Positions 1 through 64,000 of a stretch of 64,000 nucleotides of DNA are shown here, in pieces (position 1 is the stretch's first letter; the number at the start of each line of letters is the position of its first letter). Source of the DNA: a virus (Duplodnaviria; Caudoviricetes); the IMG/VR virus record IMGVR_UViG_3300031994_000079, positions 8,928 to 72,927 of that record, one strand, 5' to 3'. The notes under the pieces are model-generated. The model ran no database searches and had not been told where the DNA came from. It was given only the letters and a program-made list of their open reading frames with translations. The position numbers and the translations under genes are program-made.

Positions 1-2
1 GT

Positions 3-146
3 GGTAGATATAAGTTATCTATCGAACGGGCGTTCATTTATGCCAATACTTTAGGTGTACATATAGATGATATTTTGACAATATTCTATCCAAAAGAAAT
101 GGAAGAGAATTATGAGATTTATAAAGAGAACTACCCGTTGAAATAG
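3..146 (+). CDS. 5'-truncated XRE/Cro-CI-type HTH protein (C-terminal part)
   Basis: Frame 3 open from window edge: GRYKLSIERAFIYANTLGVHIDDILTIFYP...; fits the C-terminal helices of HTH_3 domains. Confidence 0.55.
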   Translation, partial: GRYKLSIERAFIYANTLGVHIDDILTIFYPKEMEENYEIYKENYPLK

Positions 147-166
147 TGCGAACCTTATGATATACT
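138..166 (+). promoter_or_regulatory. sigmaA-type early promoter, cassette copy 1
   Basis: TTGAAA(138-143)-N17-TATACT(161-166), with extended -10 TG. Confidence 0.75.
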
Positions 167-213
167 GTTCTTGTAGTTAAGAACAGTATATTTTTTTTGA
201 GAGGAGACAAAAA

Positions 214-540
214 GTGGCAGAGATAAGATGGAAAGATAACTTAAAGAGTATAGGTACTGATATACCAGGAGTTGTGCCTAATAATATTTACATGGCTATG
301 TCAAATATTGAGTTTTATACCAAGACCATAAAAGCACTCTTGAAAGTAGGTTGGAGTTATAATGGAGTTGATGGAGTTATATCTGATTTCCATAATAGAA
401 GGGCTATGAATATTAACATGATAGAACAGTATAATAATGGTGAATATATAGTAAAGATTTGGAAAGATGATAGTATTCATCTTTATAATCGTAAAGAATA
501 TCTATGGAACAGATATAAAATAAGAAAGGAGAAAATATGA
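214..540 (+). CDS. hypothetical protein
   Basis: 108-aa ORF, GAGGAG RBS, just downstream of promoter. Confidence 0.75.
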   Translation: MAEIRWKDNLKSIGTDIPGVVPNNIYMAMSNIEFYTKTIKALLKVGWSYNGVDGVISDFHNRRAMNINMIEQYNNGEYIVKIWKDDSIHLYNRKEYLWNRYKIRKEKI

Positions 541-680
541 CTTTTCGGGAATGGTTAGATGAAACATTTTATCCGGGCTTTGATGCTGATGGATTAAGTG
601 ACGAGGAATATTATGAATTAGAGGATGCCTATTATGAATACAGAAAGGAGAATGGTGATGGAAATGATTACTACGCCTAA
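537..680 (+). CDS. small very acidic protein (47 aa)
   Basis: AGAAAGGAG RBS; MTFREWLDETFYPGFDADGLSDEEYYELEDAYYEYRKENGDGNDYYA; below ORF-track cutoff. Confidence 0.7.
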   Translation: MTFREWLDETFYPGFDADGLSDEEYYELEDAYYEYRKENGDGNDYYA

Positions 681-993
681 CGGCATTGAATATATAACAG
701 ATAATCAGGATGCGGTCGAGCTTGTAAGGAAATATATATCTGATGATATGGCTGATTATGTGGAAAATAAGATAGTGGAGTTTGATGAAGTCGAATGGCG
801 AAATGCACAGGAATGGGCTTCTGACTATCGTGCTATGGAAATGGAAAATGAAGAATGGCGAAATGAGCTGGACGAAATCAACAGCAAGCTCCAGCAGATA
901 ACTTATCAGGCAGATAAACAGCCCGGTATGTCCAAGAGGAAGATATTGAATGAATTGGACCTGATTATAGACCATATTCAAAAATTATTATAA
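652..993 (+). CDS. hypothetical acidic coiled-coil protein
   Basis: ORF 625..993; AGAAAGGAG RBS favours ATG 652. Confidence 0.75.
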   Translation: MVMEMITTPNGIEYITDNQDAVELVRKYISDDMADYVENKIVEFDEVEWRNAQEWASDYRAMEMENEEWRNELDEINSKLQQITYQADKQPGMSKRKILNELDLIIDHIQKLL

Positions 994-1000
994 CTACCGA

Positions 1001-1029
1001 TTGTAATATCAGCGACCATATGCTATAGT
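1001..1029 (+). promoter_or_regulatory. sigmaA-type early promoter, cassette copy 2
   Basis: TTGTAA-N17-TATAGT; 5' leader hairpin GTGTCTGAG(1054-62)/CTCAGACAC(1081-89). Confidence 0.75.
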
Positions 1030-1141
1030 ATAATTGTAAACAACAACAGCAGAGTGTCTGAGGCAGAGCTTAGCGCCTATCTCAGACACAGAAGCCAGAT
1101 AGTTTACAGACCAATAAAGACAATCAAAAGGAGAAAAAAAG

Positions 1142-1423
1142 ATGGCAAAAAAGAAGAACTACTGGTATGTATTGGTAATGACAAACGAAGGGCCGAAGTT
1201 TGTAACTTCGGTCAGCTACATGGATAAGACAGCTCATTGGGATAAGACAGAGAAGCCCTTAGAAATGGACAAAGAGAGAGCAACAGATTTGGCACTTGGG
1301 TTAAATCTCAATATGTATGCCTCATTTGTAGTATGTCAGCCGTTTGAGATTGATAGACAACCCTACAGATATGATATGGGTCATTTTGAGTGGAAAGCAG
1401 AGGAGGTACAGAATGAAGGTTAA
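1142..1423 (+). CDS. hypothetical protein
   Basis: 93-aa ORF with AAAGGAG RBS. Confidence 0.75.
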   Translation: MAKKKNYWYVLVMTNEGPKFVTSVSYMDKTAHWDKTEKPLEMDKERATDLALGLNLNMYASFVVCQPFEIDRQPYRYDMGHFEWKAEEVQNEG

Positions 1424-1742
1424 TAATAGAACACAGAAAGCACAGGAACTTATCCATGATATGTTCAGTACCTATTATAGGGGAAAGACATTATATGATG
1501 TATATGGCAAGTGTAGTGCCAAGAAGAAAAACTCATGGGAAGCCATCAAGAGAGATTGTGAGAGACTTGGTGGTGAGGATTTGCATATCGTAGGTGCTAA
1601 TTGTTATAATTATTCCTGTATATATGCATATCCTATCACAGATACAGAGACAGGGGAAATTACGGATATGGTAATCAGAAAAGAGACTGCCAGTAATACC
1701 TATGAGCTAACATTACCGATAGCAGAATATAATAAACATTGA
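1413..1742 (+). CDS. hypothetical protein
   Basis: GAGGAGG RBS before ATG 1413; overlaps upstream stop. Confidence 0.7.
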   Translation: MKVNNRTQKAQELIHDMFSTYYRGKTLYDVYGKCSAKKKNSWEAIKRDCERLGGEDLHIVGANCYNYSCIYAYPITDTETGEITDMVIRKETASNTYELTLPIAEYNKH

Positions 1743-1750
1743 GAAATACA

Positions 1751-1776
1751 GGCTGTCAAAAATGGCAGCCTTTTTT
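1751..1776 (+). terminator. intrinsic terminator
   Basis: GGCTGTC-AAAAAT-GGCAGCC then T6. Confidence 0.8.
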
Positions 1777-1790
1777 GGCTCTATTGACCA

Positions 1791-1804
1791 GGTTGGTACC
1801 TACC
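1791..1804. repeat. GG-NN-GG-NN-CC-NN-CC palindrome copy
   Basis: GGTTGGTACCTACC; other copies at 4517, 5396 (1 mismatch), 5462, 5504, 6210, 6717. Confidence 0.75.
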
Positions 1805-1850
1805 AGCGAACTCAGTCAGTCAATGGTAAAAAATTTTTCAGAACTGCCGA

Positions 1851-1879
1851 TTGAAAAGTGCTGAACCATATGCTATACT
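1851..1879 (+). promoter_or_regulatory. sigmaA-type early promoter, cassette copy 3
   Basis: TTGAAA-N17-TATACT preceded by ACTGCCGA. Confidence 0.75.
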
Positions 1880-1923
1880 GTACTTGTAAATGAAAACAAG
1901 CAGTATTAGAAAGGAGATATGTT

Positions 1924-2196
1924 ATGGCAAAGTTATATAGAAATAAAGAGGGACAGAAGCTATATCCAGTATGTTCATGGGAGAAGAATCAGCACAAGCT
2001 GTACAATGCCTATGATAGGGCTTTGATTTGGTGCTATGATACAGATTGGAGCGAGGAAGCCATGAATGAGCGTGACAGAGTGGAGCAGGCAATATCGGCT
2101 TTTGATAGTTGCGTTATCAATGGTCTTGTATATGCTACCTATCAGATGGGTCAGATAATCAAGGACATTATATGGGCATATGATGCTCGCCACTAA
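1924..2196 (+). CDS. hypothetical protein
   Basis: 90-aa ORF with AGAAAGGAG RBS. Confidence 0.75.
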   Translation: MAKLYRNKEGQKLYPVCSWEKNQHKLYNAYDRALIWCYDTDWSEEAMNERDRVEQAISAFDSCVINGLVYATYQMGQIIKDIIWAYDARH

Positions 2197-2210
2197 GAAA
2201 GGAGAATACT

Positions 2211-2417
2211 ATGAAATTTTATGTGGATGAATGTGTTGGTTGTAGTAGTATGGGACTGCCTTGTTTAGGCAGTTCATGCCCTAATAGAAATGCAGTACAT
2301 TGGCGGTGTGATGGATGCGGTGATGAAGATGTGCCGTTGTATGAGTTTGAGGATAAAGAATTATGTATGGGTTGTATTGAGCAGTCATTAACCCAGGTGA
2401 ATGAAGGAGTGTGGTAA
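2211..2417 (+). CDS. Cys-rich putative zinc-binding protein
   Basis: CxxC, CxxC and further Cys clusters; AGAAAGGAG RBS. Confidence 0.65.
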   Translation: MKFYVDECVGCSSMGLPCLGSSCPNRNAVHWRCDGCGDEDVPLYEFEDKELCMGCIEQSLTQVNEGVW

Positions 2418-2418
2418 T

Positions 2419-2601
2419 ATGATATTGAGAGATTTTGGTATGATGTGTAATGAATCCATAAACATATTGGTTATCAATCAAGAAGGTCGGGTTATTGATA
2501 TGTATGACGGCAAGAACTCTATAATGGATAAGTTTCTTGAAAGGGAAATAGATAAGATTATAAGGGTTACCTTTAATACAATTTGGGTGCAAGTTTTTTA
2601 A
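2419..2601 (+). CDS. hypothetical protein
   Basis: AAGGAG RBS before ATG 2419. Confidence 0.6.
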   Translation: MILRDFGMMCNESINILVINQEGRVIDMYDGKNSIMDKFLEREIDKIIRVTFNTIWVQVF

Positions 2602-2610
2602 TACTGCCGA

Positions 2611-2639
2611 TTGTAAATGTCTGTACCTCATGTTATAAT
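2611..2639 (+). promoter_or_regulatory. sigmaA-type early promoter, cassette copy 4
   Basis: TTGTAA-N17-TATAAT preceded by ACTGCCGA. Confidence 0.75.
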
Positions 2640-2684
2640 GTACTTGTAAGTAAGAACAGCACTGAGGTGCAGACAGAAGGAGAT

Positions 2685-2984
2685 ATGGAAATGACAGTAA
2701 AGAAATGGATAAGTCGAGACAAAGTTAGGGAAATGTGTATCAGGTATAATTACTACACACGAGGTGATTGTAGAGCCTATGATGTGATGCTTGCCACAGC
2801 AAAAAATCTTGACCCAGAAGATTATGTGGGATTGCTTACAGTAGCCAATGATATTTACAACCATAGCAGTATTCAGGATGATGCAGAGTATTCCAGAAAG
2901 GATATGATAGAGGGTCTTGTATATGGTCTGCTTACAGAATGTGTGGAAATGTATGTAGAAGTGGAAGAAGGTGAAGTAGCATGA
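2685..2984 (+). CDS. hypothetical protein
   Basis: AGAAGGAG RBS before ATG 2685. Confidence 0.7.
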   Translation: MEMTVKKWISRDKVREMCIRYNYYTRGDCRAYDVMLATAKNLDPEDYVGLLTVANDIYNHSSIQDDAEYSRKDMIEGLVYGLLTECVEMYVEVEEGEVA

Positions 2985-3154
2985 CACAGTATATGGTACA
3001 CGATTTCTATTCCGAATCAGTAGTATTTCGAGGCACTGAGCAAGAGTGCCTCGAATACATAAACCAGAATGATGGTAAAAATCATATGGAACTTGAATTG
3101 TATTGGGCAAACCCGGGTGACAGATATTATAAGGAGGTAGAGGAAGATGACTGA
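2981..3154 (+). CDS. small acidic hypothetical protein (57 aa)
   Basis: ATGA overlap with upstream stop; MTQYMVHDFYSESVVFRGTEQECLEYIN... Confidence 0.6.
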   Translation: MTQYMVHDFYSESVVFRGTEQECLEYINQNDGKNHMELELYWANPGDRYYKEVEEDD

Positions 3155-3290
3155 ATATAGGTCAGCAATAGTAGATGAATGTGGTTGTGTTATGTTTTGG
3201 TGTGATGAGCTTCAGGATGAGGACCAGATAGAATGTATATTAGAGGGTCATCCCGAATGGAGCAGAAAATGTATATGCATAGGAGGTTGA
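3147..3290 (+). CDS. small Cys-rich acidic protein (47 aa)
   Basis: AAGGAGG RBS; MTEYRSAIVDECGCVMFWCDELQDEDQIECILEGHPEWSRKCICIGG. Confidence 0.6.
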   Translation: MTEYRSAIVDECGCVMFWCDELQDEDQIECILEGHPEWSRKCICIGG

Positions 3291-3294
3291 TATA

Positions 3295-3561
3295 ATGCAC
3301 GGATGTTCTGATTGTAGGTATTGTAAATGTTACCCTGGTGATTATTGGACACCAGATGATTATGAGTGTACTTCCAATGTTTGGGATAGAATAGATGTTG
3401 ATGAGGAAGTCGTAGAAAAAGTTTGGTGTGATTGCGAAGAATGGAATGATAATGAAGAACCATTATGTCCCGGTTGGGAAGAAGCGCCAACACCAGAAGA
3501 TGAGTATTGGGACAGATATGCATGGGAAGAAAATCATTATGATAAGGATAAGGTAGATTGA
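3295..3561 (+). CDS. Cys-rich highly acidic protein
   Basis: 88 aa, AGGAGG RBS, many D/E/W/C. Confidence 0.7.
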   Translation: MHGCSDCRYCKCYPGDYWTPDDYECTSNVWDRIDVDEEVVEKVWCDCEEWNDNEEPLCPGWEEAPTPEDEYWDRYAWEENHYDKDKVD

Positions 3562-3571
3562 AAGGAGAATA

Positions 3572-3892
3572 ATGATGAGAGAGGAATATTTAAGCGAAAT
3601 TAAAAAGTTGGCTATAGGTCTTATGGAAAGAGGTATACAGTTTGAGTTCCGTAAAATATTTGAAGGTTATCAAATATTAGTATACGAACCTACAGGTAAT
3701 CCTTATGATATATCAGATAAGCTGGTAAGAAAATGGGATGCAGTAATTCATGGGGGTAGTTATGGACATGAATACGGAAAATTAGAAATAATGGGTGACC
3801 TGGTAGATAAGACAAAGACCGATGATGACGTAGAAGGGTGGTTAACAGCAGAGGAGATATTGAAAAGAGTGGATAAGGAGATAAAAGAATGA
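3572..3892 (+). CDS. hypothetical protein
   Basis: 106-aa ORF, GAAAGGAG RBS. Confidence 0.75.
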   Translation: MMREEYLSEIKKLAIGLMERGIQFEFRKIFEGYQILVYEPTGNPYDISDKLVRKWDAVIHGGSYGHEYGKLEIMGDLVDKTKTDDDVEGWLTAEEILKRVDKEIKE

Positions 3893-4041
3893 GAGAATGG
3901 GCAGTTTATAGTTCCAACACAGGAGCATGTTTAGGAGGTATAGGATATTCCTCAGATGAGATATCCGAAGAAGATGCTTATGAGATAGCTGAGGAAATGT
4001 ATAGTGAGGATGTTTATGTAGCAGAGCGCCAGTATTTTTAA
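3889..4041 (+). CDS. small acidic protein (50 aa)
   Basis: AAGGAG RBS; MREWAVYSSNTGACLGGIGYSSDEISEEDAYEIAEEMYSEDVYVAERQYF. Confidence 0.65.
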   Translation: MREWAVYSSNTGACLGGIGYSSDEISEEDAYEIAEEMYSEDVYVAERQYF

Positions 4042-4054
4042 ATACCAATTACCA

Positions 4055-4083
4055 TTTGAGGAAGACTAAAAATCTTCCTCAAA
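4055..4083 (+). terminator. terminator-like perfect hairpin
   Basis: TTTGAGGAAGA-7 nt-TCTTCCTCAAA right after the last ORF of the operon. Confidence 0.7.
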
Positions 4084-4440
4084 TTTATATATGCAGGCAT
4101 ATACCAAAAGCAGAAATTTTAAAAAATCGGCGGGTAAGAAAGAACGAGACACCTACCAATCCATTCATATCAATCCCATTCATATAAAAGAAATCAAACA
4201 CCTCGGCGGTATAGAAGAACGCAATCCTCTACCTATATATTCAATAATACTAATATAACCAATATAAGAAAATACACCAATATAAGTAGATACCACATGC
4301 CAATATACCAGTATGTCTACTGGTACCAACCACAATTGATACCCGTAATTAGTGCCAACCACAATTATATAAATTGTATATATTTTCATGAATATTATAC
4401 AATTTTCAGATAATTCTATACAGTTGTAGTATCGCTCATA

Positions 4441-4478
4441 TGAACACATGTTCAAGTGTTCACACGAACATATGTTCG
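4441..4478. promoter_or_regulatory. two LexA/DinR (SOS, Cheo) box-like sites
   Basis: TGAACACATGTTCA (4441-54) and CGAACATATGTTCG (4465-78, exact match to CGAACRNRYGTTCG), intergenic. Confidence 0.55.
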
Positions 4479-4694
4479 AGCTTGGAATGCAGTATCCATG
4501 CGACTTCCAGCGATTTGGTGGGTGCCTACCTGATGGTAAAAGCGGCAGGTACCGAACGGAAATTCGTCAAAAAAGGCGAAAAAAATTAAAAAAAGTTTGT
4601 ATTACCCATATACAAACGTGTTAGTGTATGTTATAATGTATACATAGTTAAGAGATACGCACAACAGAGTGCAGTCACGAAAGGAGAATATAAT

Positions 4695-5249
4695 ATGGAA
4701 AACAAGACAGCAAAGAAAGTAGTAGCAAAGGCAGTAGATAAGAAGGAAGTTAAGAAGTTCGATTATAAGGCAGTAGCAGAGAGCTTTGAGGCAGCGTTCA
4801 AGAATGACGCCAGAGTAACAGTTATAGCTGATACCAAGCTCGAAAACCCTAAGTCCAATACATATAGTGACTATACATATGTCCACTTTTTCAAGTCTGG
4901 GACGCAGAAAGATATGTTTGGATGCTATCTTATAGGAAAGGGCAGAACGAGATTTGCTCTTAGCCTTGCAGTAGCAGAATATATCAAGGGATTGCCTGTA
5001 CAGCCTGTAGAGAAGAAGATTAAGGGCGAAAAGAAGCTGGTAGCAATAGATGTTATATGCGCCAATGAGGATGCTGTGAATGTCGCCAACACCATTATAG
5101 AAGCATACGCCAGCATTCCTGTTAAGTCTAAGAAGGAGATAGCTGAGAAGTCAGAGCCTAAGAAAGAGAAGAAACCTGCTACCAGTAAGAAGGCGACAGT
5201 AGCAAAGCATCCCGCAAAGGCAACAGAGAAGAAGGCAGTAAATAAGTAA
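4695..5249 (+). CDS. Lys/Ala-rich hypothetical protein (histone-like termini)
   Basis: 184 aa, GAAAGGAG RBS, extended -10 TGTTATAAT at 4629-37. Confidence 0.8.
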   Translation: MENKTAKKVVAKAVDKKEVKKFDYKAVAESFEAAFKNDARVTVIADTKLENPKSNTYSDYTYVHFFKSGTQKDMFGCYLIGKGRTRFALSLAVAEYIKGLPVQPVEKKIKGEKKLVAIDVICANEDAVNVANTIIEAYASIPVKSKKEIAEKSEPKKEKKPATSKKATVAKHPAKATEKKAVNK

Positions 5250-5282
5250 TTATCCACAGTTTGCATAGTGTATCTCTTTACA

Positions 5283-5317
5283 GGAGAGGGTCTTGTCAAC
5301 CCTCTCCACTTTCTTTT
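5283..5317 (+). terminator. intrinsic terminator
   Basis: GGAGAGGG...CCCTCTCC then T-rich tract. Confidence 0.75.
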
Positions 5318-5630
5318 GGCCAATATATATACGCTGGTTGGTACCATATATCAATTTCCCCATTGTGCAAGGTGCACAAAAGCTGGAGGTCGCATGGTTG
5401 GTGACTTCCAAGTGTTCTTGTCCATAGTAGTGTTGGCCAGCCCCCATGTGGATATAAAAATGGATGGTGCCTGCCAATTTTCCTTCGTCAATTTGCACAA
5501 AAAGGCGGGTACCTGCCAAGTAACAAAAAAAGTTTCATATACCACTGTTCATAACTCTATACCTTTGATATACTATACTTGTAAGCAATTACACTTACAG
5601 ACAGCACATGACCAGAAAGGAGATACAGAC

Positions 5631-5747
5631 ATGAAACTAAAGTACAAGATTTACCAGCTTAGATGTAAGCTCGCTAACAAGCCCGATATTGACTACATTG
5701 AGTTTGTTGCCAGAACGATATTTATAAGGGGAGGGGTAAGAGTATGA
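5631..5747 (+). CDS. small basic protein (38 aa)
   Basis: AGAAAGGAG RBS before ATG 5631. Confidence 0.55.
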   Translation: MKLKYKIYQLRCKLANKPDIDYIEFVARTIFIRGGVRV

Positions 5748-5880
5748 GCCAGATAATAAGAAGCATAGAGACTTCCACAGCAAATATGCTGAAAGCCGAA
5801 AAAGAGAGATATATCCGTGAATTATATATAGCCGGAATTATAACAGCAACCGAGTATTCAATATTGAAAGGAGAGGTATT

Positions 5881-6015
5881 ATGAATATTTTTGAATTTAC
5901 CACTTATGAAGAAGCCATCAATGCTTTTATAGAACAGACAGGAGGATATGTAGAAAATCCTGAAGATTATATAATGTTTGATGGTGAAGTATATTGGTAT
6001 AAGATGAATGCATAG
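5881..6015 (+). CDS. small acidic protein (44 aa)
   Basis: GAAAGGAGAGG RBS; MNIFEFTTYEEAINAFIEQTGGYVENPEDY... Confidence 0.65.
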   Translation: MNIFEFTTYEEAINAFIEQTGGYVENPEDYIMFDGEVYWYKMNA

Positions 6016-6029
6016 AAAGGAGAATTATT

Positions 6030-6167
6030 ATGAGTAAGGAATTAGAGAGAGCATTGGAGACAGAGCAGTTTGATAATATGGAATATCATATAATAGACAG
6101 CCTCGATATATATGAGGAACTTTCTGATAGATATGCCGATTATATATCATCCAGTGATTACGAGTGA
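6030..6167 (+). CDS. small acidic protein (45 aa)
   Basis: AGAAAGGAG RBS; MSKELERALETEQFDNMEYHIIDSLDIYEELSDRYADYISSSDYE. Confidence 0.65.
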   Translation: MSKELERALETEQFDNMEYHIIDSLDIYEELSDRYADYISSSDYE

Positions 6168-6171
6168 GGGT

Positions 6172-6196
6172 AGGGAGCGAAAGCTCCCTTCTTTTT
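6172..6196 (+). terminator. intrinsic terminator (GAAA tetraloop)
   Basis: AGGGAGC-GAAA-GCTCCCT-TCTTTTT. Confidence 0.85.
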
Positions 6197-6209
6197 AAGC
6201 GTTAGTATA

Positions 6210-6223
6210 GGTAGGTACCTACC
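6210..6223. repeat. perfect 14-bp palindrome GGTAGGTACCTACC
   Basis: Lies between terminator and next promoter (-10 TGTTATAAT near 6268). Confidence 0.8.
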
Positions 6224-6329
6224 GAGCGAAATTTTTTTGAGTTGCCACTATCATTATGTTATCATTATGTTATAATATAATTGTAAACAAAAACAGCTTG
6301 ACGCACAGCGCCAGAAAGTGAGAGTAAAT

Positions 6330-6560
6330 ATGTCTGAAAAAATTTTCTATTATGCTATGAACAATGATGCCTATGTAGTTATGCCTGAAGAAGATTATAA
6401 TACCGTCAATGAATTGATTGATATGAATGCCGAAGTTCTTGATGCTTATGATGAGAACCTTATAGCAGAGATACCTGATGAGTTTTATATTAGAGAGCGC
6501 CAGATTCAGAAGTTATTAAATATGACCGATGATGAATTTGCCATGTGCATATTATATTAG
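6330..6560 (+). CDS. highly acidic hypothetical protein
   Basis: 76 aa from ATG 6330, D/E-rich. Confidence 0.65.
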   Translation: MSEKIFYYAMNNDAYVVMPEEDYNTVNELIDMNAEVLDAYDENLIAEIPDEFYIRERQIQKLLNMTDDEFAMCILY

Positions 6561-6580
6561 AGAGCCTGATGGCTCTTTTT
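6561..6580 (+). terminator. intrinsic terminator
   Basis: AGAGCC-TGAT-GGCTCT-TTTT. Confidence 0.7.
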
Positions 6581-6853
6581 ATATACGGGATATTGCCTTT
6601 GATGCCATTTGGAAGAAACTATCCAGAAAATATATACGCGGTAGGATATAACCAGAAAAATTTAAAATTTATATACGGCTGGTCCATTCCTGAGAAGTTT
6701 AAAAATATATACACTTGGTTGGCGCCAGCCCCGCATTTTGAAAAATTGCGAGGGCAATGTTTCACGCATGTTTCACGAAGTCGAACATTCATTTGTTGTT
6801 ATTATGCACAAAAACAGTGCTGATTCTTTGTACAATATTTTTGCGTTCTGTGC

Positions 6854-6882
6854 TTGACTATAATAACATTATCACTTATAAT
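6854..6882 (+). promoter_or_regulatory. near-consensus sigmaA promoter inside island
   Basis: TTGACT-N17-TATAAT. Confidence 0.85.
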
Positions 6883-6946
6883 AGATAATGTAAAGAGAAC
6901 ACAGCAACTTGCAAGCTGATAAGCAAGTAAAAAACAGCTCAAGACT

Positions 6947-7393
6947 ATGACAAACACAAAGAAAGCGAATAAGACCACGTTTGAAACTATCAACGCAGTA
7001 GTAAAAGACTTTTCAAATATCTTTACACTTCAAAACAATGAAGTCAATCAATATGCAAGAGTATGTTTTACAGATACATTTAAAAAAGATTATTACAATT
7101 TAATGAGAGATTTCGCTATTTATTATGATAGAAAAGATAGTTATAAAATCAGCATTTCCGACAAGTATTTAACCGCGACACAGTGTAAAGATTTCAAGTC
7201 AACGCATGAAAAGTCAGATAAAACGAAAGCACTTGAGTTTAGTGTAAAAGCTGATAGCATTAAAGATGTAATATTAGAGCTTGTAGCAATTAAGTTATTA
7301 CAGACTAACAAAATCGTTGAATACACGAAAGTTAAAATTAAGACAACGACAGCAAACAAGCGTTCGAATAAGAAAAAAGAGCAAACAGCATAA
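6947..7393 (+). CDS. basic hypothetical protein lacking Gly, Pro and Trp
   Basis: 148-aa ORF between strong promoter and terminator; no GG-containing SD. Confidence 0.75.
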   Translation: MTNTKKANKTTFETINAVVKDFSNIFTLQNNEVNQYARVCFTDTFKKDYYNLMRDFAIYYDRKDSYKISISDKYLTATQCKDFKSTHEKSDKTKALEFSVKADSIKDVILELVAIKLLQTNKIVEYTKVKIKTTTANKRSNKKKEQTA

Positions 7394-7410
7394 CAAACAG
7401 ACATTCGAAC

Positions 7411-7443
7411 AGAGCGAACACAAACAAGTGTTCGCTCTTTTTT
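7411..7443 (+). terminator. intrinsic terminator built without GG/CC
   Basis: AGAGCGAACAC-AAACAA-GTGTTCGCTCT then T-run. Confidence 0.85.
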
Positions 7444-7640
7444 CGTGTTCTGATTTTGTGTTCGAATATCTGTTCGAAAAAATGTTTCACGATATGTTTC
7501 ACGAATTGTGTCAAAATCATACACAATTCTTTATCATTTTAGCGTGTTAAAGTTAGCGACTGCTAACCCCCATACACGTCAACACTTCACAGTGCTAAAG
7601 CGTGCAGAGACGAGAGTTTCTCACTCCCACGTCGGCTGTA

Positions 7641-7728
7641 TTTTTCTAAAGAACTACCGTGTTCTGGCACTTTTTCTAAAGAACTGCGGAAAAGTCGGTT
7701 TTTATTTTGGTAGGATTTTCTAAAGAAC
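7641..7728 (+). repeat. three direct repeats TTTTCTAAAGAAC upstream of packaging operon
   Basis: Copies at about 7642, 7672 and 7716. Confidence 0.8.
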
Positions 7729-7735
7729 GCCCGAG

Positions 7736-7764
7736 TTGATTTTCAAGGTTTCTTATATTATAGT
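7736..7764 (+). promoter_or_regulatory. sigmaA-type promoter of packaging operon
   Basis: TTGATT-N17-TATAGT. Confidence 0.65.
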
Positions 7765-7787
7765 ATGTTTCAAAGAGGTGATTTATA

Positions 7788-8108
7788 GTGGCTGATTTAA
7801 CAGGAGCGAGAAAGAAACTTATAACCGCCCTTAATAAGGTATATGATATGAAGCTCTTATATACAACAAGGGAATTTATGGGGAAAGAAGGTTATCCTCA
7901 TACTATGTATGGTCTTTCTCAGGCTGTTTGGGATGAGGAGAAAGGAAAGTACAGCTCTATGAAGATTTACGAAACGGCTTCTTTAATTCGCCTGATTTTA
8001 TATTTAAGGGATTTATTATTTTTGGCGCAAGGGAAGAGTTTACCTATGGATAATGAAATGTGGAATGAGAAGAGGCCTAAGGAATTATTGGCTTTGGAAA
8101 AGGAGTAG
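7788..8108 (+). CDS. hypothetical protein upstream of terminase
   Basis: 106 aa, GAGGTG RBS, GTG start. Confidence 0.75.
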   Translation: MADLTGARKKLITALNKVYDMKLLYTTREFMGKEGYPHTMYGLSQAVWDEEKGKYSSMKIYETASLIRLILYLRDLLFLAQGKSLPMDNEMWNEKRPKELLALEKE

Positions 8109-8111
8109 TTT

Positions 8112-8558
8112 ATGGGCGCTACGTATATGGGTTTTGGGGCACTTAGAAGAAATACTGTAAGGAATGCGGATGATAAGATATTTGGTGTTTCTTATGCAAT
8201 AAGATTTACCAATAGTGCGCCGAGAGGGGCTAATTTTTCAAAACCTTCTGAGGACAATATACAGATGGTTATTAGGGCAGAAGATGGCGAGGATATTTTA
8301 ATGCAGTTCCAACTTAGCAGGAATAATTTACAGATAAGAGCTTATGACCCTAATGTGGCTGTTTCTGCCAGGGCTGTGGTTGACGGGAAATACCCTTCCA
8401 TAGATACTGTCATTAAGGAAGGGAAAACTTTGGCTGACAGAATGAATGCCCAGAAGCTCAAAGACATTACAAAGAAAACTCTGGCAGGTGTTTCTGTTGA
8501 AAGTCTTTCACGTATTTATAATGAACTTGTCTTGAGAAAGAAAAGGAGGAGAAGATGA
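8112..8558 (+). CDS. hypothetical protein
   Basis: 148 aa, basic C-terminus. Confidence 0.7.
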   Translation: MGATYMGFGALRRNTVRNADDKIFGVSYAIRFTNSAPRGANFSKPSEDNIQMVIRAEDGEDILMQFQLSRNNLQIRAYDPNVAVSARAVVDGKYPSIDTVIKEGKTLADRMNAQKLKDITKKTLAGVSVESLSRIYNELVLRKKRRRR

Positions 8559-9070
8559 CTGTTGATGAGTTAATGGAGAATTTTCAGAAATATACTAATT
8601 ATAAGGAACTTCTCACTACTAATTCAGGCCATGAAATTTCACCTAAAGAACATAAGTTTGTTAATTCTTATATGATAAATGGTGACCCGGCTGTTGCGGC
8701 TAAGGATGCAGGCTATGTTATTAAGAATAAGACAACTTATGAGAATATAGGCAAAAGACTTCTCAAAAAACCCTATATCTATGAGGAGATTCTTTATAGG
8801 ATAGAGGAAATGAATAAGTCTCAGATAGCGGACGAGCAGGAAGTTATGAGATATTTTACAGCAGTCATGAGAGGGGAAGTCAAAGACCAGTTTGACCTTG
8901 ATGCCCCGCTTTCTGAAAGGACATCGGCTGCCAAAGAACTTGCCAAGAGGTTGATAGATGTACCAGCTAAACAGGCAGACACAGCTATTCAGATAAACCT
9001 TAATTGGAGCCGAGAACCAGTTTTAGAAACAGAATATGTAGAATCAGAGGTAGTTGCGGATGCAGTATAA
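8555..9070 (+). CDS. terS: terminase small subunit
   Basis: SPKEHKFVNSYMINGDPAVAAKDAGY...LLKKP HTH and EQEVMRYFTAVMRGE...SERTSAAKELAKR motifs; directly before TerL. Confidence 0.85.
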   Translation: MTVDELMENFQKYTNYKELLTTNSGHEISPKEHKFVNSYMINGDPAVAAKDAGYVIKNKTTYENIGKRLLKKPYIYEEILYRIEEMNKSQIADEQEVMRYFTAVMRGEVKDQFDLDAPLSERTSAAKELAKRLIDVPAKQADTAIQINLNWSREPVLETEYVESEVVADAV

Positions 9071-10337
9071 CCTATCTATCAAAGATAATGTAATTCCTAT
9101 GTTTGATGATGTTTTAGAGGATATTCTGGAACATAATCATGTACATTATGTTTTTAAAGGCGGCAGAGGAAGCACCAAATCATCATTTATTTCTCTTGCA
9201 ATACCTCTTCTTATTATAAAAAACCCCAATATTCACGTTGTTGTTTTTAGAAAAGTCGGGAATACCATGAAAAACAGCGTTTGGGGACAGGTTGTTTGGG
9301 GCATAAATCGTTGGGGACTTGATAGCCTTTTTCATATACCTAAATCTATAGCAAATCCCATAATTTATAAGCCTACAGGGCAACAGATTATGTTTTTTGG
9401 CTTGGATGACCCCAATAAAGTCAAGTCTGTTAAGTTACCTTTTGGGTATATAGCAGTTACTTGGTTTGAGGAACTTGACCAGTATGCTGGAGAAGCGGAA
9501 ATTCGTAAAGTTTTGCAGTCTACCATGCGTGGTGGACCTATATTTTGGGATTTTCGTTCTTTTAACCCACCTATTTCTAATATGAATTGGGCGAATCAGT
9601 ATGCCACGGATGCTATGTCAAGAGAAAATACGCTTGTTACCAGCAATACTTATTTAGATGTACCAGAAGATTGGCTTGGGCAAGCATTTTTAGACGAAGC
9701 AGAAGACCTAAAAGAGACAAATCCACGAGCTTACGAGCATGAATATTTAGGAATACCAGTTGGAACCGGGGGAAATGTGTTTGAAAATGTCGAAGCTCTT
9801 TATATGGATGACGAACTTATAATGAGTTTTGAGAGAATTTACAGTGGAGTGGATTGGGGTTGGTATCCTGACCCATTTGCCTTTGTAAAATGTGCTTTTA
9901 ATGCCAATAGACGAGACTTATATATCTTTGCAGAATTTAGAACCAACAAAATGTCAAATAAGGATACCTATAATAAGCTGTATAATGAGCTTACTTACGG
10001 AAATGATATTCCTTTTATGCGACCAGATGAGATTGTGACCTGTGATAGTGCTGAACCTAAATCTGTTTCTGACTATAAATCTTACGGTGGATATGGTGCC
10101 AGACCTGCTGAAAAGGGACCTGACAGCATAGTTTATTCAATGAAATGGCTACAATCACTTAATCATATTTATATTGACCCAAATCGTTGTCCAGGTACAT
10201 ATAAAGAGTTTGTGGAGTATGAGTATGAAAGAGATAAAAATGATGAAGTCATAAGTGGTTATCCAGACCTGAACAACCACAGTATAGATGCCACTCGCTA
10301 TAGTCTGGAACGTTACTGGAAGAGGAGAGGGCAGTGA
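9060..10337 (+). CDS. terL: terminase large subunit (PBSX-like)
   Basis: Walker A GGRGSTKS, Walker B WFEE, SFNPP coupling motif, nuclease GVDWG and NHSIDATRY. Confidence 0.95.
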   Translation: MQYNLSIKDNVIPMFDDVLEDILEHNHVHYVFKGGRGSTKSSFISLAIPLLIIKNPNIHVVVFRKVGNTMKNSVWGQVVWGINRWGLDSLFHIPKSIANPIIYKPTGQQIMFFGLDDPNKVKSVKLPFGYIAVTWFEELDQYAGEAEIRKVLQSTMRGGPIFWDFRSFNPPISNMNWANQYATDAMSRENTLVTSNTYLDVPEDWLGQAFLDEAEDLKETNPRAYEHEYLGIPVGTGGNVFENVEALYMDDELIMSFERIYSGVDWGWYPDPFAFVKCAFNANRRDLYIFAEFRTNKMSNKDTYNKLYNELTYGNDIPFMRPDEIVTCDSAEPKSVSDYKSYGGYGARPAEKGPDSIVYSMKWLQSLNHIYIDPNRCPGTYKEFVEYEYERDKNDEVISGYPDLNNHSIDATRYSLERYWKRRGQ

Positions 10338-10366
10338 TTGTCCTTAGGACATATGTGTGTTATAAT
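10338..10366 (+). promoter_or_regulatory. sigmaA-type promoter of portal gene
   Basis: TTGTCC-N17-TATAAT; TGTCC-TTA-GGACA palindrome over the -35. Confidence 0.6.
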
Positions 10367-10403
10367 ATATTTGGTAGTGGTAAGTATAAGAGGGAGATAA
10401 ACA

Positions 10404-12287
10404 ATGAACTTTTATGACGTATGGAATAAAATTAAAGAAAGGGTAAAAGGTATGTTTGGTCCTAAAGAAATTGAAAGAGCAATAAAAGTTGCACCTACGC
10501 TATCATCAAAGATGGCAGATGCTATAACATTGTGGAGTAATATGTATGAAGATAATCCACCTTGGCTGAAAGAAGCTACAAAAGATAACCCTACAAGAGT
10601 TGTTTCTTTAGGATTACCTTCTCTTATAGCAAGTGAAAAGGCAAGACTTGCAACTCTTGAAATGGAATCAGAGATTACCACACCTGTCAAAGAAGTTGAA
10701 AAAGAAAATCCTGATTATCAGCCGCCTTCTATTGATGAGACAACAGGTCAGATTTCAATGGGTGTTGGTGAAACAACAATCAAAGAAGATGTACCTATCG
10801 GCAATACAGATAGAGCAGAGTTCCTCAACGAGCAATATAAAAAGCTCAAAAAACATATAAGGAGACAGCTTGAATATGGTATTGCTAAGGGTGGTCTGGT
10901 AATTAAGCCGTATATCATGCTACATGACGATTTTAATGATGCTTCTACACGCACAGAGACAGCTCAAAATGACGATTTAAAATCAAAGTCGATAAATACT
11001 ACAATACGCAATAAAAAACTTCATTTTGACAATAATTTAGACGCTGAGACAAAGAATAAATATAAAGCTGATATAGAATTTGATTTTATACAGGCAGATA
11101 ACTTTTATCCTCTTTCTTTTGACGCAAATGGCAAGATTATTGAGGCTGCATTTATTCAGAGAAGATTGGATAAAGAATACGTTTATAGCAGACTTGAATA
11201 TCATAAACTTGAAGGCAGAACTGTAACAGTAAGCAATTATGCTTATAAAAAGAATAGGACAATAGAGCTTACAAGCCCTAATAGATTAGAAGTTGATTTA
11301 GGACAAGAAGTACCGCTTTCAAGTGTACCAGAATGGGCAGATTTACAACCTACTGTGACTATTGAAGGTGTTGATAGACTTCTTTTTGCATACTTTAAGA
11401 TGCCCGAAGCTAATACAATCGACACTCATAGTCCTTTAGGTGTTAGTGCATATAGTAGAGTAGTCAATCTTATAAAAGACGCCGACTATCAATATTCTCG
11501 TCTGTTATGGGAATATGAAGGTGGTGAATTAGCTATTGATGTTGACCGAGACGCTCTTAAACTTATTACTGATGCTAATGGTAATGATGTTACTCGATTA
11601 CCAATAATGCAGGAAAGACTGTTCAGAAAAGTAGACCTTAATGCAGAAGATACTTATAATGTATTTGCGCCAGAGTTAAGAGACACAGCTATAATAAATG
11701 GTCTTAATACGATTCTTATGAGGATAGAAGATGCAATAGGTCTTTCAAGAGGAACAATCTCAGGTGACCCTCAGTTTGTAGCTACCGAGGCTAAGACAGC
11801 TACAGAAATGAAGATATTAAAGCAGAGGAGTTATTCAACCAATGCTGACATACAGGAAGCCCTTGAAGATGCTCTTAGGGATGTTATTTATGTAATGGAT
11901 GTGTATGCAACATTATATAGCGTAACTACCGAAGGTAAATATGAAGTTTCGTTTGAGTGGGATGATAGTATTCTGGTAGATGCAGAATCAGAGCTTACCA
12001 AGAGGTTATCACTTATAGATGCGGGTCTTGCCTCTAAACTTGAGGTAAGAATGTGGTACTTTGGTGAGACTGAAAATCAGGCTAAGGCAGCATTACAGAA
12101 GATTGACGAGGAGAACAAACGTGCGATTGAGACTAATATGATGGCACAGTCACAATTAGGTCAGGTAGCACAACAGCAGTCTTTTAAAGGATTAGAAAAA
12201 GACCCAGCTACAAAGAACGCTCAATTAAAACAAGAGGGAACTGCTAAACAGACAGCACAGGCAATAAAGTCTAAAAATAACGAATAA
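10404..12287 (+). CDS. portal protein (SPP1/A118-type) with insertions
   Basis: Position after TerL; PLGVSAYS, AKTATE, FEWDDSIL motifs. Confidence 0.9.
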   Translation: MNFYDVWNKIKERVKGMFGPKEIERAIKVAPTLSSKMADAITLWSNMYEDNPPWLKEATKDNPTRVVSLGLPSLIASEKARLATLEMESEITTPVKEVEKENPDYQPPSIDETTGQISMGVGETTIKEDVPIGNTDRAEFLNEQYKKLKKHIRRQLEYGIAKGGLVIKPYIMLHDDFNDASTRTETAQNDDLKSKSINTTIRNKKLHFDNNLDAETKNKYKADIEFDFIQADNFYPLSFDANGKIIEAAFIQRRLDKEYVYSRLEYHKLEGRTVTVSNYAYKKNRTIELTSPNRLEVDLGQEVPLSSVPEWADLQPTVTIEGVDRLLFAYFKMPEANTIDTHSPLGVSAYSRVVNLIKDADYQYSRLLWEYEGGELAIDVDRDALKLITDANGNDVTRLPIMQERLFRKVDLNAEDTYNVFAPELRDTAIINGLNTILMRIEDAIGLSRGTISGDPQFVATEAKTATEMKILKQRSYSTNADIQEALEDALRDVIYVMDVYATLYSVTTEGKYEVSFEWDDSILVDAESELTKRLSLIDAGLASKLEVRMWYFGETENQAKAALQKIDEENKRAIETNMMAQSQLGQVAQQQSFKGLEKDPATKNAQLKQEGTAKQTAQAIKSKNNE

Positions 12288-12446
12288 ATGTTTGCATTTT
12301 CCTTTATGTTGTAGTATATTAAATGTGTAGAGGGATTACCTCTTCAACATATCGTTCAGCATAAGAACATTTAAAAAAATGTCGTTCCAGTGGAGAGAGG
12401 CTCCACATTTAATCAAAAATCATTCAGAATGTAGGAGGAATTGAAT

Positions 12447-13127
12447 ATGGATTTTTTGAAAGCACTTTTTGAGGGCAACGAAACTGGTACTTTGACTTAT
12501 GAGCAGTTCGCTTCGGCCGCTAAAGCAAGCGGAATAAAGTTGGCAGATTTGTCAAAAGGCGAATATGTGGCTAAGAAGAAGTACGAAGATGACCTAAATG
12601 GCAAAGAAACTCTTATAGCGGATTTAAATGCCACTATTGATACGAGAAACACAGACTTGAAAGCACTTCAGGAGAAACTGGACAAGGCGGGTACAGATTC
12701 TACACAGATAGAGAATCTATCTGGTGAGCTTGAAAAATTAAGAAAAGATTATGATAAGGCAACAAAGGAATATAATTCTAAGTTGCAGAAACAGGCATAT
12801 GAGTTTGCTGTAAAAGAATTTGCTGGTGAGCAGTCATTTTCAAGTAACGCCGCAAGAAGGGATTTCATCAATTCTATGCTTGCAAAGAATTTGCCAATGG
12901 AAAACGGCAATATAATGGGAGCAAAAGATTACATGGCAGAGTATGCTAAGGACAATAGTGATGCTTTTGTAGTCAAAGAGGAACCTAAGCCGAATGATAA
13001 TTTGCCTAAGTTCGCAAGTAATACTACAGACCCGAATAATGCGGGAGCAAATGGCCATAAGCAGTCCCTGTCAGAACTTATGAAAGCAAAAAATGATAAC
13101 CCGAGCATGATAATAAACTTCGGGTAA
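12447..13127 (+). CDS. capsid scaffolding protein (GP20-like)
   Basis: Coiled coil between portal and capsid genes; AGGAGG RBS. Confidence 0.8.
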   Translation: MDFLKALFEGNETGTLTYEQFASAAKASGIKLADLSKGEYVAKKKYEDDLNGKETLIADLNATIDTRNTDLKALQEKLDKAGTDSTQIENLSGELEKLRKDYDKATKEYNSKLQKQAYEFAVKEFAGEQSFSSNAARRDFINSMLAKNLPMENGNIMGAKDYMAEYAKDNSDAFVVKEEPKPNDNLPKFASNTTDPNNAGANGHKQSLSELMKAKNDNPSMIINFG

Positions 13128-13149
13128 GTTATAACAGGAGGATATTATA

Positions 13150-14508
13150 ATGGGAGAATATTTTGATTCCAAGTTGTTTAATGGAGAAGTATTCCAGAAG
13201 TACGTAGACCGTATTCCTAACGTACATCTTAACCAGCTTATTCAGTCTGGCGCTATTGTAGCAAGGCCTGAACTTGCACAGTCAATGTCAGACCAGGTTG
13301 GTGGTAACTATCTTACAACTCCCCTTAAGGGACTGATTGGCGGAGATCCACTTAACTATGATGGTGTTACAAACATTACGGCTACTTCAACAAAGACTTA
13401 CAGCCATTCAAGAGTTGTTGCAGGTCGTGCTAAAGCATGGACAGAAAAGGACTTCTCTTATGATATTACCGGTGGTGTTGATTTCATGGAGAACGTAGCA
13501 CAGCAGGTTTCTGAATACTGGACAGAGCAGGACCAGAAGACCCTTATTGCTATACTTGAGGGTGTGTTCGCTATGGTAGATGATGCTGGTGCTGAGTTTG
13601 TAGATAAGCATACCTATGACATTTCAACTCTTACGAATAGTGAAGGTAAGACTGGTCTTATGGATGCTACAACTCTTAATACTGGTATTCAGAAGGCATG
13701 TGGTGACCATAAGGGTAAGTTTAGTCTGGCTCTTATGCACTCAAAGGTTGCTACAAACCTTGAGAATATGAAGGTTCTTGTATACCTTAAGTACAATGAT
13801 GCAAACGGCATGGAGAGGGATCTCTCAATCGCAACGCTTAACGGCAGAATGGTTATTATAGATGATGATATGCCTGTTGAGAACATTGGCACAACTGCTG
13901 GTGTTTATACAATTACAATCGGTGGTTCACCTGCTACTGGTGAGAAGTACACAGTAGATGATGCATCCTTTACGGTTGCTTCTACTGAGACTGCTACCGC
14001 AGTCGCTACTGGACTTGCTTCTGCCCTTGGTTCAAGCACTAAGTATACCGTATCACGTGATGGTGCTGTACTTACTCTTACAGAGAAGTCAGGACAGTAT
14101 GGTGTTGGTAAGCCTGCTGTTAATGCAGAGCCTGCTTCTGGTTCTTCGTCAGTAGGTGGAACAATCACTGCTGTAACTGCTACCGCACCTGTTGTAACAC
14201 CTAAGTATACAACTTATGTATTTGGACAGGGTGCAATCGAGTACACGAACTGTGGCGCTAAAGTTCCTTACGAAATGGATCGTAATCCTTATCAGAATGG
14301 TGGTGAGGACACACTTATTTCTCGTCAGAGAAAATGTTGGGCACCTTATGGAATTAGCTTCACAATGGAGAGTATGTCAACGCTTTCACCTACCAACACA
14401 GAACTTGGTCTTGGCGTAAACTGGGAGCTTGTTAATACCGGTGGTAGTGGTAAGCTGTATATTCCTCACAAGGCTATACCTATTGCAAGACTTCTGTCTC
14501 TTGGCTGA
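13150..14508 (+). CDS. major capsid protein with internal Thr/Ala/Gly-rich insert
   Basis: FDSKLFNGEVF...GRAKAWTEKDF...HSKVATNLE...GRMVIIDD coat-protein motifs. Confidence 0.9.
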   Translation: MGEYFDSKLFNGEVFQKYVDRIPNVHLNQLIQSGAIVARPELAQSMSDQVGGNYLTTPLKGLIGGDPLNYDGVTNITATSTKTYSHSRVVAGRAKAWTEKDFSYDITGGVDFMENVAQQVSEYWTEQDQKTLIAILEGVFAMVDDAGAEFVDKHTYDISTLTNSEGKTGLMDATTLNTGIQKACGDHKGKFSLALMHSKVATNLENMKVLVYLKYNDANGMERDLSIATLNGRMVIIDDDMPVENIGTTAGVYTITIGGSPATGEKYTVDDASFTVASTETATAVATGLASALGSSTKYTVSRDGAVLTLTEKSGQYGVGKPAVNAEPASGSSSVGGTITAVTATAPVVTPKYTTYVFGQGAIEYTNCGAKVPYEMDRNPYQNGGEDTLISRQRKCWAPYGISFTMESMSTLSPTNTELGLGVNWELVNTGGSGKLYIPHKAIPIARLLSLG

Positions 14509-14538
14509 TAGCCTATAAACATAGAAGGAGGTTTTGTC

Positions 14539-14982
14539 ATGTACCTTACATACGAAGAATATCAGGCATATGGAGGACAGTTAGACGAAACCTCCTTCAA
14601 TGATTTAGAGTATGATGCTGAATCAACAGTAAATTGGTATACATTCAATCGTCTTAAAAGACCTGAATGGTCAGCAGTATTAGGGACAGAAGAATTGAAA
14701 AGATGTGTGTACCAGCTTATAAGAGTGAAACAGCTTGAATATGATTTATTGGCCGCAAGTAGCGGTGGTAATTTTGGTATAGGCTGGCAGAAAGATGCTG
14801 GTATAACTCAGGAAATGAATGATGGTGTATCAACATCTTATAATGTTCTCAGCTCAGCCGAGCTTCTTGCATTTGCAAGTGGTACAAAACCAAAGAAAGA
14901 AATTATCGACAGATACCTTGGTAGTATTGTAAATGATTTAGGTCGTAAACTGCTTTACAGAGGAATATATCCTAACGAGTGA
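14539..14982 (+). CDS. head-tail connector / head completion protein
   Basis: YLTYEEYQAYGG start, LLYRGI end, position. Confidence 0.7.
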   Translation: MYLTYEEYQAYGGQLDETSFNDLEYDAESTVNWYTFNRLKRPEWSAVLGTEELKRCVYQLIRVKQLEYDLLAASSGGNFGIGWQKDAGITQEMNDGVSTSYNVLSSAELLAFASGTKPKKEIIDRYLGSIVNDLGRKLLYRGIYPNE

Positions 14983-14989
14983 GGTTAAT

Positions 14990-15436
14990 ATGAATCATTA
15001 TCCATCTTGGTGGGATAGAACGCTCACAGTTTACAATAAATATATAGACCCGCAAACTAAAGTAATCACTTGGCATAGGCATGTGGTTACTGATAGTTTT
15101 TGGAAATATGTGGGTGAAAAAGTAAGTGTGGGTAATACTATCTTAGAGACAAAAGATATAATTTGTCGAATACCTGTTCGAGAAGATTTTATGGAGAAAT
15201 ATCTATGGAATCAGTTACCCAATGATGAAATGGACAACTACTTTACGTTAGGTGAAAATGATGTTATAATAAATGGTGAAGTAGATGATATAGTTGATGA
15301 GTATACAACAGGTCACCGTTCATCAGATTTAGTAACCAAATACAAAGCATTACAAGGTTGTATGGTTATAAATCGTGTAGCTATCAATGTTGGTGGTGGT
15401 AGAGGTAATGAACATTACTATGTAAAGGGTACGTAA
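14990..15436 (+). CDS. head closure / minor capsid protein
   Basis: Position, beta-rich sequence. Confidence 0.6.
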   Translation: MNHYPSWWDRTLTVYNKYIDPQTKVITWHRHVVTDSFWKYVGEKVSVGNTILETKDIICRIPVREDFMEKYLWNQLPNDEMDNYFTLGENDVIINGEVDDIVDEYTTGHRSSDLVTKYKALQGCMVINRVAINVGGGRGNEHYYVKGT

Positions 15437-15808
15437 ATGTCAGTTAGAGTTTCAGTTCCTAATTTGAATAGCCGTATCAACGCAATCACTAAAGGTACAG
15501 ATGATGCAATATTGCAGGAGTTTCGCGCTAAAGGTTTAGAGATTGGCGAAGTATTTATACAGATGTGTACAAAATATGTACCTTGGAAAACAGGTATTCT
15601 TGCAGGTAGCGGTAATGCATATGTGGAAGGTAATAGAATAAGAGTATCATGGAATAGAGAAGCTCATGGCGTTGATATAGCACAAATCCAATATTATAAT
15701 GAAGATTATAAGCATGATGATTTAAGAACAGACCATTGGGATAAAGCTATGTTAGATTATGAGGGTGAAATATTCTATGACCGAGTAGAGGATATTCTTA
15801 CAAAATGA
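15437..15808 (+). CDS. minor capsid / neck protein
   Basis: KYVPWKTGILAGSG...IQYY...DHWD motif. Confidence 0.65.
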   Translation: MSVRVSVPNLNSRINAITKGTDDAILQEFRAKGLEIGEVFIQMCTKYVPWKTGILAGSGNAYVEGNRIRVSWNREAHGVDIAQIQYYNEDYKHDDLRTDHWDKAMLDYEGEIFYDRVEDILTK

Positions 15809-16293
15809 GTGTTGTAGAGAAAAATCAAGCTGTAATTGAATACCTAATGACTTGCCCAATAATAGCAAATAATCCATTATTCTTTAACTTTGCTCAAAAA
15901 GAGGATAGTAATCAGTTATTTATAAGATTTGCTGATAGTATGGAAACAACAAAAGAGTATATAGATGGTTCCAAAGAGCAGATATATACTTTTACTATGA
16001 TAGTCTATAAATCAGTTGCTTATAATCCTATGGTTGAAGGATTATCAGATGAAAACCTTGATGAATACATAGACGTAATCGCAATATCCGAATGGATAGA
16101 ACAGCAGAATGATAATAAAGTCTTTCCTAATTTTGGGGATGGCTATATTATAGATAGCATAGAAACTCTTACCAATGTTCCGAGTGTTAGCACTCAGCAG
16201 ACAGAGAGTGATATGCAACCCGCCTTAGCTCAATACAGTCTTGGTGTTCGTATCAAATACCTTGACACAAACAAAGTTTTATGGAACTCATAG
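15805..16293 (+). CDS. tail terminator-like protein
   Basis: Position before the major tail gene. Confidence 0.55.
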   Translation: MSVVEKNQAVIEYLMTCPIIANNPLFFNFAQKEDSNQLFIRFADSMETTKEYIDGSKEQIYTFTMIVYKSVAYNPMVEGLSDENLDEYIDVIAISEWIEQQNDNKVFPNFGDGYIIDSIETLTNVPSVSTQQTESDMQPALAQYSLGVRIKYLDTNKVLWNS

Positions 16294-16305
16294 GAGGAAT
16301 AAACA

Positions 16306-16827
16306 ATGGCAGCAACACAGTTTAATTTAGCCGCTGGTCAGAGAGCCGAGCGTAAGTTACTCATTACTGTTGCGGAGTGGACAGAAGGTTCATCACAGGT
16401 TCGTGAGATTCTTGGTACCCGTACTGAGGATTCAAGCATTGAATATAATGCTGATATTTCAACTACTACGGATATCAGAGGATTTAACTACACTGACCTT
16501 GAGAAGACCCAGCCTCAGCAGGCATTTGATCCGTTCTTAATCTTAGGCGGTTCAAAACTTGGTGCTTTGCTGAACGACATAAGGCGCAGAAACGCAGTAT
16601 CAGAACTCAATCAGTTTACCATGTACATTATAACCGCTTATATTGGTAATTCTACCAATGGTTATGAGGCAGAGAAGCACACGGGATGTACTATCACTTA
16701 CGATTCACTCGGTGGTGATACAAAGGTTAATTTCCCTATCACAGTTTACTTCTCCAACAATAGTGTAACTGGTAAGGTTAATAAGTTGACTGATGATTTT
16801 GAGTTTACACCTGATGTTACAGTTTAA
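16306..16827 (+). CDS. major tail (tube) protein
   Basis: Highly-expressed codon style, position, EDSSIEYN motif. Confidence 0.75.
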   Translation: MAATQFNLAAGQRAERKLLITVAEWTEGSSQVREILGTRTEDSSIEYNADISTTTDIRGFNYTDLEKTQPQQAFDPFLILGGSKLGALLNDIRRRNAVSELNQFTMYIITAYIGNSTNGYEAEKHTGCTITYDSLGGDTKVNFPITVYFSNNSVTGKVNKLTDDFEFTPDVTV

Positions 16828-16848
16828 TTGAAGGAGGATGATAGTTGT

Positions 16849-17349
16849 ATGGCAGTAAATGAAGTGAACACCAAAGTAGCAGATGATATTATTGATATAG
16901 ACTTGTCAGCTATAAAAAAGCAGAAATTCCGTATCAATGGTGACAATTCAAAAATATTAGAGCTTAATGTTTCAGATATGGGCCTTTTAGCGAGGTTAGA
17001 TGAAGTATATCCTAAGCTAATTAAGTCTCAGGAAAAAGTAGTTACTCTTGCAGATATGGAAGAAGATGCTGACGGTGATGCTGAAATACTGTCATCCACA
17101 GCTAAAAAACTCAAAGAGATTGACCAGGAAATGCGGGAGTATATAGACTTCATATTCCAGTCCAATGTATCTGAGGTTTGTGCTTCTGAGGGTTCAATGT
17201 ATGACCCGATAGATGGTGTGTTCAGATATGAACATATTATAGAAGCACTTGCCAAACTGTATGAAAACAATCTCGATAGAGAGTTTAGTAAGATGAAGGA
17301 TAGGATGAAGAAGCATACAGCCAAGTACACCAAGTCAAGAAAGAGGTAG
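16849..17349 (+). CDS. tail assembly chaperone
   Basis: AAGGAGG RBS before ATG 16849; acidic, helical. Confidence 0.6.
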   Translation: MAVNEVNTKVADDIIDIDLSAIKKQKFRINGDNSKILELNVSDMGLLARLDEVYPKLIKSQEKVVTLADMEEDADGDAEILSSTAKKLKEIDQEMREYIDFIFQSNVSEVCASEGSMYDPIDGVFRYEHIIEALAKLYENNLDREFSKMKDRMKKHTAKYTKSRKR

Positions 17350-17352
17350 TAA

Positions 17353-17946
17353 ATGTACGATTTGCCAACTTCCATACAAATAGAAGATAGGCAATATCAG
17401 ATAACAAACAATGGTGATTATAGAGTTATATTAGATTGCTTTAGTGCATTATCTGATACAGAGTTAAGCGAGGACGAACAAGTCCTCGCTTCTCTTTTAA
17501 TATTCTATAACGAGTTTACAGATTTGGAAGATATACCTCGTGATGAAGAAACACTTAAACAGCTTATCTCCGAAATGTGTAAATTCTTTAATTGCGGTCA
17601 AGAAGATTCAGTCGGTGCAAGTGCAAATGAAAAAATTATAGATTGGGAAAATGATTCAAATATTATAATACCAGCTATAAATAATGTGGCTCATGGAGAA
17701 GTTAGAGCTTTACTATATCTTCATTGGTGGACATTTATGGGTTATTATATGTCAGTTGGAGAGAGTGTTTTATCTACAGTGGTTAGTATAAGATATAAGC
17801 TGAATAAAGGTAAAGAACTTGAAAAATGGGAAAGAGAGTTTAAAAGAGACAATCCACAATACTTTAACTGGAAGAAGAAGTCGAAAGAGCAACTTGACCT
17901 TGACGAGTACGTAAAGAACCTTTGGAATAACGGAGGTATGGAATAA
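17353..17946 (+). CDS. Gp15-like tail assembly protein
   Basis: DYRVILD...DWENDSNIIIPA...LHWWTFMGY motif. Confidence 0.8.
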   Translation: MYDLPTSIQIEDRQYQITNNGDYRVILDCFSALSDTELSEDEQVLASLLIFYNEFTDLEDIPRDEETLKQLISEMCKFFNCGQEDSVGASANEKIIDWENDSNIIIPAINNVAHGEVRALLYLHWWTFMGYYMSVGESVLSTVVSIRYKLNKGKELEKWEREFKRDNPQYFNWKKKSKEQLDLDEYVKNLWNNGGME

Positions 17947-20900
17947 TGACTGACGGATTAAGAGATATAATCATAAAAATTGTACCCGAACTTGAGGATA
18001 AGGATTATAAAAAACATTTGCAAGAAATGGCAGATAATTCAAAATCCGCTATGGAAAAGGCTTTTCGTAATCTTGACAAAAGTGTTAGCTTAGCATTTAA
18101 AGATTTAGAAAAAGGTGTTGCTAAAGGCGATAGTGGTTGGCAAAGTCAGATACAGAATTATCTTGATACATTTAAAAGTATGCAGGATTATATGAGCAAA
18201 ACTGGTTTTTTACCCAATGACGTAAATACTAAATTATACCAGGCTTATGCTAATATTGTTAAAATACATGATGAAATTATATCAGTTGGTAATGCTGCCC
18301 AAAGAAATTTAGCTGAAAGTAAACAGCAGACTGAGGAATATACTAAATGGAAAGCTGGTCTTGATGTATTAACAAAAACTTGGACTAATATGAATGAAAA
18401 GGTTGCTCAATATGAGGATAAACTTGCTAAAGCAGAGCAAGTACAACCTCTTAAAGAGCAATTAACTGGCAAAAATGTTGACCAAAAAATACAGAACTAT
18501 GCAAAGTATGTTGAAAAGATAGAGGAATATAATCAGCGTATTGCAAAATTACAAGCAGAAGCCTCTCAAGCCAGGGATTTTAGGAATCAACCTGGTCGTA
18601 ATGAGGAATCAAGAGCCGCTATATTAAGGTCTATTGAGCAATTAGAATCTCAAATACATATGATTGAAAACCAGAGAGCTAATACTCAAAAAGCCATGAA
18701 CTCTCTTGGTAAGGCTAATATACCTATTTTAAAACAGATATATGAATTAACTAAAGGTGATATTCGTAGTGTAGAGCAATTGGAGAAAGAACTTGAAAAA
18801 GCGTTAGAGGCGGCTGGTAGAGCTAAAAATGAAGTTGATGCAAAGAAGTCAACCGAACCAGAACGGTACACATATGACTATGATAGTTATAATAAAGCTC
18901 AGGAATATGTAAAACGTCTTGTAAATGAGCTTATAGTGGCCGCTCAGAAAACAGATGAATTAAAGAAACAAGCGGATAAGACAAAAACCAGTTTTAATCA
19001 GTGGCGTAACGCTGTTTGGGCAGCTTCAAGAGTTCTTGGTAATATATATACGATAGGCCTTGATATAGCACGGGGTGCCAGAAAAATTGCTAATTTCTAT
19101 ATGCGAGTATGGAATACTGCTAAGAAAGTTCTTGGCGTATTAAAACAGTGGAGAAAGCATATTACTGGTACCGCTAATGAGCATAGCAAATCTTTTAAGC
19201 AGATGTTAAAGGATATTGTAAGATATTCTCTTGGTATACGTTCTCTTTTTGCACTCTTTAGAAGATTGAGAGGTTATATAAAAGAGGCTTTCTCTGCTAT
19301 GGCTGAACAGATACCAGAGGTAAATGCTATGTTGGCAAGTCTTAAATCTTCTCTTTATGCTTTAAAAGGAAGTCTTGCTACAGCATTTGAACCCATACTT
19401 TCAGCTATTGCACCTGCTTTAGTTAGATTGATAGACCTACTTGCACAAGCTATTACATATATAGGAATGTTTTTTGCCGCTTTCACAGGACGTAATTTTG
19501 TGTACAAAGCTAATAAGGTAGCTCAGACTATAGGCAAAGCGGCTGGGGCTGCCAAAGAGCTTAATAAACAGTTGCAAGGTTTTGATGAGTTGAATAATCT
19601 CACTTCAAATAACGGTGGAGGTGGCGGTGGTGGAGATACACCATTAGCTCAGTTTGAAAAAGTAGATGTACCTGATTGGATAAAGAATCTTGCACAGCAG
19701 TTAAAAGACCTTTGGGACAGAATTATAAAACCTATAAAAGATGCTTGGGCAAAAGTTGGTGATTATGTAGTAGAAGCATGGAAAAGAGCTTTTAATTCTG
19801 TTAAAGATTTACTGTATGATATAGGACGAGATTTCTTAACAGTATGGGATAAAATGGGAGAGCATATATCAGAAATGTTCTTCCTTATAGTAGGTGATGT
19901 AGGTAATATTATCGCCAATATAGCCGATAAGATAAGAGAAGCATGGAACTTTGTTGAAGATGGTCAGACTGAAAGTAATGGTATAAGATTTTGGACAGCT
20001 ATACTTAGTATAGTAGATGCTATATTAACTGGTGTTAGAAAAATTACTCTCGATATAAGAAATTGGACAGCGAATATAAACATAACACCTGCCATGACAG
20101 CTTTTGTTCATTGGTTAGAATCTCTCGTACCTATAACAGAAATGGTTATGGAAATTCTTTATCAGTTCTGGGATAGAGCATTAAAGCCTATATTAACATG
20201 GACATTTGATGGAGAAAATTCTGGTGTTGCAAGATTCTTCCAAATACTTGCCGATTTCAATGATAATCTTGATAAAGAGAAGATAATCGAAGACCTTAAT
20301 AAGATATGGGACGCTATTGGCAGATTTGGTATAAATATAGGTGAAGGTTTGCTTATATTTATGGAAAGAATGTTAGGTTATCTTTCTAATTGGCTTAATA
20401 GTGATGATTTTACACAATGGTGTCAAGATGTAGCTGATTTCTTAGACGGTCTTAAACCAGAAGATTTAGCAGATGATTTAGAGCAAGTATGGAGAATTAT
20501 AAAGAATATAGCTGAATGGACATGGAAAGCTATATCGTATGTAATAGAGCATAAAGACCAAATTTTGGATGCTTTAGAGAAAGCTTCTGAACATCTTGAT
20601 GTAATCGCCGCCATATTCTTAGGTGGTAAACTTGCAATAGATGTGGCAAGATTTGCCGCTAACGTAGCCTTAGCCGCAGGTGCTTTTGGTAAGTTTGTCA
20701 GTGGTATTAGTGTGGCCGCAGGAGTAATCGGTCCTGTAGCTGCCGTAATAGCAGCCTTGGCTGTAGCTATTGCAAGTTGTGTAGCCGCCTATGGCGGTTT
20801 AGAAGGAACTATTGCTAAAATAAAATCTGTAGCTAAAGACGTATCAGATACACTTGCCAAAGTAGCAGAGAAGTTTAAATTAAGCGAGAAAATACAAAAA

Positions 20901-22196
20901 CTTAAGGACAGTTTTGATAAGTTATTAACATCACTTGGTCTCACTACTGATAAGATGAAATTATTAAGACAAATATGGGATTTAGTGTTTGAAGCACTTA
21001 GCAATACTGCTAAAGGTTTAGGTACGTATTTACTTGGTGCGTTTAGTAGCTTTACTACAATGCTATCAGGCGTTATTCAAATTGTAACTTCTATTATTGA
21101 AAACATAAAAGGTATATACAATCTCTTTGTAGGAGCTATAACTGGTGATACTGAACAGATGAAGCAAGGCATAGACCAGATGTGGGAGGCAATAAAATCC
21201 ATATTCTCTGGCGCTATTGACTTCATTGTAGGATTATGCGAAGGTTTAATCAATCTTATACTTGCACCGTTCTATAAGATAAAATATGAGCTTGTTGGTG
21301 ACCCTATTGTAGTTGATATGTGGGAAGAAATCAAGCGTATATTTAATGATAGTATAGGTAAAGTAGTTGAATTTGTAACCAATCTTAAAGATGATGTAAT
21401 CGAATTATTCCAGAAATTAAAGGAGAAGATTGACGAGAAGATAAAAGATATAAAAGCCAAATTCAAAGAGTTTGCGGATGATGTTAAACAGAAAAAAGAA
21501 GATATATCCAATAAAATAAAAGAACTTAAAGATAAGGTCATAGAACATTTCAACAATTTAAAGCAAAAGGTGAATGATTTTAAAACTGATTGGGTTAATA
21601 AATTTAATGACATAAAACAGAAAGTAAATGATTTTAAGACTGATATGGATTCTAAGTTTACAAGTATAAAAAATTCAGTCATAAAAGCTATTGAAGGTAT
21701 AAAAGACGGTATAAAATCACCTATAAACTCGATTATCGGATTTTTTGAAAAGATGGTCAATGGTATTATAGATGGATTTAATGGTTTAGGTAGTAAACTT
21801 AATGATTTTGAGTTTGATATACCTGATGCACTTGCAGAAAAATTTGATTTACCAAGTGAGTTCAGTTTAAGTATACCTAAGATACCGAGAATATCTATAC
21901 CTCGACTTGCACAGGGTGCCGTAATACCGCCTAACAAAGAGTTCTTAGCTGTACTTGGTGACCAGAAACGAGGTACAAATATAGAAGCTCCACTTGACAC
22001 AATGGTACAAGCATTTAATATGGCTAATAGAGGTGGTAATGAGCAGGAGCTTAGATTATTACAGGAGCAGAATGATTTACTCAGACAGTTGCTCCAAAAA
22101 GAATTTGGTATATCTGAAAGACAGATTTATAATAGTGTTATAAATCAGGATAATATCAGAAGAAAATCAACAGGTTATAGTGCGTTTGCTTATTAA
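17946..22196 (+). CDS. tape measure protein
   Basis: 1416 aa helical, LQGFDELNNL and IPRLAQGAVI...EFLAVLGD motifs. Confidence 0.92.
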   Translation: MTDGLRDIIIKIVPELEDKDYKKHLQEMADNSKSAMEKAFRNLDKSVSLAFKDLEKGVAKGDSGWQSQIQNYLDTFKSMQDYMSKTGFLPNDVNTKLYQAYANIVKIHDEIISVGNAAQRNLAESKQQTEEYTKWKAGLDVLTKTWTNMNEKVAQYEDKLAKAEQVQPLKEQLTGKNVDQKIQNYAKYVEKIEEYNQRIAKLQAEASQARDFRNQPGRNEESRAAILRSIEQLESQIHMIENQRANTQKAMNSLGKANIPILKQIYELTKGDIRSVEQLEKELEKALEAAGRAKNEVDAKKSTEPERYTYDYDSYNKAQEYVKRLVNELIVAAQKTDELKKQADKTKTSFNQWRNAVWAASRVLGNIYTIGLDIARGARKIANFYMRVWNTAKKVLGVLKQWRKHITGTANEHSKSFKQMLKDIVRYSLGIRSLFALFRRLRGYIKEAFSAMAEQIPEVNAMLASLKSSLYALKGSLATAFEPILSAIAPALVRLIDLLAQAITYIGMFFAAFTGRNFVYKANKVAQTIGKAAGAAKELNKQLQGFDELNNLTSNNGGGGGGGDTPLAQFEKVDVPDWIKNLAQQLKDLWDRIIKPIKDAWAKVGDYVVEAWKRAFNSVKDLLYDIGRDFLTVWDKMGEHISEMFFLIVGDVGNIIANIADKIREAWNFVEDGQTESNGIRFWTAILSIVDAILTGVRKITLDIRNWTANINITPAMTAFVHWLESLVPITEMVMEILYQFWDRALKPILTWTFDGENSGVARFFQILADFNDNLDKEKIIEDLNKIWDAIGRFGINIGEGLLIFMERMLGYLSNWLNSDDFTQWCQDVADFLDGLKPEDLADDLEQVWRIIKNIAEWTWKAISYVIEHKDQILDALEKASEHLDVIAAIFLGGKLAIDVARFAANVALAAGAFGKFVSGISVAAGVIGPVAAVIAALAVAIASCVAAYGGLEGTIAKIKSVAKDVSDTLAKVAEKFKLSEKIQKLKDSFDKLLTSLGLTTDKMKLLRQIWDLVFEALSNTAKGLGTYLLGAFSSFTTMLSGVIQIVTSIIENIKGIYNLFVGAITGDTEQMKQGIDQMWEAIKSIFSGAIDFIVGLCEGLINLILAPFYKIKYELVGDPIVVDMWEEIKRIFNDSIGKVVEFVTNLKDDVIELFQKLKEKIDEKIKDIKAKFKEFADDVKQKKEDISNKIKELKDKVIEHFNNLKQKVNDFKTDWVNKFNDIKQKVNDFKTDMDSKFTSIKNSVIKAIEGIKDGIKSPINSIIGFFEKMVNGIIDGFNGLGSKLNDFEFDIPDALAEKFDLPSEFSLSIPKIPRISIPRLAQGAVIPPNKEFLAVLGDQKRGTNIEAPLDTMVQAFNMANRGGNEQELRLLQEQNDLLRQLLQKEFGISERQIYNSVINQDNIRRKSTGYSAFAY

Positions 22197-22208
22197 GGAG
22201 AAAAAGAT

Positions 22209-22622
22209 ATGGCTTTTAATGGAATATTATTAACAGTTGGCAATTATGATATAGATGGTACATACTATATAAATTATAAATCTTATAATGCTACCGCCAA
22301 TATTCAGGATATGGATAGTTTTAGAAATGCTAACGGTGTGTTAATAAGAAATGCACTTGAACATGTGCCTATTAAGATTGAATTTGAAACAAGAGAAAAT
22401 CTTACTAATGCAGATGTGGCAGAATTTTGGGGTAGCATACGTTCTAATTTTTCAGAGCCGAAGGAAAGAAAAGCAAGTGTAACAGCATATATACCAGAAT
22501 ATGATGATTATATAACACAAGACTGTTATATACCAGACCCACAGTTTAAGATAAAACGAATTACACCAGACACAAATATAATATACTATGAACCTATAAG
22601 AATAGCATTTATTGGCTACTAA
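22209..22622 (+). CDS. distal tail protein (Dit-like)
   Basis: Follows TMP; QDMDSFRNANG motif. Confidence 0.65.
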   Translation: MAFNGILLTVGNYDIDGTYYINYKSYNATANIQDMDSFRNANGVLIRNALEHVPIKIEFETRENLTNADVAEFWGSIRSNFSEPKERKASVTAYIPEYDDYITQDCYIPDPQFKIKRITPDTNIIYYEPIRIAFIGY

Positions 22623-22649
22623 TGTTATAATCATTATAGAGGTGATTAT

Positions 22650-25600
22650 ATGATAAATGTAAATGAGCAGGTAAAACAAGCATATAGAAATTTTGGCTCA
22701 ACAAAAAATATAAATATTGTCATGAGGGATAAAAATAATTATATCACCACATACTTATCTATGAATGATATAGTTGGCAATACATTTTCTTTTGAGCAGA
22801 TATTAGAGCCGACCAATAGTCTTACATTTACAGGATGTAATGCGTCTGTACTTAAATTTAGAGCTAAAAATACAGATATATCTCAATTTGAAGATGGATA
22901 TATAATGGTATTTTTAGGTGTGGAAGTAGATGAAGAAAGTTATGAATACATAAATATATTTCATGGCATAATTGACAGTATAAAAAATACTACACCCATG
23001 CAAGCAAGTATGGATGTTGTTGCTTATGATTTAATGTATTACATAAATAAACTTGATGTTACATCATGGTATGATACATTACCATTTACTTCAGGTTATG
23101 AACAATGTTTACCTTTAACAGCAATTAAAGGTTCTTTATTTACAGAAATAAATAATAGAGTAAGAACTAAATATAACGTAAATATACAGTTTGCAGATTA
23201 TAGTATGCCAAGCGATTCCATTTATTTTCCAAAAAATATAGATGATGAACATGTGTATGCTGGTGATGTGCTTAGATGGATATGTCAATTAAATGGTAGA
23301 TATGCTCAGATGCGTGGCATAACATGCTATTTTTTACAACTAAAGAAAAATAGTTATTATCCGAGTGCGACATTATATCCAAGTAGTGGATTATATCCAG
23401 GTGGTATGTCTGTACAGGAAAATATTCTTTCAACAAGTTATAAAATGGGGTCTTTGAATATTGAAAAATACACAACAACTCCTATTGATGGTATCCAAAT
23501 TATTGATAAGAATAATCAGCAAATAGCTTATGCAGGTGAAAATGCACCGCTTAATATATTCACAGTTAATGGTAACCCTTTTGTTTACAATCTGGAACAA
23601 TCTAAATTAGATGCAATAGCAGAAAATTTGTATGAAGCAATACAAGGCATATCATATATACCTCTTAAATTTGATATGATAGGTTTACCTTATCTTGAAT
23701 GTGGAGATTATATAAACATTCAGGTAGGCAATACTATGAAATCTACCTATATTTTTCATAGAATTTTATCTGGTGAGCAAGCATTAACAGACCGTATAGA
23801 AACTAAAGGTGATGAATATTTACCAATATTTAAACCTAATACGGAAGATAAAATAAGAGAAGCTATATATAAAGCAAGAGAAGAAGCAAGGCATTTAATA
23901 TCTGAATATGATGTTGCAGTCAATATCATGAATGACCTTGCTGTTAATGCAATGGGTGGTTATCAGAATTATGAAGAAGCAGAAACAGGTGGCAGAATAT
24001 ATTATCTTTCAAACAGACCTATTATTAAAAATGCACAAGGTCAATGTGTGTTTGAAATAGGCGCCACAGTATTCAAATCTGGTGGTGATGGTTTATATGT
24101 GTCCCTTGATGGAGGTACAACATGGACAAACGGTTATAATGCAACTACTGGTAGATTAGTTGTTAATGTTCTTAATGCAATTGGCATTAGTGCAGATTGG
24201 ATTATAGCGGGTTCATTAGTTGCTGATAGAATACGTGGTGGTTCTTTGATGATTGGTGGTGTTAATGATGAACTTGGTAAGATAGTAGTATGTCCTACTG
24301 AAGGAACTGCTATTGGTTCATCATTCTTTCCAGGTAGTGAATTAGATATTTATATCGTTAATGAAAACTCCTCAAAAGTATTTAAGTCTAAAGGTACAGC
24401 TACTCATACAGCAGACCAGTATATAAATGATTTATTTACACAACCAATAAATATATTTACAAGTGCGACATTTACAATGTATTCTGGTACAACACATGAC
24501 CCGCAATTATCAAGTAGAGATGTATATGAAATAGATGTATCTGGATTTACTTATCCTACATATATAGTGATGATGAAAGGCACAAATTCACTATATAAAG
24601 ATGGTGTTGTTATTATATCAGAGCATACTTTTTCAGGTAGTTACACACGAAAAAGTTATAATATTGGCGCAAGTACACCGTGGACTACACGAACTATTAC
24701 TATCTCACCTGACGGTAATGCCACTTATGGTGGTAGAACAATTTATTTTGATTTTATATATAACGCCTCTGATTTCTTTGATTATGTTGATGATTATGAT
24801 ATGGATTATACTGAATATAATCTTACAGGAACTATTACCAATAAAGATTTTTGTCAGCAATTAGGCTATATAGTATTTGATGGTAATATAGTTGAGCCCG
24901 CACATACTGAAACATATAGAGTAAATGGTTTATGTGCTTTAAGCATAGATGTATCAAATATAGTATCAGTATCAAATTATGATGGTATATGTCAAATTTA
25001 TAAAACCGTAGATGGCGGTGAAACGTATGCAATATTAGATGAACTTGAACTTAAAGAAGGTTTGAATTTCTTGAATGTTGTATTTGATTTACCGACTTTA
25101 TATGCAAACACACAATTTTATAAGATTGTATTAGGTGCACCACGCAGTAGTACCTCAGTTTATAATTTTGCATTAACCAGTTATTCTTTTATAACAAATA
25201 TAGACCGTAATGGTATAACAACTTCACGTATAAATGCAACAGGTGGTAATTTTGGTATCATGGAAATTGATTCAAGTGAAGATGAACCTTATATAAAAAT
25301 ACCAACTGATATAATCATATGTGAAATAGATACGGAATATAGTAAGAACTTCACTAAATATTATAACTTTATTCCCTATGCAGAAGGATGGGAAGATGAT
25401 GGTACTATATCATATGACTTTTCTTCTGATAATTCTGATTTACCTTATATTTGTCGGTTACAATTACAGCGTAGAGCCGCAGATGAAGCATGGTCAACAT
25501 TAGAAACAATTTATCTTACAGAAGTTGGTTCCGCAGTTAAAAGAGTTAAACAAGAAGGTGTATGGGTATGGGTAGAGGACCCTGACCATGATGGTAAATT

Positions 25601-26672
25601 TAATACTGTTATAAACCATATGTGGGGTAAAAATTCAGGAGAAAGATACAGAATTTCTGTCTATATAAGGTATGATTCTACTTATTGGTCTCCTCAAAAG
25701 ATGGCGGCAACATTGAATGTATATGTTGATGATACGTATACTGTAAGTAAAATTACACAGACTGAAATAGTCGGCACTTTAAGAGGTAAATTTAATGGAA
25801 TCGCTAATCTTACAGATTTAACCATAGGTGATTGGTTATATGACGAATATCATAATAGTTTTCGTTTTTCAGATGATTCAACAATCACAGATATATCACC
25901 AACAGGTTTAGAAATACAAGATTCAAATAATGTTACATCGTATAGTAAGGATAGTGCATATTTTAATGATGGAATTAATACAACAACATTATCCTTAGAT
26001 GAATTAAAATTTGATGATAATGTGAGTAATTATTCAGAATTAACCTTAAATCATTTAGAGTTAAATGAAAGAAATAATAATGTTGATTCTGCTTCGGAAT
26101 TAACACCAAATTCATTAGCTTTTGTTGGAAATAGTACAGTTGATAATTCTGAATTTACTTTAAGTCATTTAGAATTTTCATCAAGAGATAATTTGCATGG
26201 CACTACTAACTATGCCGATTTAACATTAAATAATTTAACTTTTGATAATAACACAGATGGTTATCACATGAGTATAAATGCTTTGATATGTGATATAACC
26301 AGAAATATGAATTTTGGTTCAGAAAGTGTAAGTTGGATATCAGGTTCAGATAAACGTATCAAAGAGGATATAGAAAATCTGGATGTAAAGTTATCAAAAG
26401 AATTGATAGATAAAACACAACCTAAAAAGTTTAAGTTTAAATATCGTGATGGCAAACATTATGGAATGATAGCACAGGAAACAAGAGAAGTCTTAGATTC
26501 TTTAGGAGAAACTGATTCCGAACTTGAATACTTGCAAGGCAATCTTAATGTTGAAGGTCAAAGAGCAATAAGATATGAGGAATATATACCTCATTTAATT
26601 AACTATGTTAAGGAACTTAAAGCAGAAATAGATAGTCTTAAAAGTGAAATAAGATTATTGAAAGGAGAATAG
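22650..26672 (+). CDS. tail-associated / spike protein with C-terminal S74 intramolecular chaperone
   Basis: GLPYLECGD; beta-repeats ELTLNHLEL; SDKRIKEDI...YGMIAQE...IRYEEYIPHL plus coiled coil. Confidence 0.85.
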   Translation: MINVNEQVKQAYRNFGSTKNINIVMRDKNNYITTYLSMNDIVGNTFSFEQILEPTNSLTFTGCNASVLKFRAKNTDISQFEDGYIMVFLGVEVDEESYEYINIFHGIIDSIKNTTPMQASMDVVAYDLMYYINKLDVTSWYDTLPFTSGYEQCLPLTAIKGSLFTEINNRVRTKYNVNIQFADYSMPSDSIYFPKNIDDEHVYAGDVLRWICQLNGRYAQMRGITCYFLQLKKNSYYPSATLYPSSGLYPGGMSVQENILSTSYKMGSLNIEKYTTTPIDGIQIIDKNNQQIAYAGENAPLNIFTVNGNPFVYNLEQSKLDAIAENLYEAIQGISYIPLKFDMIGLPYLECGDYINIQVGNTMKSTYIFHRILSGEQALTDRIETKGDEYLPIFKPNTEDKIREAIYKAREEARHLISEYDVAVNIMNDLAVNAMGGYQNYEEAETGGRIYYLSNRPIIKNAQGQCVFEIGATVFKSGGDGLYVSLDGGTTWTNGYNATTGRLVVNVLNAIGISADWIIAGSLVADRIRGGSLMIGGVNDELGKIVVCPTEGTAIGSSFFPGSELDIYIVNENSSKVFKSKGTATHTADQYINDLFTQPINIFTSATFTMYSGTTHDPQLSSRDVYEIDVSGFTYPTYIVMMKGTNSLYKDGVVIISEHTFSGSYTRKSYNIGASTPWTTRTITISPDGNATYGGRTIYFDFIYNASDFFDYVDDYDMDYTEYNLTGTITNKDFCQQLGYIVFDGNIVEPAHTETYRVNGLCALSIDVSNIVSVSNYDGICQIYKTVDGGETYAILDELELKEGLNFLNVVFDLPTLYANTQFYKIVLGAPRSSTSVYNFALTSYSFITNIDRNGITTSRINATGGNFGIMEIDSSEDEPYIKIPTDIIICEIDTEYSKNFTKYYNFIPYAEGWEDDGTISYDFSSDNSDLPYICRLQLQRRAADEAWSTLETIYLTEVGSAVKRVKQEGVWVWVEDPDHDGKFNTVINHMWGKNSGERYRISVYIRYDSTYWSPQKMAATLNVYVDDTYTVSKITQTEIVGTLRGKFNGIANLTDLTIGDWLYDEYHNSFRFSDDSTITDISPTGLEIQDSNNVTSYSKDSAYFNDGINTTTLSLDELKFDDNVSNYSELTLNHLELNERNNNVDSASELTPNSLAFVGNSTVDNSEFTLSHLEFSSRDNLHGTTNYADLTLNNLTFDNNTDGYHMSINALICDITRNMNFGSESVSWISGSDKRIKEDIENLDVKLSKELIDKTQPKKFKFKYRDGKHYGMIAQETREVLDSLGETDSELEYLQGNLNVEGQRAIRYEEYIPHLINYVKELKAEIDSLKSEIRLLKGE

Positions 26673-26674
26673 TT

Positions 26675-27337
26675 ATGGCATACGAGAAACAAACCTGGGT
26701 TGATTGGCCGAATACAAGTACACCAGTAGAAGCATCAAGACTTAATCATATGGAACAAGGTATATATGAAGCATCAATGACTGGTGGTAGTGGAACTCAT
26801 ATATTTTATAAAAACGAAAGCGAAACACGTAGGTATTTTAAAATATTTGAGTATACTGATAATCAATATAGTTATTGGCTTAAACCAATTACTATAAAAG
26901 GTACCAGTGGATTTTTTGGTAATTCGTTTAAAAAGAATTTTGATATACTGATTGATTTAAGAGCTACTGGTTCTACTGGTCATAATATAATAATGCATGG
27001 TATTGTTTCTAATGATGATGTTGGTGGTAGTGTAAACACTACTCATGCCGATATTATAACAGTATATAACAATGGTGTTACAAGTATATATGTATATTGT
27101 ATAAATCAGTATAGCTATGTTGATGCTGTAATATACGCTGAAAGAGGTAATATATTTACAGATTCAAGTGCTGTAACATCAATTACAGGTACTCAAAAAT
27201 CAAAATTATCAGATTTAGAATCTGTTGATAAAATAGCTAATTTGATAAATGAACTTGAATTAGCAGTAAATGGAAAACAAGATAGTTTAATAATAGATTC
27301 AGATGGTTATATTGATTTAACAGAAGCAACAACATAG
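26675..27337 (+). CDS. tail fibre / baseplate-associated protein
   Basis: MAYEKQTWVDWPNTSTPVEASRLNHMEQGI N-terminal attachment motif. Confidence 0.65.
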   Translation: MAYEKQTWVDWPNTSTPVEASRLNHMEQGIYEASMTGGSGTHIFYKNESETRRYFKIFEYTDNQYSYWLKPITIKGTSGFFGNSFKKNFDILIDLRATGSTGHNIIMHGIVSNDDVGGSVNTTHADIITVYNNGVTSIYVYCINQYSYVDAVIYAERGNIFTDSSAVTSITGTQKSKLSDLESVDKIANLINELELAVNGKQDSLIIDSDGYIDLTEATT

Positions 27338-27405
27338 GATGAAATATAAACATTGTAATCCAGTGCTAAAAATGTTAAAATAAAAGAGTAGAGGAGGGTA
27401 TCAAA

Positions 27406-27627
27406 ATGATTAAACTCGTAAGTACATTTGGTGGAACAGGAGATGATAAAGCCTTAATGGTTTCACTCTTTGCTGATACCAAATCAGAGGTCACTAATTC
27501 TATCACAGGTGCTGATGTAGTAGGTATGGATGATGAAGTTGATATAGACAGTGGTTCTATCGTCCGTACTGCCGCATTTGATATAGCATCACTTAATAGT
27601 TCCCATGAGTGGGTATGGAAGGAGTGA
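27406..27627 (+). CDS. small tail-associated hypothetical protein
   Basis: GAGGAGGG RBS, 73 aa. Confidence 0.6.
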   Translation: MIKLVSTFGGTGDDKALMVSLFADTKSEVTNSITGADVVGMDDEVDIDSGSIVRTAAFDIASLNSSHEWVWKE

Positions 27628-27631
27628 TAGT

Positions 27632-27832
27632 ATGGCAAGACAGATGACAGAAGGAGAAGTAATCGCATTAGCTGCCGCATTTGGTGGTGGAAGCGGTGGT
27701 GGCGGTACAGGTGATGGTGATATGAAAAAGTCAGTATATGACCCCGATTTAGCTGTTAGGGATGCAGGCGGTATTGAAGCATATGTAATAAATAAATTAA
27801 CACCTGATAATAATGGATACATAAATATTTAA
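27632..27832 (+). CDS. small hypothetical protein (Gly linker)
   Basis: AAGGAG RBS before ATG 27632. Confidence 0.6.
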   Translation: MARQMTEGEVIALAAAFGGGSGGGGTGDGDMKKSVYDPDLAVRDAGGIEAYVINKLTPDNNGYINI

Positions 27833-27847
27833 GAAAGGAGAGTATAA

Positions 27848-28954
27848 ATGGCTGATAAAGATTTTAAGGGTTTTAAAAAAGATGAAGATACTTATAATTG
27901 TTATGACACCACTGCCCGCAGTAGTGTAAGTAGCTTAACATCAGCAGTCGGGATATTAGGTAGTAAAGTATCAAACCTTGAAAGTGTTACTTTAGGCTTG
28001 GAAAATGATATAGACAACATAGAAGAATCGTTAGGCACAGCCTCCACCAAAAACTCCACCTCAGTAGTCACACAGAGTACAGACCTTGTTGAGAGTGGGG
28101 CAGTATTTGATGCATTGGGATTTGAGAATAAGAATTTACTGTTGATTACTGCTGTAAGTCAGACTATCAATAACATTGCATTTACGGTAAATGATGATGG
28201 AACAATATCAACTGCGAATACAAGTAATGCGGATTGGTCTACGCTTGTATTAAATAGATTTGTTCTCCCAGCAGGTCAATATATAGTTAGTGGTTGTATT
28301 GGTGGTTCACAGCCTACTTACAGATTAGTAGTTGGTAAACAGGATGCTGAATTAGCTCTACTTTATGACGGCGAAGCGTTATTTGAGATATCAGAGGATA
28401 CGGAAATATATGTTCAGATTACGGTAAGAACCGCTAACGTGGATATGAACGGTAAGAAATTTTATCCCATGATAAGAAAAGCTACCGTAAGCGACCCGAC
28501 CTACGTACCCTACCATGCAAGCGTAGAAGAAACTAAGTGCGACAACTCCACCATCGCACCCACAGAAAACGGTACAACCGTACAGAAATCTGGTGGATAT
28601 GCAGTAGGCAGTCATGCAATCCGTAATGGTGCTTTTATCACATGGAAAAATGCAAAGGCACAGGACGAAACTATCAATGATGCGAGTGATTATACGAGTG
28701 GGGATGTGGCGAGTGCCTTAAATGGATTGATTAAATCTGATACGTTCGGCGGTATAACAGACGAAAACACAGGAGCATTGATTATATCAGGTTCTATTAA
28801 GCGAAAGATAGTATTCATTAACATAATTGGAAGATTGGGTTTTCCATATTTCAGAGGTGCAAATGTTGAATCTGGCGTTGTTGTTGTAAAGCCTAATGAT
28901 TTTACCCCAGCAAAAGGAGAAACAGTAAACGGAACATATTATTATATTGATTAA
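27848..28954 (+). CDS. tail fibre / receptor-binding protein with CBM-like domain
   Basis: Coiled coil, then NLL...FTVNDDGTI...LPAGQYIVSG...YPMIR beta-sandwich. Confidence 0.6.
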   Translation: MADKDFKGFKKDEDTYNCYDTTARSSVSSLTSAVGILGSKVSNLESVTLGLENDIDNIEESLGTASTKNSTSVVTQSTDLVESGAVFDALGFENKNLLLITAVSQTINNIAFTVNDDGTISTANTSNADWSTLVLNRFVLPAGQYIVSGCIGGSQPTYRLVVGKQDAELALLYDGEALFEISEDTEIYVQITVRTANVDMNGKKFYPMIRKATVSDPTYVPYHASVEETKCDNSTIAPTENGTTVQKSGGYAVGSHAIRNGAFITWKNAKAQDETINDASDYTSGDVASALNGLIKSDTFGGITDENTGALIISGSIKRKIVFINIIGRLGFPYFRGANVESGVVVVKPNDFTPAKGETVNGTYYYID

Positions 28955-28966
28955 GGAGGAAAAACA

Positions 28967-29227
28967 ATGTCATACGCAATTTTACAGGTAGCAGTAACAA
29001 AATCAACACAGGAGCAGTTTCCCGACGGTCTTATCACAAAGGTCGGGAATGACAGCTACGATTTAAACGGAGCAATCACTAAATGGCATCAGCAGTGTAA
29101 CGCACTGAGAGGTGATGCCGACACTTACAAGTACAAGATCGCAGTTATGGACAGCAATCTTAATGTGGTTGGTAACTATGTTGAGTTCAACGATAAAGGT
29201 ATTCCGAATCCTGAACCCGAAGAATAA
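28967..29227 (+). CDS. hypothetical protein (possible fibre chaperone)
   Basis: AAGGAGG RBS, 86 aa. Confidence 0.6.
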   Translation: MSYAILQVAVTKSTQEQFPDGLITKVGNDSYDLNGAITKWHQQCNALRGDADTYKYKIAVMDSNLNVVGNYVEFNDKGIPNPEPEE

Positions 29228-29268
29228 GTTACCCTATCAAATCACAGGGAATAGAAAGGGAATAATCA

Positions 29269-29496
29269 ATGGATTACAAAGAGAGAATGAAAACTGAATA
29301 TTGGGAAGTAAAAGACAGATATGAGAAACTTCATAAGATGTTGGTTAAGTATGATGCAGGAAAGCTTGAATTTACACCAACATGCCCTATCGAGTTGTTA
29401 AAGGAACAGGCTTCTGTGATGGGAAGATATCTGTATATACTGGAAACAAGAGCAATCATAGAAGGCGTTGATTTGTTTGATAAGACAGAGGAATAA
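29269..29496 (+). CDS. crAss001_48-like hypothetical protein
   Basis: ERMKTEYWEVKDRYEKL...LLKEQASVMGRYLYILETRA pattern. Confidence 0.55.
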   Translation: MDYKERMKTEYWEVKDRYEKLHKMLVKYDAGKLEFTPTCPIELLKEQASVMGRYLYILETRAIIEGVDLFDKTEE

Positions 29497-29499
29497 TCA

Positions 29500-29685
29500 A
29501 TGAAATACAGAAAAAAGCCTGTAATAATTGAAGCGTATCAGACTGATAAAGAAATGACAATTCATACCTTAGAAGGTGATATGAAGGCAAATGTTGGTGA
29601 TTATATTATTACAGGGGTGAATGGAGAGCAGTATCCTTGCAAACCCGACATCTTCAAAAAGACATATGAAAAGATAGAGGAATGA
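29500..29685 (+). CDS. PGDYG-like protein
   Basis: [10 protein letters not shown]...[30 protein letters not shown]. Confidence 0.65.
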
Positions 29686-29816
29686 ACCCAACACGCTTAA
29701 ACGGTGGCGAGAATAGGTAGACGCTAAAGGGACGATAGATGATACCATACAGCTAATGGTCGCTAAAATCATCATATAAGGTGCAAATCCTTATCCGTTG
29801 CGTACCACGTTGGGTC
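29686..29816 (+). ncRNA. tRNA-like element (non-canonical / pseudo-tRNA)
   Basis: D-arm TGGCGAGAATAGGTAGACGC, T-arm TAAGG-TGCAAAT-CCTTA, AACGG/CCGTT closing stem; enlarged central region. Confidence 0.55.
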
Positions 29817-29961
29817 TAATATCAGATAATCAGTATTCGCAAATTAGCGTTTGGCAGGGCGATGTAATGGATGGTTGGCTCTGATTATCTGGCTGTATGG
29901 TGGGAATGGGGCAGAAATGTCCTGTTCCCTAACATGCAGTTTACCCCGAAAAGGAAAAAAC

Positions 29962-30117
29962 ATGGGAACAACAATAGGAAAAATAAACATAGCTTTCATT
30001 GATAATGATTTGTTTTGGGGATTTGCTTTTCGCATTGGAAAGGATTGCAAAGATGGTAAATTCTACATGACATTACAATTTGGAAGTGGAATGTTATATA
30101 TCGATATATCGGGTTAA
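29962..30117 (+). CDS. small hypothetical protein
   Basis: AAAGGA RBS before ATG 29962. Confidence 0.4.
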   Translation: MGTTIGKINIAFIDNDLFWGFAFRIGKDCKDGKFYMTLQFGSGMLYIDISG

Positions 30118-30132
30118 AGGGGAGTAAAGCCA

Positions 30133-30420
30133 ATGGAAAGTATAATATCAGCTTTAATCGGCGGTGCGGTTGCTGTGATTACTTGTCTGATAAACGACAA
30201 CGTACAACGGACAAAAGAGCAACACGCAATCGAAATGAAAATAGCGGAAGTCAACGCCAACTATGACAAGCAGACTGCCTTAATTACTCAGCAGATTGTA
30301 TCTCTGACGGAGCATGTTAATAAGCACAATAACGTCATTGAAAGACTATATGACGTTGAAAAGCTGACTGTACGGTTGCAGGATATGGTTAATGAGCTAA
30401 GAGAGGATGATAGGCGATGA
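30133..30420 (+). CDS. lysis-module membrane/coiled-coil protein (holin-associated)
   Basis: N-terminal TM, VNKHNNVIERLY motif. Confidence 0.6.
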   Translation: MESIISALIGGAVAVITCLINDNVQRTKEQHAIEMKIAEVNANYDKQTALITQQIVSLTEHVNKHNNVIERLYDVEKLTVRLQDMVNELREDDRR

Positions 30421-30623
30421 GAAAAGATATACCAAGGTCGTTGACATTATATGTTGTGTTTTCCATAATGATGATTCTACTCTATACGATTGTAGAACTT
30501 ATAATCAGTACAGTATCAGGAATCTCACATGATACCTTGACCACCTGTTTTTATGGTGTTTTTGGTGGAGAGATTTTATGCTGTGCTTTGATTAAAATAT
30601 TCAAGTTGAAAAGGGGTGTATAA
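30417..30623 (+). CDS. two-TM membrane protein
   Basis: Two hydrophobic segments, basic C-terminus. Confidence 0.6.
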   Translation: MRKDIPRSLTLYVVFSIMMILLYTIVELIISTVSGISHDTLTTCFYGVFGGEILCCALIKIFKLKRGV

Positions 30624-30719
30624 ATGAGTGTTTTACTTGCCTTTGGTGGCATAATGGGATTTACATTATTTGGATTATTGTTAGGAATAGTAATTGGAAA
30701 GGATGATGATTATGAATGA
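30624..30719 (+). CDS. 31-aa single-TM peptide
   Basis: MSVLLAFGGIMGFTLFGLLLGIVIGKDDDYE; AAGGGG RBS. Confidence 0.45.
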   Translation: MSVLLAFGGIMGFTLFGLLLGIVIGKDDDYE

Positions 30720-31014
30720 ATTAACAACCGTAGTATTGAAGTGCTTAATCATAATTATAACCACGGCAATTACTGTCGTGATAATTCCTTACATAAGACA
30801 GAAAATAGGAGAAGAAAAGTGGTGCAGATTGCAGGAGTATATAGAGTATGCAGTAAGATGTGCCGAACAGATTTATACTCCAGAAGAGTGGGAACAGAAG
30901 AAGAAATACGTCATGGGCTTTGTAATCTGTAAAGCTGAAGAATTAGGTCTGAATATATCCGAGCAGGATATTGATATATTAGTAGAAGGCATTGTAAACG
31001 CAGTTAAACATTAA
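30712..31014 (+). CDS. holin, LL-H family
   Basis: N-terminal TM then AVRCAEQ...EQKKKYV...DIDILVEGIV. Confidence 0.8.
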   Translation: MNELTTVVLKCLIIIITTAITVVIIPYIRQKIGEEKWCRLQEYIEYAVRCAEQIYTPEEWEQKKKYVMGFVICKAEELGLNISEQDIDILVEGIVNAVKH

Positions 31015-31027
31015 GGAGGATTTCAAA

Positions 31028-31423
31028 ATGAAAAGAATTGTAACATTAGCTTTTGTATTATCAATGATTATGGCTGTACCTGTATTTGCTCAGGAAGTCA
31101 CCGACCCCGAAAAGGTCATCAAAGAGGAAACCTTTGTTGCAGGTGAAGATGCACTTGCCAACGAGTTCCATAATTCAGAGATATGGAGAAGTGAAAACTA
31201 CGTGAAGTATCTTGATGGCGTTATCTATAATCTTGATGAAGTAGTGAGGATTAAGCAGGAAGTAGTTACCAATTATAAGTATCTGGCTCAGTATAATCCG
31301 TATTACTATTCGCTTATTCCACAGGCAGAAAGAGATTTGGCACAGGCTAAGTCATGGGTTGAATACTACAAGGCTTATAAGGTCATCACTCAGAATGATT
31401 TAAAGGTCAGATATAAATACTAA
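31028..31423 (+). CDS. secreted hypothetical protein
   Basis: Sec signal peptide MKRIVTLAFVLSMIMAVPVFA. Confidence 0.65.
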   Translation: MKRIVTLAFVLSMIMAVPVFAQEVTDPEKVIKEETFVAGEDALANEFHNSEIWRSENYVKYLDGVIYNLDEVVRIKQEVVTNYKYLAQYNPYYYSLIPQAERDLAQAKSWVEYYKAYKVITQNDLKVRYKY

Positions 31424-31435
31424 GGCGGTGAGAAT

Positions 31436-32158
31436 ATGGGGTATACAACATCAACAGCCAAGGCGTTCATAGAGCGAATAGCACCGCTCATGAAAGCCGA
31501 AGCAGAGAAAAGGGGTTACAAGATTGTGTCCACAGCAATCGCACAGGCAGTAATCGAAGGTGCGGCAGGAACGAGTGTGTTGGCGAGAGATTATCATAAC
31601 CATTTCGGCTTGAAGTGTGGAAAGAATTGGAAGGGTGCTTCTATAAACATGAAGACCAAAGAAGAATATAAAGTCGGCACTCTTACTACAATAAAAGATA
31701 ACTTTAGAGCATATTCCAATGATGAAGAAGGCGTAAGAGGATATTATGATTTCATAAATACAAGTAGATACGCAAACCTTAAGCAGGCTAAAACTCCATT
31801 GGAGTATGCTCAGTTCCTTAAGAAAGATGGATATGCTACATCAAGTACCTATGTAAATACTCTGATAAGTACCGTCAATAAATACGAGCTTGATAAGTGG
31901 GATAAAGAAAAGGTTGTAATTAGTGATGTTACAGATATTGCTATTGAACGTCCCACTTTAAAGAGAGGAAGTAAGAGCGAAGTAGTAAGAAGCTGGCAGA
32001 TATTTCTCAACTTACATGGTTACTCTTGTGGTATTGCTGACGGTATATTTGGTGTAAATACAGAAAAAGCAATTAAACAGTGGCAGAAAGACCACAATCT
32101 AACTGCTGACGGTATTATAGGACCAAAGACCTGGGCTTCATTACCAGTTGTTAATTGA
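31436..32158 (+). CDS. endolysin: GH73 glucosaminidase plus PG-binding domain
   Basis: AIAQAVIE...HNHFGLK...GYATS; C-terminal WQIFL...ADGIFG..T..AIKQWQ...DGIIGPKTW. Confidence 0.92.
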   Translation: MGYTTSTAKAFIERIAPLMKAEAEKRGYKIVSTAIAQAVIEGAAGTSVLARDYHNHFGLKCGKNWKGASINMKTKEEYKVGTLTTIKDNFRAYSNDEEGVRGYYDFINTSRYANLKQAKTPLEYAQFLKKDGYATSSTYVNTLISTVNKYELDKWDKEKVVISDVTDIAIERPTLKRGSKSEVVRSWQIFLNLHGYSCGIADGIFGVNTEKAIKQWQKDHNLTADGIIGPKTWASLPVVN

Positions 32159-32212
32159 TATAATATATGATACACTTATATAAAAGTATTATATCAAACA
32201 ACAGGTGATAAT

Positions 32213-32470
32213 ATGGATAAAAAAGATGTACCATATATAGTACATGAAAGTATCACTACTAAATTGGAACGTACTATAGAGAAATTATGGATTTTAGCAA
32301 TCATTCTTATCTTCCTTTTAGTAGGTACTAACTGTATATGGATTTATTACGAAAGTCAATGGGAAACTATATCTGTCGAACAAGAAAATACAGACGGTAT
32401 AAATAATTACGTTGGTAATGATGGAGATATATACAATGGCACGACAGACGATAAAAACAAGACGCCGTAA
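32213..32470 (+). CDS. single-TM membrane protein
   Basis: KLWILAIILIFLLVGTNCIWIYY segment. Confidence 0.65.
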   Translation: MDKKDVPYIVHESITTKLERTIEKLWILAIILIFLLVGTNCIWIYYESQWETISVEQENTDGINNYVGNDGDIYNGTTDDKNKTP

Positions 32471-32557
32471 AGTCGGCGGTGATAGTGGTTATATACAATG
32501 CAATATGTGTCATGGCTCTGGCAGAATAAAAAATTGGCGTAAGAAGAAAAAGAAAGC

Positions 32558-32767
32558 ATGATTGAATATACCAATACACAGGTATCTAATATAATAGACG
32601 AGTATATTCATTCTGAAAGAGATAGAGCCATTCTCAAACGGCGTCTTATTGATGGCATATGTTATGAACCATTGGCAGAAGAATTTGACCTATCAGTCAG
32701 ACGAGTTAAAACTATTGTAAAGAATGGTCAGGAGAAAGTCTTTTCTAAGTTATGGCAAAATATTTAA
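32558..32767 (+). CDS. sigma-70 region-4-like HTH protein
   Basis: SERDRAILKRRLIDGICYEPLAEEFDLSVRRVKTIV. Confidence 0.7.
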   Translation: MIEYTNTQVSNIIDEYIHSERDRAILKRRLIDGICYEPLAEEFDLSVRRVKTIVKNGQEKVFSKLWQNI

Positions 32768-33393
32768 TCCACAGCTGTAATCAACGTCAATGGTATGTTG
32801 ACAAATATCTTATACCAAATCTTATATCTCAAGGAATCGAAAGAGAAAATATACAAATATTTCAAGATACAGAACAATTAGGCAATCTTTTTGCGTTTAT
32901 TAGAAGTTTGGAAGATTTAAAAGAAGATACATGGCATTTACAAGATGATATAATTCTTTCAACAACTTTCAAAAAGAGGACCGAAGAGTATGACGAAGGT
33001 ATTGTTTGTGGTTTTTGCAGTACATACACAAGAAACTTTGGACCGGGTATTAGAAAGCCCAGAGAATTATGGTGTTCATTTCCATGCATAAGAATACCTA
33101 ATAAGATAGCACATGAATTTGTTGATTGGTTTTATAAAGATGTTATCCACAATCCGGAATACAGAATGTGGGTAAGACGTAAAAAGTATGATGATAGTTT
33201 ATTTAGGATATTCTTAGAAGATAATTATACAGACATGGATATTCTCAATCTCGCACCCAATATTGTGAATCATATAGATTATCTTTTAGGTGGTAGTGTT
33301 GTGAATAATGAACGTACTGAAAACAGGGTGACTTCGATATATTGGGAAGAACAAGGATTGTTAGAATATTGGGAAGGTAGATTAGTAAGATGA
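32752..33393 (+). CDS. putative GT-A fold glycosyltransferase
   Basis: WHLQDDIIL DxD-like motif; PNIVNHID. Confidence 0.6.
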   Translation: MAKYLIHSCNQRQWYVDKYLIPNLISQGIERENIQIFQDTEQLGNLFAFIRSLEDLKEDTWHLQDDIILSTTFKKRTEEYDEGIVCGFCSTYTRNFGPGIRKPRELWCSFPCIRIPNKIAHEFVDWFYKDVIHNPEYRMWVRRKKYDDSLFRIFLEDNYTDMDILNLAPNIVNHIDYLLGGSVVNNERTENRVTSIYWEEQGLLEYWEGRLVR

Positions 33394-34010
33394 AATATAT
33401 AATCATGTGCGGTGGTAATTATCATACAAAACAGCTTAAATTTTTATCTTGCGTAAAAGGTGAGACTATAGTACAAAGAACAATAAGGCTTTTACGACAA
33501 ACAGGTGTAGAAGATATAGCAATAAGCAGTAACTATAAAAGACTTGAAGGTTTTGGTGTACCTGTTCTTCATCATTCCAATAAATTTGATATATACAATC
33601 CAAAAACTTATTGGTATGATGCATTTTATCCTACTGATGAACCTGTATGCTATATATTTGGTGATGTTGTATTTTCAGAATACGCTATAAATTATATAGT
33701 AAATTATAAAACAACCAGAATTGAATTTTTTGCGAGTGCTCCACCTTTTCCAAAAAACTATATGAAGAAATGGGCAGAACCATTTGCTTTTAAAGTTGTA
33801 GATACAAAATATTTTTGGGAATGTGTGAATAAAGCAAAACGATGGCAAGATGAAGGTAGATTTTCACGATGGCCAGTATCTTGGGAATTATGGCAAGTAA
33901 TACAAAAATCAGAAATAAACAGAATAAAACCAGACTATTGTATTATAAATGATTTCACTTGTGATTGTGATACACAATTAGAAGCAAGGGAAATAGAAAA
34001 GTATATGTAA
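33390..34010 (+). CDS. putative sugar nucleotidyltransferase (NTP_transf-like)
   Basis: YIIMCGG...K...VKGETIVQRTIRLL; GDVVF; DCD near C-terminus. Confidence 0.65.
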   Translation: MKYIIMCGGNYHTKQLKFLSCVKGETIVQRTIRLLRQTGVEDIAISSNYKRLEGFGVPVLHHSNKFDIYNPKTYWYDAFYPTDEPVCYIFGDVVFSEYAINYIVNYKTTRIEFFASAPPFPKNYMKKWAEPFAFKVVDTKYFWECVNKAKRWQDEGRFSRWPVSWELWQVIQKSEINRIKPDYCIINDFTCDCDTQLEAREIEKYM

Positions 34011-34023
34011 ATTGCACTTTATC

Positions 34024-34055
34024 AGCACCTCAACTTCATTGTTGAGGTGCTTTTA
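34024..34055 (+). terminator. intrinsic terminator
   Basis: AGCACCTCAAC-TTCATT-GTTGAGGTGCT-TTT. Confidence 0.85.
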
Positions 34056-34170
34056 TTATGCAAAAATTTATATATGAAAAAGCTAAAAGTAGAACCTATA
34101 CCAGTTAAAGATACAGACAAATTGCTATGGGTTATAACAGATAATCAAATATTTAAGGCAGTGAGTAAAG

Positions 34171-34548
34171 ATGTTTGTACAGGTCAATCCCAATCCAGCA
34201 GGCAATCTTGTAGGAGATTGTGTAATAAGGGCAATATCAATACTTCTTAATAAGTCATGGGAATATGTATATGACGAGATAGTGGAGCAAGGTAGAGAAA
34301 TGTACGATATGCCATCTTCTAATGCAGTATGGGGAGCTTATCTACATGACTTAGGTTATAATCGTAAAGTTATACCTAATACATGCCCGAACTGCTATTC
34401 GATAATTCGATTTTGTCAAGATAATCAACAAGGCGAATTTTTATTAGCTACTGGTACTCATGTAGTTACAGTAATTGATGGTGATTACTATGATACGTGG
34501 GACAGTGGTGATGAAATACCAATTTATTATTTCACAAAGGAGGAATAG
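34171..34548 (+). CDS. putative papain-like cysteine peptidase
   Basis: NPNP...GDCVIRAIS (Cys), GTHVVTVIDG (His), YDTWDSG. Confidence 0.55.
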   Translation: MFVQVNPNPAGNLVGDCVIRAISILLNKSWEYVYDEIVEQGREMYDMPSSNAVWGAYLHDLGYNRKVIPNTCPNCYSIIRFCQDNQQGEFLLATGTHVVTVIDGDYYDTWDSGDEIPIYYFTKEE

Positions 34549-34550
34549 AT

Positions 34551-34982
34551 ATGCCAAATTTTTATAATCCTTATCAGATGTATCCAAATTATTATCAACC
34601 TCAAGTTCAGCAACCTCAACAGACACAGACAAATGGTTTTATACCTATATCATCAGAATTAGAAGCGAGAAATTATCCTGTTGCGCCCGGCAATAGTGTT
34701 ACATTCAAAGATGAAAACGCACCTTATATTTATACAAAGACAATGGGATTCTCACAGCTTGACCAACCAATATTCGATAAATATAAGCTGATAAAAGAAG
34801 AACAAGAAGTGCCAGTTGCAAAAGAACGTATGGACGAACTTAAAAAGCTCAAAGAAGAAATCAAGATGACCGATGATGATATAGAAGATTTGAGGAATGA
34901 ATTGCAGTCTATATGGGGTGAGATAAATGTACTCAAACAACCGAAGAGACTTAATAAGAGAGAAAAGGATGGTGACGATTGA
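34551..34982 (+). CDS. N-terminally Gln/Pro/Tyr-rich protein
   Basis: YNPYQMYPNYYQPQVQQPQQ; YPVAPGNSV..D. Confidence 0.7.
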   Translation: MPNFYNPYQMYPNYYQPQVQQPQQTQTNGFIPISSELEARNYPVAPGNSVTFKDENAPYIYTKTMGFSQLDQPIFDKYKLIKEEQEVPVAKERMDELKKLKEEIKMTDDDIEDLRNELQSIWGEINVLKQPKRLNKREKDGDD

Positions 34983-35190
34983 TATGGCAGGCGATATGAA
35001 TGATTTAATGAATATGTATCAGCAGATGAAAGCTAATCCAATGCAGTTTTTAAGACAGCGGTTTAATATACCAGATAATCTTAATATGGATAATCCAAAT
35101 GATATTATACAGCATCTTCTTAACACCAAACAAGTGACGCAACAGCAAGTTAATCAGGCTATGAAAATGAAACATATGTTCAGAGGTTAG
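34969..35190 (+). CDS. small Gln/Asn/Met-rich protein
   Basis: NPMQFLRQRFNIP...P..IIQHLLN...VTQQQVNQA. Confidence 0.65.
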   Translation: MVTIDMAGDMNDLMNMYQQMKANPMQFLRQRFNIPDNLNMDNPNDIIQHLLNTKQVTQQQVNQAMKMKHMFRG

Positions 35191-35275
35191 AGTGTTGGCC
35201 ACACTTTAATATATAACCGGCTATTCGCTATAGAGAGTAGTCGCTAACCTAAAATAATTATAGGAGGTAAAAGAA

Positions 35276-36136
35276 ATGTCATTAACAGACAACGGTAGTA
35301 ATGGATTAGTTATGCCCGTATCACCTATGTACGGTGGAGGTGGATTTGGCAACGGTTTCGGTGGAGACGGTTGGTGGATACTGCTTCTTCTTCTGTTCGC
35401 AGGTGGTTGGGGTAATGGTTTTGGTGGCTATGGTGGAATGGGTGGCTTTGCCGCTGATGGGGCTATGCTTTATCCTTGGATGAACCAGGCAAATCTTACT
35501 TCTAATGGTTTCCAGAATCAGATGTTGAATGATAATGTTACCAGTATACGTGATGGTATAGCAAATCTTTCAACACAGCTTTGCAACACAGGTTCAGATA
35601 TTCAGATGGCACTTTGCAATGGTTTTGCTGGTGTAGAACAGGGAGCCAACACAAGACAGATGGCAAATATGAACCAGAACTTTGCATTACAGACAGCTAT
35701 GCTCCAGGGATTTAATGGAGTACAGGCACAGCAGGCAGAATGTTGCTGTGAGAACAGACTTGGTATTGCTAATCTTGGTTCAGATATTGCAAGAGAGGCT
35801 TGTGCTACTCGTACCAATGATACACAGAATACACAGGCTATTCTTAATACTATCAATGGTGGTATTCAGTCAATTAAGGACCAGCTTTGCCAGGATAAGA
35901 TTGATGCTAAGAATGATGAGATTGCAAACCTTCGTCAGCAGGTAGCTATGAAAGATTTGGCAGCTTCACAGGTAGCTCAGAATGCCTTTATAGCACAGGG
36001 CTTTAGTAATGAAGTTGACCAGTTGTACAACAGACTGAATAGCTGTCCCGTTCCCACAACTCCGGTTTATGGACGTACCCCGATTTTCCAGTGCAACAGA
36101 AATGAATGTAACTGTAATCAGGGTTTTTATAACTAA
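35276..36136 (+). CDS. Gly-rich TM plus coiled-coil Cys-containing protein
   Basis: GGDGWWILLLLLFAGGWG, ECCCENR, CQDKID motifs; AGGAGG RBS; leader hairpins at 35191-35245. Confidence 0.75.
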   Translation: MSLTDNGSNGLVMPVSPMYGGGGFGNGFGGDGWWILLLLLFAGGWGNGFGGYGGMGGFAADGAMLYPWMNQANLTSNGFQNQMLNDNVTSIRDGIANLSTQLCNTGSDIQMALCNGFAGVEQGANTRQMANMNQNFALQTAMLQGFNGVQAQQAECCCENRLGIANLGSDIAREACATRTNDTQNTQAILNTINGGIQSIKDQLCQDKIDAKNDEIANLRQQVAMKDLAASQVAQNAFIAQGFSNEVDQLYNRLNSCPVPTTPVYGRTPIFQCNRNECNCNQGFYN

Positions 36137-36148
36137 GGGGGTGTTGGC

Positions 36149-36604
36149 ATGGCAAAGTATGTAACTCCTACTGATGCGTTAGTTGCATTAAACGGCACAA
36201 TACCATTCAGTAGTGTTTCTATCCCTTGCAACACGGGTAATGTAATACCGTTATCCGTAGGGATTCTTAACTTGAAAGGCAACACACCTAACAGATTTGC
36301 ACGATATGACGTGACAGTACAGGCAAATATACAGATACCGACAGCGGGCGCAGTAACACCTATAGCAATAGGTATAGCCATAAATGGGGCAGTAATCCCT
36401 GAGAGTGTGGCAATCTATACACCACAGGCAGTAGAAGAATATGGTCACATAAATACTACGACTACGGTGACTATCCCTTGTGGGTGCTGTGCAACCATAT
36501 CAGCGGTTTATTTTGACGGTACGGAAGATGACCCAGCAACTACGCCCACACCGTCAATCACTGTACGGCGTAATGCGTCTATCACAGTTAATAGAACGGC
36601 ATGA
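36149..36604 (+). CDS. beta-sandwich protein (BclA-C/C1q-like, tentative)
   Basis: All-beta pattern; PCGCC motif. Confidence 0.55.
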   Translation: MAKYVTPTDALVALNGTIPFSSVSIPCNTGNVIPLSVGILNLKGNTPNRFARYDVTVQANIQIPTAGAVTPIAIGIAINGAVIPESVAIYTPQAVEEYGHINTTTTVTIPCGCCATISAVYFDGTEDDPATTPTPSITVRRNASITVNRTA

Positions 36605-36617
36605 AAGGAGAACGGAT

Positions 36618-37004
36618 ATGCAGGTATTATATGACCTTTGTGAACTGCTTGAAGATGAGATACATGATATAGTCAGAAAGGGTGAAATATCATCTACTGA
36701 GCTTGAAGGTGCTTATAAAGCAGTTGACATTATAAAGGATATTAAGACTATAGAAGCTATGGAAGACTACTCTTATGATGATTATTCTCGCCGTAACTCT
36801 TATGACGGTGATAACATGTCTTACAACATGAGCCGTGATAATAGCTATGCACGTAGAGGTCGTGACGGAGATGGTGATGGCAGATATAGTGAGCGTAGAG
36901 GACGTGATGGTCGTGGTCGTTATAGCAGAGATTATAGCGGTGATGACAAACAGCAGATGCTCCAGAAGATAGACCAGATGAAGAAACAGATTGAGCAGAT
37001 GTAA
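36618..37004 (+). CDS. hypothetical protein with Arg/Asp/Gly/Tyr-rich disordered tract
   Basis: YARRGRDGDGDGRYSERRGRDGRGRYSRD; AAAGGAG RBS. Confidence 0.7.
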   Translation: MQVLYDLCELLEDEIHDIVRKGEISSTELEGAYKAVDIIKDIKTIEAMEDYSYDDYSRRNSYDGDNMSYNMSRDNSYARRGRDGDGDGRYSERRGRDGRGRYSRDYSGDDKQQMLQKIDQMKKQIEQM

Positions 37005-37010
37005 TTTTAT

Positions 37011-37039
37011 GGGGGAGCAGAAATGTTCCCCCTATTTTT
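37011..37039 (+). terminator. intrinsic terminator
   Basis: GGGGGAGCA-GAAA-TGTTCCCCC-TATTTTT. Confidence 0.85.
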
Positions 37040-37052
37040 AAGGAGGATAAAA

Positions 37053-37295
37053 ATGAATAATACTATACTTGAATTATCAGATATTTTACCATCTTATGTC
37101 GAATATATTTCATTAAAGAAAGAATATCAATTAGGTAATATCTCTGAGAGTAGAGTTATAAAATCATTAAAATTCGTATGTATAGAAATAGAAGAATTTT
37201 TAAATACCCTCTATAGTTGTACTGATATGAATAAAGAAAGAAAATGTATTATAGATATGATAAATCGCATTTCTACTGACTTTTCTGAAAAATAA
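37053..37295 (+). CDS. hypothetical protein
   Basis: AAGGAGG RBS before ATG 37053. Confidence 0.6.
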   Translation: MNNTILELSDILPSYVEYISLKKEYQLGNISESRVIKSLKFVCIEIEEFLNTLYSCTDMNKERKCIIDMINRISTDFSEK

Positions 37296-37358
37296 GTCTT
37301 TACAAATCATCATAAACGTGTTATAGTATATTTAGATAAAACATCAAGAAAGGAGAGA

Positions 37359-39047
37359 ATGATGGTAAATATACGTATTGCAAAATCGACACGTTGTAAT
37401 GGTGATTGTTCCCTTTATATCACATTCAATTTTAAACGTGAATTAGTAGATACTATAAAATCACTTTGCACAGAGCGGTTTTACAATAAAGACAAAAAAG
37501 AATGGGAGGTCCCACAAGACAAACTTGGCATACTGAAAATTGAATTGGCAAAATATGATAACTTACATATCATAGAAGAATATGTGCCAGAAGTTAAAGA
37601 GCATGTTGATTTACCGCAAAGTTTTCAGTTTAAGACAAAGCCTTATGAATATCAATCAATTGGTATTGATTATGGTCTTAATAATGACAAATGGCTACTC
37701 GGTGATGAACAAGGTTTAGGTAAGACCAAACAAGTTATAGACATAGCTGTAGCAAGAAAGCAGTTATACGGCTATGAGTATTGTCTTATAATTTGTGGCG
37801 TAAATTCATTAAAGTGGAATTGGGTTAATGAAATTCACACTCATTCAAATGAGCAAGCGTTCATATTAGGCCAGAGAATTAAAAAGAATAAGATAGTTGT
37901 AGAAGGTAATCAAGCTAAATTGCAAGATATACTTAAAATGCACGAGAATAGCTTAAATTCGTATTTTATCATTACTAATATAGAAACTATGCGTAATGAA
38001 GAAATAGTCGCTAATTTAAGCGTTCTGTGTAAGCAGAAGCGTATCTCTATGATAGCAGTTGACGAGATACATAAAAATAAGAACCCATCAAGTCAGCAGA
38101 GTAAAGGTCTTGCTAAATTACATACAGATTGTGAGATAGCTATGACAGGTACACCGCTTATGAACACACCGCTTGATTTATTCTTTATTCTTAAATGGCT
38201 TGGTTATGAAAAACATTCGTTCTATCAATTCAGAAATCATTATTGCTTAATGGGTGGATTTGGTGGATATGAAGTTGTAGGTTATAAAAATCTTAGTGAA
38301 TTACAGGAAAGACTTGATAATATAATGCTTAGGCGAAGAAAAGAAGATGTGCTTGATTTACCTGAGAAAACATATGTTGACGAATATGTTGATATGACAC
38401 CTAAGCAGAAACTTATTTATGATGAAGTTACGGCAAGTATTAAGATGAATATAGACCAAATATCTATTGCGCCTAATCCTCTTGCAGAACTTATACGAAT
38501 GAGACAAGCGACAGGATATCCTGGCATACTTTCAAGTAGTATAACTGAGAGTGCAAAGTTGGATAGAATGGAAGAGATTGTAGAAGATGCAATTTCTAAT
38601 GACCGTAAAGTTGTTATCTTTTCTAATTGGACACAAATGACTGATGCTATTTGTGAAAGAGTAAAAGAAAAGTATCCATTTGTTGTTATCACTGGTGAAA
38701 CAAAAGATGAATTAAGACTTGCGAATGTAAAAGCATTTCAAGAAGGAGGAGCAAAAGTTATTATAGGAACTATCGGAGCAATGGGTACAGGTCTTACACT
38801 TCATGCTGGTACAGTTGAAATTTTCATGGATGAACCATGGAATCGTGCTAACAAAGAACAGGCAGAAGATAGATGCCATCGTATAGGTCAGAAAAATAAT
38901 GTAACAGTTCATACCATCATGTGTAAGAATACAATAGATGAGAGAATACATGAGCTGGTATATAGAAAAGGTGAATTGTCAGATGCTATTGTAGATGGTG
39001 TGGTTAAGCAAAATCGAATGGAAGTTCTTGAATATTTATTAAGTTAG
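37359..39047 (+). CDS. SNF2-family helicase with HARP-like N-terminal domain
   Basis: GDEQGLGKT, DEIH, TGTPLMN, GTGLTL, QAEDRCHRIGQ. Confidence 0.92.
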   Translation: MMVNIRIAKSTRCNGDCSLYITFNFKRELVDTIKSLCTERFYNKDKKEWEVPQDKLGILKIELAKYDNLHIIEEYVPEVKEHVDLPQSFQFKTKPYEYQSIGIDYGLNNDKWLLGDEQGLGKTKQVIDIAVARKQLYGYEYCLIICGVNSLKWNWVNEIHTHSNEQAFILGQRIKKNKIVVEGNQAKLQDILKMHENSLNSYFIITNIETMRNEEIVANLSVLCKQKRISMIAVDEIHKNKNPSSQQSKGLAKLHTDCEIAMTGTPLMNTPLDLFFILKWLGYEKHSFYQFRNHYCLMGGFGGYEVVGYKNLSELQERLDNIMLRRRKEDVLDLPEKTYVDEYVDMTPKQKLIYDEVTASIKMNIDQISIAPNPLAELIRMRQATGYPGILSSSITESAKLDRMEEIVEDAISNDRKVVIFSNWTQMTDAICERVKEKYPFVVITGETKDELRLANVKAFQEGGAKVIIGTIGAMGTGLTLHAGTVEIFMDEPWNRANKEQAEDRCHRIGQKNNVTVHTIMCKNTIDERIHELVYRKGELSDAIVDGVVKQNRMEVLEYLLS

Positions 39048-39058
39048 GAGGTGAGAAA

Positions 39059-39322
39059 ATGGGAGAAAGATTGTTAAAGATTGAAGAGGTAGCTTTGATG
39101 ATAGGTGTATCTGTACAGACTATCAATATTTGGTATAAGTGGGCAAGAAGTAATCCCGATAATGATTATGCCAAATTGCTACCTTCATATAAACAGATGG
39201 GTTCAAGACAGACAAGATATTGGACACAATCTGATATATGGAAACTTATCGAGTTTAACAAAGCAATACCACGTGGCAGAAATGGTGTCATGGGTGATAT
39301 AACACAAAGGAGGATTAAGTAA
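39059..39322 (+). CDS. MerR/Xis-like HTH DNA-binding protein
   Basis: LLKIEEVALMIGVSVQTINIWY...RYWTQSDI. Confidence 0.75.
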   Translation: MGERLLKIEEVALMIGVSVQTINIWYKWARSNPDNDYAKLLPSYKQMGSRQTRYWTQSDIWKLIEFNKAIPRGRNGVMGDITQRRIK

Positions 39323-39729
39323 TGGAGTTAACAGGATTCAAAGATTTATCAGAAAGCATTGAAAAGTATGGTATCAATAAAGCTGAAATGGATAGCTATA
39401 AGAAAATTTGTGATGCCGAAAACAAGAAGATTAAGTCTATAATGGGTGAAGCTAAGTTAAAGACTTATGATTCGGAAAGCTATACAGCTAAAATAACAGA
39501 GGTTGATAAAAGCTATATTGATGAAACTAAGTTGATAGGTGTTATTCACTCTAATAATATTCCCGATAGCCTTGGCATTATTAAGACGAGAGAGTATATA
39601 GATGAGGATGCTTTAGAATCAGCTATATATAACGGTCTCATTTCAGAAGAAGTATTACAGGAAATTACAAATTGTAAGATACCTAAGACTGAGATTAGAC
39701 TTAATATTACTAAGAAGAAAGGAGAATAA
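39322..39729 (+). CDS. hypothetical protein
   Basis: 135 aa, coupled start/stop. Confidence 0.7.
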   Translation: MELTGFKDLSESIEKYGINKAEMDSYKKICDAENKKIKSIMGEAKLKTYDSESYTAKITEVDKSYIDETKLIGVIHSNNIPDSLGIIKTREYIDEDALESAIYNGLISEEVLQEITNCKIPKTEIRLNITKKKGE

Positions 39730-39730
39730 G

Positions 39731-39862
39731 ATGATAACTATACCAATAATTCTTTTCGCTTGTGTTTGTGGAGCAATAGGGTTTGTAACTGGTATAATAG
39801 CTATGTTTGTTATAGCCACTATATTATCTAAAAGAGAAAAAGACCATGAGTTGCCAATGTAA
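39731..39862 (+). CDS. small single-TM protein (43 aa)
   Basis: AAAGGAG RBS; hydrophobic stretch. Confidence 0.5.
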   Translation: MITIPIILFACVCGAIGFVTGIIAMFVIATILSKREKDHELPM

Positions 39863-40097
39863 TGATTGTACTCAATGTCCTTATGATTATTGCATTGATG
39901 AAAATAAGGATAATTATAATTCTGATAAAGTAAAACTTAGGGAATATAATAATCATTATTATCATACCCATAAAGAAATTATATGCAGTCATGAGAGGGC
40001 AAGATACTATTATAAAAAAGAGCATGGTATATGTGTTAAATGTAGTAGACCTGCAACAATTGGATATTATTGTGAGAAACATATAAGGAGGAAATAA
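39846..40097 (+). CDS. Cys/His-rich basic protein (zinc finger)
   Basis: CxCxxCxxC and CxxC...C..H motifs. Confidence 0.55.
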   Translation: MSCQCNDCTQCPYDYCIDENKDNYNSDKVKLREYNNHYYHTHKEIICSHERARYYYKKEHGICVKCSRPATIGYYCEKHIRRK

Positions 40098-40099
40098 GT

Positions 40100-40315
40100 A
40101 TGTACAAAAGCAAGGCAAAGACAACAAAAATTTCAGCGACAAGTAGGGCGGCAGTAAAGATTAGGGACAACTACTATACCATTGAAGCTACAGAAGAAAG
40201 AAGCATACCTGATGTAGAAGATGTAGAAGTAGATACAGAATGGTCAATGTTGTGGGATTCTGTAAATGCTATAGTAGATGGTCAGATAGAACAGATTGTA
40301 AAAACTTTCAAGTAA
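40100..40315 (+). CDS. hypothetical protein
   Basis: AAGGAGG RBS, 71 aa. Confidence 0.7.
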   Translation: MYKSKAKTTKISATSRAAVKIRDNYYTIEATEERSIPDVEDVEVDTEWSMLWDSVNAIVDGQIEQIVKTFK

Positions 40316-40395
40316 CCTCTTTACTTATGCTTTATGTTATAGTATTATAATTATGTTCAGAGTTGAGTAGAGATGTTCAACCCCACCAATAAAGT

Positions 40396-40492
40396 CAGCG
40401 AGTTATGACGGAACTCACTGGTTGAGAACTAAATAATTTGCTGACAGTAAAAGCTAACGTATTTGTGCCGTCATCACAGTACGTTAGCTTTT
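40396..40492 (+). ncRNA. structured 5' leader with complementary 7-nt loops (upstream of initiator)
   Basis: Loop ATGACGG (40405-11) complementary to loop CCGTCAT (40468-74) of a 13-bp terminator-like stem. Confidence 0.65.
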
Positions 40493-40508
40493 ATCTTTCT
40501 AAAGGAGT

Positions 40509-41384
40509 ATGGATATGTTAGGTATTTCTAAAATGCTATCAACTGATGGTTTTATAATGGTTAACAAACATCTTATTAAGATATTAGGGTTACATGAAGC
40601 TGTTATATTAGGAGAATTATGTAGAGAGTTTGAATATTGGTCAGAAAATGGTAATTTAATTGAAGGCTCTTTTTATTCAACAAGAGAAAATATAGAGGAA
40701 AATACTGGTCTATCAGAACATTTACAGAGAAAAGCTATGGATACATTGATACAATATAATATATTATCTGTAGTTAAAAGAGGTATGCCCGCTGTAAATT
40801 ATTATAAAATTGATTTTGAGGAGTTATTGCAGTTGTTCACGCCTTTAACGTCTTGTTGTCAAAGGCGTGAAGCACAAGACGTTAAAGGCGTGAACTTAAA
40901 TAATAATAAACAAATAAAAAAGAATAAAGAAAAGAATATATCTAAAGATATATCATGGATGGATTCATATAATATAGAGAAACCCAAAAAAGCTGAAAAG
41001 AAAAATTTGTACCAAAAATGTAGTGAATGTATAGATGAATATACAAATGACCCAATATTAAATAGTTTGTTGCATGATTATCTTACATTAAGATTGCAGA
41101 TAAAAGATAAACCTATATATGGTGTTAATCAGTGGAAAGGATTACTGAATAAGTTAGATAGCTTATGTAAAGAGAGAGATATACCAGAAGAAATAGTACG
41201 TTATAGTATAGAAAGAGGTTATGCAAGTTTCTTTTTACCTAACAATAATTATAATAATAGGAATATAAAAGCTAATTCATCAGAAAGTGGTGTAACCTCA
41301 GAACATGAGACAGAAGCAGAATACAACAAACGTATGGAATTAGCAAAAAGACGGGAAGAAGCTGGTGAACAATCTGTATTTTAG
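40509..41384 (+). CDS. replication initiator (N-terminal winged HTH, replisome organiser-like)
   Basis: FIMVNKHLIKILGLHEAVILGEL...TGLSEHLQRKAMDTL...RGMPAVNYY; upstream of DnaC. Confidence 0.8.
   Translation: MDMLGISKMLSTDGFIMVNKHLIKILGLHEAVILGELCREFEYWSENGNLIEGSFYSTRENIEENTGLSEHLQRKAMDTLIQYNILSVVKRGMPAVNYYKIDFEELLQLFTPLTSCCQRREAQDVKGVNLNNNKQIKKNKEKNISKDISWMDSYNIEKPKKAEKKNLYQKCSECIDEYTNDPILNSLLHDYLTLRLQIKDKPIYGVNQWKGLLNKLDSLCKERDIPEEIVRYSIERGYASFFLPNNNYNNRNIKANSSESGVTSEHETEAEYNKRMELAKRREEAGEQSVF
40835..40960. repeat. putative replication origin: 22-bp perfect inverted repeat plus AT-rich tract
   Basis: GTTCACGCCTTTAACGTCTTGT (40835-56) / ACAAGACGTTAAAGGCGTGAAC (40874-95); extra AAAGGCGTGA in the spacer. 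Confidence 0.7.
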
Positions 41385-41393
41385 GAGGTATGT

Positions 41394-42041
41394 ATGAGAA
41401 TTAAAGAATGTTGGTATGAAAGTGTATGTCAGAACGAATGTTCTAATATATGCTTACGATATAATGAAATGAAATATTTAATGGATAATAGTGGTATAGC
41501 ACCTAAAAAACAAATGCCAGCAAAATTAGTGCCAGATGATTGTGATTTAGAAGCATTTAAACAACTTAATAATATAAAGTTGAATATTGTAGATTTTGTT
41601 AAAGGAGGCAAAAATTTATATATATGGGGTAAGCATACTGGTAATGGTAAAACAAGTTGGGCATTAAAAATAATGCTGAGATATTTTAATGATATATGGG
41701 CGGGAAATGGATTTAGAGTAAGAGGTAAATTTGCTCATGTACCATCATTGTTATTACAGCTTAAAGATTTTAACAACCCGTTGTCTGACGAGTATAAAAA
41801 TGATATTCTGAATTGCGACTTGATTATATTAGATGATATAGCGAGTACAGGCATTTCACAATACGATTTAATCCAGCTCATGTTATATATAGAACATAGG
41901 ATATTATATGAAAAGTCAATTATACTTACAGGTAATATAGCACCAGAAGAATTACAATCAGTTTTGGGCGAAAGATTAGCAAGTAGGATACGAGCCAAAA
42001 ATACAATAAAAATAGAATTGAAAGGAGCAGATAAAAGATGA
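41394..42041 (+). CDS. dnaC: DnaC/IstB-like helicase loader ATPase
   Basis: GKHTGNGKT Walker A, LIILDDI Walker B, LGERLASRI. Confidence 0.85.
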   Translation: MRIKECWYESVCQNECSNICLRYNEMKYLMDNSGIAPKKQMPAKLVPDDCDLEAFKQLNNIKLNIVDFVKGGKNLYIWGKHTGNGKTSWALKIMLRYFNDIWAGNGFRVRGKFAHVPSLLLQLKDFNNPLSDEYKNDILNCDLIILDDIASTGISQYDLIQLMLYIEHRILYEKSIILTGNIAPEELQSVLGERLASRIRAKNTIKIELKGADKR

Positions 42042-43345
42042 TAAGTATTTGTATCCAAGCTCTTTCAAAAGTCTTGTTAAGCCAAGATGATAGTTTTTTA
42101 CTGAATAATAATATCACAAAAGAGTATTTTGTAGGATATGAGAATGAGATAGAGTTTATAGATAATCATAAAAAAGAGTATGGTAATATACCAGACAAAC
42201 TTACGTTCTTATCACAGTTTCCAGATTTTGAAGTTGTAGAAGTACAAGAATCTGACCAATATCTTATAGATACATTAAGAGAGGAATATTTATATTATAA
42301 ATCTATACCAGTTGTTCAAAAGATAGCCGATTTATTAAAGACTGATGCTAATATGGCTGCCGAATATATGTTGCAAGCAGTTAAGACATTACAGCCGGAT
42401 TATAGATTGAAAGGTGTAAACATTATAGCGGATGCAGAGGATAGATATGAGCAGTTCCTTGAGAGAAAAGAACATCAAGATAGTTGGTTCTTCACAACAG
42501 GCTTTCAAGAGCTTGATGATATAATACATGGTTTACAGAGAGGTGAAGAGCTTGTAGTTATTTTTGCAAGAGTTAATCAAGGTAAATCTTGGATATTAGA
42601 AAAGATGTGTACTCATATATGGCATTTAGGATTTAATGTTGGTTATGTATCACCAGAAATGAGTGCTGTTAGTTTAGGCTATAGATTTGATACACTTTTT
42701 AAGAATTTTAGCAACAGTGGTCTTATGTGGGGTAAAAGTAGTATTGATGAAGAAGAATATAAGGCATATATAGATGAGCTTAAACAGGGAGAACATAAGT
42801 TCATAGTATCTACACCCATTGATTTTCAAAGAAAAATAACAGTAACAAAATTAAAGAATTGGGTCACGCAATTCAATCTTGATATGATAGCTATAGATGG
42901 TATAACATATCTTACAGATGAGCGTTATCAGAGAGGTGATAATAAGACAACTACACTTACAAATATAAGTGAGGATTTAATGTCGCTGTCAATAGAATTG
43001 AAGATACCTATACTTGTAGTAGTGCAAGCTAATAGAAGTGGTGTTATAGATAAAGATACAAACGGTACACCTGAGCTTGAAAATATAAGAGATAGTGATG
43101 GTATAGCACATAACGCAAGTAAAGTATTAGCTTTAAGACAGAAGGACCATGTAGTTGAGCTTGGTATAAAGAAGCAGAGATTTGGTCCTGTAGGTGGTAA
43201 AGTATCATATCAATGGGATATAGATACTGGTATATTTGATTATGTGCCATCAGATGATGATGCGACAGAAGAAGCACCTAAAGAGAGCAAAATAATAGAT
43301 GCAAAGGACAAATTTAAAAAAGCAGATAATTCAGATGTATTCTAA
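42038..43345 (+). CDS. dnaB: replicative helicase, DnaB family
   Basis: ARVNQGKS, SPEM, IAIDGITYL, VVQANR, IRDSDGI, KQRFG. Confidence 0.92.
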   Translation: MISICIQALSKVLLSQDDSFLLNNNITKEYFVGYENEIEFIDNHKKEYGNIPDKLTFLSQFPDFEVVEVQESDQYLIDTLREEYLYYKSIPVVQKIADLLKTDANMAAEYMLQAVKTLQPDYRLKGVNIIADAEDRYEQFLERKEHQDSWFFTTGFQELDDIIHGLQRGEELVVIFARVNQGKSWILEKMCTHIWHLGFNVGYVSPEMSAVSLGYRFDTLFKNFSNSGLMWGKSSIDEEEYKAYIDELKQGEHKFIVSTPIDFQRKITVTKLKNWVTQFNLDMIAIDGITYLTDERYQRGDNKTTTLTNISEDLMSLSIELKIPILVVVQANRSGVIDKDTNGTPELENIRDSDGIAHNASKVLALRQKDHVVELGIKKQRFGPVGGKVSYQWDIDTGIFDYVPSDDDATEEAPKESKIIDAKDKFKKADNSDVF

Positions 43346-43354
43346 GGAGAACTT

Positions 43355-44329
43355 ATGTATATAAATAATGTACTATTTAATTGTGAGCTTTCAGATATAA
43401 TATCAGAAGCAAGAAGTCAGTTGGCTATGAATGGAATAGATATAGGTAAAACTCGTGATGCGCCTAAAGATATAATGGTATGCTGTCCGTTTCATGGTGA
43501 ACGTAGACCAAGTGCTGGTATAAGAAAAGACGATGGTCAATTTAATTGCTTTGCTTGTCATGAAAGCCATAGTTTAGCTAAAGTAATATCACAGTGGTTT
43601 GGTAAGACAGATGATGTAATAGGCGCATTTGGTTGGCAATGGTTATTAAAGAATTTTGCAACAATGCAAGTAGAGGAGAGAAAAGATGTTAAATTGGATT
43701 TTAGTCGTAATAGGGGTATACGTAATGACGATAGGGTTGATAGTATCAATAGCGAGGATAATAGATATATTTCAGAACAGGAGTTAGATAGCTACCGATA
43801 TACACATCCATATTGGACAAAACGTGGAATAATTGAAGATTGGTTAATAGATTTGTTTGATTTAGGATATTCACCAAAAGAACGTATGATAACATTTCCA
43901 AATTTAGATAAATATGGTAATTGTTTATTTGTTGCAAAAAGAAGTATTGATAAAAAATTCTTTAATTATCCTAATAATGCAAACAAACACGTTTACGGTA
44001 TATATCAATTATATCAGTTGCAACAATTTCCAAAAGAAGTTTATATAACGGAGAGTATGATTGATTGTTTATTATTATGGCAATATGGTAAGTATGCTTG
44101 TGCTTTAAATGGTCTTGGTAATAATATACAGTTTAAAGAATTATCAGAAATGCCATGTAGAAAATTTATTCTTGCTACTGATTCTGATAATGCTGGTATG
44201 AAAGCGAGAGAACGTATTAAGCAAAATGTAAGAGGAAAAATGTTCACAGAAGTTATATTACCTGCTATGAAAAAAGATATAGGTGAATGTAGTGAGAAGG
44301 AAATAAAAAATCTTGTAGAGGTATTTTAA
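43355..44329 (+). CDS. dnaG: DNA primase (CHC2 zinc finger plus TOPRIM)
   Basis: CPFHGERRPS...CFAC; ITESMID; ATDSD. Confidence 0.92.
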   Translation: MYINNVLFNCELSDIISEARSQLAMNGIDIGKTRDAPKDIMVCCPFHGERRPSAGIRKDDGQFNCFACHESHSLAKVISQWFGKTDDVIGAFGWQWLLKNFATMQVEERKDVKLDFSRNRGIRNDDRVDSINSEDNRYISEQELDSYRYTHPYWTKRGIIEDWLIDLFDLGYSPKERMITFPNLDKYGNCLFVAKRSIDKKFFNYPNNANKHVYGIYQLYQLQQFPKEVYITESMIDCLLLWQYGKYACALNGLGNNIQFKELSEMPCRKFILATDSDNAGMKARERIKQNVRGKMFTEVILPAMKKDIGECSEKEIKNLVEVF

Positions 44330-44425
44330 AATGACGGCATTAAAAATAAACGAGTAAAACCTGAAGATTTACAAAAATATTTAGATTTAGGTTATGTAAA
44401 AGGTAGATTAACACCTTGGCAATAA
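44330..44425 (+). pseudogene. remnant C-terminus of a homing endonuclease
   Basis: No in-frame start; NDGIKNKRVKPEDLQKYLDLGYVKGR resembles the terminal DNA-binding motif of phage HNH/GIY-YIG endonucleases. Confidence 0.5.
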
Positions 44426-44530
44426 AATTTACAAGAAGTGTTTTAACCTATTGCAATCTATATACATTTATGTTATAGTATATTTGTACAGAACAGTACA
44501 CACAAAAGCAGAAAGGAGGCAAAGACAAAA

Positions 44531-45160
44531 GTGAATGAAGAAATCTTCGGACAAAGATATGCAGACAGACGTACACATAGGTCAGGCGTATTATTAGAGT
44601 ACGATAGCAAGTACAAAACATATCTTCTTGAATCCCAAGATGGTAAAACATTCAATATAACATCAGCACAATTCAATAAGAATTGGAAACTTACTGATGA
44701 AGTAGCAGAAGTAGAACCAATAGAAGCTGAACAGGCAGAAGTTGGTGATAAACGCTACAAAGGACCATCAGAAGAACAGAAAGACGAGCTGAATAAGATA
44801 TTGGAAACATTCTTTTTAATCGGCAAAGAGTATGTAGATGAATTTCAAAATGAAATAATCACTATAAAGCCAGAGCCGTATAAGAGAAGATTTTTGATGA
44901 AAGTCAGACATCATACAGTATTTATAATGGATTGTATGTTGAGACGGAGAAATTGCAGAGTATGGTTAAGAGAGTATATAAGCAGTTTAATGTCTTGGAC
45001 AGTTAAGCCAATATCAATTAAGCGTTATCCTGGTACTAATATGAATACAGCAGTAGAGTTTCCGCTTGAAAATCTTAAAGAAGTGTTAGATGATTTAACA
45101 GCAGTTGTAATTCAAGATATGACAGAAATGGAGGAAAAAAGAAATGGGGTGATAAAGTGA
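44531..45160 (+). CDS. hypothetical two-domain protein
   Basis: 209 aa, own promoter (TGTTATAGT near 44471) and AAAGGAGG RBS. Confidence 0.7.
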   Translation: MNEEIFGQRYADRRTHRSGVLLEYDSKYKTYLLESQDGKTFNITSAQFNKNWKLTDEVAEVEPIEAEQAEVGDKRYKGPSEEQKDELNKILETFFLIGKEYVDEFQNEIITIKPEPYKRRFLMKVRHHTVFIMDCMLRRRNCRVWLREYISSLMSWTVKPISIKRYPGTNMNTAVEFPLENLKEVLDDLTAVVIQDMTEMEEKRNGVIK

Positions 45161-45894
45161 GATATGCAGATGGTCAATATAGAGAAAAACTTTATACAGT
45201 ATATATGCATATCACACCAAATAATAAGAGTTATGTAGGTATAACTTGTCAATCACTTGAATGTAGGTGGAATGATGGAGATGGTTATAAACATCAGAGA
45301 TTATTTTGGCGAGCAATTCAAAAGTATGGTTGGGAAAATATAAAGCATATAGAATTGTTTAATGGTTTGTCTTTTGAAGATGCAAGTAATATTGAAAAAG
45401 ATTTAATTAGACAGTTTGAATCTAATAATCCAAAATATGGATATAATTTGACAGATGGTGGTGAAGGTATGTCAGGTTATAAGTTTACAGCAGAGCAGTT
45501 AGCTTGGCGTAGTAAAGTTAGTACTGGTAGAAAACATACACAAGCTACAAAAGATAAATTGTCAAAGATGAAGAAAGGTTCAAAATTAAATCTTACAGAT
45601 GAACAAAGACAGGCTTGTGCTGAAAGAGGTAGAATACAAGGTATAAAGAATAAAGGTCGTAAGCATACAGAAGAAGAATGTAATAAGATAAAAGAAGCAG
45701 TACATAAGCGTTATGCAAACGGCGGTATAGCACCACATTGTAAACCTCATACTGAGGAGACAAAACGTAAGATAAGCGAGAAGCAAAAAGGACGAGTTAT
45801 ATCAGAAGAACACAGAGAAAAATTAAGACAAGCCGCGTTAAAACAGTGGCAAAGACAAAAAGGAGGAATTAAAAATGAGATTCAGTTACAATGA
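45157..45894 (+). mobile_element. free-standing GIY-YIG homing endonuclease with NUMOD3 repeats
   Basis: VYMHITPNNKSYVGIT, GYNLTDGG, repeated HT.ETK.KIS. Confidence 0.85.
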
Positions 45895-46522
45895 GGCAGA
45901 TAATTACGGTAGCAATGGTGGTAGTAGTTTTTTCACATTACGTGATGATGGTGATACAGCAAGAGTACGTATTATGTATGGCAGTATTGATGATGTAGAA
46001 GGTCTTTCAGTACATGAGATAGACCTGAACGATAAGAAAAGGTATGTAAACTGCATCAGAGAATATAATGACCCGATAGATATGTGTCCTCTTTGCAAAG
46101 CAAACTACAAGATACAGGCTAAGTTGTTTGTACCGTTGTATAATGAAGATACAGGCGAAACACTTGTTTGGGAGAGGGGTAAGAAGTTCTTTGGTAAGAT
46201 TTCAGATTTGTGTACAAGATATGATAACCTCGTTTCAAGAGTGTTTGAGATTGTAAGACATGGCAAGCCGAAAGATACAGGTACAACATATGAGATATGG
46301 CCTGTAGGTGATAAAGACAATACAACATTTGAAGATTTGCCTGAACCTGTAGATGTTATGAAAGGTATTGTGCTTGATAAGACAGCAGATGAACTTGACT
46401 ATTATCTGAGGTATCATGAGTTTCCCGATAATGATGCTCCTGCGAGAGAAGAAGCACCGAGACGCAGAGAGCAGTCAGTACCTATGAGAAGAACTCCTGC
46501 GAGAGGAAATGAGGCATTCTAA
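45875..46522 (+). CDS. single-stranded DNA-binding protein (gp32-like)
   Basis: FFTLRDDGD, HE...YVNC...CPLC, WERG; acidic/Pro tail ending in F. Confidence 0.75.
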   Translation: MRFSYNEADNYGSNGGSSFFTLRDDGDTARVRIMYGSIDDVEGLSVHEIDLNDKKRYVNCIREYNDPIDMCPLCKANYKIQAKLFVPLYNEDTGETLVWERGKKFFGKISDLCTRYDNLVSRVFEIVRHGKPKDTGTTYEIWPVGDKDNTTFEDLPEPVDVMKGIVLDKTADELDYYLRYHEFPDNDAPAREEAPRRREQSVPMRRTPARGNEAF

Positions 46523-48054
46523 TGGCATTGATAAATATACCTAAGCGAAGCACAAAAGAAAAAGATTTGGCACTTGCTAAGAAGTCAAATTCTGTTCAGA
46601 AAGCTATCCCCACTGTAAAGGGTGGGGGTAGCATTATTAACAAGATACAAACTATCCAAGCATTAGTTGAGACTAAACTTGGTAAATATAAAGATGAATA
46701 TATTATCATTCGTGATGAAGCCACGTTGATTGATTATATAGATGTATGTATAGAGAATAGTATAATATCTCTTGATACAGAGACAACCGGGTTAGACCCG
46801 TTGCTTGATGAGATAGTTGGTATATGTATCTATACACCGGGTGAGAAAGGTGCATATATTCCTATCAATCATGTTTCATATATAACATTAGAGCGAGTAG
46901 CTAACCAGTTAGATATAGATTTTTTGAATGAACAGTTTACAAGGTTATATGATTGTGAATTAGATAGCATAATGTTTAATGCCAAGTTTGATATAAGATT
47001 TATGAGAAACAAAGTTGGTGTTAAGAATATTTATTGTACATGGGATAGTTATTTAGCTCAAAGGTGTTTGAATGAGAATGAGCCACATAATGGTCTTAAA
47101 TTGTTACATGAGAAGTATGTTCTCAACGGTGAAGGTGATGCGTGGTCATTCGGTGATTTATTTAAGAATATATCATTTTCATATATACCGATTAAGACAG
47201 CATATCTGTATGCGGCACGTGACCCGGTTATTACATATGAGCTTTATGATTATCAGAGGAAATATCTGAAAGAAGATACCGATAGGGAAGATTTAAGAAA
47301 TGTGTATTGGATATTTAAGAACATAGAAATGCCGTGTGTATCTGTAGTAGCCGATATGGAAGATACTGGTATAGAGTTCGATTTCGATTATAATGAGAAG
47401 TTGAAAGAGAAGTACCATAAGTTATTGGAAGAACGTATACAGAGCTTTAACGAAATGTGCGGTATGTATTCTAAAGAAATACAAGAGTATAGAGACACAA
47501 CAGGTTCAAGTTGTAAATTAGATGACCCTATAAATATAAAGTCACCAACACAGCTTGCAATACTTCTCTATGATATAATGGGATGTGAAATACCAAAAGA
47601 TAAAAAGACCAAGAAAGAAGTACGGTCAACAAATGAAGAAACATTGAAGTCAATGGATAATCCTATTGCAAAAGCAATATTAGATTATAGAGAGTTTTCC
47701 ACTATTGTAGATACATTCATAGATAAGTTGCCTGAATGTGTCAATCCTAATGATGGTCGTATTCATTGTCAGTTTAATCAGTACGGTGCAAGAACAGGTA
47801 GATTTAGTAGTGAGAACCCTAATATGCAGAACATACCTTCTCATAATAAAGAGATAAGACAGATGTTTAAAGCAACAGATGATGAATCTATTTTGGAAAC
47901 AGAGAATGATATATTTATGGTGGACAAATTTGATGAAGTATACACATCTAATGGTTGGGTTAGTTGTAGCAAATTAAAAATCGGTGATGATTTAGACGGT
48001 TGTATAATCAAATCAATAAAACTCCAAGATGATAAGTATATTATAGGTGTATAG
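46522..48054 (+). CDS. polA: DNA polymerase family A, N-terminal piece (3'-5' exonuclease, thumb, start of palm)
   Basis: SLDTETTG, FNAKFD, YAARD; ARTGRFSSENPNMQNIP; ends in about 56 extra aa. Confidence 0.9.
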   Translation: MALINIPKRSTKEKDLALAKKSNSVQKAIPTVKGGGSIINKIQTIQALVETKLGKYKDEYIIIRDEATLIDYIDVCIENSIISLDTETTGLDPLLDEIVGICIYTPGEKGAYIPINHVSYITLERVANQLDIDFLNEQFTRLYDCELDSIMFNAKFDIRFMRNKVGVKNIYCTWDSYLAQRCLNENEPHNGLKLLHEKYVLNGEGDAWSFGDLFKNISFSYIPIKTAYLYAARDPVITYELYDYQRKYLKEDTDREDLRNVYWIFKNIEMPCVSVVADMEDTGIEFDFDYNEKLKEKYHKLLEERIQSFNEMCGMYSKEIQEYRDTTGSSCKLDDPINIKSPTQLAILLYDIMGCEIPKDKKTKKEVRSTNEETLKSMDNPIAKAILDYREFSTIVDTFIDKLPECVNPNDGRIHCQFNQYGARTGRFSSENPNMQNIPSHNKEIRQMFKATDDESILETENDIFMVDKFDEVYTSNGWVSCSKLKIGDDLDGCIIKSIKLQDDKYIIGV

Positions 48055-48185
48055 ATTTTTCACAACAAGTCACAAGCAACTTATCAGAGGAAAATATTGG
48101 AAGAAATGAAAAAAGGTTATTGTATGTTTAGGAGAAGAAAATATACTTTTGACATACATTGGTATAGAAAGGGAGGTGATGCCAA

Positions 48186-48245
48186 ATGAAAAAGTCGATA
48201 AGAGTTAGAAAAAATTATGTTCTAATGTCTGCCGACTATTCTTAG
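48186..48245 (+). CDS. polA: PolA motif-A mini-ORF (19 aa) ending in TAG
   Basis: GGGAGGTG RBS; MKKSIRVRKNYVLMSADYS*. Confidence 0.75.
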   Translation: MKKSIRVRKNYVLMSADYS

Positions 48246-48246
48246 G

Positions 48247-49155
48247 TCACAGCAAGAGCCAAAGGTCATGACTATGATGTGTCAAGACCCGAAGATGATA
48301 AAAGCGTATCAAGAAGGGAGAGATTTATATGCGGAGATTGCGTCACTTTCTTTCAATACAACTTATGATAATTGCCTTGAATTTAGACCCGACGGCACTA
48401 CTAACAGAGAAGGTAAAGAGCGTAGGAGCCAGGCAAAATCTATATTATTGGGCGTTCTCTACGGCAGAGGTGTCCCAAGTATTGCAGAACAGCTTGGAAC
48501 AACTACGAAAAAGGCTCAAACAATCAAAGATAGTGTAATGAAAGGTTTTCCTGCTATTGAAAAATTTGAACAGGATAGTTTAAGAATGGCAGAAGATTTA
48601 GGATATGTAACTACATTGTGGGGTAGAAAGAGAAGATTACCAGATTTACAATTAGATGAGTTTGAGTTTAAATGGAAAGATGGTGCACCACAAGATAATG
48701 ATGTACTGGATTTTGATGAAGAAATAGATTATAATGTACCTATAGAAACGCAGAAAAAATATCTTAGGTTATTAAGTCAAGCAAGATTCGGTGAGAAGCG
48801 TAAGATATTTGAAAAAGCTAACGCAGAAGGAATATGGATAATAGATAACGGGGCGAAGATAGCAGATGCACAAAGGCAGTGCGTAAATGCAAGAATACAA
48901 GGTTCAGCCGCAGATATGTCAAAGTTAGCTATGATAAAAATAGGTAATGATAAGATATTAAAAGAATTAGGTTTCAGAATGTTAGTGCCAGTACATGATG
49001 AAATCATAGCTGAATGTCCTAAAGAACATGCAAAGAAATGTGTAGAGAGGTTTTCACAGTTAATGTCAGAAGCACCAGGTGAAAAGTTTACAATACCTAT
49101 TAAGTGTGATGTAGATGTAACAGAATGTTGGTATGGAGATAAAGTTAAAATTTAG
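48247..49155 (+). CDS. polA: DNA polymerase family A, C-terminal piece in the +1 frame
   Basis: SQQEPKV..., motif B RSQAKSILLGVLYG, NARIQGSAAD, motif C VHDE. Confidence 0.9.
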   Translation, partial: SQQEPKVMTMMCQDPKMIKAYQEGRDLYAEIASLSFNTTYDNCLEFRPDGTTNREGKERRSQAKSILLGVLYGRGVPSIAEQLGTTTKKAQTIKDSVMKGFPAIEKFEQDSLRMAEDLGYVTTLWGRKRRLPDLQLDEFEFKWKDGAPQDNDVLDFDEEIDYNVPIETQKKYLRLLSQARFGEKRKIFEKANAEGIWIIDNGAKIADAQRQCVNARIQGSAADMSKLAMIKIGNDKILKELGFRMLVPVHDEIIAECPKEHAKKCVERFSQLMSEAPGEKFTIPIKCDVDVTECWYGDKVKI

Positions 49156-49975
49156 TATATTTATAACATCACATAATAGTCCATATGAATGTACATCTTA
49201 TGTTTCATTGAGGACAGCAGGATATACAGGTGACATATATATCGTTATAGATGATACTGACCCTCAGTTTGATGAATATGATAGGTCAGGAAATAATCTT
49301 GTAGTATTTCATAAGCAGGATTATGTCAAGAAATTAGATATAGGTATGTCTAAATTAAATCCTCAATTAGCCGCTGTATTGTATGCAAGGGCAGCTGTAG
49401 AAGATTTTGCAAAGCAAATGGACTTAGATTATTTTATGGTAATGGATGATGATATATATGGATTTAGGTATAGATATTCTGATAAAAATAAGTTATGTTC
49501 AAAGCCTGTTGAAAACTTTGATATTCTAATAGATAATTATATTCAGTTTATGAAAGAAAGTAATTCATTATGCCTATCTTTTGCACATGATGGCTCATTT
49601 ATAGGTGGGTTAAGTGCTATACCTAAAATATTGGAACGTAGGTCTTGTCATACAATATTTTTACGTGATACGTCAAAAGAGTTTGAGTGGAAGTTTGCAG
49701 TAAATGAAGATTATGTATCATCATTATTGTATGCTAACATAGGAAAATTGATGTTGACATTACCATTTGTTCAGAGAAATATATCAGGTATGAATGATAG
49801 ACAAGAAGGTATGCATGATTTATATGAGAGTACCACAGAGTTTCAAAGAGCTTTCTATAATGTAATAGCTTGTCCTTGGACATGTGTTGTTGCTGAATAT
49901 AATAATCATTTTGTTGTTAGAACAAATAAGTCCACAGCATATCCAAAAATAATAAGTAGCAGATATAGGAGATAA
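49133..49975 (+). CDS. GT-A glycosyltransferase, TAGT/GREB1-like (putative DNA base modification)
   Basis: IFITSH, IVIDDTD, YARA, VMDDDI, NED motifs. Confidence 0.7.
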   Translation: MEIKLKFSIFITSHNSPYECTSYVSLRTAGYTGDIYIVIDDTDPQFDEYDRSGNNLVVFHKQDYVKKLDIGMSKLNPQLAAVLYARAAVEDFAKQMDLDYFMVMDDDIYGFRYRYSDKNKLCSKPVENFDILIDNYIQFMKESNSLCLSFAHDGSFIGGLSAIPKILERRSCHTIFLRDTSKEFEWKFAVNEDYVSSLLYANIGKLMLTLPFVQRNISGMNDRQEGMHDLYESTTEFQRAFYNVIACPWTCVVAEYNNHFVVRTNKSTAYPKIISSRYRR

Positions 49976-49978
49976 ATT

Positions 49979-50374
49979 ATGCCATTGATAAATGTAAAGA
50001 AAAAGGAAATTGATAATACATATACAACTAAAGTACAGATACCACAATATATTCCAAAACAAGAAAAGCCACCTATAACAGGGTTAGTAGACACAGAGAA
50101 GTATTCAAAATTACTTTATAATATCAATAATAGTAATGTGTCTGAGGAAGAGAAGAAGTTTTTGAGGTTTGCGGCTGCAAGACATTTAGCATTTAACTAT
50201 TCATTGATAGCTGATTACTATGCCAACGCAGATAAAGAAATGCAAGAACTTATGGAACAGTCAGCGTTAGTAATATTGGATATAGATGATGCTATAGCTA
50301 ATGGATATGTTAAGTTATCGGATAGCATAAAGCAGTTATTAAAGGAGAGTGGTGAACTTGCATCTAAGGAGTAA
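49979..50374 (+). CDS. accessory protein between the two glycosyltransferase genes
   Basis: FLRFAAARHLAFNYSLIADYYA...LVILDIDDAIANG. Confidence 0.6.
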   Translation: MPLINVKKKEIDNTYTTKVQIPQYIPKQEKPPITGLVDTEKYSKLLYNINNSNVSEEEKKFLRFAAARHLAFNYSLIADYYANADKEMQELMEQSALVILDIDDAIANGYVKLSDSIKQLLKESGELASKE

Positions 50375-51233
50375 TTTTGTTGTATTTATATTATCTCATG
50401 GACGACCTAATAAAGTTTACACTTATGACACAATACGAAAATCAGGATATACAGGGCCTATTGTATTAGTGTTAGATAATGAAGATAATACTATTGACGA
50501 ATATAAGCATGTATATGAAGCAAAAGAAAATACAGGTGTATATGTATTTGATAAATTAGATATAGCTAATAGGTATGACGAAGTTGATAGAGGTAAAGAT
50601 AGACGTACAATATTTTATGCGAGAAATGCCTGTTTTGAAATAGCGAAAAAATTAGATTATACGTATTTTTTGGAACTCGATGATGATTATGTAAAATTTA
50701 GAAGTCGAGTAGATATAGATGGTAAGTTTGCAACTATATATCATACTGACCTCGATTCTTTATTTGAGATAATGTTACAATTTTTAGATGATACAAAAGC
50801 CTATACCGTAGCGTTTTCACAAACAGGAGATTTTATAGGTGGTATGGGTAGTAGAGTTTATAAAGAAAAATTATCAAGAAAGGCTATGAATAGTTTTTTC
50901 TGCACTATAGAGAGACCGTTTAAGTTTCTTGGTAGAATAAATGAAGATGTAAATACATATGTTAGTGAAGGTTCAAAAGGTAATCTTATGTTTACAATAG
51001 CTGATGCGTCATTAGACCAGACACAAACACAATCAAATTCTGGCGGTATGACAGAAATGTACCTAAATTCTGGCACATATGTGAAATCATTTTTTACTAT
51101 AATAACTAATCCATCAAGTGTCGTTATACATGAAATGGGTAGCTCTCATAAGAGAATACATCATTTAATAGATTGGAACAAAGCAGTACCAAAAATAATA
51201 AGTAGTAACTTCAAGAAAGGAGAGAAAGTATGA
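50349..51233 (+). CDS. GT-A glycosyltransferase, TAGT/GREB1-like (paralogue)
   Basis: ILSHGRP, YARN, ELDDDY, NSFF, GRINEDV, SGGMT. Confidence 0.75.
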   Translation: MVNLHLRSNFVVFILSHGRPNKVYTYDTIRKSGYTGPIVLVLDNEDNTIDEYKHVYEAKENTGVYVFDKLDIANRYDEVDRGKDRRTIFYARNACFEIAKKLDYTYFLELDDDYVKFRSRVDIDGKFATIYHTDLDSLFEIMLQFLDDTKAYTVAFSQTGDFIGGMGSRVYKEKLSRKAMNSFFCTIERPFKFLGRINEDVNTYVSEGSKGNLMFTIADASLDQTQTQSNSGGMTEMYLNSGTYVKSFFTIITNPSSVVIHEMGSSHKRIHHLIDWNKAVPKIISSNFKKGEKV

Positions 51234-52345
51234 AGTTTACAATCACAACGGCAGTGTTACAAGACATGCTGACAAAATCAACCAAATGTGCATCAAATGA
51301 CAATCAGAGACCATTAACAGGCTTGATAGCTATTCAGTTGAAGGATAATGTTCTTACGCTGATAACATCAAGCGCCACTAATTATCTGTATGTTCATAAA
51401 GATAAGATAGTTGGTGAAGATTTTTATGTAGTTGTGCCTGTAGAGATATTCTCTAAGTTAGTTTCCAAATTAACAGCGGAGAATACAACACTTGAACTTA
51501 AGGATAATAATCTGATAGTAACAAGCGGTGGTACATATACAATTGGTGTATCTATTGATGAAGAAGGAGAGCTTACGAGATATCCTGACCCATATAACAC
51601 AAGTGATGAGTTTACAAATTATAAGGCTTATCCTATTAAGAAATCAACGCTTAATCTTATTCTTTCAGTCAATTCAGCCTCGATAGCAGAAGGTGAGATG
51701 GCAAAAGATTTGCCCGAAGTTTACACAGGTTATCATATGTCAGATTCAATAGTAACCACAGATTCTATAAAGATGTGCGGTATAGATATAAAGGTATGTG
51801 ATGAGCCTATACTTGTAAGGCCTGAAACAATGAAGCTGACAGATGTATTTACCGAGGAGAACTTAGAGATAAGGATAAGTGATGATGCAAGAGGTAATAA
51901 GAATATCGTCATAACATCAGCAGGTGATATTGATTGCGATATAGTAAGTAAGTTGTTAGAGAACATGGAAGATTTTGCAATCAATGATATAAACGGCTTG
52001 TTAGCATCAGATTTTGCCAGCTCATGTGCAATAAGTAAAGTTAAATTCCTGCAGGCGTTAGATAGATTATCATTGTTTATAAATAAGTTAGACGATTTCG
52101 CCCTGTTTCTCACATTCACTAATGACGGCTTGAAGTTAGCGAATAAGAAGTCAAGTAGTGAGGAAGTAATAGCTTATGAAGCAAGTGATGATTTTAAGCC
52201 TTACTCATGTGTGCTTGATATAAACGCACTTACCAATCAGATAAAAGCAGTACCCGGTGATTTAGTAAATATCTACTATGGTAATGAAGTAGCTGTCAAG
52301 TTTGAAGATGGTAATATTACCCAGATGATAGCACTTATGCAGTAA
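51230..52345 (+). CDS. dnaN: DNA sliding clamp (beta subunit)
   Basis: 371 aa, three-domain pattern; RPLTG, TTDSIKM, ALDRLSLF. Confidence 0.8.
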   Translation: MKFTITTAVLQDMLTKSTKCASNDNQRPLTGLIAIQLKDNVLTLITSSATNYLYVHKDKIVGEDFYVVVPVEIFSKLVSKLTAENTTLELKDNNLIVTSGGTYTIGVSIDEEGELTRYPDPYNTSDEFTNYKAYPIKKSTLNLILSVNSASIAEGEMAKDLPEVYTGYHMSDSIVTTDSIKMCGIDIKVCDEPILVRPETMKLTDVFTEENLEIRISDDARGNKNIVITSAGDIDCDIVSKLLENMEDFAINDINGLLASDFASSCAISKVKFLQALDRLSLFINKLDDFALFLTFTNDGLKLANKKSSSEEVIAYEASDDFKPYSCVLDINALTNQIKAVPGDLVNIYYGNEVAVKFEDGNITQMIALMQ

Positions 52346-52352
52346 TCAAATA

Positions 52353-52385
52353 GGGCTAACGTGAAATATCGTTAGCCCATTGATT
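52353..52385 (+). terminator. terminator-like hairpin overlapping next promoter
   Basis: GGGCTAACG-8 nt-CGTTAGCCC. Confidence 0.7.
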
Positions 52386-52453
52386 TTCATATAAATATGT
52401 TATATAATGTTTATAGTTGAAAACAAACTTTTCAAGACAGCAAGGAGAATAGA

Positions 52454-52687
52454 ATGAGAGTAACAAAAACAGCTCAGGTATTAGAGCATCTTAAAAATCA
52501 CGGTACAATCACATCATGGCAAGCAATTCATGAGTATGGAGCAACTCGTTTATCCGCAATCATTTTCAATCTTAGAAAAGATGGATATGATATTGACACT
52601 AAGACAGAACTTACCAAAGACAGAAATGGTAATGTATGTCAGTATGCGAAGTATATTTTGAATAGAGAGGAGAATAAGAACAGATGA
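52454..52687 (+). CDS. winged HTH protein
   Basis: QVLEHLKNHGTITSWQAIHEYGATRLSAIIFNLRKDGYDI. Confidence 0.75.
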   Translation: MRVTKTAQVLEHLKNHGTITSWQAIHEYGATRLSAIIFNLRKDGYDIDTKTELTKDRNGNVCQYAKYILNREENKNR

Positions 52688-52738
52688 AACAGAATTTGAA
52701 AAATACAAAAAATTAGTATATAAGAAAGGAAGAATAAA

Positions 52739-53791
52739 ATGGGCAAATCATTAGCTATAAAATACAGACCTCATCAATGGTCAGATGTTATAGAGCAAAG
52801 TTCAATAAAAGTTATACTTCAGGAACAAATAAGAAGTAAAACTATAAAAAATGGATACCTTTTTGCGGGTTCAGCAGGAACAGGTAAGACAACTTGTGCG
52901 AGGATATTTGCGAATGAGATAAATGAAGGACATGGTACGCCGATAGAAATGGATGCGGCAAGTAATAATAGCGTAGATGATATAAGAAATGTTATAGCAC
53001 AGGCACAGACAAAGAGTTTGGATAGTGAATATAAGATATTCATTATAGATGAGGCTCATTCATTATCAAACAGTGCCTGGCAAGCAATGTTAAAAACACT
53101 TGAAGAACCGCCGGCAAAGTCTATATTCATATTCTGTACTACAGATCCACAGAAGATACCTAAGACAATACTTTCAAGAGTACAGAGATATGACTTTCAG
53201 AGAATAAGTCAGCAGGGTATTGTAGATAGGTTACTCTATATACTATGTGAAGAAAATGAATTAGATGATGGTGAGCGTGGAATAAGTGCAGAAGCAGTTG
53301 AGTATATAGCAAAGTTAGCCGATGGTGGGATGCGGGATGCAATAACATTGATGGATAAGTGTTTATCATATTCTACAGAATTAACCATAGAAAATATAGT
53401 AAAAGCCTTGGGTATAGCAAACTATGATATTATGTTCAGTTTACTTGATGGTCTTATAGAGCATAAGGCACAGTTTGTGTTAGAGCAGATAGATAGTATA
53501 TATAGCTCTGGTATAGATATGAAGCAGTTCATAAAATCATTCACCGAGTTTGTACTTGATGTATGTAAGTATGGTCTTACAAAAGATTTCTCAATGATAA
53601 GAATACCAAATATATATGATAGTGAGTTAAAGCAGTTTGGTGATTATGAGTTTTTTGTAAGTGCCGAATTGTTAAAAATGCTTATAGCATTGAATAATGA
53701 GATAAAGTGGGAGAGTAATCCTAAATATCCCATTGAAGCAAGATTTTTTATATTTAGTACAAGTGAGGTAGATAATGATAGTACAGTTTAA
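52739..53791 (+). CDS. dnaX: clamp loader gamma/tau-like AAA+ subunit
   Basis: LAIKYRP, GSAGTGKTT, EMDAAS, IIDEAH, SRV, GGMRDA. Confidence 0.92.
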   Translation: MGKSLAIKYRPHQWSDVIEQSSIKVILQEQIRSKTIKNGYLFAGSAGTGKTTCARIFANEINEGHGTPIEMDAASNNSVDDIRNVIAQAQTKSLDSEYKIFIIDEAHSLSNSAWQAMLKTLEEPPAKSIFIFCTTDPQKIPKTILSRVQRYDFQRISQQGIVDRLLYILCEENELDDGERGISAEAVEYIAKLADGGMRDAITLMDKCLSYSTELTIENIVKALGIANYDIMFSLLDGLIEHKAQFVLEQIDSIYSSGIDMKQFIKSFTEFVLDVCKYGLTKDFSMIRIPNIYDSELKQFGDYEFFVSAELLKMLIALNNEIKWESNPKYPIEARFFIFSTSEVDNDSTV

Positions 53792-53963
53792 ACCAAGACG
53801 AGCTAACATGAATAGCAATAGAGTTGAGGCTATGATAAAAGGTCAAATAGAATCATATGAATGTAACTCTTGTGGTAAAGAGTTTGAAGTGTTATTCGAA
53901 CAGTTTCCAGAAAGATGTCCTCATTGTAATATGAGAATAGATTGGGGGAATAGCGAAAAATGA
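53775..53963 (+). CDS. zinc-ribbon protein
   Basis: CNSC...CPHC. Confidence 0.6.
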   Translation: MIVQFKPRRANMNSNRVEAMIKGQIESYECNSCGKEFEVLFEQFPERCPHCNMRIDWGNSEK

Positions 53964-54805
53964 TAGGTCAGAATGAGTTGTTAGAACGATTTAAAGTTAT
54001 GGTAGATGATAGGACTGTAGTATTTCCTAAGTTTATAATCTTAGTAGGTCCTAAAGGTAGTGGTAAGAAAACAATGGCTAATGAGATATATAAGATGATT
54101 TCAGAATCTGCCGATATGAATGTTAATCAGTATGTACTTGAGGATATAAAAGTAGATACTGTTAGGTCAATGATAGCAGATGCGAATAAGGTGATAGAGC
54201 CTACTATATATGTTATACCAGATGCGGATAGAATGTCGGCAACCGCAAAAAATAGTATGCTAAAAATTACAGAAGAACCACCAGCAAATGCATGGTTTAT
54301 TCTTACATTAGAGAATGAGTACAATGCACTTGCCACAATAAGAAGTAGAGGTCAAGTGTATAAGTTACAGCCGTATTCTGGTACAATAATAATGGATTAT
54401 ATCAAGATGAGATTTAAAGATATATCTTTAGAGGAAACAGAGATATTACTTGATATATGTGAGACACCTGGTGAAGTAGAATTTTTATATAAAGCTGGCG
54501 TTATCGCCTTATATGAGTATGTGGAGAAAGTTGTAGAGAATATAGCAGTAGTTAGTGGTTCTAATGCTTTCAAGATAGGTAGTAAGATAGCTTTTAAAGA
54601 TGAGGAAGATAAGTATGACTTACGATTATTTTGGAAAGCATTTATGAAAGTATGTTCTGATAAAATGCGTGAGTTAAAGGACATAAAGTATGCAGATGCT
54701 ATTAGAATAACCAGTAAATACATGCAACAGTTAAGTACAACTGGTGTGAACAAGAGTTCGACATTCGATATGTTTATATTAGATATAAGGGAGAGTTGGT
54801 TATGA
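53960..54805 (+). CDS. holB: clamp loader delta-prime-like subunit
   Basis: GPKGSGKK, ADRMSATAKNSMLKITEEPP, TIRSRG. Confidence 0.8.
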   Translation: MIGQNELLERFKVMVDDRTVVFPKFIILVGPKGSGKKTMANEIYKMISESADMNVNQYVLEDIKVDTVRSMIADANKVIEPTIYVIPDADRMSATAKNSMLKITEEPPANAWFILTLENEYNALATIRSRGQVYKLQPYSGTIIMDYIKMRFKDISLEETEILLDICETPGEVEFLYKAGVIALYEYVEKVVENIAVVSGSNAFKIGSKIAFKDEEDKYDLRLFWKAFMKVCSDKMRELKDIKYADAIRITSKYMQQLSTTGVNKSSTFDMFILDIRESWL

Positions 54806-55779
54806 CAGTAGGAGAAGTTAAGAAGCAGATAAAAGATAAGAAGCCGTTATCATTTTATATATTCACAGGTGAAGAACTTGAGGTAATGAATATATATGTT
54901 AAGAAGATAGCTGAAGTAGCAGGTGCAAATGTAAATAGAGCCTATACATTGAGTTCAGTATTTTCTAAAGTGCAGAGCCGTTCAATGTTTTCACAAAAGA
55001 CTTGTTTTGTTATCCGTGATGATAAAGAATTTCTTTCAGCAGAAGATATATGGTCAAGAGTTGAAGATGATGATTTGCCTTTCAAAGATTCGACACCAAT
55101 ACAAGGTGGTAATATAATCATAATGCTTTATACAAACATAGATAAGAGAAGTAAGTTTTATAAGCATTTTGAACATATCATTGTAACGTTCGAGAAGCTA
55201 TCAGAATCGAATTTAATGCATGAGATACAGAAAAGAGTACAGTTAAACGAAAAGAACGCTAAAATGCTTATATACGTGTGCGAGAGCGACTTAGGTCGTA
55301 TCTTACAAGAGATAGATAAGATAAAAAGCTATCTGGAATATTACAATGATTGCAATAGTAGCGAAGCAGACCCAGACCAAGTGTTTAATTGGTTGATAGA
55401 TGATGGTACTATATATCAACCACCGACAGATGCAATATGGGATTTTGTAGATGCTGTATTAACTCATAAAATAAGAGCATCATTTGGCTTAATGGAAGAA
55501 GCATTAGAGTTTGGTAATCCTACGCTTACACTTATATCTGTGTTATATAAAGATGTAAAGCAGTTGTTACAGGTACAGGCATGTACATCATCAGATGTAG
55601 CAGGTAGTACAGGTTTAAGTGGTTGGGATATAAAACGTGCAAATAGCCGTAAAAAGATATATACTAATAGAGAATTGATAGATGCCATGAAGATTATCAG
55701 AGAAGTAGAGCGAGGTATAAAGTCTGGTAATATAGAAGAAGATATGGCATTAGATTATATCTTAGTGAATATATTATAG
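54796..55779 (+). CDS. holA: clamp loader delta-like subunit
   Basis: FYIFTGEE, DLGRILQEIDKI, IWDFVDAV, IKSG. Confidence 0.75.
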   Translation: MVMTVGEVKKQIKDKKPLSFYIFTGEELEVMNIYVKKIAEVAGANVNRAYTLSSVFSKVQSRSMFSQKTCFVIRDDKEFLSAEDIWSRVEDDDLPFKDSTPIQGGNIIIMLYTNIDKRSKFYKHFEHIIVTFEKLSESNLMHEIQKRVQLNEKNAKMLIYVCESDLGRILQEIDKIKSYLEYYNDCNSSEADPDQVFNWLIDDGTIYQPPTDAIWDFVDAVLTHKIRASFGLMEEALEFGNPTLTLISVLYKDVKQLLQVQACTSSDVAGSTGLSGWDIKRANSRKKIYTNRELIDAMKIIREVERGIKSGNIEEDMALDYILVNIL

Positions 55780-55788
55780 GAGGTTATT

Positions 55789-55959
55789 ATGGTAAATACA
55801 AAATCTGTATACAAGACAAATCAGGAGTTCAAGGATTATGTAGATAACTATGCAAGAGAAAGACAAATTTTGGTAACAGACGCATTGAAGCATAGAATGG
55901 TAGAGATAACAGCGGAATATTATTTACAGAAAGATACTGGTAAGATAGATGAAAGATGA
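55789..55959 (+). CDS. small hypothetical protein (56 aa)
   Basis: AGGAGG RBS. Confidence 0.6.
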   Translation: MVNTKSVYKTNQEFKDYVDNYARERQILVTDALKHRMVEITAEYYLQKDTGKIDER

Positions 55960-56116
55960 ATTTGAATTTTGCCTACGCTGTCATAGAAAATTGAAGAATG
56001 GAGAAGCAAGAAAAATAGGTTATGGTAAAGTATGTTTGAAGAAAGCAAAAGAACAGAAACCTAAATCTACTTTATTCAAAGTAACCAGTAGCAATTCTGA
56101 CAAATATGTAGTATAA
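55949..56116 (+). CDS. DUF6011-like zinc-finger protein (55 aa)
   Basis: CLRCHRKLK...ARKIGYGKVC. Confidence 0.55.
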   Translation: MKDEFEFCLRCHRKLKNGEARKIGYGKVCLKKAKEQKPKSTLFKVTSSNSDKYVV

Positions 56117-56139
56117 TATTTACAGAAAGTGAGAGACAG

Positions 56140-56937
56140 ATGGCACGAAATTTAAAGAATATAGCACGCCTTATAGATGTTGCTAATGATACAAAACCAA
56201 TAGAGGAACAATTCTTATCAGACCTTAAAAGGTCTATAGAGTTGACTGCTAAGAAAGAGAGCAGACAACCATCACAGACATATAAGCCATCAGGTATGAA
56301 TTGTATACGTTCTATGTACTATCAAGTAATGGGTGCAGAATGTATAGACGAACCTAATTTTACAAATGTAGGCATATGTGCAAGTGGTTCAGATATACAT
56401 GAGAGAATACAGCAGGCAGTAATTGATATGAAGGATAATGGTATGGATTGTGAGTATATCAATGTTGCCGAATATGTAAGGAGTCGAGATTTACCTGATA
56501 TAGATATAGTAGCAGAACCTGATTTTGAGAATGGTAGCTATGAGACAAAATTGTACAATAAAAAGTACAACATGTCATTCTTATGCGACGGTATTATAAG
56601 ATATAAGAATAAGTATTATATCCTTGAGTTAAAGACAGAAGCAAGTTTTAAATGGCAGACAAGAAGTGCAGTAGACACCAAACATTATATGCAAGGTACA
56701 GCATATAGTTTTAATTTAGGTCTTGATGATGTTATATTTATATATATCAATCGTGACGTTCTTGATATGAAAGCTTTTATGTATAATGTTACAGATTCTA
56801 TGAGGCAAGCATTGGTTAGTATAATTAACGATTGTCAAGGGTATGTTGATAGACAGATACCACCACCTAAGCCAGATGTTCCAAAGAATATGTGTAAGTA
56901 TTGTGGTTATAAGAATGTATGCGAATTGGACAAGTAA
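56140..56937 (+). CDS. Cas4-like PD-(D/E)XK exonuclease
   Basis: PSGMNC.R, G..IH, CDGI...ELKT, Q...Y, C-terminal CKYC.Y..VC. Confidence 0.85.
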   Translation: MARNLKNIARLIDVANDTKPIEEQFLSDLKRSIELTAKKESRQPSQTYKPSGMNCIRSMYYQVMGAECIDEPNFTNVGICASGSDIHERIQQAVIDMKDNGMDCEYINVAEYVRSRDLPDIDIVAEPDFENGSYETKLYNKKYNMSFLCDGIIRYKNKYYILELKTEASFKWQTRSAVDTKHYMQGTAYSFNLGLDDVIFIYINRDVLDMKAFMYNVTDSMRQALVSIINDCQGYVDRQIPPPKPDVPKNMCKYCGYKNVCELDK

Positions 56938-57062
56938 GTCCGTTTTTGCATAGTAGCACCAGAATCATGCTGGATAACATGATGCATCAAGAATACATCC
57001 GCTGAATAGTGTGCGTCTTGGTAGCGGTGAGAGATATTCGCTGAGACCTCCTTTCTAAAGTT

Positions 57063-57590
57063 ATGGCAGAGAATCGTGGAAAAACCTTTGAGAATATAAT
57101 AAAGCAGGCATTTGAAAAAGTAGATGGTGTATCTATTGATAGACTTCATGACCAAATGACCGGGTATAAAGTAACAAGTGCCAACATATGTGATTTCATT
57201 GTATATAAAAAACCTTATGAATATTATATAGAATGTAAATCAGTACACGGCAATACATTACCATTCAGTAACATCACAACTAATCAATGGAATGGCATGT
57301 TAGAGAAGTCAAAGATAGAAGGTGTATTTGCGGGTGTTATATGCTGGTGGATAGATAAAGATATTACTGCATTTATACCAATTTGGTATCTCGACTATAT
57401 AAAACGAAATCATCCAGAGAAAAAAAGTATCAATGTAAATTCGATGTTAAAAGAAAGTGAAGAATTGGAAAAATATATTAATTTTAAAAATACACACTTT
57501 ATACAGATAAAAGGAAAAAAGAAAAGAGTTTTCTTTGATTATGATATGGATTACTTTTTTCATGATATAGAAAAACGACAAAGGAGATAA
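57063..57590 (+). CDS. recU: Holliday junction resolvase, RecU-like
   Basis: NRGKTFE, CDF...YIECKS. Confidence 0.8.
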   Translation: MAENRGKTFENIIKQAFEKVDGVSIDRLHDQMTGYKVTSANICDFIVYKKPYEYYIECKSVHGNTLPFSNITTNQWNGMLEKSKIEGVFAGVICWWIDKDITAFIPIWYLDYIKRNHPEKKSINVNSMLKESEELEKYINFKNTHFIQIKGKKKRVFFDYDMDYFFHDIEKRQRR

Positions 57591-57592
57591 AT

Positions 57593-58114
57593 ATGAAATT
57601 TGCATTACAAGAAATGACCAAATATGAAATCGACAAACTAAAAGACAGAGTAGAGACCAATTCAAAACAAATAGACGAAATAGTGAACGGCATAATTCAA
57701 CCATATTGTAAAGACCTTGACAAGTATGTGTCTTTCATATCTGAATGTCTTAAAGATGGTGAAAATCCACCTACTACACCAGAGTTAGAAGATTGGTGTA
57801 TGAACTTATCCACTTATATTTATTTTGCATCTGGCATGTGTGAGAACTTAGGTGTTCGTGACGATATAGCTAAGGCTGTATATAAAGAAATGTATAATGC
57901 CAGTAGAAATTCCCTTGAAAAAGGTACAGTAGCAGATAAAGATGCTCATGCGGCTATATATAGTCAGCAAGAAGCAGTAATATCGGCAGCTTATACCAGA
58001 GCTTATAAGGTTGTTAAAGCAAAAGTAGAAAGTGCAAAGGATTTATTACAATCGTGCAAAAAAGTTTTATCAAATAGAATTACAGAAATGGAAATATCAC
58101 ATTTACAAGGTTAA
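57593..58114 (+). CDS. helical protein, possibly UvsY-like recombination mediator
   Basis: GTVADKDAHA motif, position near recA. Confidence 0.4.
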   Translation: MKFALQEMTKYEIDKLKDRVETNSKQIDEIVNGIIQPYCKDLDKYVSFISECLKDGENPPTTPELEDWCMNLSTYIYFASGMCENLGVRDDIAKAVYKEMYNASRNSLEKGTVADKDAHAAIYSQQEAVISAAYTRAYKVVKAKVESAKDLLQSCKKVLSNRITEMEISHLQG

Positions 58115-58134
58115 ATATGTATGATATAATAACC

Positions 58135-58236
58135 TCAAGTAAGAGGTCGAGACTTACTGAATAATCTCAAAGTGTTTAATTCGCTTGTGGATAAATGTAG
58201 TTGCTCGACCCAACTACACCGCAAGCGTTTTATTTT
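58135..58236 (+). ncRNA. structured 5' leader with complementary 7-nt loops (upstream of GIY-YIG gene)
   Basis: Loop GGTCGAG (58145-51) complementary to loop CTCGACC (58204-10); long stem then T-tract and AGGAGG. Confidence 0.65.
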
Positions 58237-58248
58237 TAGGAGGTTATT

Positions 58249-58944
58249 ATGCAAAATAATTTTATTTTATATGTACATATAACACCAAGTAATAAAAAAT
58301 ATTTCGGTATAACTTGTAGGGATATTGATAGACGTTGGGGATATGGAGAAGGTTATAAGAATAACAAACATTTTTATAGAGCAATACAAAAATATGGATG
58401 GGATAATATACAACATATTATTCTTGCCGATAATCTTTCCAAAGAATGGGCTTTAAGATTAGAGGAATTATTCATATTAAAATATGACACAACAAATGTT
58501 AATAAAGGATACAATCGTTCAACAGGTGGTGATTGGGGAGGTAGTGGTTATAAGTGGCATCAATCAGAAGAATTAAAACAACATTTACATGATATTAAAA
58601 TAGGTATACCTCTGTCAGAACAGCATAAACAAGCATTGAGTGATGCGTGGATAAAAAGAAAAGAGCGAGGCGAAGTAGTTTGGAATAAAGGTCTGAAATT
58701 AAAAGATACTGGTATGATAGATAATTTTATAAAAGCAGGTATAGAAAATGCAAGGCGACAAAGAAAACCAGTATATAAATTAGATTTAGATAATAATATA
58801 GTATCAGAATATGAGTCTGTAAAGTCAGCCGCAAAAGCACAAGGTTGTAATAACACTTGTGCTATACACGCAGTATTATCTGGTAGAGCGAAGTTAGCAT
58901 ATGGTTATAAGTGGAAGTATAAAATGGAGGCAGATAATGGGTAA
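58249..58944 (+). mobile_element. free-standing GIY-YIG homing endonuclease (NUMOD3/NUMOD1)
   Basis: LYVHITPSNKKYFGIT, GYNRSTGG, KPVYKLDL...YESVKSAAK...AYGYKWKY. Confidence 0.85.
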
Positions 58945-59194
58945 AAATAATGCTTTTATAAATGCTATGAAAAATGCTACAAATACGGCAAAGCGAGAAG
59001 CAGTAAATGTGACACCTGCTGTATATGCCAGTATAGCTTTAGCTTTGCATAGAGAATATGGTTTTGGTTATAAGCGTATAAGCAGAGCATTTAAAACATC
59101 ACAGGATATATGGGAGAATCATTCAGATGATGTTAGCGGCATGATAGAATTATGCGAACAGGAAACTAATATAAGATTGCAAGGAGGTCAGTAA
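58937..59194 (+). CDS. hypothetical protein
   Basis: GGAGG RBS before ATG 58937. Confidence 0.65.
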   Translation: MGKNNAFINAMKNATNTAKREAVNVTPAVYASIALALHREYGFGYKRISRAFKTSQDIWENHSDDVSGMIELCEQETNIRLQGGQ

Positions 59195-60216
59195 TGGGTG
59201 TAAAACTTGATGAGATTATAAAGAATGTAAATAAGACAGCCAAAGATGAGATATTGTCCAAAGGTCTTTCGGCATATGATTACGAGAGAATACCATTTAC
59301 AAGTCCAAGAATGAATTTTATGACATACGGTGGTATAGCAGAAGGTAGATTGATAGAGTTTTTTGGCGAGAATCATGGTGGGAAAACCACGACTGCATTA
59401 GATATTGTTGCCAACTTTCAGAATAAATATCCTGACCGTGATGTATTATATGTAGATGCCGAGAATACATTAGACACAGTATGGGCTACAAAGCTCGGTG
59501 TAGATGTAGAGAAGATGTATATACTTCAACCTATGTCTCAGTCAGCAGAGGAAATATTTGAAATTATATATAATGCTGTAGATAGTGGTGAAGTGGGATT
59601 ATGGATAATAGATAGTCTTGGTGCTCTTATGTCACAACAGGAATTTGATAAGACACTTGAAGAAAAGACATATGGTGGCATATCAATGGCATTAACAAAG
59701 TTCGCCAAGAAGATAGAGCAGTTAAACCATAAATATAATTGTACAGGCATAGGTATAAATCAGCTAAGAGCAAATATCAACAGCATGTACGGTGGTTTTA
59801 CAACACCGGGCGGTGAGAATTGGAAGTTCATGTGTTCAACAAGAATAGAATTTAGAATGGGTAAATTCTTTGATGAGAAAGGTAATGAACTTACAAGAAG
59901 TGCTGAAAATCCTGCTGGTAATTTTGTTATGGCAAGTATAGTTAAGAATAAGACAGCACCACCTTCAAGACGAGTTGGTCAGTATAGAATACGCTATGAT
60001 AGTGGTATAGATTATTTTGCTGACCTCGTAGATGTTGCTATATTATATAATATAATAGATAAAAGGGGTGCATGGTACACCATAGCAGATATAGAAACTG
60101 GCGAAGCATTGAAAGAGAGTATACAGGGTATACAGAATGTATATAATGCCTTGAATGAAGATGAGAGCCTGCTTTCAAGAGTAGAAGAACTGGTTAACAT
60201 GGCAAGTCAAGATTGA
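59194..60216 (+). CDS. recA: RecA-family recombinase
   Basis: GENHGGKTT, YVDAE, IIDSLGA, INQLR, TPGG, VKNK. Confidence 0.95.
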   Translation: MGVKLDEIIKNVNKTAKDEILSKGLSAYDYERIPFTSPRMNFMTYGGIAEGRLIEFFGENHGGKTTTALDIVANFQNKYPDRDVLYVDAENTLDTVWATKLGVDVEKMYILQPMSQSAEEIFEIIYNAVDSGEVGLWIIDSLGALMSQQEFDKTLEEKTYGGISMALTKFAKKIEQLNHKYNCTGIGINQLRANINSMYGGFTTPGGENWKFMCSTRIEFRMGKFFDEKGNELTRSAENPAGNFVMASIVKNKTAPPSRRVGQYRIRYDSGIDYFADLVDVAILYNIIDKRGAWYTIADIETGEALKESIQGIQNVYNALNEDESLLSRVEELVNMASQD

Positions 60217-60236
60217 TTGACTTGCCTGTTGTTTTT
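60196..60236 (+). terminator. terminator overlapping recA stop
   Basis: GGCAAGTCAA-GATTGA-TTGACTTGCC then T-rich tract. Confidence 0.75.
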
Positions 60237-60299
60237 ATGCTATAAATATGTTATAGTATATTTGTAGTTAAGAAAACAGCAATAAGAAAGGAGATAGTT

Positions 60300-60665
60300 T
60301 TGAGGAGAGTATTAGTAATGAGTTTGTTATGTATAGGTTTAATAACTATACCTGTACATGCAAAAGATTTGAAAGGAAGAGTAACAGTATATTCAGATGT
60401 TGGCAAGACAGCATTAGGCACAGATACAAGATATGGTATTTGTGCTACAAGTAATAAAGAATTGTTTGGCAAATATGTAATTCTTTATCAGAGATTGCCA
60501 GATGATAAGAAAGGAGAATGTTTAGGAATATTTCATGTAGAAGATACAGGTTGTAAAGAAGAAGTCATAGATATATGGTGTCCAAAAGAGTATCAAAAGA
60601 TGATTATAGATAGGACATATGAAAACGGTTGTCAAGGCAAAATCTATATACAGGTTGTTGAATAA
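60300..60665 (+). CDS. secreted 3D-domain (double-psi beta-barrel) protein
   Basis: Signal peptide; VTVY...T..G...VEDTG...IDIW. Confidence 0.7.
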   Translation: MRRVLVMSLLCIGLITIPVHAKDLKGRVTVYSDVGKTALGTDTRYGICATSNKELFGKYVILYQRLPDDKKGECLGIFHVEDTGCKEEVIDIWCPKEYQKMIIDRTYENGCQGKIYIQVVE

Positions 60666-60680
60666 GAAAGGAGCGAGTAA

Positions 60681-61226
60681 ATGAAAGATTATAGTGTGTT
60701 ATTAACTTGCGGAGAAGCAAATATGGTAGTTATACATGATGCATTTGATAAAGGTTATCAACAGGGTTACGAGGATGGAAATAAAGCTTTATGTAACTGC
60801 AAAGACAACATGGAAGTTGAATATAACCGTGGTCTTAATGATGCATGGGAAGCGATAAAGAAGATAACCGAAATTCCCATAACTAAAAGAGGATTTGTTT
60901 TTGATTTAAGTCCAGAAACTGATACATCCTTTTTTAGCCTCTTAAAAATGCTATCTGTTCAAGAAGCTATAGCCAAGATTAAGAAGTATGAAGAACAGCA
61001 GAAACAGGATACCGAAATAAAGGTCGGGGATGAGGTTTATCTATTTGATAAAAACCATCCAAGAGTAGTTACAAGTATATATAACGAGGGTGATGAAGTG
61101 AATGCAATACAGATTACAGGAAATGGAAAATTGGCTGTTAATTATGTGAAAGAATTGCATAGAACAGGACGCACATTTCCCCAGATAGCCGAGGTTTTGG
61201 CAGAAATGAGAGGTGAGAGCGAATGA
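60681..61226 (+). CDS. hypothetical protein
   Basis: AGAAAGGAG RBS; C-terminal IKVGDEV SH3-like segment. Confidence 0.7.
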   Translation: MKDYSVLLTCGEANMVVIHDAFDKGYQQGYEDGNKALCNCKDNMEVEYNRGLNDAWEAIKKITEIPITKRGFVFDLSPETDTSFFSLLKMLSVQEAIAKIKKYEEQQKQDTEIKVGDEVYLFDKNHPRVVTSIYNEGDEVNAIQITGNGKLAVNYVKELHRTGRTFPQIAEVLAEMRGESE

Positions 61227-61498
61227 TGATAGATAGTACCGAGTTAATCAGAATACTACCTGCTATGCTACAAGGCAGAAAAAAGTTTGCAAAGGTGGCA
61301 GACGGCGGCGATTATCATAGGGGCGAAGTCGATAAATGGTGTTTATTTTTTGAAAATGTGGTTAAAGGAATTGAGGATTTTTGTGAATACAAAAAGACAG
61401 GCGAATATAAATTATCCGCACCAATAAACGGTACTTGGAATGTACTCGATGCCTATCATTATGAGCCACAGGCAGAAATGAGAGGTGATAATAAATGA
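61223..61498 (+). CDS. hypothetical protein
   Basis: Coupled ATGA junction. Confidence 0.65.
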   Translation: MMIDSTELIRILPAMLQGRKKFAKVADGGDYHRGEVDKWCLFFENVVKGIEDFCEYKKTGEYKLSAPINGTWNVLDAYHYEPQAEMRGDNK

Positions 61499-61794
61499 TA
61501 GCATTTATATTAACAATGCCAAATAGAGGTTCGTGGAATGGTAGATGGTCAGGAGAAAATGATCTACATGCCATTGTTAAAACGGAAAGAAGCGTACCAA
61601 AAGATATTATTGGAAAGTCATTTTGGTACAACTGGGATGATGGATGGTCAGCTTGTGTATCGGTGGAAAAGGTCGATTGTAGAGAAGGTAATAAGTTAAG
61701 AAAGAAATCAAGAGGTTTTTGTGGTTATAACTGGATGGTAGATAGTCTTATTAAAAAAGGACGCGTTGAATACATTGACAGAAATGAGAGGTGA
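61495..61794 (+). CDS. hypothetical Trp-rich protein
   Basis: MPNRGSWNGRWSG...WDDGW...GFCGYNWMVDS. Confidence 0.7.
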   Translation: MIAFILTMPNRGSWNGRWSGENDLHAIVKTERSVPKDIIGKSFWYNWDDGWSACVSVEKVDCREGNKLRKKSRGFCGYNWMVDSLIKKGRVEYIDRNER

Positions 61795-61797
61795 AAA

Positions 61798-62133
61798 ATG
61801 CTGACATTGCCGATTAAGAAAAAATGGTTCGACATGATACTTTCAGGAGAGAAGAAAGAAGAGTATCGAGAATATAAGCTGTACTATACTAAAAGATTTG
61901 AGCATTTATGGCAGGGAAGTTTAATTGGATATGATGCTAAAAGACGAATAAGATTCCGCAACGGATACGCTAAAGATTCCCCGTCATTTATCGCAAGAGT
62001 AACACTTGATTTTGGAGAAGGTAAACCCGAATGGGGTGCGGAAAAAGGCAAATTATACTACATCATACGGATTAAATCTATTGAAAGTGATGGTGCAGAA
62101 AATTTGGCAGAAATGAGAGGTGAAAGAGAATGA
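61798..62133 (+). CDS. ASCH-domain protein
   Basis: LPIKKKWFDMILSGEKKEEYRE...FRNGY. Confidence 0.85.
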   Translation: MLTLPIKKKWFDMILSGEKKEEYREYKLYYTKRFEHLWQGSLIGYDAKRRIRFRNGYAKDSPSFIARVTLDFGEGKPEWGAEKGKLYYIIRIKSIESDGAENLAEMRGERE

Positions 62134-62306
62134 CACGACAGGAGAAAGAAGATTTATTACATGAAGCAGTAGACATATTGATTAAGCTGGATAATCATTT
62201 AATGACTTCGAGGGATAATGCGGAGTTTTCGTCATGGGTAGATGATTTAATTGACAATTATTGCGAGGAACGTGAACAGGGCAAATGTCCTTTTTACGCA
62301 AGTTGA
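62130..62306 (+). CDS. small hypothetical protein (58 aa)
   Basis: ATGA junction after the repeat. Confidence 0.55.
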   Translation: MTRQEKEDLLHEAVDILIKLDNHLMTSRDNAEFSSWVDDLIDNYCEEREQGKCPFYAS

Positions 62307-62331
62307 GTCAAAGTAGGAAGGAGGCGAAGGA

Positions 62332-62571
62332 ATGACAATAGAAGAAGCAATTAAATGGTTTAGAGAAGATCCATTTTATCATAAAGACCACGTTCCTTTT
62401 AACATGGCAATTGAGGCATTAGAGAAACAAATGCCTCAGACACCTACTATCGAGAACGGTTTTGTAAAATGCCCGAAGTGCAAAATGTATATTCGTTTTC
62501 CGATAGCAGATAAATATAACAACTGTCCAGAATGTGGACAAGCGATCAAATGGGCAGAAAGTGAGGAATAA
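62332..62571 (+). CDS. zinc-ribbon protein
   Basis: ALEKQMP...CPKC...CPECGQAIKW. Confidence 0.7.
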   Translation: MTIEEAIKWFREDPFYHKDHVPFNMAIEALEKQMPQTPTIENGFVKCPKCKMYIRFPIADKYNNCPECGQAIKWAESEE

Positions 62572-62574
62572 GGA

Positions 62575-62778
62575 ATGACAGCAGAAAGAGAAAAGGCTAT
62601 CAATGAGTGGTTGGATATTTATTGCCCGAAGTGTGCAAATAATGACGATAGAGGAACAGATTTTCTGAATTGTCAAGCGGAGTGTGAAGTACAAAAAGAT
62701 ATAGGTATTGCTTGCATACATTACGAAGAAGCGCACGATATGAATGGAAAGGAGCGAATAGATGAAGCTGATAATTGA
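62575..62778 (+). CDS. Cys-rich hypothetical protein
   Basis: CPKC...C...C...C. Confidence 0.6.
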   Translation: MTAEREKAINEWLDIYCPKCANNDDRGTDFLNCQAECEVQKDIGIACIHYEEAHDMNGKERIDEADN

Positions 62779-62911
62779 GATACCTGATAACACCTACAAT
62801 CTTATAAAGGATGTAGCAATGATTAAACATACTACTATTGATGCTATAGTAAATGATATTATCAAAATTTTTATAGCAAATTTAAGTGCAAATGAGGTAG
62901 AAAGCAAATAA
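62762..62911 (+). CDS. small RHH-like protein (49 aa)
   Basis: AAAGGAG RBS; MKLIIEIPDNTYNLIK. Confidence 0.45.
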   Translation: MKLIIEIPDNTYNLIKDVAMIKHTTIDAIVNDIIKIFIANLSANEVESK

Positions 62912-63159
62912 TGGAAAAAGCAGAAGCAACCTATCAGTATCTTGAAGAAGCACATGGAAATGGTATGTTCTTTTACACAAGTTGTTGTGGTAATAGAATG
63001 TATAGTGTTGACAGCAATCCTATGAAGTATCACGGATGTTTATGCCCCAAATGTTTCCAGCACAATAAATCAGTGACATTGTACTTGCGTGGTACACCCG
63101 ATGGTATAAGAGTTTTTGAAACTGAACACGTTATAAAAGCAGAAAGGAGCGAGGAATGA
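62911..63159 (+). CDS. Cys-rich hypothetical protein
   Basis: SCCG...CLCPKC. Confidence 0.6.
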   Translation: MEKAEATYQYLEEAHGNGMFFYTSCCGNRMYSVDSNPMKYHGCLCPKCFQHNKSVTLYLRGTPDGIRVFETEHVIKAERSEE

Positions 63160-63431
63160 CCAAGGAAATAGCACAGTATTGTATGAAAGCATATAGCCAA
63201 TATCATAACGAAATGTGCGAAGAATGTCCTATATATGGACAGACAGGGGATGACCATTGTTTTGAAGATGCTTTGCAGTATGTTATCAACCATTTTGATA
63301 TGCTTGATAATATAAGAGCCGAAATAGAAAACGAGAAACATATCGGATTTACTCCACAAGATTTTGCAGATGGATTGGATTTGGCTCTTGAAATTATCGA
63401 CAAGTATAAAGCAGAAAGGAGCGAGGAATGA
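63156..63431 (+). CDS. hypothetical protein
   Basis: CEECP..C motif, coupled junction. Confidence 0.65.
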   Translation: MTKEIAQYCMKAYSQYHNEMCEECPIYGQTGDDHCFEDALQYVINHFDMLDNIRAEIENEKHIGFTPQDFADGLDLALEIIDKYKAERSEE

Positions 63432-63616
63432 TGCCTACAACAGGTGAGAAAGTGATAGTTAATGATAAGTATGTTGGGTATGTTGTGAGGATATACCTAC
63501 CAAACCAATATCATTCGGGTAGGTTTATAGTACGGGTACATTATGAGTTTGGTTCAGATGAAAGAGAATTTTGGTTTGATGATTATGGTGTGACAGTAAA
63601 ACACAAAGGAGAGTGA
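63428..63616 (+). CDS. hypothetical SH3-like protein
   Basis: GEKVIV...GYVVRI. Confidence 0.55.
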   Translation: MMPTTGEKVIVNDKYVGYVVRIYLPNQYHSGRFIVRVHYEFGSDEREFWFDDYGVTVKHKGE

Positions 63617-63620
63617 TTAA

Positions 63621-63878
63621 ATGACAATAGATGAAGCAATAGCAATCATTGAGAATGAAAAGAAGTGTGTCAATAGAGCCAATAAAAACGATTACTGCAA
63701 TAGGGATAGTTATAATTGTGAGCTTATAAAAACTGACATAGAGATACTTACCGCACTCGATATGGCAATCAATGCGTTGGAGCGTGAACAGAAATTCCTT
63801 GATGCAGGATATAAAAATGGCAGAGTTGAATTTATGATCGGCGTAAGAAAATTTATGGTAAAGGAGATGGCGCAATGA
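63621..63878 (+). CDS. hypothetical protein
   Basis: MTIDEAI...ALDMAINALE. Confidence 0.65.
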   Translation: MTIDEAIAIIENEKKCVNRANKNDYCNRDSYNCELIKTDIEILTALDMAINALEREQKFLDAGYKNGRVEFMIGVRKFMVKEMAQ

Positions 63879-64000
63879 CACTAGATGAACATATCCATAA
63901 AGCAGAAGAAGATGCAAAGATGGCAGAATTTGATACTGTGTGGGGCGTAGGTAATTACTTTATTGATAGAACAGAGGCTCTTGAATATGCAAAGGAATGC
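63875..64000 (+). CDS. 3'-truncated hypothetical protein
   Basis: AAGGAG RBS, MTLDEHIHKAEE..., runs off the window. Confidence 0.55.
   Translation, partial: MTLDEHIHKAEEDAKMAEFDTVWGVGNYFIDRTEALEYAKEC

Follow-up and report, generated by a model that had tools for sequence, protein, structure and literature searches.

A phage transcription unit purged of GG and CC on both strands, its counterparts in related phages and the CC-keyed promoters of the other early genes

Why should a phage build one of its transcription units almost without GG on either strand, to the point of encoding a protein that lacks three amino acids? The question is raised by a window of 64,000 nucleotides (the whole stretch of DNA analysed here, to whose first letter all positions refer), which forms part of the complete 72,927-bp circular assembly (72-nt overlap) of an uncultured tailed phage of the rumen. 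The best-matching sequencing runs are sheep gut metagenomes, with partial matches in goat and cattle gut, and a search of INPHARED returned no close isolate, the best terminase match being 52%. The present genome is hereafter referred to as G000, related genomes carry G numbers and related loci L numbers. A preliminary description, made from the letters alone, had reported that no GG occurs from 6755 to 7633 and that only three CC precede 7567, and had placed in this island a near-consensus promoter, a 148-aa ORF free of Gly, Pro and Trp and a terminator whose stem avoids both steps. All of these were found, and are listed here with the neighbouring features.

6216-6570, plus strand: shoulder, the second-longest GG-free stretch, GG-free on the plus strand only (CC kept), over a 76-aa ORF (6330-6560)
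6755-7566, both strands: GG/CC-purged island, 0 GG and 3 CC; the GG-free stretch runs on to 7633
6758-6776, plus strand: a tandem pair of TGTTTCAC motifs resembling parS half-sites, on the left margin of the island
6854-6882, plus strand: sigma-A-type consensus promoter, TTGACT-17-TATAAT, without the CC element of the other early promoters
6947-7393, plus strand: ORF 6947, a 148-aa basic protein (pI 9.5) with no Gly, Pro or Trp and no GGAG Shine-Dalgarno; predicted alpha/beta domain and Lys-rich tail
7411-7445, plus strand: intrinsic terminator (also delimited as 7411-7438), stem without a GG/CC step
7463-7502, plus strand: LexA-box-like site (7463) and two TGTTTCAC motifs (7483, 7495) at the right edge of the island
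7567-7571, plus strand: CCCCC run closing the island; candidate terminus or terminase site
7642-7737, plus strand: TTTTCTAAAGAAC repeated three times in the interval that separates the island from the terminase operon; candidate sites for packaging proteins
7788-10337, plus strand: operon of two genes without assigned function, the terminase small subunit (8555-9070) and the terminase large subunit (9054-10337)

The genes from 8555 onward encode the two terminase subunits, the portal and the capsid. The gap between successive GG dinucleotides extends from 6753 to 7634 (881 nt), the next longest in the window, as in the 72,927-bp genome, being 357 nt, and the CC that precede the CCCCC run lie at 6975, 7158 and 7173. 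The segment 7567-7633 is GG-free only, the purging of both strands stopping at 7566. For 6755-7633, where no GG was observed, 22.9 would be expected from the local composition and about 37 from the window-wide rate. In 6755-7566 the observed sum of GG and CC, 3, compares with a mean of 40.7 (sd 5.6, minimum 22) in 20,000 mononucleotide shuffles, and this is the strongest k-mer depletion of the genome (log10 p -12.5, corrected for local composition). When the codons of ORF 6947 were redrawn with the protein fixed, the 3 observed sites stood against 11.2 expected (z -2.6), so that the loss of Gly, Pro and Trp accounts for most of the effect. The purging reaches about 100-130 nt past the promoter on the 5' side and about 120-130 nt past the terminator on the 3' side. 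An assembly artefact is unlikely, since an identical ORF 6947 protein is present in ENA and Logan assemblies, a single contig of the probable source sample covers the entire island stretch and the trait is common to relatives. A shoulder similar to that at 6216-6570 is found in L004. Separately, the whole G000 genome strongly avoids CTAG (2 against 277 expected) and GATC (28 against 464) and, to a lesser degree, CGCG, GGCC, CCGG and GCGC, which is ordinary restriction-site avoidance.

Examination of terminase-anchored loci revealed that about 25 relatives, with terminase identities from 88% down to 57%, keep a GG/CC-poor block of 0.5–1.7 kb upstream of the terminase genes, with gaps of up to 1,225 nt. 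The genes within these islands encode unrelated or weakly related basic proteins of 120-200 aa and lie on either strand, which indicates that the constraint follows position and not protein. Homologues of ORF 6947 (24 sequences, 46-85% identity) contain no Gly, Pro or Trp in 20 cases and a single one in three more, and GG/CC-free gaps of 671, 733 and 657 nt cover the corresponding unit in L050, L051 and L307. In the family typified by the island protein of L011, 50 of the 73 members are free of the three residues and 23 are not, and on a tree inferred with Gly, Pro and Trp masked at least five changes of state are forced, so that these residues are compatible with the fold and the ban is toggled by lineage. 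A survey of 1,262 ORFs of 110-220 aa from these genomes recovered five with no Gly, Pro or Trp, all of them island genes. The selection against GG on both strands proposed in the preliminary description is thus borne out: the homologues avoid the three residues, the block persists around different proteins, and the circumstances that would have spoken against it (free use of Gly, Pro and Trp by homologues, a non-significant depletion, an artefact) were not encountered.

The same comparisons show how readily the trait changes. The packaging genes of the island-bearing L011, L305 and L306 are 89-93% identical to those of G011, which has no island and a CC-rich first gene (89 CC against 48 expected), and the island state flips between phages about 92% identical, repeatedly on the tree. 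G024 and G044 ban GGA/TCC instead (1 against 26 and 0 against 21 expected, respectively) in the same layout, as expected if the motif of a modifying enzyme changes; in G024 a motif-rich block immediately precedes the motif-free unit, and in G044 a G-run Shine-Dalgarno replaces GGAG. The island of G036, of about 550 nt, is non-coding, and several relatives carry short purged patches after a GG/CC-rich block. The purging is thus selected at the DNA level, tied to position and lineage-switchable. Two further candidates were rejected: what looked like AT-, TAA- and ATA-free islands (G025, G028, G033 and G034) did not survive correction for local composition and reflect composition and codon bias, and a rule confined to the template strand proved inconsistent, the residual sites being mostly plus-strand GG regardless of gene direction, with exceptions including G000.

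Other features of these loci were also recorded. A second, shorter GG/CC-poor patch lies about 2 kb upstream of the main island in L098 (G043) and L093 (G049). The first gene of some non-island relatives is CC-enriched (z +3.6 to +8.2; L013:7863-8399 of G011, L010:2091-2600 and L015:7687-8199) and has a GC-rich hairpin in its leader, the promoter of the G011 first gene being of the CC-keyed type described below. In the G011 group, the interval between terminase and portal holds a reverse transcriptase gene beside a variable 599-aa gene (L305:11581-12729 and L314:108-1256), probably a diversity-generating retroelement.

Motifs also cluster at both edges of the island. The TGTTTCAC motifs resemble the half-site of the parS consensus, and relatives carry LexA-like or parS-like motifs at the corresponding right-edge position, L005 having a full parS palindrome just after 1634; such motifs may serve to bring host ParB or LexA to the end of the DNA. 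In many relatives the right edge is formed by a C5 or G5 run, which, together with the LexA-like and parS-like motifs, would mark a terminus region. In one run (X3, contigs only) the contig depth is about 15 over 4580-7870 and 7.7 over 7890-12000, a weak signal that either a long terminal repeat spanning the early region or a mixture of strains could produce. That the island is the first-entering genome end is plausible.

The promoters of the remaining early genes in the window differ from that of the island, and palindromes built from the same dinucleotides are scattered among them.

134-6276, plus strand: CC-keyed early promoters (CC, 2-3 nt, weak -35, TG, -10), with the -10 starting at 161, 1024, 1874, 2634, 5569 and 6271
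44474 and 60252: further CC-keyed promoters; four more lie upstream of the window
1791-6730, unstranded: 14-bp palindromes GG-NN-GG-NN-CC-NN-CC, exact at 1791, 4517, 5462, 5504, 6210 and 6717, with one mismatch at 4544, 5396 and 6677

Early promoters were collected from 11 related genomes and loci, those of islands being set apart. In 57 of the 63 others a CC lies 26-28 nt before the -10 (exactly 27 in 51), against a CC background of 2% per position, and the -35 is degenerate; many have a second CC, or a GG, 7-8 nt before the -10, and in G021 and L124 a CC falls within the -10 itself (TACCTT). The island promoters are of the plain consensus type (TTGACW) with no CC. The clade therefore has two classes of promoter, one belonging to the purged first unit and the other marked by the very step that this unit avoids. 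In a distant sub-clade the CC at 27 is missing; G033 and G034 have a GG 7-8 nt before the -10 and G029 a CC in the spacer. Exact copies of the palindrome number seven in the whole genome, and several occur in G001, G002, L004, L050, L051 and L307; in 16 of 34 cases the palindrome sits 46-52 nt upstream of a -10, the modal distance. It is absent from the island phages G006 and G020-G023 and is thus not the cause of the island. The distances from box to promoter showed no significant helical phasing (Rayleigh p 0.06-0.08 at 10.5-11 bp).

A candidate source of a mark on these steps is located between the genes for PolA and the clamp.

49133-51233, plus strand: candidate DNA-modification cassette of TAGT-A (49133-49975), a ParB-C-terminal-like gene (49979-50374) and TAGT-B (50349-51233)

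Both TAGT proteins match PF20691 above the cut-off (E 3e-15 and 1e-31). In relatives the same slot is occupied by TAGTs, other glycosyltransferases, TGT/DpdA-like and Vut_1 genes, or methyltransferases. TAGTs occupy it in G000, G020, G021, G022 and G023, all island-bearing, and these together with G024, whose TAGTs are divergent, have strong islands, whereas G011 and G012, with two TAGTs and CC-keyed promoters, have no island. A walk along an island-bearing relative of G011 towards its TAGT cassette led to a copy of G011 itself. Neither TAGT nor DpdA-like genes, nor an island, were found in the near-complete G030, G031, G037, G038 and G039, the G031 assembly also being without the whole PolA module. 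The association of TAGT with a strong island (6/14 against 1/9; one-sided Fisher p about 0.12, calculated by hand) is not significant and is confounded by kinship. No island was found in the unrelated TAGT phages c5, jlb1, NTR1 ends and MT835491, nor in G027, G032 and G035, which are most of the DpdA-like relatives. The complete G000 genome gave no match to TET/JBP (PF12851), thymidylate synthase (PF00303) or TGT (PF01702), and its cassette slot holds no member of the relatives' DpdA-like cluster. Further writer candidates are a 336-aa PP-loop gene (QueC/PAPS-reductase-like; the match is weak and QueC-like) and an adjacent gene for a 313-aa amino-methyltransferase, seen outside the window at genome positions 3718-5704 (L024:3718-5704); the pair occurs in several relatives with and without islands, but G021 and G022, which lack both, still have islands.

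Near the cassette, PolA is encoded in two ORFs of 510 and 295 aa about 210 nt apart (46522-49155), and a homing-endonuclease-like ORF splits PolA at a similar place in G022, G034, G037 and G040, which suggests an intron or an intron remnant. Elsewhere in the window, a possible glycosyltransferase-like gene and a nucleotidyltransferase gene (PF12804) follow the lysis genes (32752-34010); in G002 and L050 the homologous genes are found close to the portal.

What the island encodes was approached through predicted structures. ORF 6947 had no match in PHROGs, Pfam or Atlas (best Atlas feature score 0.75), a pattern scan of IMG/VR found no relative, no homology to the MotA sequence was detected in PHROG or Pfam, and its homologues are all unnamed. 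Its model (pLDDT 69, the Lys-rich tail disordered) has a topology like those of the MotA C-terminal domain, YjbR and type III secretion (T3SS) chaperones. Against the T4 MotA C-domain (5jlt_A) it gave Z 6.2 and rmsd 6.3 over 102 aligned residues (Foldseek E 0.09), and the L011-family model (pLDDT 90) gave Z 5.2 and rmsd 3.9 over 105. Foldseek E values for MotA were 0.09-0.16 across both island families, with other folds tying: Mediator Med17, T3SS chaperones and YjbR were matched by both models. All fold matches fall below Z 8, the level demonstrating kinship, and are tied with T3SS chaperones and Mediator subunits. The MotA match is of interest only since MotA activates a second class of promoters and its saddle fits glucosylated cytosine, and the ORF 6947 product may act as an activator or licensing factor. 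RNA-library contigs from another study cover 6909-7059 and 7198-7398, a weak hint of expression. A possible distant paralogue is encoded nearby.

4695-5249, plus strand: basic early protein of 184 aa, encoded in a promoter-terminator unit separate from its neighbours, with Gly and Pro used freely

Weak transitive phmmer hits and the shared topology suggest that the families of ORF 6947, ORF 4695 and L011 form one superfamily; profile-profile comparison of the three was not significant (E 0.14-0.68).

The reading that we favour, to which we give somewhat less than an even chance, is that GG and CC are modified in virions and that a terminal unit which cannot be modified makes the factor that turns on the CC-keyed promoters. 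The GG/CC steps of virion DNA would receive a bulky mark, probably a sugar from the TAGT/ParB-like cassette, and DNA so marked would be a poor substrate for unaided host machinery. A stretch by the putative chromosome end without GG or CC would escape marking, and its promoter, the sole early one identified of the plain consensus type, could be used by host RNA polymerase immediately. The product, a small basic and presumably DNA-binding protein with a MotA-like saddle (a weak fold match), would then recognise both the CC element and the GG/CC palindromes of the remaining early promoters and activate these promoters, or might otherwise enable the polymerase on marked DNA. Its wider premise of a phage-made mark on GG/CC is fairly probable in our judgement, the more so as the explanation considered next shares it; the TAGT cassette, the CC-keyed promoters and the switch to GGA/TCC speak indirectly for it, with G011 and G012 as counter-examples.

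Several observations weigh against the favoured reading. In G011 and G012 the first gene is CC-rich despite two TAGTs and CC-keyed promoters, and the close kin of G011 (L011, L305 and L306) carry the island. The link between TAGT and island is not significant, unrelated TAGT phages are islandless and no TET/JBP, ThyS or TGT homologue was found to supply an acceptor for the TAGTs. Among the island phages, the more distant ones make no use of the CC at -27, and the fold matches are below the level of kinship. The island of G036 is non-coding, so a pure block to transcription, which the preliminary description had offered as one explanation, is incomplete. The glucosylated DNA of T4 is transcribed by host polymerase, and hence a sugar alone need not block transcription.

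An explanation that we hold to be unlikely, while taking it seriously, accepts the modification of GG and CC and has the island purged as first-entering DNA, or as the end held by the terminase or portal. It would have to evade host nucleases that depend on modification, or remain accessible to proteins that bind the end, for as long as the rest of the genome is not yet coated or protected by the island product, a situation like that of staged entry in T5. This would accommodate the purging that passes promoter and terminator by about 130 nt and halts at the conserved C5/G5 run beside the terminase operon, as well as the non-coding island of G036, the short purged patches of several relatives and, weakly, the doubled contig depth to the left of about 7870, as a long terminal repeat would give. 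Taken alone, it leaves the CC-keyed promoters unaccounted for, and anti-restriction proteins that mimic DNA are acidic, whereas the product here is basic.

Rather improbable, in our estimate, is a widespread bacterial defence, such as a guanine ADP-ribosyltransferase or a nuclease directed at dinucleotides, that reads or modifies plain GG/CC as the DNA comes in, with the island encoding its inhibitor. Patchy host defences would drive just such repeated flips between close relatives, and the link between TAGT and island is not significant, but separate reasons would be needed both for the phage's own promoters being keyed by the same dinucleotide and for the GG/CC- or GGA/TCC-rich blocks directly before islands. 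The literature searches found no such factor, and we know of none that reads plain GG/CC. Quite improbable is a phage protein acting without covalent modification. Such a protein, encoded by the island or co-injected as a core protein, would bind plain GG/CC steps and turn on the CC-keyed promoters, and its own gene, did it contain the step, would be blocked. This fits the two promoter classes and the palindromes and needs no TAGT acceptor, but GG/CC is present in every other phage gene, all of which would be blocked as well, and in G011, G012 and G007 members of the same protein family are encoded by a CC-rich gene.

Very improbable is the avoidance of PAMs, whether NGG (Cas9) or of the CC type (type I-F, I-B), by a unit whose product would be an anti-CRISPR protein. 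GG and CC are real PAM cores, and AcrIIA11 is among the weak fold matches, at a background level (Z 5.1-5.2). A PAM does harm only where a spacer matches, a pressure presumably too weak to strip Gly, Pro and Trp across lineages, and the non-coding island, the GGA/TCC variant and the CC of the promoters would be left unexplained. The anti-defence role first proposed for ORF 6947 thus gained no positive support, the protein being basic and without a match to a defence family. Chance, composition, protein-level constraint or artefact, with a negligible probability, is refuted by the shuffle null, the purged non-coding flanks, the blocks of relatives with other genes, the ORF survey and the masked-tree state changes, even though the island is slightly AT-richer (32% against 35% GC) and the ORF 6947 family is nearly always free of the three residues.

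Among known systems, the closest parallel to the favoured reading is T4 MotA, and PMC6755090, which cites Cuypers 2018, describes the MotA C-terminal domain straddling glucosylated DNA and activation of middle promoters at the MotA box. In both cases an early small protein would activate a second class of promoters through a C-containing upstream element on sugar-modified DNA: the CC-keyed promoters share an upstream element and a poor -35, ORF 6947 would be the putative reader, and the island proteins are predicted, from weak matches (Z 5-6), to have a similar alpha/beta saddle topology. They differ in that the island proteins have no sequence similarity to MotA, neither its N-terminal activation domain nor an AsiA partner was seen, and the element here is a CC beside the -35 with a palindrome further upstream; moreover, in T4 every cytosine is modified and no gene is free of a motif.

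The leading region of T7 is a comparable terminal, first-expressed unit. So is the first-step-transfer, pre-early region of T5 (10.1101/866236, PMC10644984), where, as is putatively the case here, such a unit licenses the rest of infection; the T5 region, however, takes up about 8% of its genome, and neither region is known to be dinucleotide-free to the point of losing three amino acids.

With regard to the mark itself, the two PF20691 proteins resemble those of TAGT/GT-A phage DNA glycosylation (PF20691; 10.1101/2023.12.21.572611; PMC13390438), and the ParB-related gene beside the DNA polymerase recalls ParB-assisted base modification (PMC13229309). G000 differs in having no TET/JBP or thymidylate-synthase homologue that would make a hydroxymethyl acceptor, and no motif-free gene is described for TAGT or ParB-assisted systems in the literature searched. 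The post-replicative sugar systems known so far are limited to a motif, GpC (10.1101/2023.12.21.572611). The motifs of DpdA 7-deazaguanine systems vary among GA, GGC and GGT (CAjan GA/GGC/GGT, iggy GA; PMC10484667); in being short, switchable and centred on G, these motifs are similar to the bans on GG and GGA, and the TGT/DpdA-like genes of relatives lie in the same PolA-clamp slot, but G000 has no TGT match and most DpdA-like relatives are islandless.

The literature search returned no description of GG/CC-free or dinucleotide-free phage gene units. New here are the class of CC-keyed promoters, the GGA/TCC variant with the same layout, the non-coding island and the finding that near-identical phages may or may not have the island. 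That a whole unit, its amino-acid content and its ribosome-binding site are shaped by the exclusion of a two-letter step implies that something in infected cells reads GG/CC at a high cost, and the searches turned up no described system of this kind. A bolder version of the favoured reading, which we put forward tentatively and consider somewhat unlikely, is that the dinucleotide mark is a built-in timing switch: glycosylation at every GG/CC would need no hydroxymethyl base, all second-wave promoters would be keyed to the mark, and one terminal gene of reduced alphabet (no Gly, Pro, Trp or GGAG), being unmarkable, would encode the reader that sets the programme going, with the forbidden motif changing as the enzyme does. 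If this is true, islands would predict modification motifs from sequence alone. If the favoured reading holds, these phages would provide a case of epigenetic gating of a phage gene programme together with a new DNA glycosylation chemistry, and motif-free islands could be used to infer the modification motifs of uncultured phages.

Follow-up and report, generated by a model that had tools for sequence, protein, structure and literature searches.

The window analysed here is a stretch of 64,000 nt (IMGVR_UViG_3300031994_000079:8928-72927) from a phage genome of 72,927 bp. Upstream of its terminase genes lies a short transcription unit in which the dinucleotides GG and CC are almost absent; several palindromes precede this unit, and a pair of glycosyltransferase genes is found in the replication module. 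Positions are counted from the first letter of the window, and the strand is given where one applies:

1791–1804: palindrome GGTTGGTACCTACC, upstream of an early promoter
4517–4530: palindrome GGTGGGTGCCTACC
5462–5517: two palindromes (5462–5475 and 5504–5517)
6210–6223: perfect palindrome GGTAGGTACCTACC, with a terminator on one side and an early promoter on the other
6214–6571, plus strand: adjacent early unit, GG-free on the sense strand only, with a promoter and a 76-aa acidic ORF (p76) at 6330–6560
6717–6730: palindrome GGTTGGCGCCAGCC, abutting the left desert edge
6755–7633: GG-free stretch, from gap and dinucleotide counts
6758–6782, plus strand: operator-like ATGTTTCACG repeat in tandem, flanking the unit on its left
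6854–6882, plus strand: near-consensus sigma-70 promoter TTGACT-17-TATAAT (11/12 matches)
6947–7393, plus strand: slot gene p148, an ORF of 148 aa
7411–7438, plus strand: intrinsic terminator of the unit, its stem made without GG or CC
7482–7506, plus strand: another tandem repeat of ATGTTTCACG, flanking the unit on its right, beside TTCGAA repeats
7642–7764, plus strand: three TTTTCTAAAGAAC repeats and the promoter of the packaging/structural operon (TTGATT-17-TATAGT), forming the right boundary of the slot
7788–8108, plus strand: conserved 106-aa gene, the anchor used to locate the slot in relatives
8555–10337, plus strand: terS (Terminase_2) and terL (Terminase_3), then an SPP1-type portal
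49133–49975, plus strand: TAGT-family glycosyltransferase 1 (Pfam PF20691, 57.8 bits)
49979–50374, plus strand: ParB-like 131-aa gene (ParB-like PHROG match), between both TAGT genes
50349–51233, plus strand: TAGT-family glycosyltransferase 2 (Pfam PF20691, 110.6 bits)

The longest gap between two GG in the genome reaches 881 nt (6753–7634 in the window) for a mean spacing of 23.4 nt, and the second-longest (357 nt, 6214–6571) adjoins it; no other dinucleotide displays a comparable outlier gap. Between 6755 and 7633, local base composition predicts 22.9 GG and 26.3 CC, versus 0 and 9 observed, respectively, six of the nine CC being contributed by a CCCCC and a CCC run at the right-hand end of the stretch. 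The GG/CC-poor core (6731–7566) retains 0 GG and 3 CC, whereas approximately 20 of each are expected, as G and C each make up approximately 16% of the desert bases. CG and GC are not depleted in this desert, nor are GG and CC in the rest of the genome (observed/expected: 0.92 and 1.15, respectively). The GG-free early unit put forward in the preliminary description is thus real, and corresponds to one complete unit with promoter, ORF and terminator. These results support a self-contained, strongly promoted early transcription unit, kept free of GG/CC targets by selection. It is, however, not visibly transcribed first, as had been proposed, since at least seven other sigma-70-type early promoters are located upstream; these others are good sigma-70 promoters containing CC/GG. 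The adjacent p76 unit (6214–6571) also contains 0 GG (versus 13 expected), but 14 CC.

The protein encoded by p148 contains no Gly, Pro or Trp, and its gene is devoid of a Shine–Dalgarno sequence, GGAGG being used by almost all other genes of the phage. No match to p148 was retrieved from Pfam, PHROG or NCBIfam, and 25 homologues were found, nearly all of them without Gly or Trp; the one in L002 is preceded by a related copy of the ATGTTTCACG tandem repeat. The predicted structure associates an α+β domain with a disordered K/T-rich tail, and the slot proteins share a basic, disordered tail rich in K, T and A. A structure search with the p148 model returned common α+β sandwiches (Z 5–8), from which no functional call can be made: the C-terminal ‘double-wing’ domain of T4 MotA (Z 6.6, rmsd 6.0, 100 residues aligned) was tied with unrelated entries, and the resemblance to an Alc-annotated viral model was weak (E 0.035). 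The slot unit consists of a single ORF and includes no HTH gene.

Deserts of the same kind occur in relatives, always just upstream of the homologue of the conserved 106-aa gene. Stretches of 600–1050 nt with zero or nearly zero GG/CC were detected in L002, L003–5, L007, L008, L010, L016 and G015, and weaker deserts in L013, L014, L019, G016 and G017. Their ORFs are partly without detectable similarity to p148 (hhalign probability <1%), that of L010 lies on the opposite strand, and the deserts continue for 100–450 nt beyond the promoter, in flanks that are not transcribed. Conservation of the trait holds down to 43–57% protein identity, and the 1051-nt desert of G015 contains a single GG run, a GGG placed where the ribosome-binding site would be. 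In L006 and L009, the p148 homologues are relaxed (in L006, with the Shine–Dalgarno sequence GGAGG and a GC content of 49%), and p181 of L019 lies in a desert, its homologues in G007 having 51% and 60% GC: the ban was gained and lost within gene families. Strand-asymmetric units were also found, namely p76 (GG-free and CC-rich), p134 of L013 (GG-free only) and p175 of L012 (CC-free only). From this comparison of sequences, the GG/CC ban belongs not to one gene but to a position in the genome, the slot of the last early unit before terS/terL.

Such a desert could in principle be a by-product of low G+C content, of amino acid composition or of context-specific mutation (e.g. CC-directed deamination). 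Indeed, the GC content of deserts (28–35%) is below genome averages, and K, T, N and E are frequent residues in desert proteins. However, the base composition still predicts the approximately 20 GG and 20 CC mentioned above, and when the deserts are pooled, the depletion is specific to GG/CC (observed/expected: 0.04, versus 1.1 for CG and 1.56 for GC), the expected products of deamination showing no enrichment (TC/GA: 0.98; CT/AG: 1.10). When synonymous codons were resampled with amino acids fixed, 8–16 GG/CC were expected per ORF, where 0–4 are seen, and the observed value was reached in at most 10 of 2000 resamplings for each of the nine desert ORFs. Avoidance is visible in the protein sequence, which lacks Gly, Pro and Trp, as well as at synonymous sites, at codon junctions and in non-coding flanks. 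The persistence of the trait at low protein identity and the position of the sole exception in G015 also argue against a by-product, a reading contradicted by both the pooled ratios and the resampling, and to which we attach next to no credence. As the ban recurs with ORFs that have diverged or are unrelated, whichever strand they lie on, and holds at synonymous sites, it is maintained by selection.

Six matches to the palindrome GGNNGGNNCCNNCC were detected in the window (1791, 4517, 5462, 5504, 6210 and 6717), versus 0.06 expected (100 shuffles), and a seventh copy is found upstream, elsewhere in the genome. These palindromes (consensus approx. GGyrGGTACCyrCC) are found only in the early region and often directly adjoin the left edge of the desert. 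They had been described as ‘GG/CC-only’ operators: the palindromes themselves are real, but ‘GG/CC-only’ is an overstatement, as their centre is also conserved. They are best read as operator-type sites at early-unit boundaries in one subclade.

Both TAGT genes exceed the Pfam gathering cut-off for this family (27.5 bits) and also match PHROG 842 (1e-30 and 2e-62). With polA just upstream and the beta clamp just downstream, the reported presence of two TAGT-like glycosyltransferases beside the polymerase is confirmed. The ParB-like gene is the best-conserved of the three-gene module (56–73% identity in relatives). No match at E ≤ 1 was obtained for TET/JBP (PF12851) or C5-methylase (PF00145) in six frames of the complete genome, nor for a ThyA-like dCMP/dUMP hydroxymethylase (PF00303) in a genome search; this genome is thus devoid of these enzymes to make a glycosylatable base. 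Our best reading is that TAGT1, the ParB-like gene and TAGT2 form a fixed part of the replication module in a broad clade, and are candidate DNA-glycosylation genes.

The preliminary description had linked these three features in one system, in which virion DNA would be modified at GG/CC for protection, and a unit free of target sites, transcribed first, would enable the expression or unmasking of the rest. Spelt out, the TAGT pair and the ParB-like protein would glycosylate phage DNA at GG/CC, the modified DNA would be poorly expressed, and the palindromes would be modification-dependent operators. Several observations are consistent with this model. Of the genomes with a completeness of at least 90%, all four with a desert (G000, G015, G016 and G017) and two with a partial desert (G014 and G011) carry the TAGT module, the palindromes are confined to the early region and often lie at the desert edge, and the weak likeness of p148 to MotA and to the Alc-annotated model would fit a transcription factor. 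However, nine genomes of the same set (G007, G008, G012, G013, G021, G022, G023, G026 and G028) carry the TAGT module without a desert, a comparison confounded by phylogeny (P of approx. 0.18 if genomes are treated as independent). The co-variation expected from the model thus did not emerge: the TAGT module is not sufficient for a desert, although it may be necessary, since every complete genome with a desert carries it. Likewise, palindromes exist without a desert (L006, and L012, which has only a CC gap), and deserts without palindromes (L016/G001, L019 and L014). The missing base-modifying enzymes and the good sigma-70 promoters of other early units, despite their CC/GG, also speak against the model, and nothing in the sequence points to a GG/CC context for any modification. 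What stands of it is a target-free, selected and strongly promoted early unit; the tie to the TAGT genes and palindromes is not supported, and we consider the complete model improbable. The desert, the TAGT genes and the palindromes are all real and, with a probability of roughly 50%, are three separate things: a slot unit evading a GG/CC reader, fixed genes of the replication module and the operators of a subclade.

In this reading, the slot encodes a small protein that evolves fast, and comes with a strong host-type promoter, operator-like repeats and a terminator of its own. Across many phages of this rumen-type clade, selection has stripped every GG and CC from the entire unit, on both of its strands. 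This is most likely because a factor obliged to read GG/CC on duplex DNA would find nothing to act on there. This reader is probably a host DNA-targeting defence, for which a CRISPR effector with a CC/GG-type PAM is a candidate, the only reader of that specificity known to us. Yet a PAM explanation needs both strands to be clean, so that the strand-asymmetric p76, L013 p134 and L012 p175 count against it. If packaging follows the SPP1 headful model, the slot unit would enter the cell ahead of the other early units; as the assemblies are circular with arbitrary starts, its position next to terS fits a first entry only through this paradigm. Its product might then be an anti-defence or host-takeover protein. 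Regarding the host, the only genome match was a 24-kb contig binned in a Bacteroidaceae MAG, an assignment which fits poorly since the phage has strong GGAGG ribosome sites. Tentatively, a GG/CC-duplex reader distinct from the known CRISPR effectors and restriction enzymes may act in Firmicutes-type hosts of this clade, and unrelated phage lineages may have convergently rewritten one early, possibly first-entering unit to escape it, even at the cost of Gly, Pro and Trp.

The reader could instead be encoded by the phage, either as a nuclease or nickase degrading host DNA at a very short CC/GG-type site, or as an abundant protein that coats or silences DNA, perhaps the one encoded by the slot, so that the site-free cassette would stay intact and expressed. 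A ban spanning both strands of the whole unit, regulatory flanks included, is consistent with this scenario, as are the basic disordered tails of slot proteins (frequent in DNA-binding proteins), and the strand-asymmetric neighbouring deserts could fit a one-strand activity such as template-strand nicking. We nevertheless consider it unlikely: no gene of G000 co-varies with the desert among the 11 relatives compared, the asymmetry has no consistent sense (p76 lacks sense-strand GG, L012 p175 lacks CC), and all other phage genes, being full of GG/CC, would need separate protection. Selection could also act on RNA, a GG/CC-free mRNA resisting an endoribonuclease with GG sites or avoiding pairing with the anti-Shine–Dalgarno sequence. 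The lack of a Shine–Dalgarno sequence in the cassette, the sense-strand-only absence of GG in p76 and L013 p134, and the GGAGG regained by the relaxed L006 homologue all point in this direction. Still, CC is as strictly banned as GG in most deserts, the ban continues beyond the terminator and, on the other side, for 100–450 nt ahead of the promoter, it is independent of ORF strand (L010), and the L012 asymmetry is opposite, which makes RNA-level selection a poor candidate.

A total dinucleotide ban over a whole unit is a very strong footprint of selection, kept across deep divergence and reshaping protein composition. It points to a widespread GG/CC-reading activity, whose identification would add a new player to the phage–host conflict, be it a defence, a takeover tool or a DNA mark. 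Since a self-modification system with a bootstrap gene is not what comparative data show, the focus shifts from the glycosyltransferases to the cassette and the host.

We found no publication describing the complete exclusion of one dinucleotide from an entire gene unit, although several known systems share some of its traits. The first-step-transfer region of T5 and the gene 0.3 region of T7 are motif-free, first-entering DNA with anti-defence genes. In Autographiviridae, motif-free leading regions decide restriction sensitivity, as for the Murciavirus early region (PMC12455610). In its sequence, to which the likeness is limited, the slot unit resembles these regions: it is short, has strong host-type promoters, lacks a target common in the rest of the genome, and is highly variable between relatives. 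Here, however, the banned element is a bare dinucleotide on both strands, with a strictness sufficient to remove Gly, Pro and Trp. CRISPR PAM depletion is known from phage genomes, where published cases are mild and genome-wide (PMC4246573), including CC PAM depletion in phages facing type I-F systems (PMC12174588). GG/CC is indeed the kind of two-letter word required by PAM-reading effectors, and its loss removes all protospacers; yet the depletion seen here is total, affects one unit of 0.7–1 kb and leaves the rest of the genome undepleted, and the strand symmetry expected from PAM avoidance is found in the main deserts but not in p76, L013 p134 and L012 p175. A strong promoter and a small ORF recall anti-CRISPR operons, from which the unit differs by its single ORF and the lack of an aca (HTH repressor) gene. 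TAGT-family glycosyltransferases take part in phage DNA hypermodification, as in the T6-type second glucosylation (PMC13390438), and two Pfam TAGT genes likewise lie in the replication module here. Unlike TET-associated or T-even-type glycosylation, however, this genome encodes no TET/JBP, C5-methylase or hydroxymethylase, and TAGT genes and deserts do not co-vary. In chloroviruses, the nicking enzyme Nt.CviPII is paired with the methylase M.CviPII at CCD, showing that some viral enzymes recognise sites of only two or three letters, CC among them; no homologue turned up here, nor does any gene track the desert. At the RNA level, T4 RegB endoribonuclease cuts GGAG, and ACA-less or GCU-less genes escape the mRNA interferases MazF and MqsR, respectively. 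Like these genes, the slot gene is entirely written without a short word but, whereas their avoidance is limited to the transcript's sense strand, the slot unit is clean on both strands and in the flanks that are not transcribed.

The GG-free early unit reported in the preliminary description is real. In the source genome (G000; 72,927 bp, of which the window covers 8928-72927; 35% GC, every gene on the + strand), which is a circular assembly since its contig ends share a 72-nt overlap, and which CheckV rates as 100% complete, GG dinucleotides recur with a mean spacing of 23 nt, yet the longest gap reaches 881 nt (6753-7634). The second longest, of 357 nt (6214-6571), adjoins it, and no comparable outlier was found in G000 for any other dinucleotide. 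Indeed, given local base composition, positions 6755-7633 contain 0 GG versus 23 expected and 9 CC versus 26 expected, with only 3 CC within 6731-7566. The stretch harbours one complete, self-contained unit of promoter, ORF and terminator, in a genome where GGAGG-type ribosome sites are strong at nearly all genes:

6854-6882: promoter TTGACT-17-TATAAT, inside the GG-free unit
6947-7393, + strand: ORF of a 148-aa protein (p148), without a Shine-Dalgarno sequence
7411-7438: terminator of the unit
Both flanks of the unit: tandem ATGTTTCACG repeats

Four (A)TATATAC repeats, approximately 30-50 nt apart, occupy 6575-6720, between the unit encoding a 76-aa protein (p76) and the GG-free stretch; similar ATATATA repeats lie at 2010-2150 of contig L010, 5' of its own GG-free stretch. 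Upstream, at 118-6300, six or more early promoters of nearly identical sequence (AACTnCCGATTGaAA ... TATGcTATAcT, then TTGTAA) form a family, spaced approximately 760-860 nt. An Rfam search of the cassette returned nothing, and a Pfam search of the early-region proteins gave no matches. Elsewhere in this genome, an Rfam GP20-a cis-regulatory RNA (12350-12441; 57 bits, above the gathering score) precedes the scaffold and capsid genes, and a stand-alone 125-aa protein (L001:3312-3689) matches domain Ia of DNA ligases, their NAD+-binding N-terminal part (Pfam Nlig-Ia, E 3.5e-28).

p148 contains no Gly, Pro or Trp. Its relatives, taken from the protein database and JGI contigs, comprise 25 metagenomic homologs (46-85% identity), almost all devoid of Gly and Trp; protein and alignment searches of IMG/VR found none. 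No family in Pfam, PHROG or NCBIfam matched p148, and neither the Atlas nor a PDB sequence search yielded anything usable. Its AlphaFold model (pLDDT 72) displays an alpha+beta sandwich followed by a disordered basic tail, for which the best Foldseek matches in PDB and BFVD had E>=0.01. VIA-align scores all fell within the background range, led by a Mediator subunit (Z 8.0), with MotA, a T3SS chaperone, YbjN and AcrIIA11 at Z 5-7; structural neighbours at Z 5-8, also in the background range, include the MotA C-terminal domain, T3SS-chaperone/YbjN-like folds, frataxin and AcrIIA11.

Around the p148 homologs of contigs L002, L003-5, L007 and L008, stretches of 600-770 nt are free from any GG or CC, each of these deserts (stretches without, or nearly without, both dinucleotides) spanning promoter, ORF and terminator. 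Phages related through terL (72-88% identity) carry deserts at the matching place, directly 5' of the homolog of a conserved 106-aa gene that precedes terS/terL. The ORFs in these deserts show no similarity to p148 that hhalign could detect (probability <1%) and all lack Gly, Pro and Trp; that of L010 lies on the opposite strand. In the 1051-nt desert of genome G015, the sole GG run is a GGG at the ribosome-binding-site position. Proteins of this slot, the last early unit upstream of terS/terL, share a common design, in which a tail rich in K, T, A, E and Q follows a domain of approximately 120 aa. Transitive BLAST connected L019 to G007 (1e-44), G014 to L019 (3e-9), G014 to L013 (7e-6), and both L012 and L019 to p148 (approx. 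0.04), weak links which suggest that several desert ORFs may form one very fast-evolving family; none were obtained for L010 p177, L016 p153 and G015 p186. At L003, L004, L005, L007, L011, L014 and L019, many independent metagenome contigs end within approximately 0.2-0.6 kb of the desert, on either side. Such breaks could mark a physical end of the DNA or a hot spot of hypervariability.

The p148 homologs of L006 and L009 lie outside deserts, and that of L006 has regained the Shine-Dalgarno sequence GGAGG, with 49% GC and CC at expectation. L019 p181 is in a desert, but in the complete genome G007 its clear homologs use all three of Gly, Pro and Trp. These two G007 copies (L021:7833-8399 and L021:5112-5885) have 60% and 51% GC in a genome of 44% GC, the former with a C-rich sense strand. 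Slot genes freed of the ban, i.e. the G007 copies and that of L006, show no drift to genome-average GC; their composition lies at the other extreme. A search of the desert-less genomes G007 and G008 for another banned word found none, their slot genes being merely GC-rich.

The preliminary description had tentatively linked the GG-free unit to GG/CC-only operator palindromes and to two TAGT-like glycosyltransferases by the polymerase, proposing that virion DNA is modified at GG/CC for protection and that the GG-free unit is transcribed first, enabling expression or unmasking of the rest. Both glycosyltransferase ORFs are indeed members of the Pfam TAGT family, located between a split polA upstream and the clamp gene downstream:

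49133-49975, + strand: TAGT1
Between the two: ParB-like gene (131 aa)
50349-51233, + strand: TAGT2

Within the replication module this three-gene block is conserved, and TAGT2 has >340 relatives in IMG/VR. The family A DNA polymerase upstream (46522-49155) is encoded by two separate ORFs (46522-48054 and 48268-49155). Neither TET/JBP, C5 DNA methylase nor ThyA-like hydroxymethylase was found in the complete G000 genome. Upstream of the window, L001:3718-5704 holds two genes, one for a protein of 336 aa that bears a weak PP-loop ATPase signature (QueC/TtuA/MnmA-like, E 3e-6 to 8e-4), the other for an N6_N4 DNA methyltransferase; the pair is kept in desert-bearing and desert-less relatives alike and is possibly a second DNA-modification module.

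Desert and TAGT genes in genomes at least 90% complete (for G016-G028, the desert scan covered the 6 kb upstream of terL)
Desert present, TAGT present: G000, G015, G016, G017
Desert present, TAGT absent: none
Desert partial or weak, TAGT present: G014, G011
Desert partial or weak, TAGT absent: none
Desert absent, TAGT present: G007, G008, G012, G013, G021, G022, G023, G026, G028
Desert absent, TAGT absent: G010, G019, G020, G024, G025, G027

No co-variation emerged, the desert-less genomes comprising nine with TAGT and six without. Clearly, TAGT is not sufficient for a desert, as those nine carry it. It may be necessary; every desert-bearing genome in the table carries TAGT. This association is confounded by phylogeny, since all close desert-less relatives carry TAGT too, and all four desert genomes would fall in the TAGT-bearing group by chance with a probability of 715/3876 (approx. 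0.18, genomes treated as independent). No G000 gene was found to track desert presence among relatives.

The palindromes are also real, GGNNGGNNCCNNCC being present in six copies in the window versus 0.06 expected, all between early transcription units and typically 3' of a terminator and 5' of a promoter. However, their centre is conserved too (consensus approx. GGyrGGTACCyrCC), so that they are not 'GG/CC-only'; the element is an ordinary 14-bp palindrome of putative operator type. Limited to one subclade, palindromes accompany deserts in G000, G015, L002, L003, L007, L008 and L010, occur without a full desert in L006 and L012, and are missing from the desert-bearing L016/G001, L019 and L014. 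Thus, with palindromes and deserts each occurring alone and TAGT carried by nine desert-less genomes, the proposed link is not supported, and the best-supported reading is that desert, TAGT genes and palindromes are three separate features. Modification at GG/CC by the TAGT pair is accordingly given lower weight.

As for the ban itself, synonymous-codon randomisation with amino acids fixed predicts 8-16 GG/CC per ORF versus 0-4 observed, hence the ban operates at the level of nucleic acid, in coding and non-coding sequence as well as at synonymous sites. Mutational or compositional bias is rejected as its cause by this resampling together with the pooled deserts, in which GG/CC alone is depleted (observed/expected 0.04; CG 1.1, GC 1.56). 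A constraint on RNA is a less favoured explanation, because the absence of GG/CC continues for 100-450 nt upstream of the promoter, as would be expected if the constraint lay on the DNA. Some units near deserts are clean on a single strand only: the p76 unit (6214-6571) and L013 p134 are GG-free with CC present, and L012 p175 is CC-free with GG present. In the favoured reading, the desert is a target-free early cassette, in which some reader of GG/CC on duplex DNA finds no site. Among known factors, PAM-dependent CRISPR effectors alone read a two-letter CC/GG word (PMC12174588, PMC4246573). Such an effector is a candidate for the reader here, although the strand-asymmetric neighbouring units fit a PAM poorly; a reader encoded by the phage itself is considered less probable. 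The terL and portal genes of G000 share approximately 69% nucleotide identity with those of Clostridium phages; a host call via terL, from one match to a 24-kb contig in a Bacteroidaceae MAG, was deemed unreliable.

The cassette lies directly 5' of an SPP1-type terS/terL/portal set. Assuming packaging rightward from pac, with the last-packaged end exiting first as in SPP1, it would be the first early unit to enter the cell. Among known principles, the closest is found in phages with stepwise entry, such as T5 and T7, whose leading region is motif-free; the desert cassette would likewise be free from targets. A motif-free leading region is also described in Murciavirus (PMC12455610).

Follow-up and report, generated by a model that had tools for sequence, protein, structure and literature searches.

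A phage polA gene split by a GIY-YIG homing-endonuclease cassette, with a candidate Ser-to-Ser ribosomal hop in motif A

The DNA polymerase gene (polA) of a rumen phage is interrupted in its catalytic motif A by 7 extra nucleotides, a stop codon among them. The protein is probably restored by a hop of the ribosome from one Ser codon to another. Such a hop is the only mechanism considered that fits all the forms of the site, of which 21 distinct take-off/gap/landing combinations occur among ~50 related contigs with the same cassette. The stretch of DNA analysed here (the window) is 64,000 nt long, covers positions 8,928 to 72,927 of IMG/VR record IMGVR_UViG_3300031994_000079, and carries all features described below on its plus strand. 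The genome is complete, 72.9 kb in length, and has terminal repeats. Its polA is the sole DNA polymerase found and lies among the phage's own primase and beta-clamp genes.

The split polymerase gene and its cassette

As the comparison of alleles indicates, polA is split by a GIY-YIG homing-endonuclease cassette inserted just before motif A. The N fragment (46522 to 48054, 510 aa), delimited by the ORF list, Pfam, and alignment with the unsplit polA of phiCTP1, contains the 3'-5' exonuclease domain and the polymerase to just before motif A, followed by a foreign tail and TAG. Pfam finds DNA_pol_A_exo1 and positions 9-154 of the DNA_pol_A model in it, and it can be aligned with phiCTP1 as far as IRxMF. 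The resumed C fragment (48250 to 49155) contains the Q-Q-E-P residues of motif A together with the fingers and motifs B and C, and ends at TAG; it covers positions 160-381 of the DNA_pol_A model and is 52-77% identical to unsplit relatives. Both fragments end in TAG, and TAG is therefore a genuine stop in this phage. Stop-codon reassignment or a suppressor tRNA was rejected on the same ground and because all three stops occur in the gaps; no tRNA genes were found in the phage genome. Weak evidence suggests that the two fragments are co-transcribed, and a consensus scan detected neither a terminator nor a convincing promoter between them. The polA region has no megablast match among cultured phages, and the sole matches of a distant search were unsplit Clostridium phages.

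The cassette comprises, in order, the N-fragment tail, the GIY-YIG gene, a ribosome-binding site with start codon, a short basic leader, a synonymously recoded polA copy up to D-Y-S, and a short stop-led gap. The intact endonuclease of relatives has GIY-YIG and NUMOD3 domains. In the window, a remnant (48055 to 48189) retains only the last 45 codons and no catalytic domain; it is 49% identical to the intact L006 endonuclease (BLASTP, E 4e-12), and its TGA overlaps the next ATG (ATGA). The alignment with L006 places a deletion of ~650-700 nt in the window, and another contig (X4) has 724 nt in place of the window's 89. The gap is always accompanied by the GIY-YIG cassette, and the endonuclease itself is sometimes decayed or lost, as in the window and L119.

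The gap alleles are scattered on the polA-C tree, where 16 changes are needed and at least 11 are forced by well-supported branches. Near-identical pairs differ in having or lacking the gap (L023/L096 and L026/L076), and a contig from a bovine run carries an unsplit allele with flanks ~97-98% identical to the window. Between the window and L006, dS is 0.8 in polA and 0.07 in the tail, and the leader is identical. An intact gene in relatives, presence or absence at one site, and a recently shared tract are all features of a free-standing GIY-YIG cassette; the GIY-YIG protein is, on this comparative evidence, the homing endonuclease of a mobile cassette, with cleavage putative. A tblastn search of 50,697 phage records with two tails returned no cultured carriers, and a scan of genome collections returned two real carriers, both uncultured MAG contigs, together with one chance match (L112).

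The C-terminal tail of the N fragment (47881 to 48051, ~57 aa) is cassette-encoded and beta-rich. Contigs with unsplit alleles diverge from the window at 47879-47881, and relatives carry homologous tails in the tail alignment, with dN/dS of 0.11-0.5. The AF2 model of the tail has a pLDDT of 77.5. Its five best VIA-align matches are inteins (Z 4.5-4.9, rmsd 1.3-1.8 Å, 43-47 residues), and its Foldseek match is a mini-intein (E 0.4), both below the level that shows relatedness; the modelled fold suggests that the tail is possibly Hint-derived. The tail alignment contains no conserved nucleophile at the tail start, the invariant residues being just F1, A3, G40, and D41, and the leaders compared have no conserved Asn-plus-nucleophile junction at their ends. 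A split intein made from the two polA halves is ruled out by the absence of these splicing residues. Since the nucleophile and the His-Asn junction are absent, protein trans-splicing is impossible and the halves must associate non-covalently; we infer that the two fragments assemble without a covalent link. An intein in P0058 and P0062 was wrongly considered as the ancestor of the tail at motif A, as it occupies another site (NQYGAK/C...HN/TGRFSS), and the tail match in P0058 and P0062 is an ordinary tail at the protein end.

A group I intron was also considered for the ~335-nt insertion and was dropped because Rfam, searched at E up to 1, gave no match over 44000-52000. The protein-like evolution of the tail and the C fragment's own Shine-Dalgarno sequence and start codon both speak against an intron, and excision of the ~335-nt upstream insertion would leave the 7 nt in place. 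The proposal of an earlier note on this DNA that the 7 nt are the scar of a lost intron gained no support.

The interruption in motif A and its forms in relatives

The Shine-Dalgarno region of the C fragment, AGGGAGGTGA (48170 to 48179), includes GGAGG at 48172-48176, 9 nt upstream of ATG 48186, and a GGAGGTGAT-like sequence precedes the leader start in all cassette loci. The leader ORF (48186 to 48242) consists of 19 codons, MKKSIRVRKNYVLMSADYS, ends in D-Y-S, and is followed by TAG 48243-45. Its first part is a basic new N-terminus (48186-48212). The second part (48213-48242) repeats in recoded form the polA stretch that was replaced, N-Y-V-L-M-S-A-D-Y-S; it includes the catalytic Asp and differs from the parental allele in the X3 contig mostly at third codon positions. 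Leader length is 17-20 codons across all cassette loci.

The take-off codon TCT (Ser, 48240 to 48242) is found at this position in 19 of 21 gap-bearing loci versus 3 of 59 unsplit alleles. The presumably untranslated gap TAGG (48243 to 48246), composed of the stop TAG and a G, is not present in any unsplit allele and has 20 other forms in relatives. The landing codon TCA (Ser, 48247 to 48249) is the first UCN triplet past take-off and forms the cassette's right-hand boundary; the X1 contig with an unsplit allele joins the window at 48247. The +1 frame is blocked upstream by TAA 48223-25, reads S-Q-Q-E-P-K-V from TCA 48247, and is open to TAG 49153-55, with its first in-frame ATG past the site at 48268. 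The unsplit relatives L001, L002, L004, and L005 have uninterrupted GAC TAY (TCN or AGY) CAR CAR GAR CCA. As they read DYSQQEP without a break, the surplus in the window is exactly 7 nt, flanked on either side by a Ser codon (TCT and TCA).

Much of the earlier note is borne out by this reading. It had described a strong ribosome-binding site with an ORF closed by TAG 48243-45, the rest of the polymerase in a +1 frame closed by TAA 48223, and a downstream in-frame ATG at 48268; GGAGG, ATG 48186, the 19 codons, the frame, and the position of that ATG were all confirmed directly. The ORF from 48186 is, however, the second half of a split gene and not the start of a whole polymerase. The note's claim that skipping 7 nt restores the motif agrees with the four relatives without interruption, and it was right that a simple +1 shift would leave an extra Arg-Ser, as the window would then read D-Y-S-R-S-Q-Q-E-P.

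The window derives from an assembled metagenome, and full-length read support exists only from the likely source sample, whose contig agrees on the 7 nt and is not an independent source. A sequencing or assembly artefact has nonetheless a negligible probability and is already refuted by the same or equivalent interruptions in independent assemblies of other studies. L006, an independent ENA assembly, has the same 7 nt, and the X4 contig (record 13, from a bovine run of another study) keeps them with no gaps over 48160-48279. The 7 nt are also kept in X24, a contig of 151 nt from an RNA library of sheep gut that matches 48170-48320 exactly and may derive from DNA carry-over; X3 and X24 leave parts of the stretch uncovered.

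Across the 21 forms, the number of nucleotides skipped is 4, 6, 7, 8, 9, 10, 14, 15, 16, or 32, the frame relations 0, +1, and -1 are all present, and TAG, TAA, and TGA are all used. Take-off and landing codons belong to one Ser codon box in every form (TCN to TCN or AGT to AGT). AGT/AGT is a single class, and 19 of 59 unsplit alleles have an AGY Ser codon. The landing codon is always the first same-box triplet past take-off, and a stop always lies directly 3' of the take-off codon; in the AGT T AGT class, this TAG shares bases with the landing codon. In the 6-, 9-, and 15-nt forms the frame is unchanged and a stop intervenes, and three forms (15-, 16-, and 32-nt) have landing-frame stops inside the gap. 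The whole set of forms cannot be explained by any one rule of frameshifting or readthrough. The Ser-stop-Ser arrangement with a variable gap in related polA genes, which the earlier note had named as support for bypassing, is the pattern seen in these forms.

Gap length, frame, and content vary, whereas the flanks stay under coding constraint. Closely related cassettes whose leaders are identical or almost so skip 7 (L013), 6 (L027), and 16 nt (L024), so that gaps of close relatives differ by 1 or 9 nt; the downstream ORF is full-length in L013 and L027 and open to the contig end in L024. At least 5-7 changes of gap length are needed on the cassette tree. Every allele with a gap is split and possesses a Shine-Dalgarno sequence and start codon of its own 17-20 codons upstream. 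The gap is absent from all 64 distinct uninterrupted alleles of the tree and present in nine of ten split alleles chosen by the tail alone. The tenth, L119, has no endonuclease, has lost the gap, reads continuous DFSQQEP, and therefore shows the expected product.

The proposed hop and competing explanations

In the proposed hop, ribosomes would read through the 19 leader codons and then stall, with UCU and its peptidyl-tRNA(Ser) in the P site and UAG in the A site. This tRNA would unpair, the mRNA would slide by 7 nt, and the tRNA would re-pair with UCA, after which decoding would restart at CAG. The predicted product, ...ADYSQQEPK..., has the same motif as unsplit polymerases, and the expected peptide is NYVLMSADYSQQEPK with a single Ser between Y and Q. 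The comparison of the 21 forms supports the Ser-to-Ser stop-hop first suggested in the earlier note. The same peptidyl-tRNA could read both codons in all 21 forms, the A-site codon is slow to decode (a stop in every form), and the non-decoded gap is free to vary over forms that skip 4-32 nt in three frames. No strong stimulatory signal turned up in the 7-nt class. Its local GACU/GGUC hairpin is a weak one, with a dG of -5.4 kcal/mol that 19% of synonymous or random recodings also reach, and local structure z-scores are near zero. A hairpin enclosing the take-off codon is weak in the 7-nt class and stronger in the 6- and 10-nt classes, and a local hairpin as a required signal is unsupported in the 7-nt class. 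The basic leader, 17-20 codons long, is likewise a conserved feature, and its conservation is not cleanly assignable to a nascent-peptide signal. Engineered stop-hops are reportedly inefficient, at ~1% in the original work.

Conventional recoding that differs from lineage to lineage, by +1/-1 frameshift or stop-codon readthrough, draws on the window's +1 frame, which is open across the site from 48226, and on the 4-nt AGT T AGT class, which would gain one Ser only. A stop in the A site stimulates +1 shifts, as in prfB. It would nevertheless need three different mechanisms within one homologous cassette family, and is impossible for the 15-, 16-, and 32-nt forms due to their landing-frame stops. 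A frameshift of the prfB or Ty type would keep a constant +1 relation, whereas frames 0, +1, and -1 and landing-frame stops are observed, and UCU to CUU allows no re-pairing. Recoding would also insert R, S, K, E, A, V, EW, RK, ARK, and other residues into the most conserved motif of the enzyme, in contrast to L119 and all unsplit alleles, which lack extra residues, and it leaves the box match of the landing triplet and its first-such position unexplained. Conventional recoding is consequently very unlikely.

Micro-splicing or editing of an unknown type could instead remove the gap from the mRNA, and in 19 of 20 loci the sequence can be folded on paper into a short hairpin with the gap in or beside the loop. 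We know of no bacterial or phage system that excises 1-29 nt in this way. Such removal would require neither a match between the codons of take-off and landing nor a stop as the first gap triplet. Rfam is empty over 44000-52000, and the sole RNA-library contig over the site retains the 7 nt, which makes this explanation highly improbable.

The polymerase might also be left unrestored, either as a decaying gene with the host polymerase used or as a three-piece enzyme, in which the leader is released at TAG and translation starts at ATG 48268. The endonuclease gene has already decayed in the window, and this ATG is present there. The arrangement is, on the contrary, old and conserved over cassettes about one substitution per site apart, with a tail dN/dS of 0.11-0.5, retained Shine-Dalgarno sequence, start codon, leader length, and D-Y/F-S codons, and downstream ORFs mostly of ~300-360 codons. 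Many relatives have no start near the landing site (the next Met of L007 is 20 codons on) and keep S-Q-Q-E-P, which argues against three pieces. Moreover, polA is the genome's sole polymerase amid phage primase and beta-clamp genes, and a cassette lethal to the polymerase could not spread. An unrestored polymerase is accordingly given little credence, and the Ser-to-Ser hop is preferred.

Known systems and the role of the gap

The T4 gene 39/mobA/gene 60 element has the same plan, with a 50-nt translational bypass (Manning and Atkins 2022, 10.1101/2022.08.31.505936). In both systems, an essential replication gene is split at its catalytic site by a free-standing homing endonuclease. ORF1 bears a C-terminal extension, and the N-terminal extension of ORF2 consists of a unique part and a recoded copy of the replaced segment. 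A stop-led coding gap directly follows the copy, and a matched landing codon ends the element. Both show recent, scattered insertions and frequent decay or loss of the endonuclease with the gap retained, and gap-less split derivatives occur rarely. However, the two elements have no homology. The T4 target is the Toprim domain of Topo II (Topo2L) and the endonuclease is the HNH protein MobA, whereas the polA cassette targets motif A (DNA_pol_A) and has a GIY-YIG endonuclease with NUMOD3. The gap is 50 nt in T4 and 1-29 nt in polA (4 nt in the window), the hop codons are Gly GGA and Ser, and take-off is at codon 46 and codon 17-20, respectively. No robust take-off stem-loop, internal Shine-Dalgarno sequence, or nascent-peptide signal has appeared so far on the polA side. 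As far as sequence can tell, the polA cassette is an analogue, not a member, of the T4 MobA/gene 60 family.

The gap most likely shields the carrier genome from its own endonuclease by disrupting the target with the protein unchanged, as analogy with T4 suggests. The idea in the earlier note that the change destroys a homing-endonuclease target also fits, since the gap always travels with the GIY-YIG cassette, as in T4 mobA/gene 60. Because the window genome no longer has the endonuclease, no present advantage of the gap is evident there. We lean slightly towards the broader view that bypass-plus-endonuclease cassettes evolved at least twice and that polA would be a minimal system, in which ordinary bacterial ribosomes would hop over 4-32 nt with enough efficiency to keep an essential polymerase supplied and the gap would act as a self-immunity device of the endonuclease. 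The only signals of such a system would be two matched Ser codons, a stop, and a short basic leader, with take-off at codon 17-20 of a fresh ORF.

Stop-hops between matched codons have been demonstrated in synthetic E. coli constructs (PMC5009743). The 6-nt polA class (UCU UAG UCA) has the same geometry, and the 7-nt form of the window has one base more. The polA sites differ in that they are natural, conserved, and in an essential gene, and also include out-of-frame and longer versions. According to Atkins and colleagues, in a review of 2016, natural examples of an in-frame stop-hop were not known, and shorter matched-codon counterparts had 'long been presumed' (PMC5009743). The mitochondrial 'byp' inserts of Magnusiomyces capitatus are, in published summaries, 27-55 nt in length. 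They resemble the proposed polA system as disruptive essential-gene inserts neutralised by bypassing, with matched or near-matched codons and a slow A-site codon. They differ in being mitochondrial, where decoding is relaxed, in having numerous sites of insertion and mobile inserts that resemble GC clusters, and in lacking an endonuclease cassette. Fractured genes combine a split intein with a free-standing endonuclease, GIY-YIG or Vsr-like, that lies between the two gene halves (Dassa et al. 2009, PMC2677866). The split polA is similar as a replication gene in two parts with a free-standing GIY-YIG gene between them, and its modelled tail weakly resembles the N-terminal half of inteins in structure. 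Unlike in fractured genes, the polA tail start has no conserved nucleophile and the leader end has no His-Asn plus nucleophile.

A literature search found no publication describing a Ser-to-Ser hop in a cassette-split phage polA. To our knowledge, the case for programmed translational bypassing among bacteria and phages is built on a single well-studied family, that of T4 gene 60 with its homologues. If the hop is true, the polA cassettes would be a second, independent case. The cassette family would also be a natural series of gap lengths (1-29 nt), stops, frames, and codon pairs already tried by evolution, which makes testable the minimal take-off and landing needs of the ribosome, the competition of release factors with the hop, and the role of very short nascent chains in hopping. 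It would further support a general rule that homing endonucleases can guard their carrier through untranslatable DNA in a conserved target. For annotation, caution is advised, as gene callers report such polymerases as truncated or with a false ATG start; a false ATG was called as the start of the L007 polymerase.

The interrupted site and the split polA

The parent virus record of the window is complete (72.9 kb, with direct terminal repeats), and sheep and cattle gut metagenomes contain DNA near-identical to the window. The interruption of catalytic motif A in polA that the earlier note had described was seen again in every element, all on the + strand, in a reading of 47400-49200 together with the ORF list. 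A Shine-Dalgarno sequence, GGAGG, is read directly at 48172-76, and a leader ORF of 19 codons opens at ATG 48186 and ends in A-D-Y-S. Its take-off codon TCT (Ser, 48240-42) is followed directly by the stop TAG (48243-45). The +1 frame is closed upstream by TAA 48223-25 and resumes as S-Q-Q-E-P-K-V from TCA 48247, running to TAG 49153-55. Asp-Tyr-Ser-Gln-Gln-Glu-Pro is unbroken in all four unsplit relatives compared, namely the Clostridium phages phiCTP1 and FA88 and two IMG/VR contigs at 61-77% identity, and the window therefore holds exactly 7 extra nt between its two Ser codons, as had been counted.

The earlier note overlooked that polA is split into two fragments. The N fragment (46522-48054, +; 510 aa) comprises the exonuclease domain and that part of the polymerase which ends at position 154 of the Pfam DNA_pol_A model, and the piece after 48247 (+) covers model positions 160-381; the two share a common frame, with four stops between them. 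After I-R-x-M-F-K-A-T-D the N fragment departs from the polA alignment and continues with ~57 foreign, beta-rich residues. As a query, this tail retrieved four proteins of 506-513 aa at 68-93% identity. In three of these four relatives, whose contigs are complete there, the locus order is N fragment with tail, a GIY-YIG gene of ~230 aa, and polA C fragment; the contigs of the fourth stop just past the N fragment. Of the relatives' endonuclease, nothing but the C-terminal 45 residues is encoded by the 131 nt between the fragments in the window (49% identity, E 4e-12), and a stretch of 724 nt in a bovine-run contig corresponds to 89 nt in the window; the cassette's endonuclease gene has therefore been lost from the window by deletion. 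The remnant's stop (48187-48189) overlaps the leader start (48186-48188) in an ATGA, as does the intact endonuclease gene of the close relative L006, which suggests translational coupling of endonuclease and C fragment.

Gap forms and the proposed Ser-to-Ser hop

In the three tail-selected relatives that reach the C fragment, take-off codon, gap and landing codon read TCT TAG G TCA, TCT TAG G TCT and TCT TAG T TCA. Further loci came from three IMG/VR pattern scans, a C-fragment profile search, one genome-collection scan and six contigs picked by tail only, giving 21 distinct forms in ~50 contigs in total. A conserved Ser-stop-Ser with a variable gap, which the earlier note held would support bypassing, is the pattern found across these related polA genes. 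Skips, counted as gap plus one Ser codon, of 4, 6, 7, 8, 9, 10, 14, 15, 16 and 32 nt were seen (the last at L120:4899-4930), all three frame relations are represented, and TAG, TAA and TGA each occur in gaps. Constant in all forms are a Ser codon after Asp-Tyr/Phe, a stop codon immediately 3' of it, and Gln-Gln-Glu-Pro after the landing codon. The landing codon always shares the Ser codon box of the take-off codon, one class being AGT T AGT (19 of 59 unsplit alleles have an AGY Ser codon), and is in every form the first same-box triplet past take-off, counting any frame.

Judged from these sequences, a Ser-to-Ser hop across the gap is the most economical reading. Peptidyl-tRNA(Ser) would stand on UCU with the stop codon in the A site; the tRNA would unpair, the mRNA would move, and re-pairing would take place at the first UCN, so that decoding would restart at CAR and DYSQQEP would be restored. 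Frameshifting or readthrough instead of a hop is impossible for three forms, and landing-frame stops lie within the gap in three forms; moreover, three separate mechanisms would be required and variable residues would enter motif A. Removal of the gap at the RNA level has no agent known to us, and the sole RNA-library contig over the site retains the 7 nt (DNA carry-over is possible). Independent assemblies rule out an error of assembly. The proposed hop agrees with the 'stop-hop' demonstrated in synthetic E. coli constructs (PMC5009743). The literature searched contained no description of such a hop in polA, and according to a 2022 preprint (10.1101/2022.08.31.505936), similar bypassing had been reported in phages only for gene 60 and its homologues.

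On a tree built from tail plus leader, gap length was altered at least 5-7 times across the cassette family. Skips of 7, 6, 7 and 16 nt are found in L019, L027, L013 and L024, respectively, which form a tight clade (branches of at most 0.11). L013 and L027 have an identical leader peptide and are one G apart in the gap, which gives a different frame relation; the downstream ORFs are ~310 codons in both, and that of L024 is open as far as the contig end. Such differences among close relatives cannot, as sequences, be reconciled with triplet decoding of the gap and would be compatible with a hop. As hop signals, a hairpin, purine-rich gap ends and the short basic leader are leads only. In 19 of 20 loci a hairpin can be drawn that pairs the Asp codon region with the gap end and landing codon; it is weak and not better than recoded controls in the 7-nt class, and stronger in the 6- and 10-nt classes (1-5% of controls equally low). 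Longer gaps are purine-rich immediately 5' of the landing codon, and the leader is invariably 17-20 codons and basic. The C-fragment frame is open for just 78-118 codons after the landing codon in L022, L127/L136/L140 and L133, whose polymerases may be interrupted again further downstream.

Link to the cassette and need for a functional polymerase

Gap alleles are all split, each with its own Shine-Dalgarno sequence and start codon 17-20 codons upstream, and the tree's 64 distinct uninterrupted alleles are all gap-free. The gap is present in every locus examined that has the endonuclease gene, and is kept without it in the window, L016, L020, L022/L118 and L077/L117. L119 is split, endonuclease-free and gap-free, with the leader continuous into S-Q-Q-E-P, a reading that shows what gap alleles would be expected to produce; it is the only gap-free one among the split alleles seen. 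In L075 (3380-3500) motif A is uninterrupted, and a stop 33 codons upstream, just before N-L-Q-N-I-P, suggests another break or insertion site within polA.

With the T4 mobA element the cassette shares an upstream ORF extended at its C terminus and followed by an endonuclease gene, an N-terminal extension in which the replaced segment recurs as a recoded copy, a gap beginning with a stop codon, and an end at the landing codon; in both, the endonuclease decays while the gap stays and is rarely lost. In T4, the gap prevents self-cleavage (10.1101/2022.08.31.505936), and by analogy the polA gap would probably confer immunity against the cassette's own endonuclease.

No PolB or DnaE was found in the complete genome, polA being the only DNA polymerase family detected, and the genome has no tRNA genes. 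Both polA fragments terminate in TAG, and the genetic code is therefore standard. Cassette lineages are about one substitution per site apart, and purifying selection acts on the tail (dN/dS 0.11-0.5), so the arrangement is old. The tail profile matches 82 protein clusters (90% identity), almost all of them polA N fragments of 505-532 aa; an element destroying the sole polymerase could not have spread on this scale. A polymerase that is dead or works in three pieces conflicts with the conservation of the arrangement, and in many relatives the landing site has no nearby start codon from which a third piece could begin.

Tail, mobility and cargo of the cassette

The AlphaFold model from 21 tails has five strands (mean pLDDT 77.5), and its top structural matches are mini-inteins, from intein residue 1 and weak (Z 4.5-4.9 over 43-47 residues, Foldseek E 0.4). 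A Hint-derived origin of the tail is plausible; no splicing residues are conserved in the tail alignment, and protein splicing by the tail is excluded. Two split N fragments of ~911 aa, P0058 (L119:2501-5236) and P0062, carry a bona fide intein (Pfam Intein_splicing; LAGLIDADG faint only) at a separate conserved site, NQYGAK/C...HN/TGRFSS. In the tail alignment A3 and at L023:6138-6353, L090:2459-2671 and L013:454-657, some N-fragment tails end in D-Y-S right before the stop and several start with a degenerate motif A copy such as L-V-S-T-D-T-Q-Q-F, which hints that the left arm, too, bears a duplicated and now decayed target segment.

The cassette is a mobile one. On the C-fragment tree the gap alleles lie dispersed, with 16 changes required and at least 11 forced by well-supported branches, and the near-identical pairs L023/L096 and L026/L076 differ in gap presence. 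Between the window and L006, dS is ~0.8 in both polA parts and 0.07 in the tail, the leader is identical, and DNA identity is 93-100% over ~47660 to 48300 against 75-90% elsewhere. An unsplit allele occurs in a bovine-run contig whose flanks match the window at ~97-98%; there, 34 nt replace 47880-48252 and the reading is K-A-T-D-G-Y-V-L-M-S-A-D-Y-S-Q-Q-E-P. The source sample also holds a low-depth contig with the unsplit allele, joined exactly at 48247. Most differences between the leader codons for Y-V-L-M-S-A-D-Y-S and their parental counterparts fall at third positions, and by its codons this stretch is a recoded copy, not parental sequence.

A D-F-S variant of the Ser-stop-Ser interruption occurs in much larger phage contigs of 89-205 kb (L126, L130, L132-L137, L141), and the cassette family therefore extends beyond the window's ~60-75-kb rumen phage group. 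At 45157-45894 there is a second free-standing gene, GIY-YIG + NUMOD3, flanked by two ORFs of the replication region, each of which it overlaps. Its relationship to the endonuclease of the polA cassette is only distant, at 32% over the catalytic domain, and L006 lacks a gene at that position. From N-fragment stop to leader, the cassettes of L013, L027, L115 and L024 measure 1.4-2.0 kb versus the usual ~0.75 kb and hold additional ORFs next to the GIY-YIG gene; the start of one resembles a C5 DNA methyltransferase, and the cassette is therefore able to acquire cargo.
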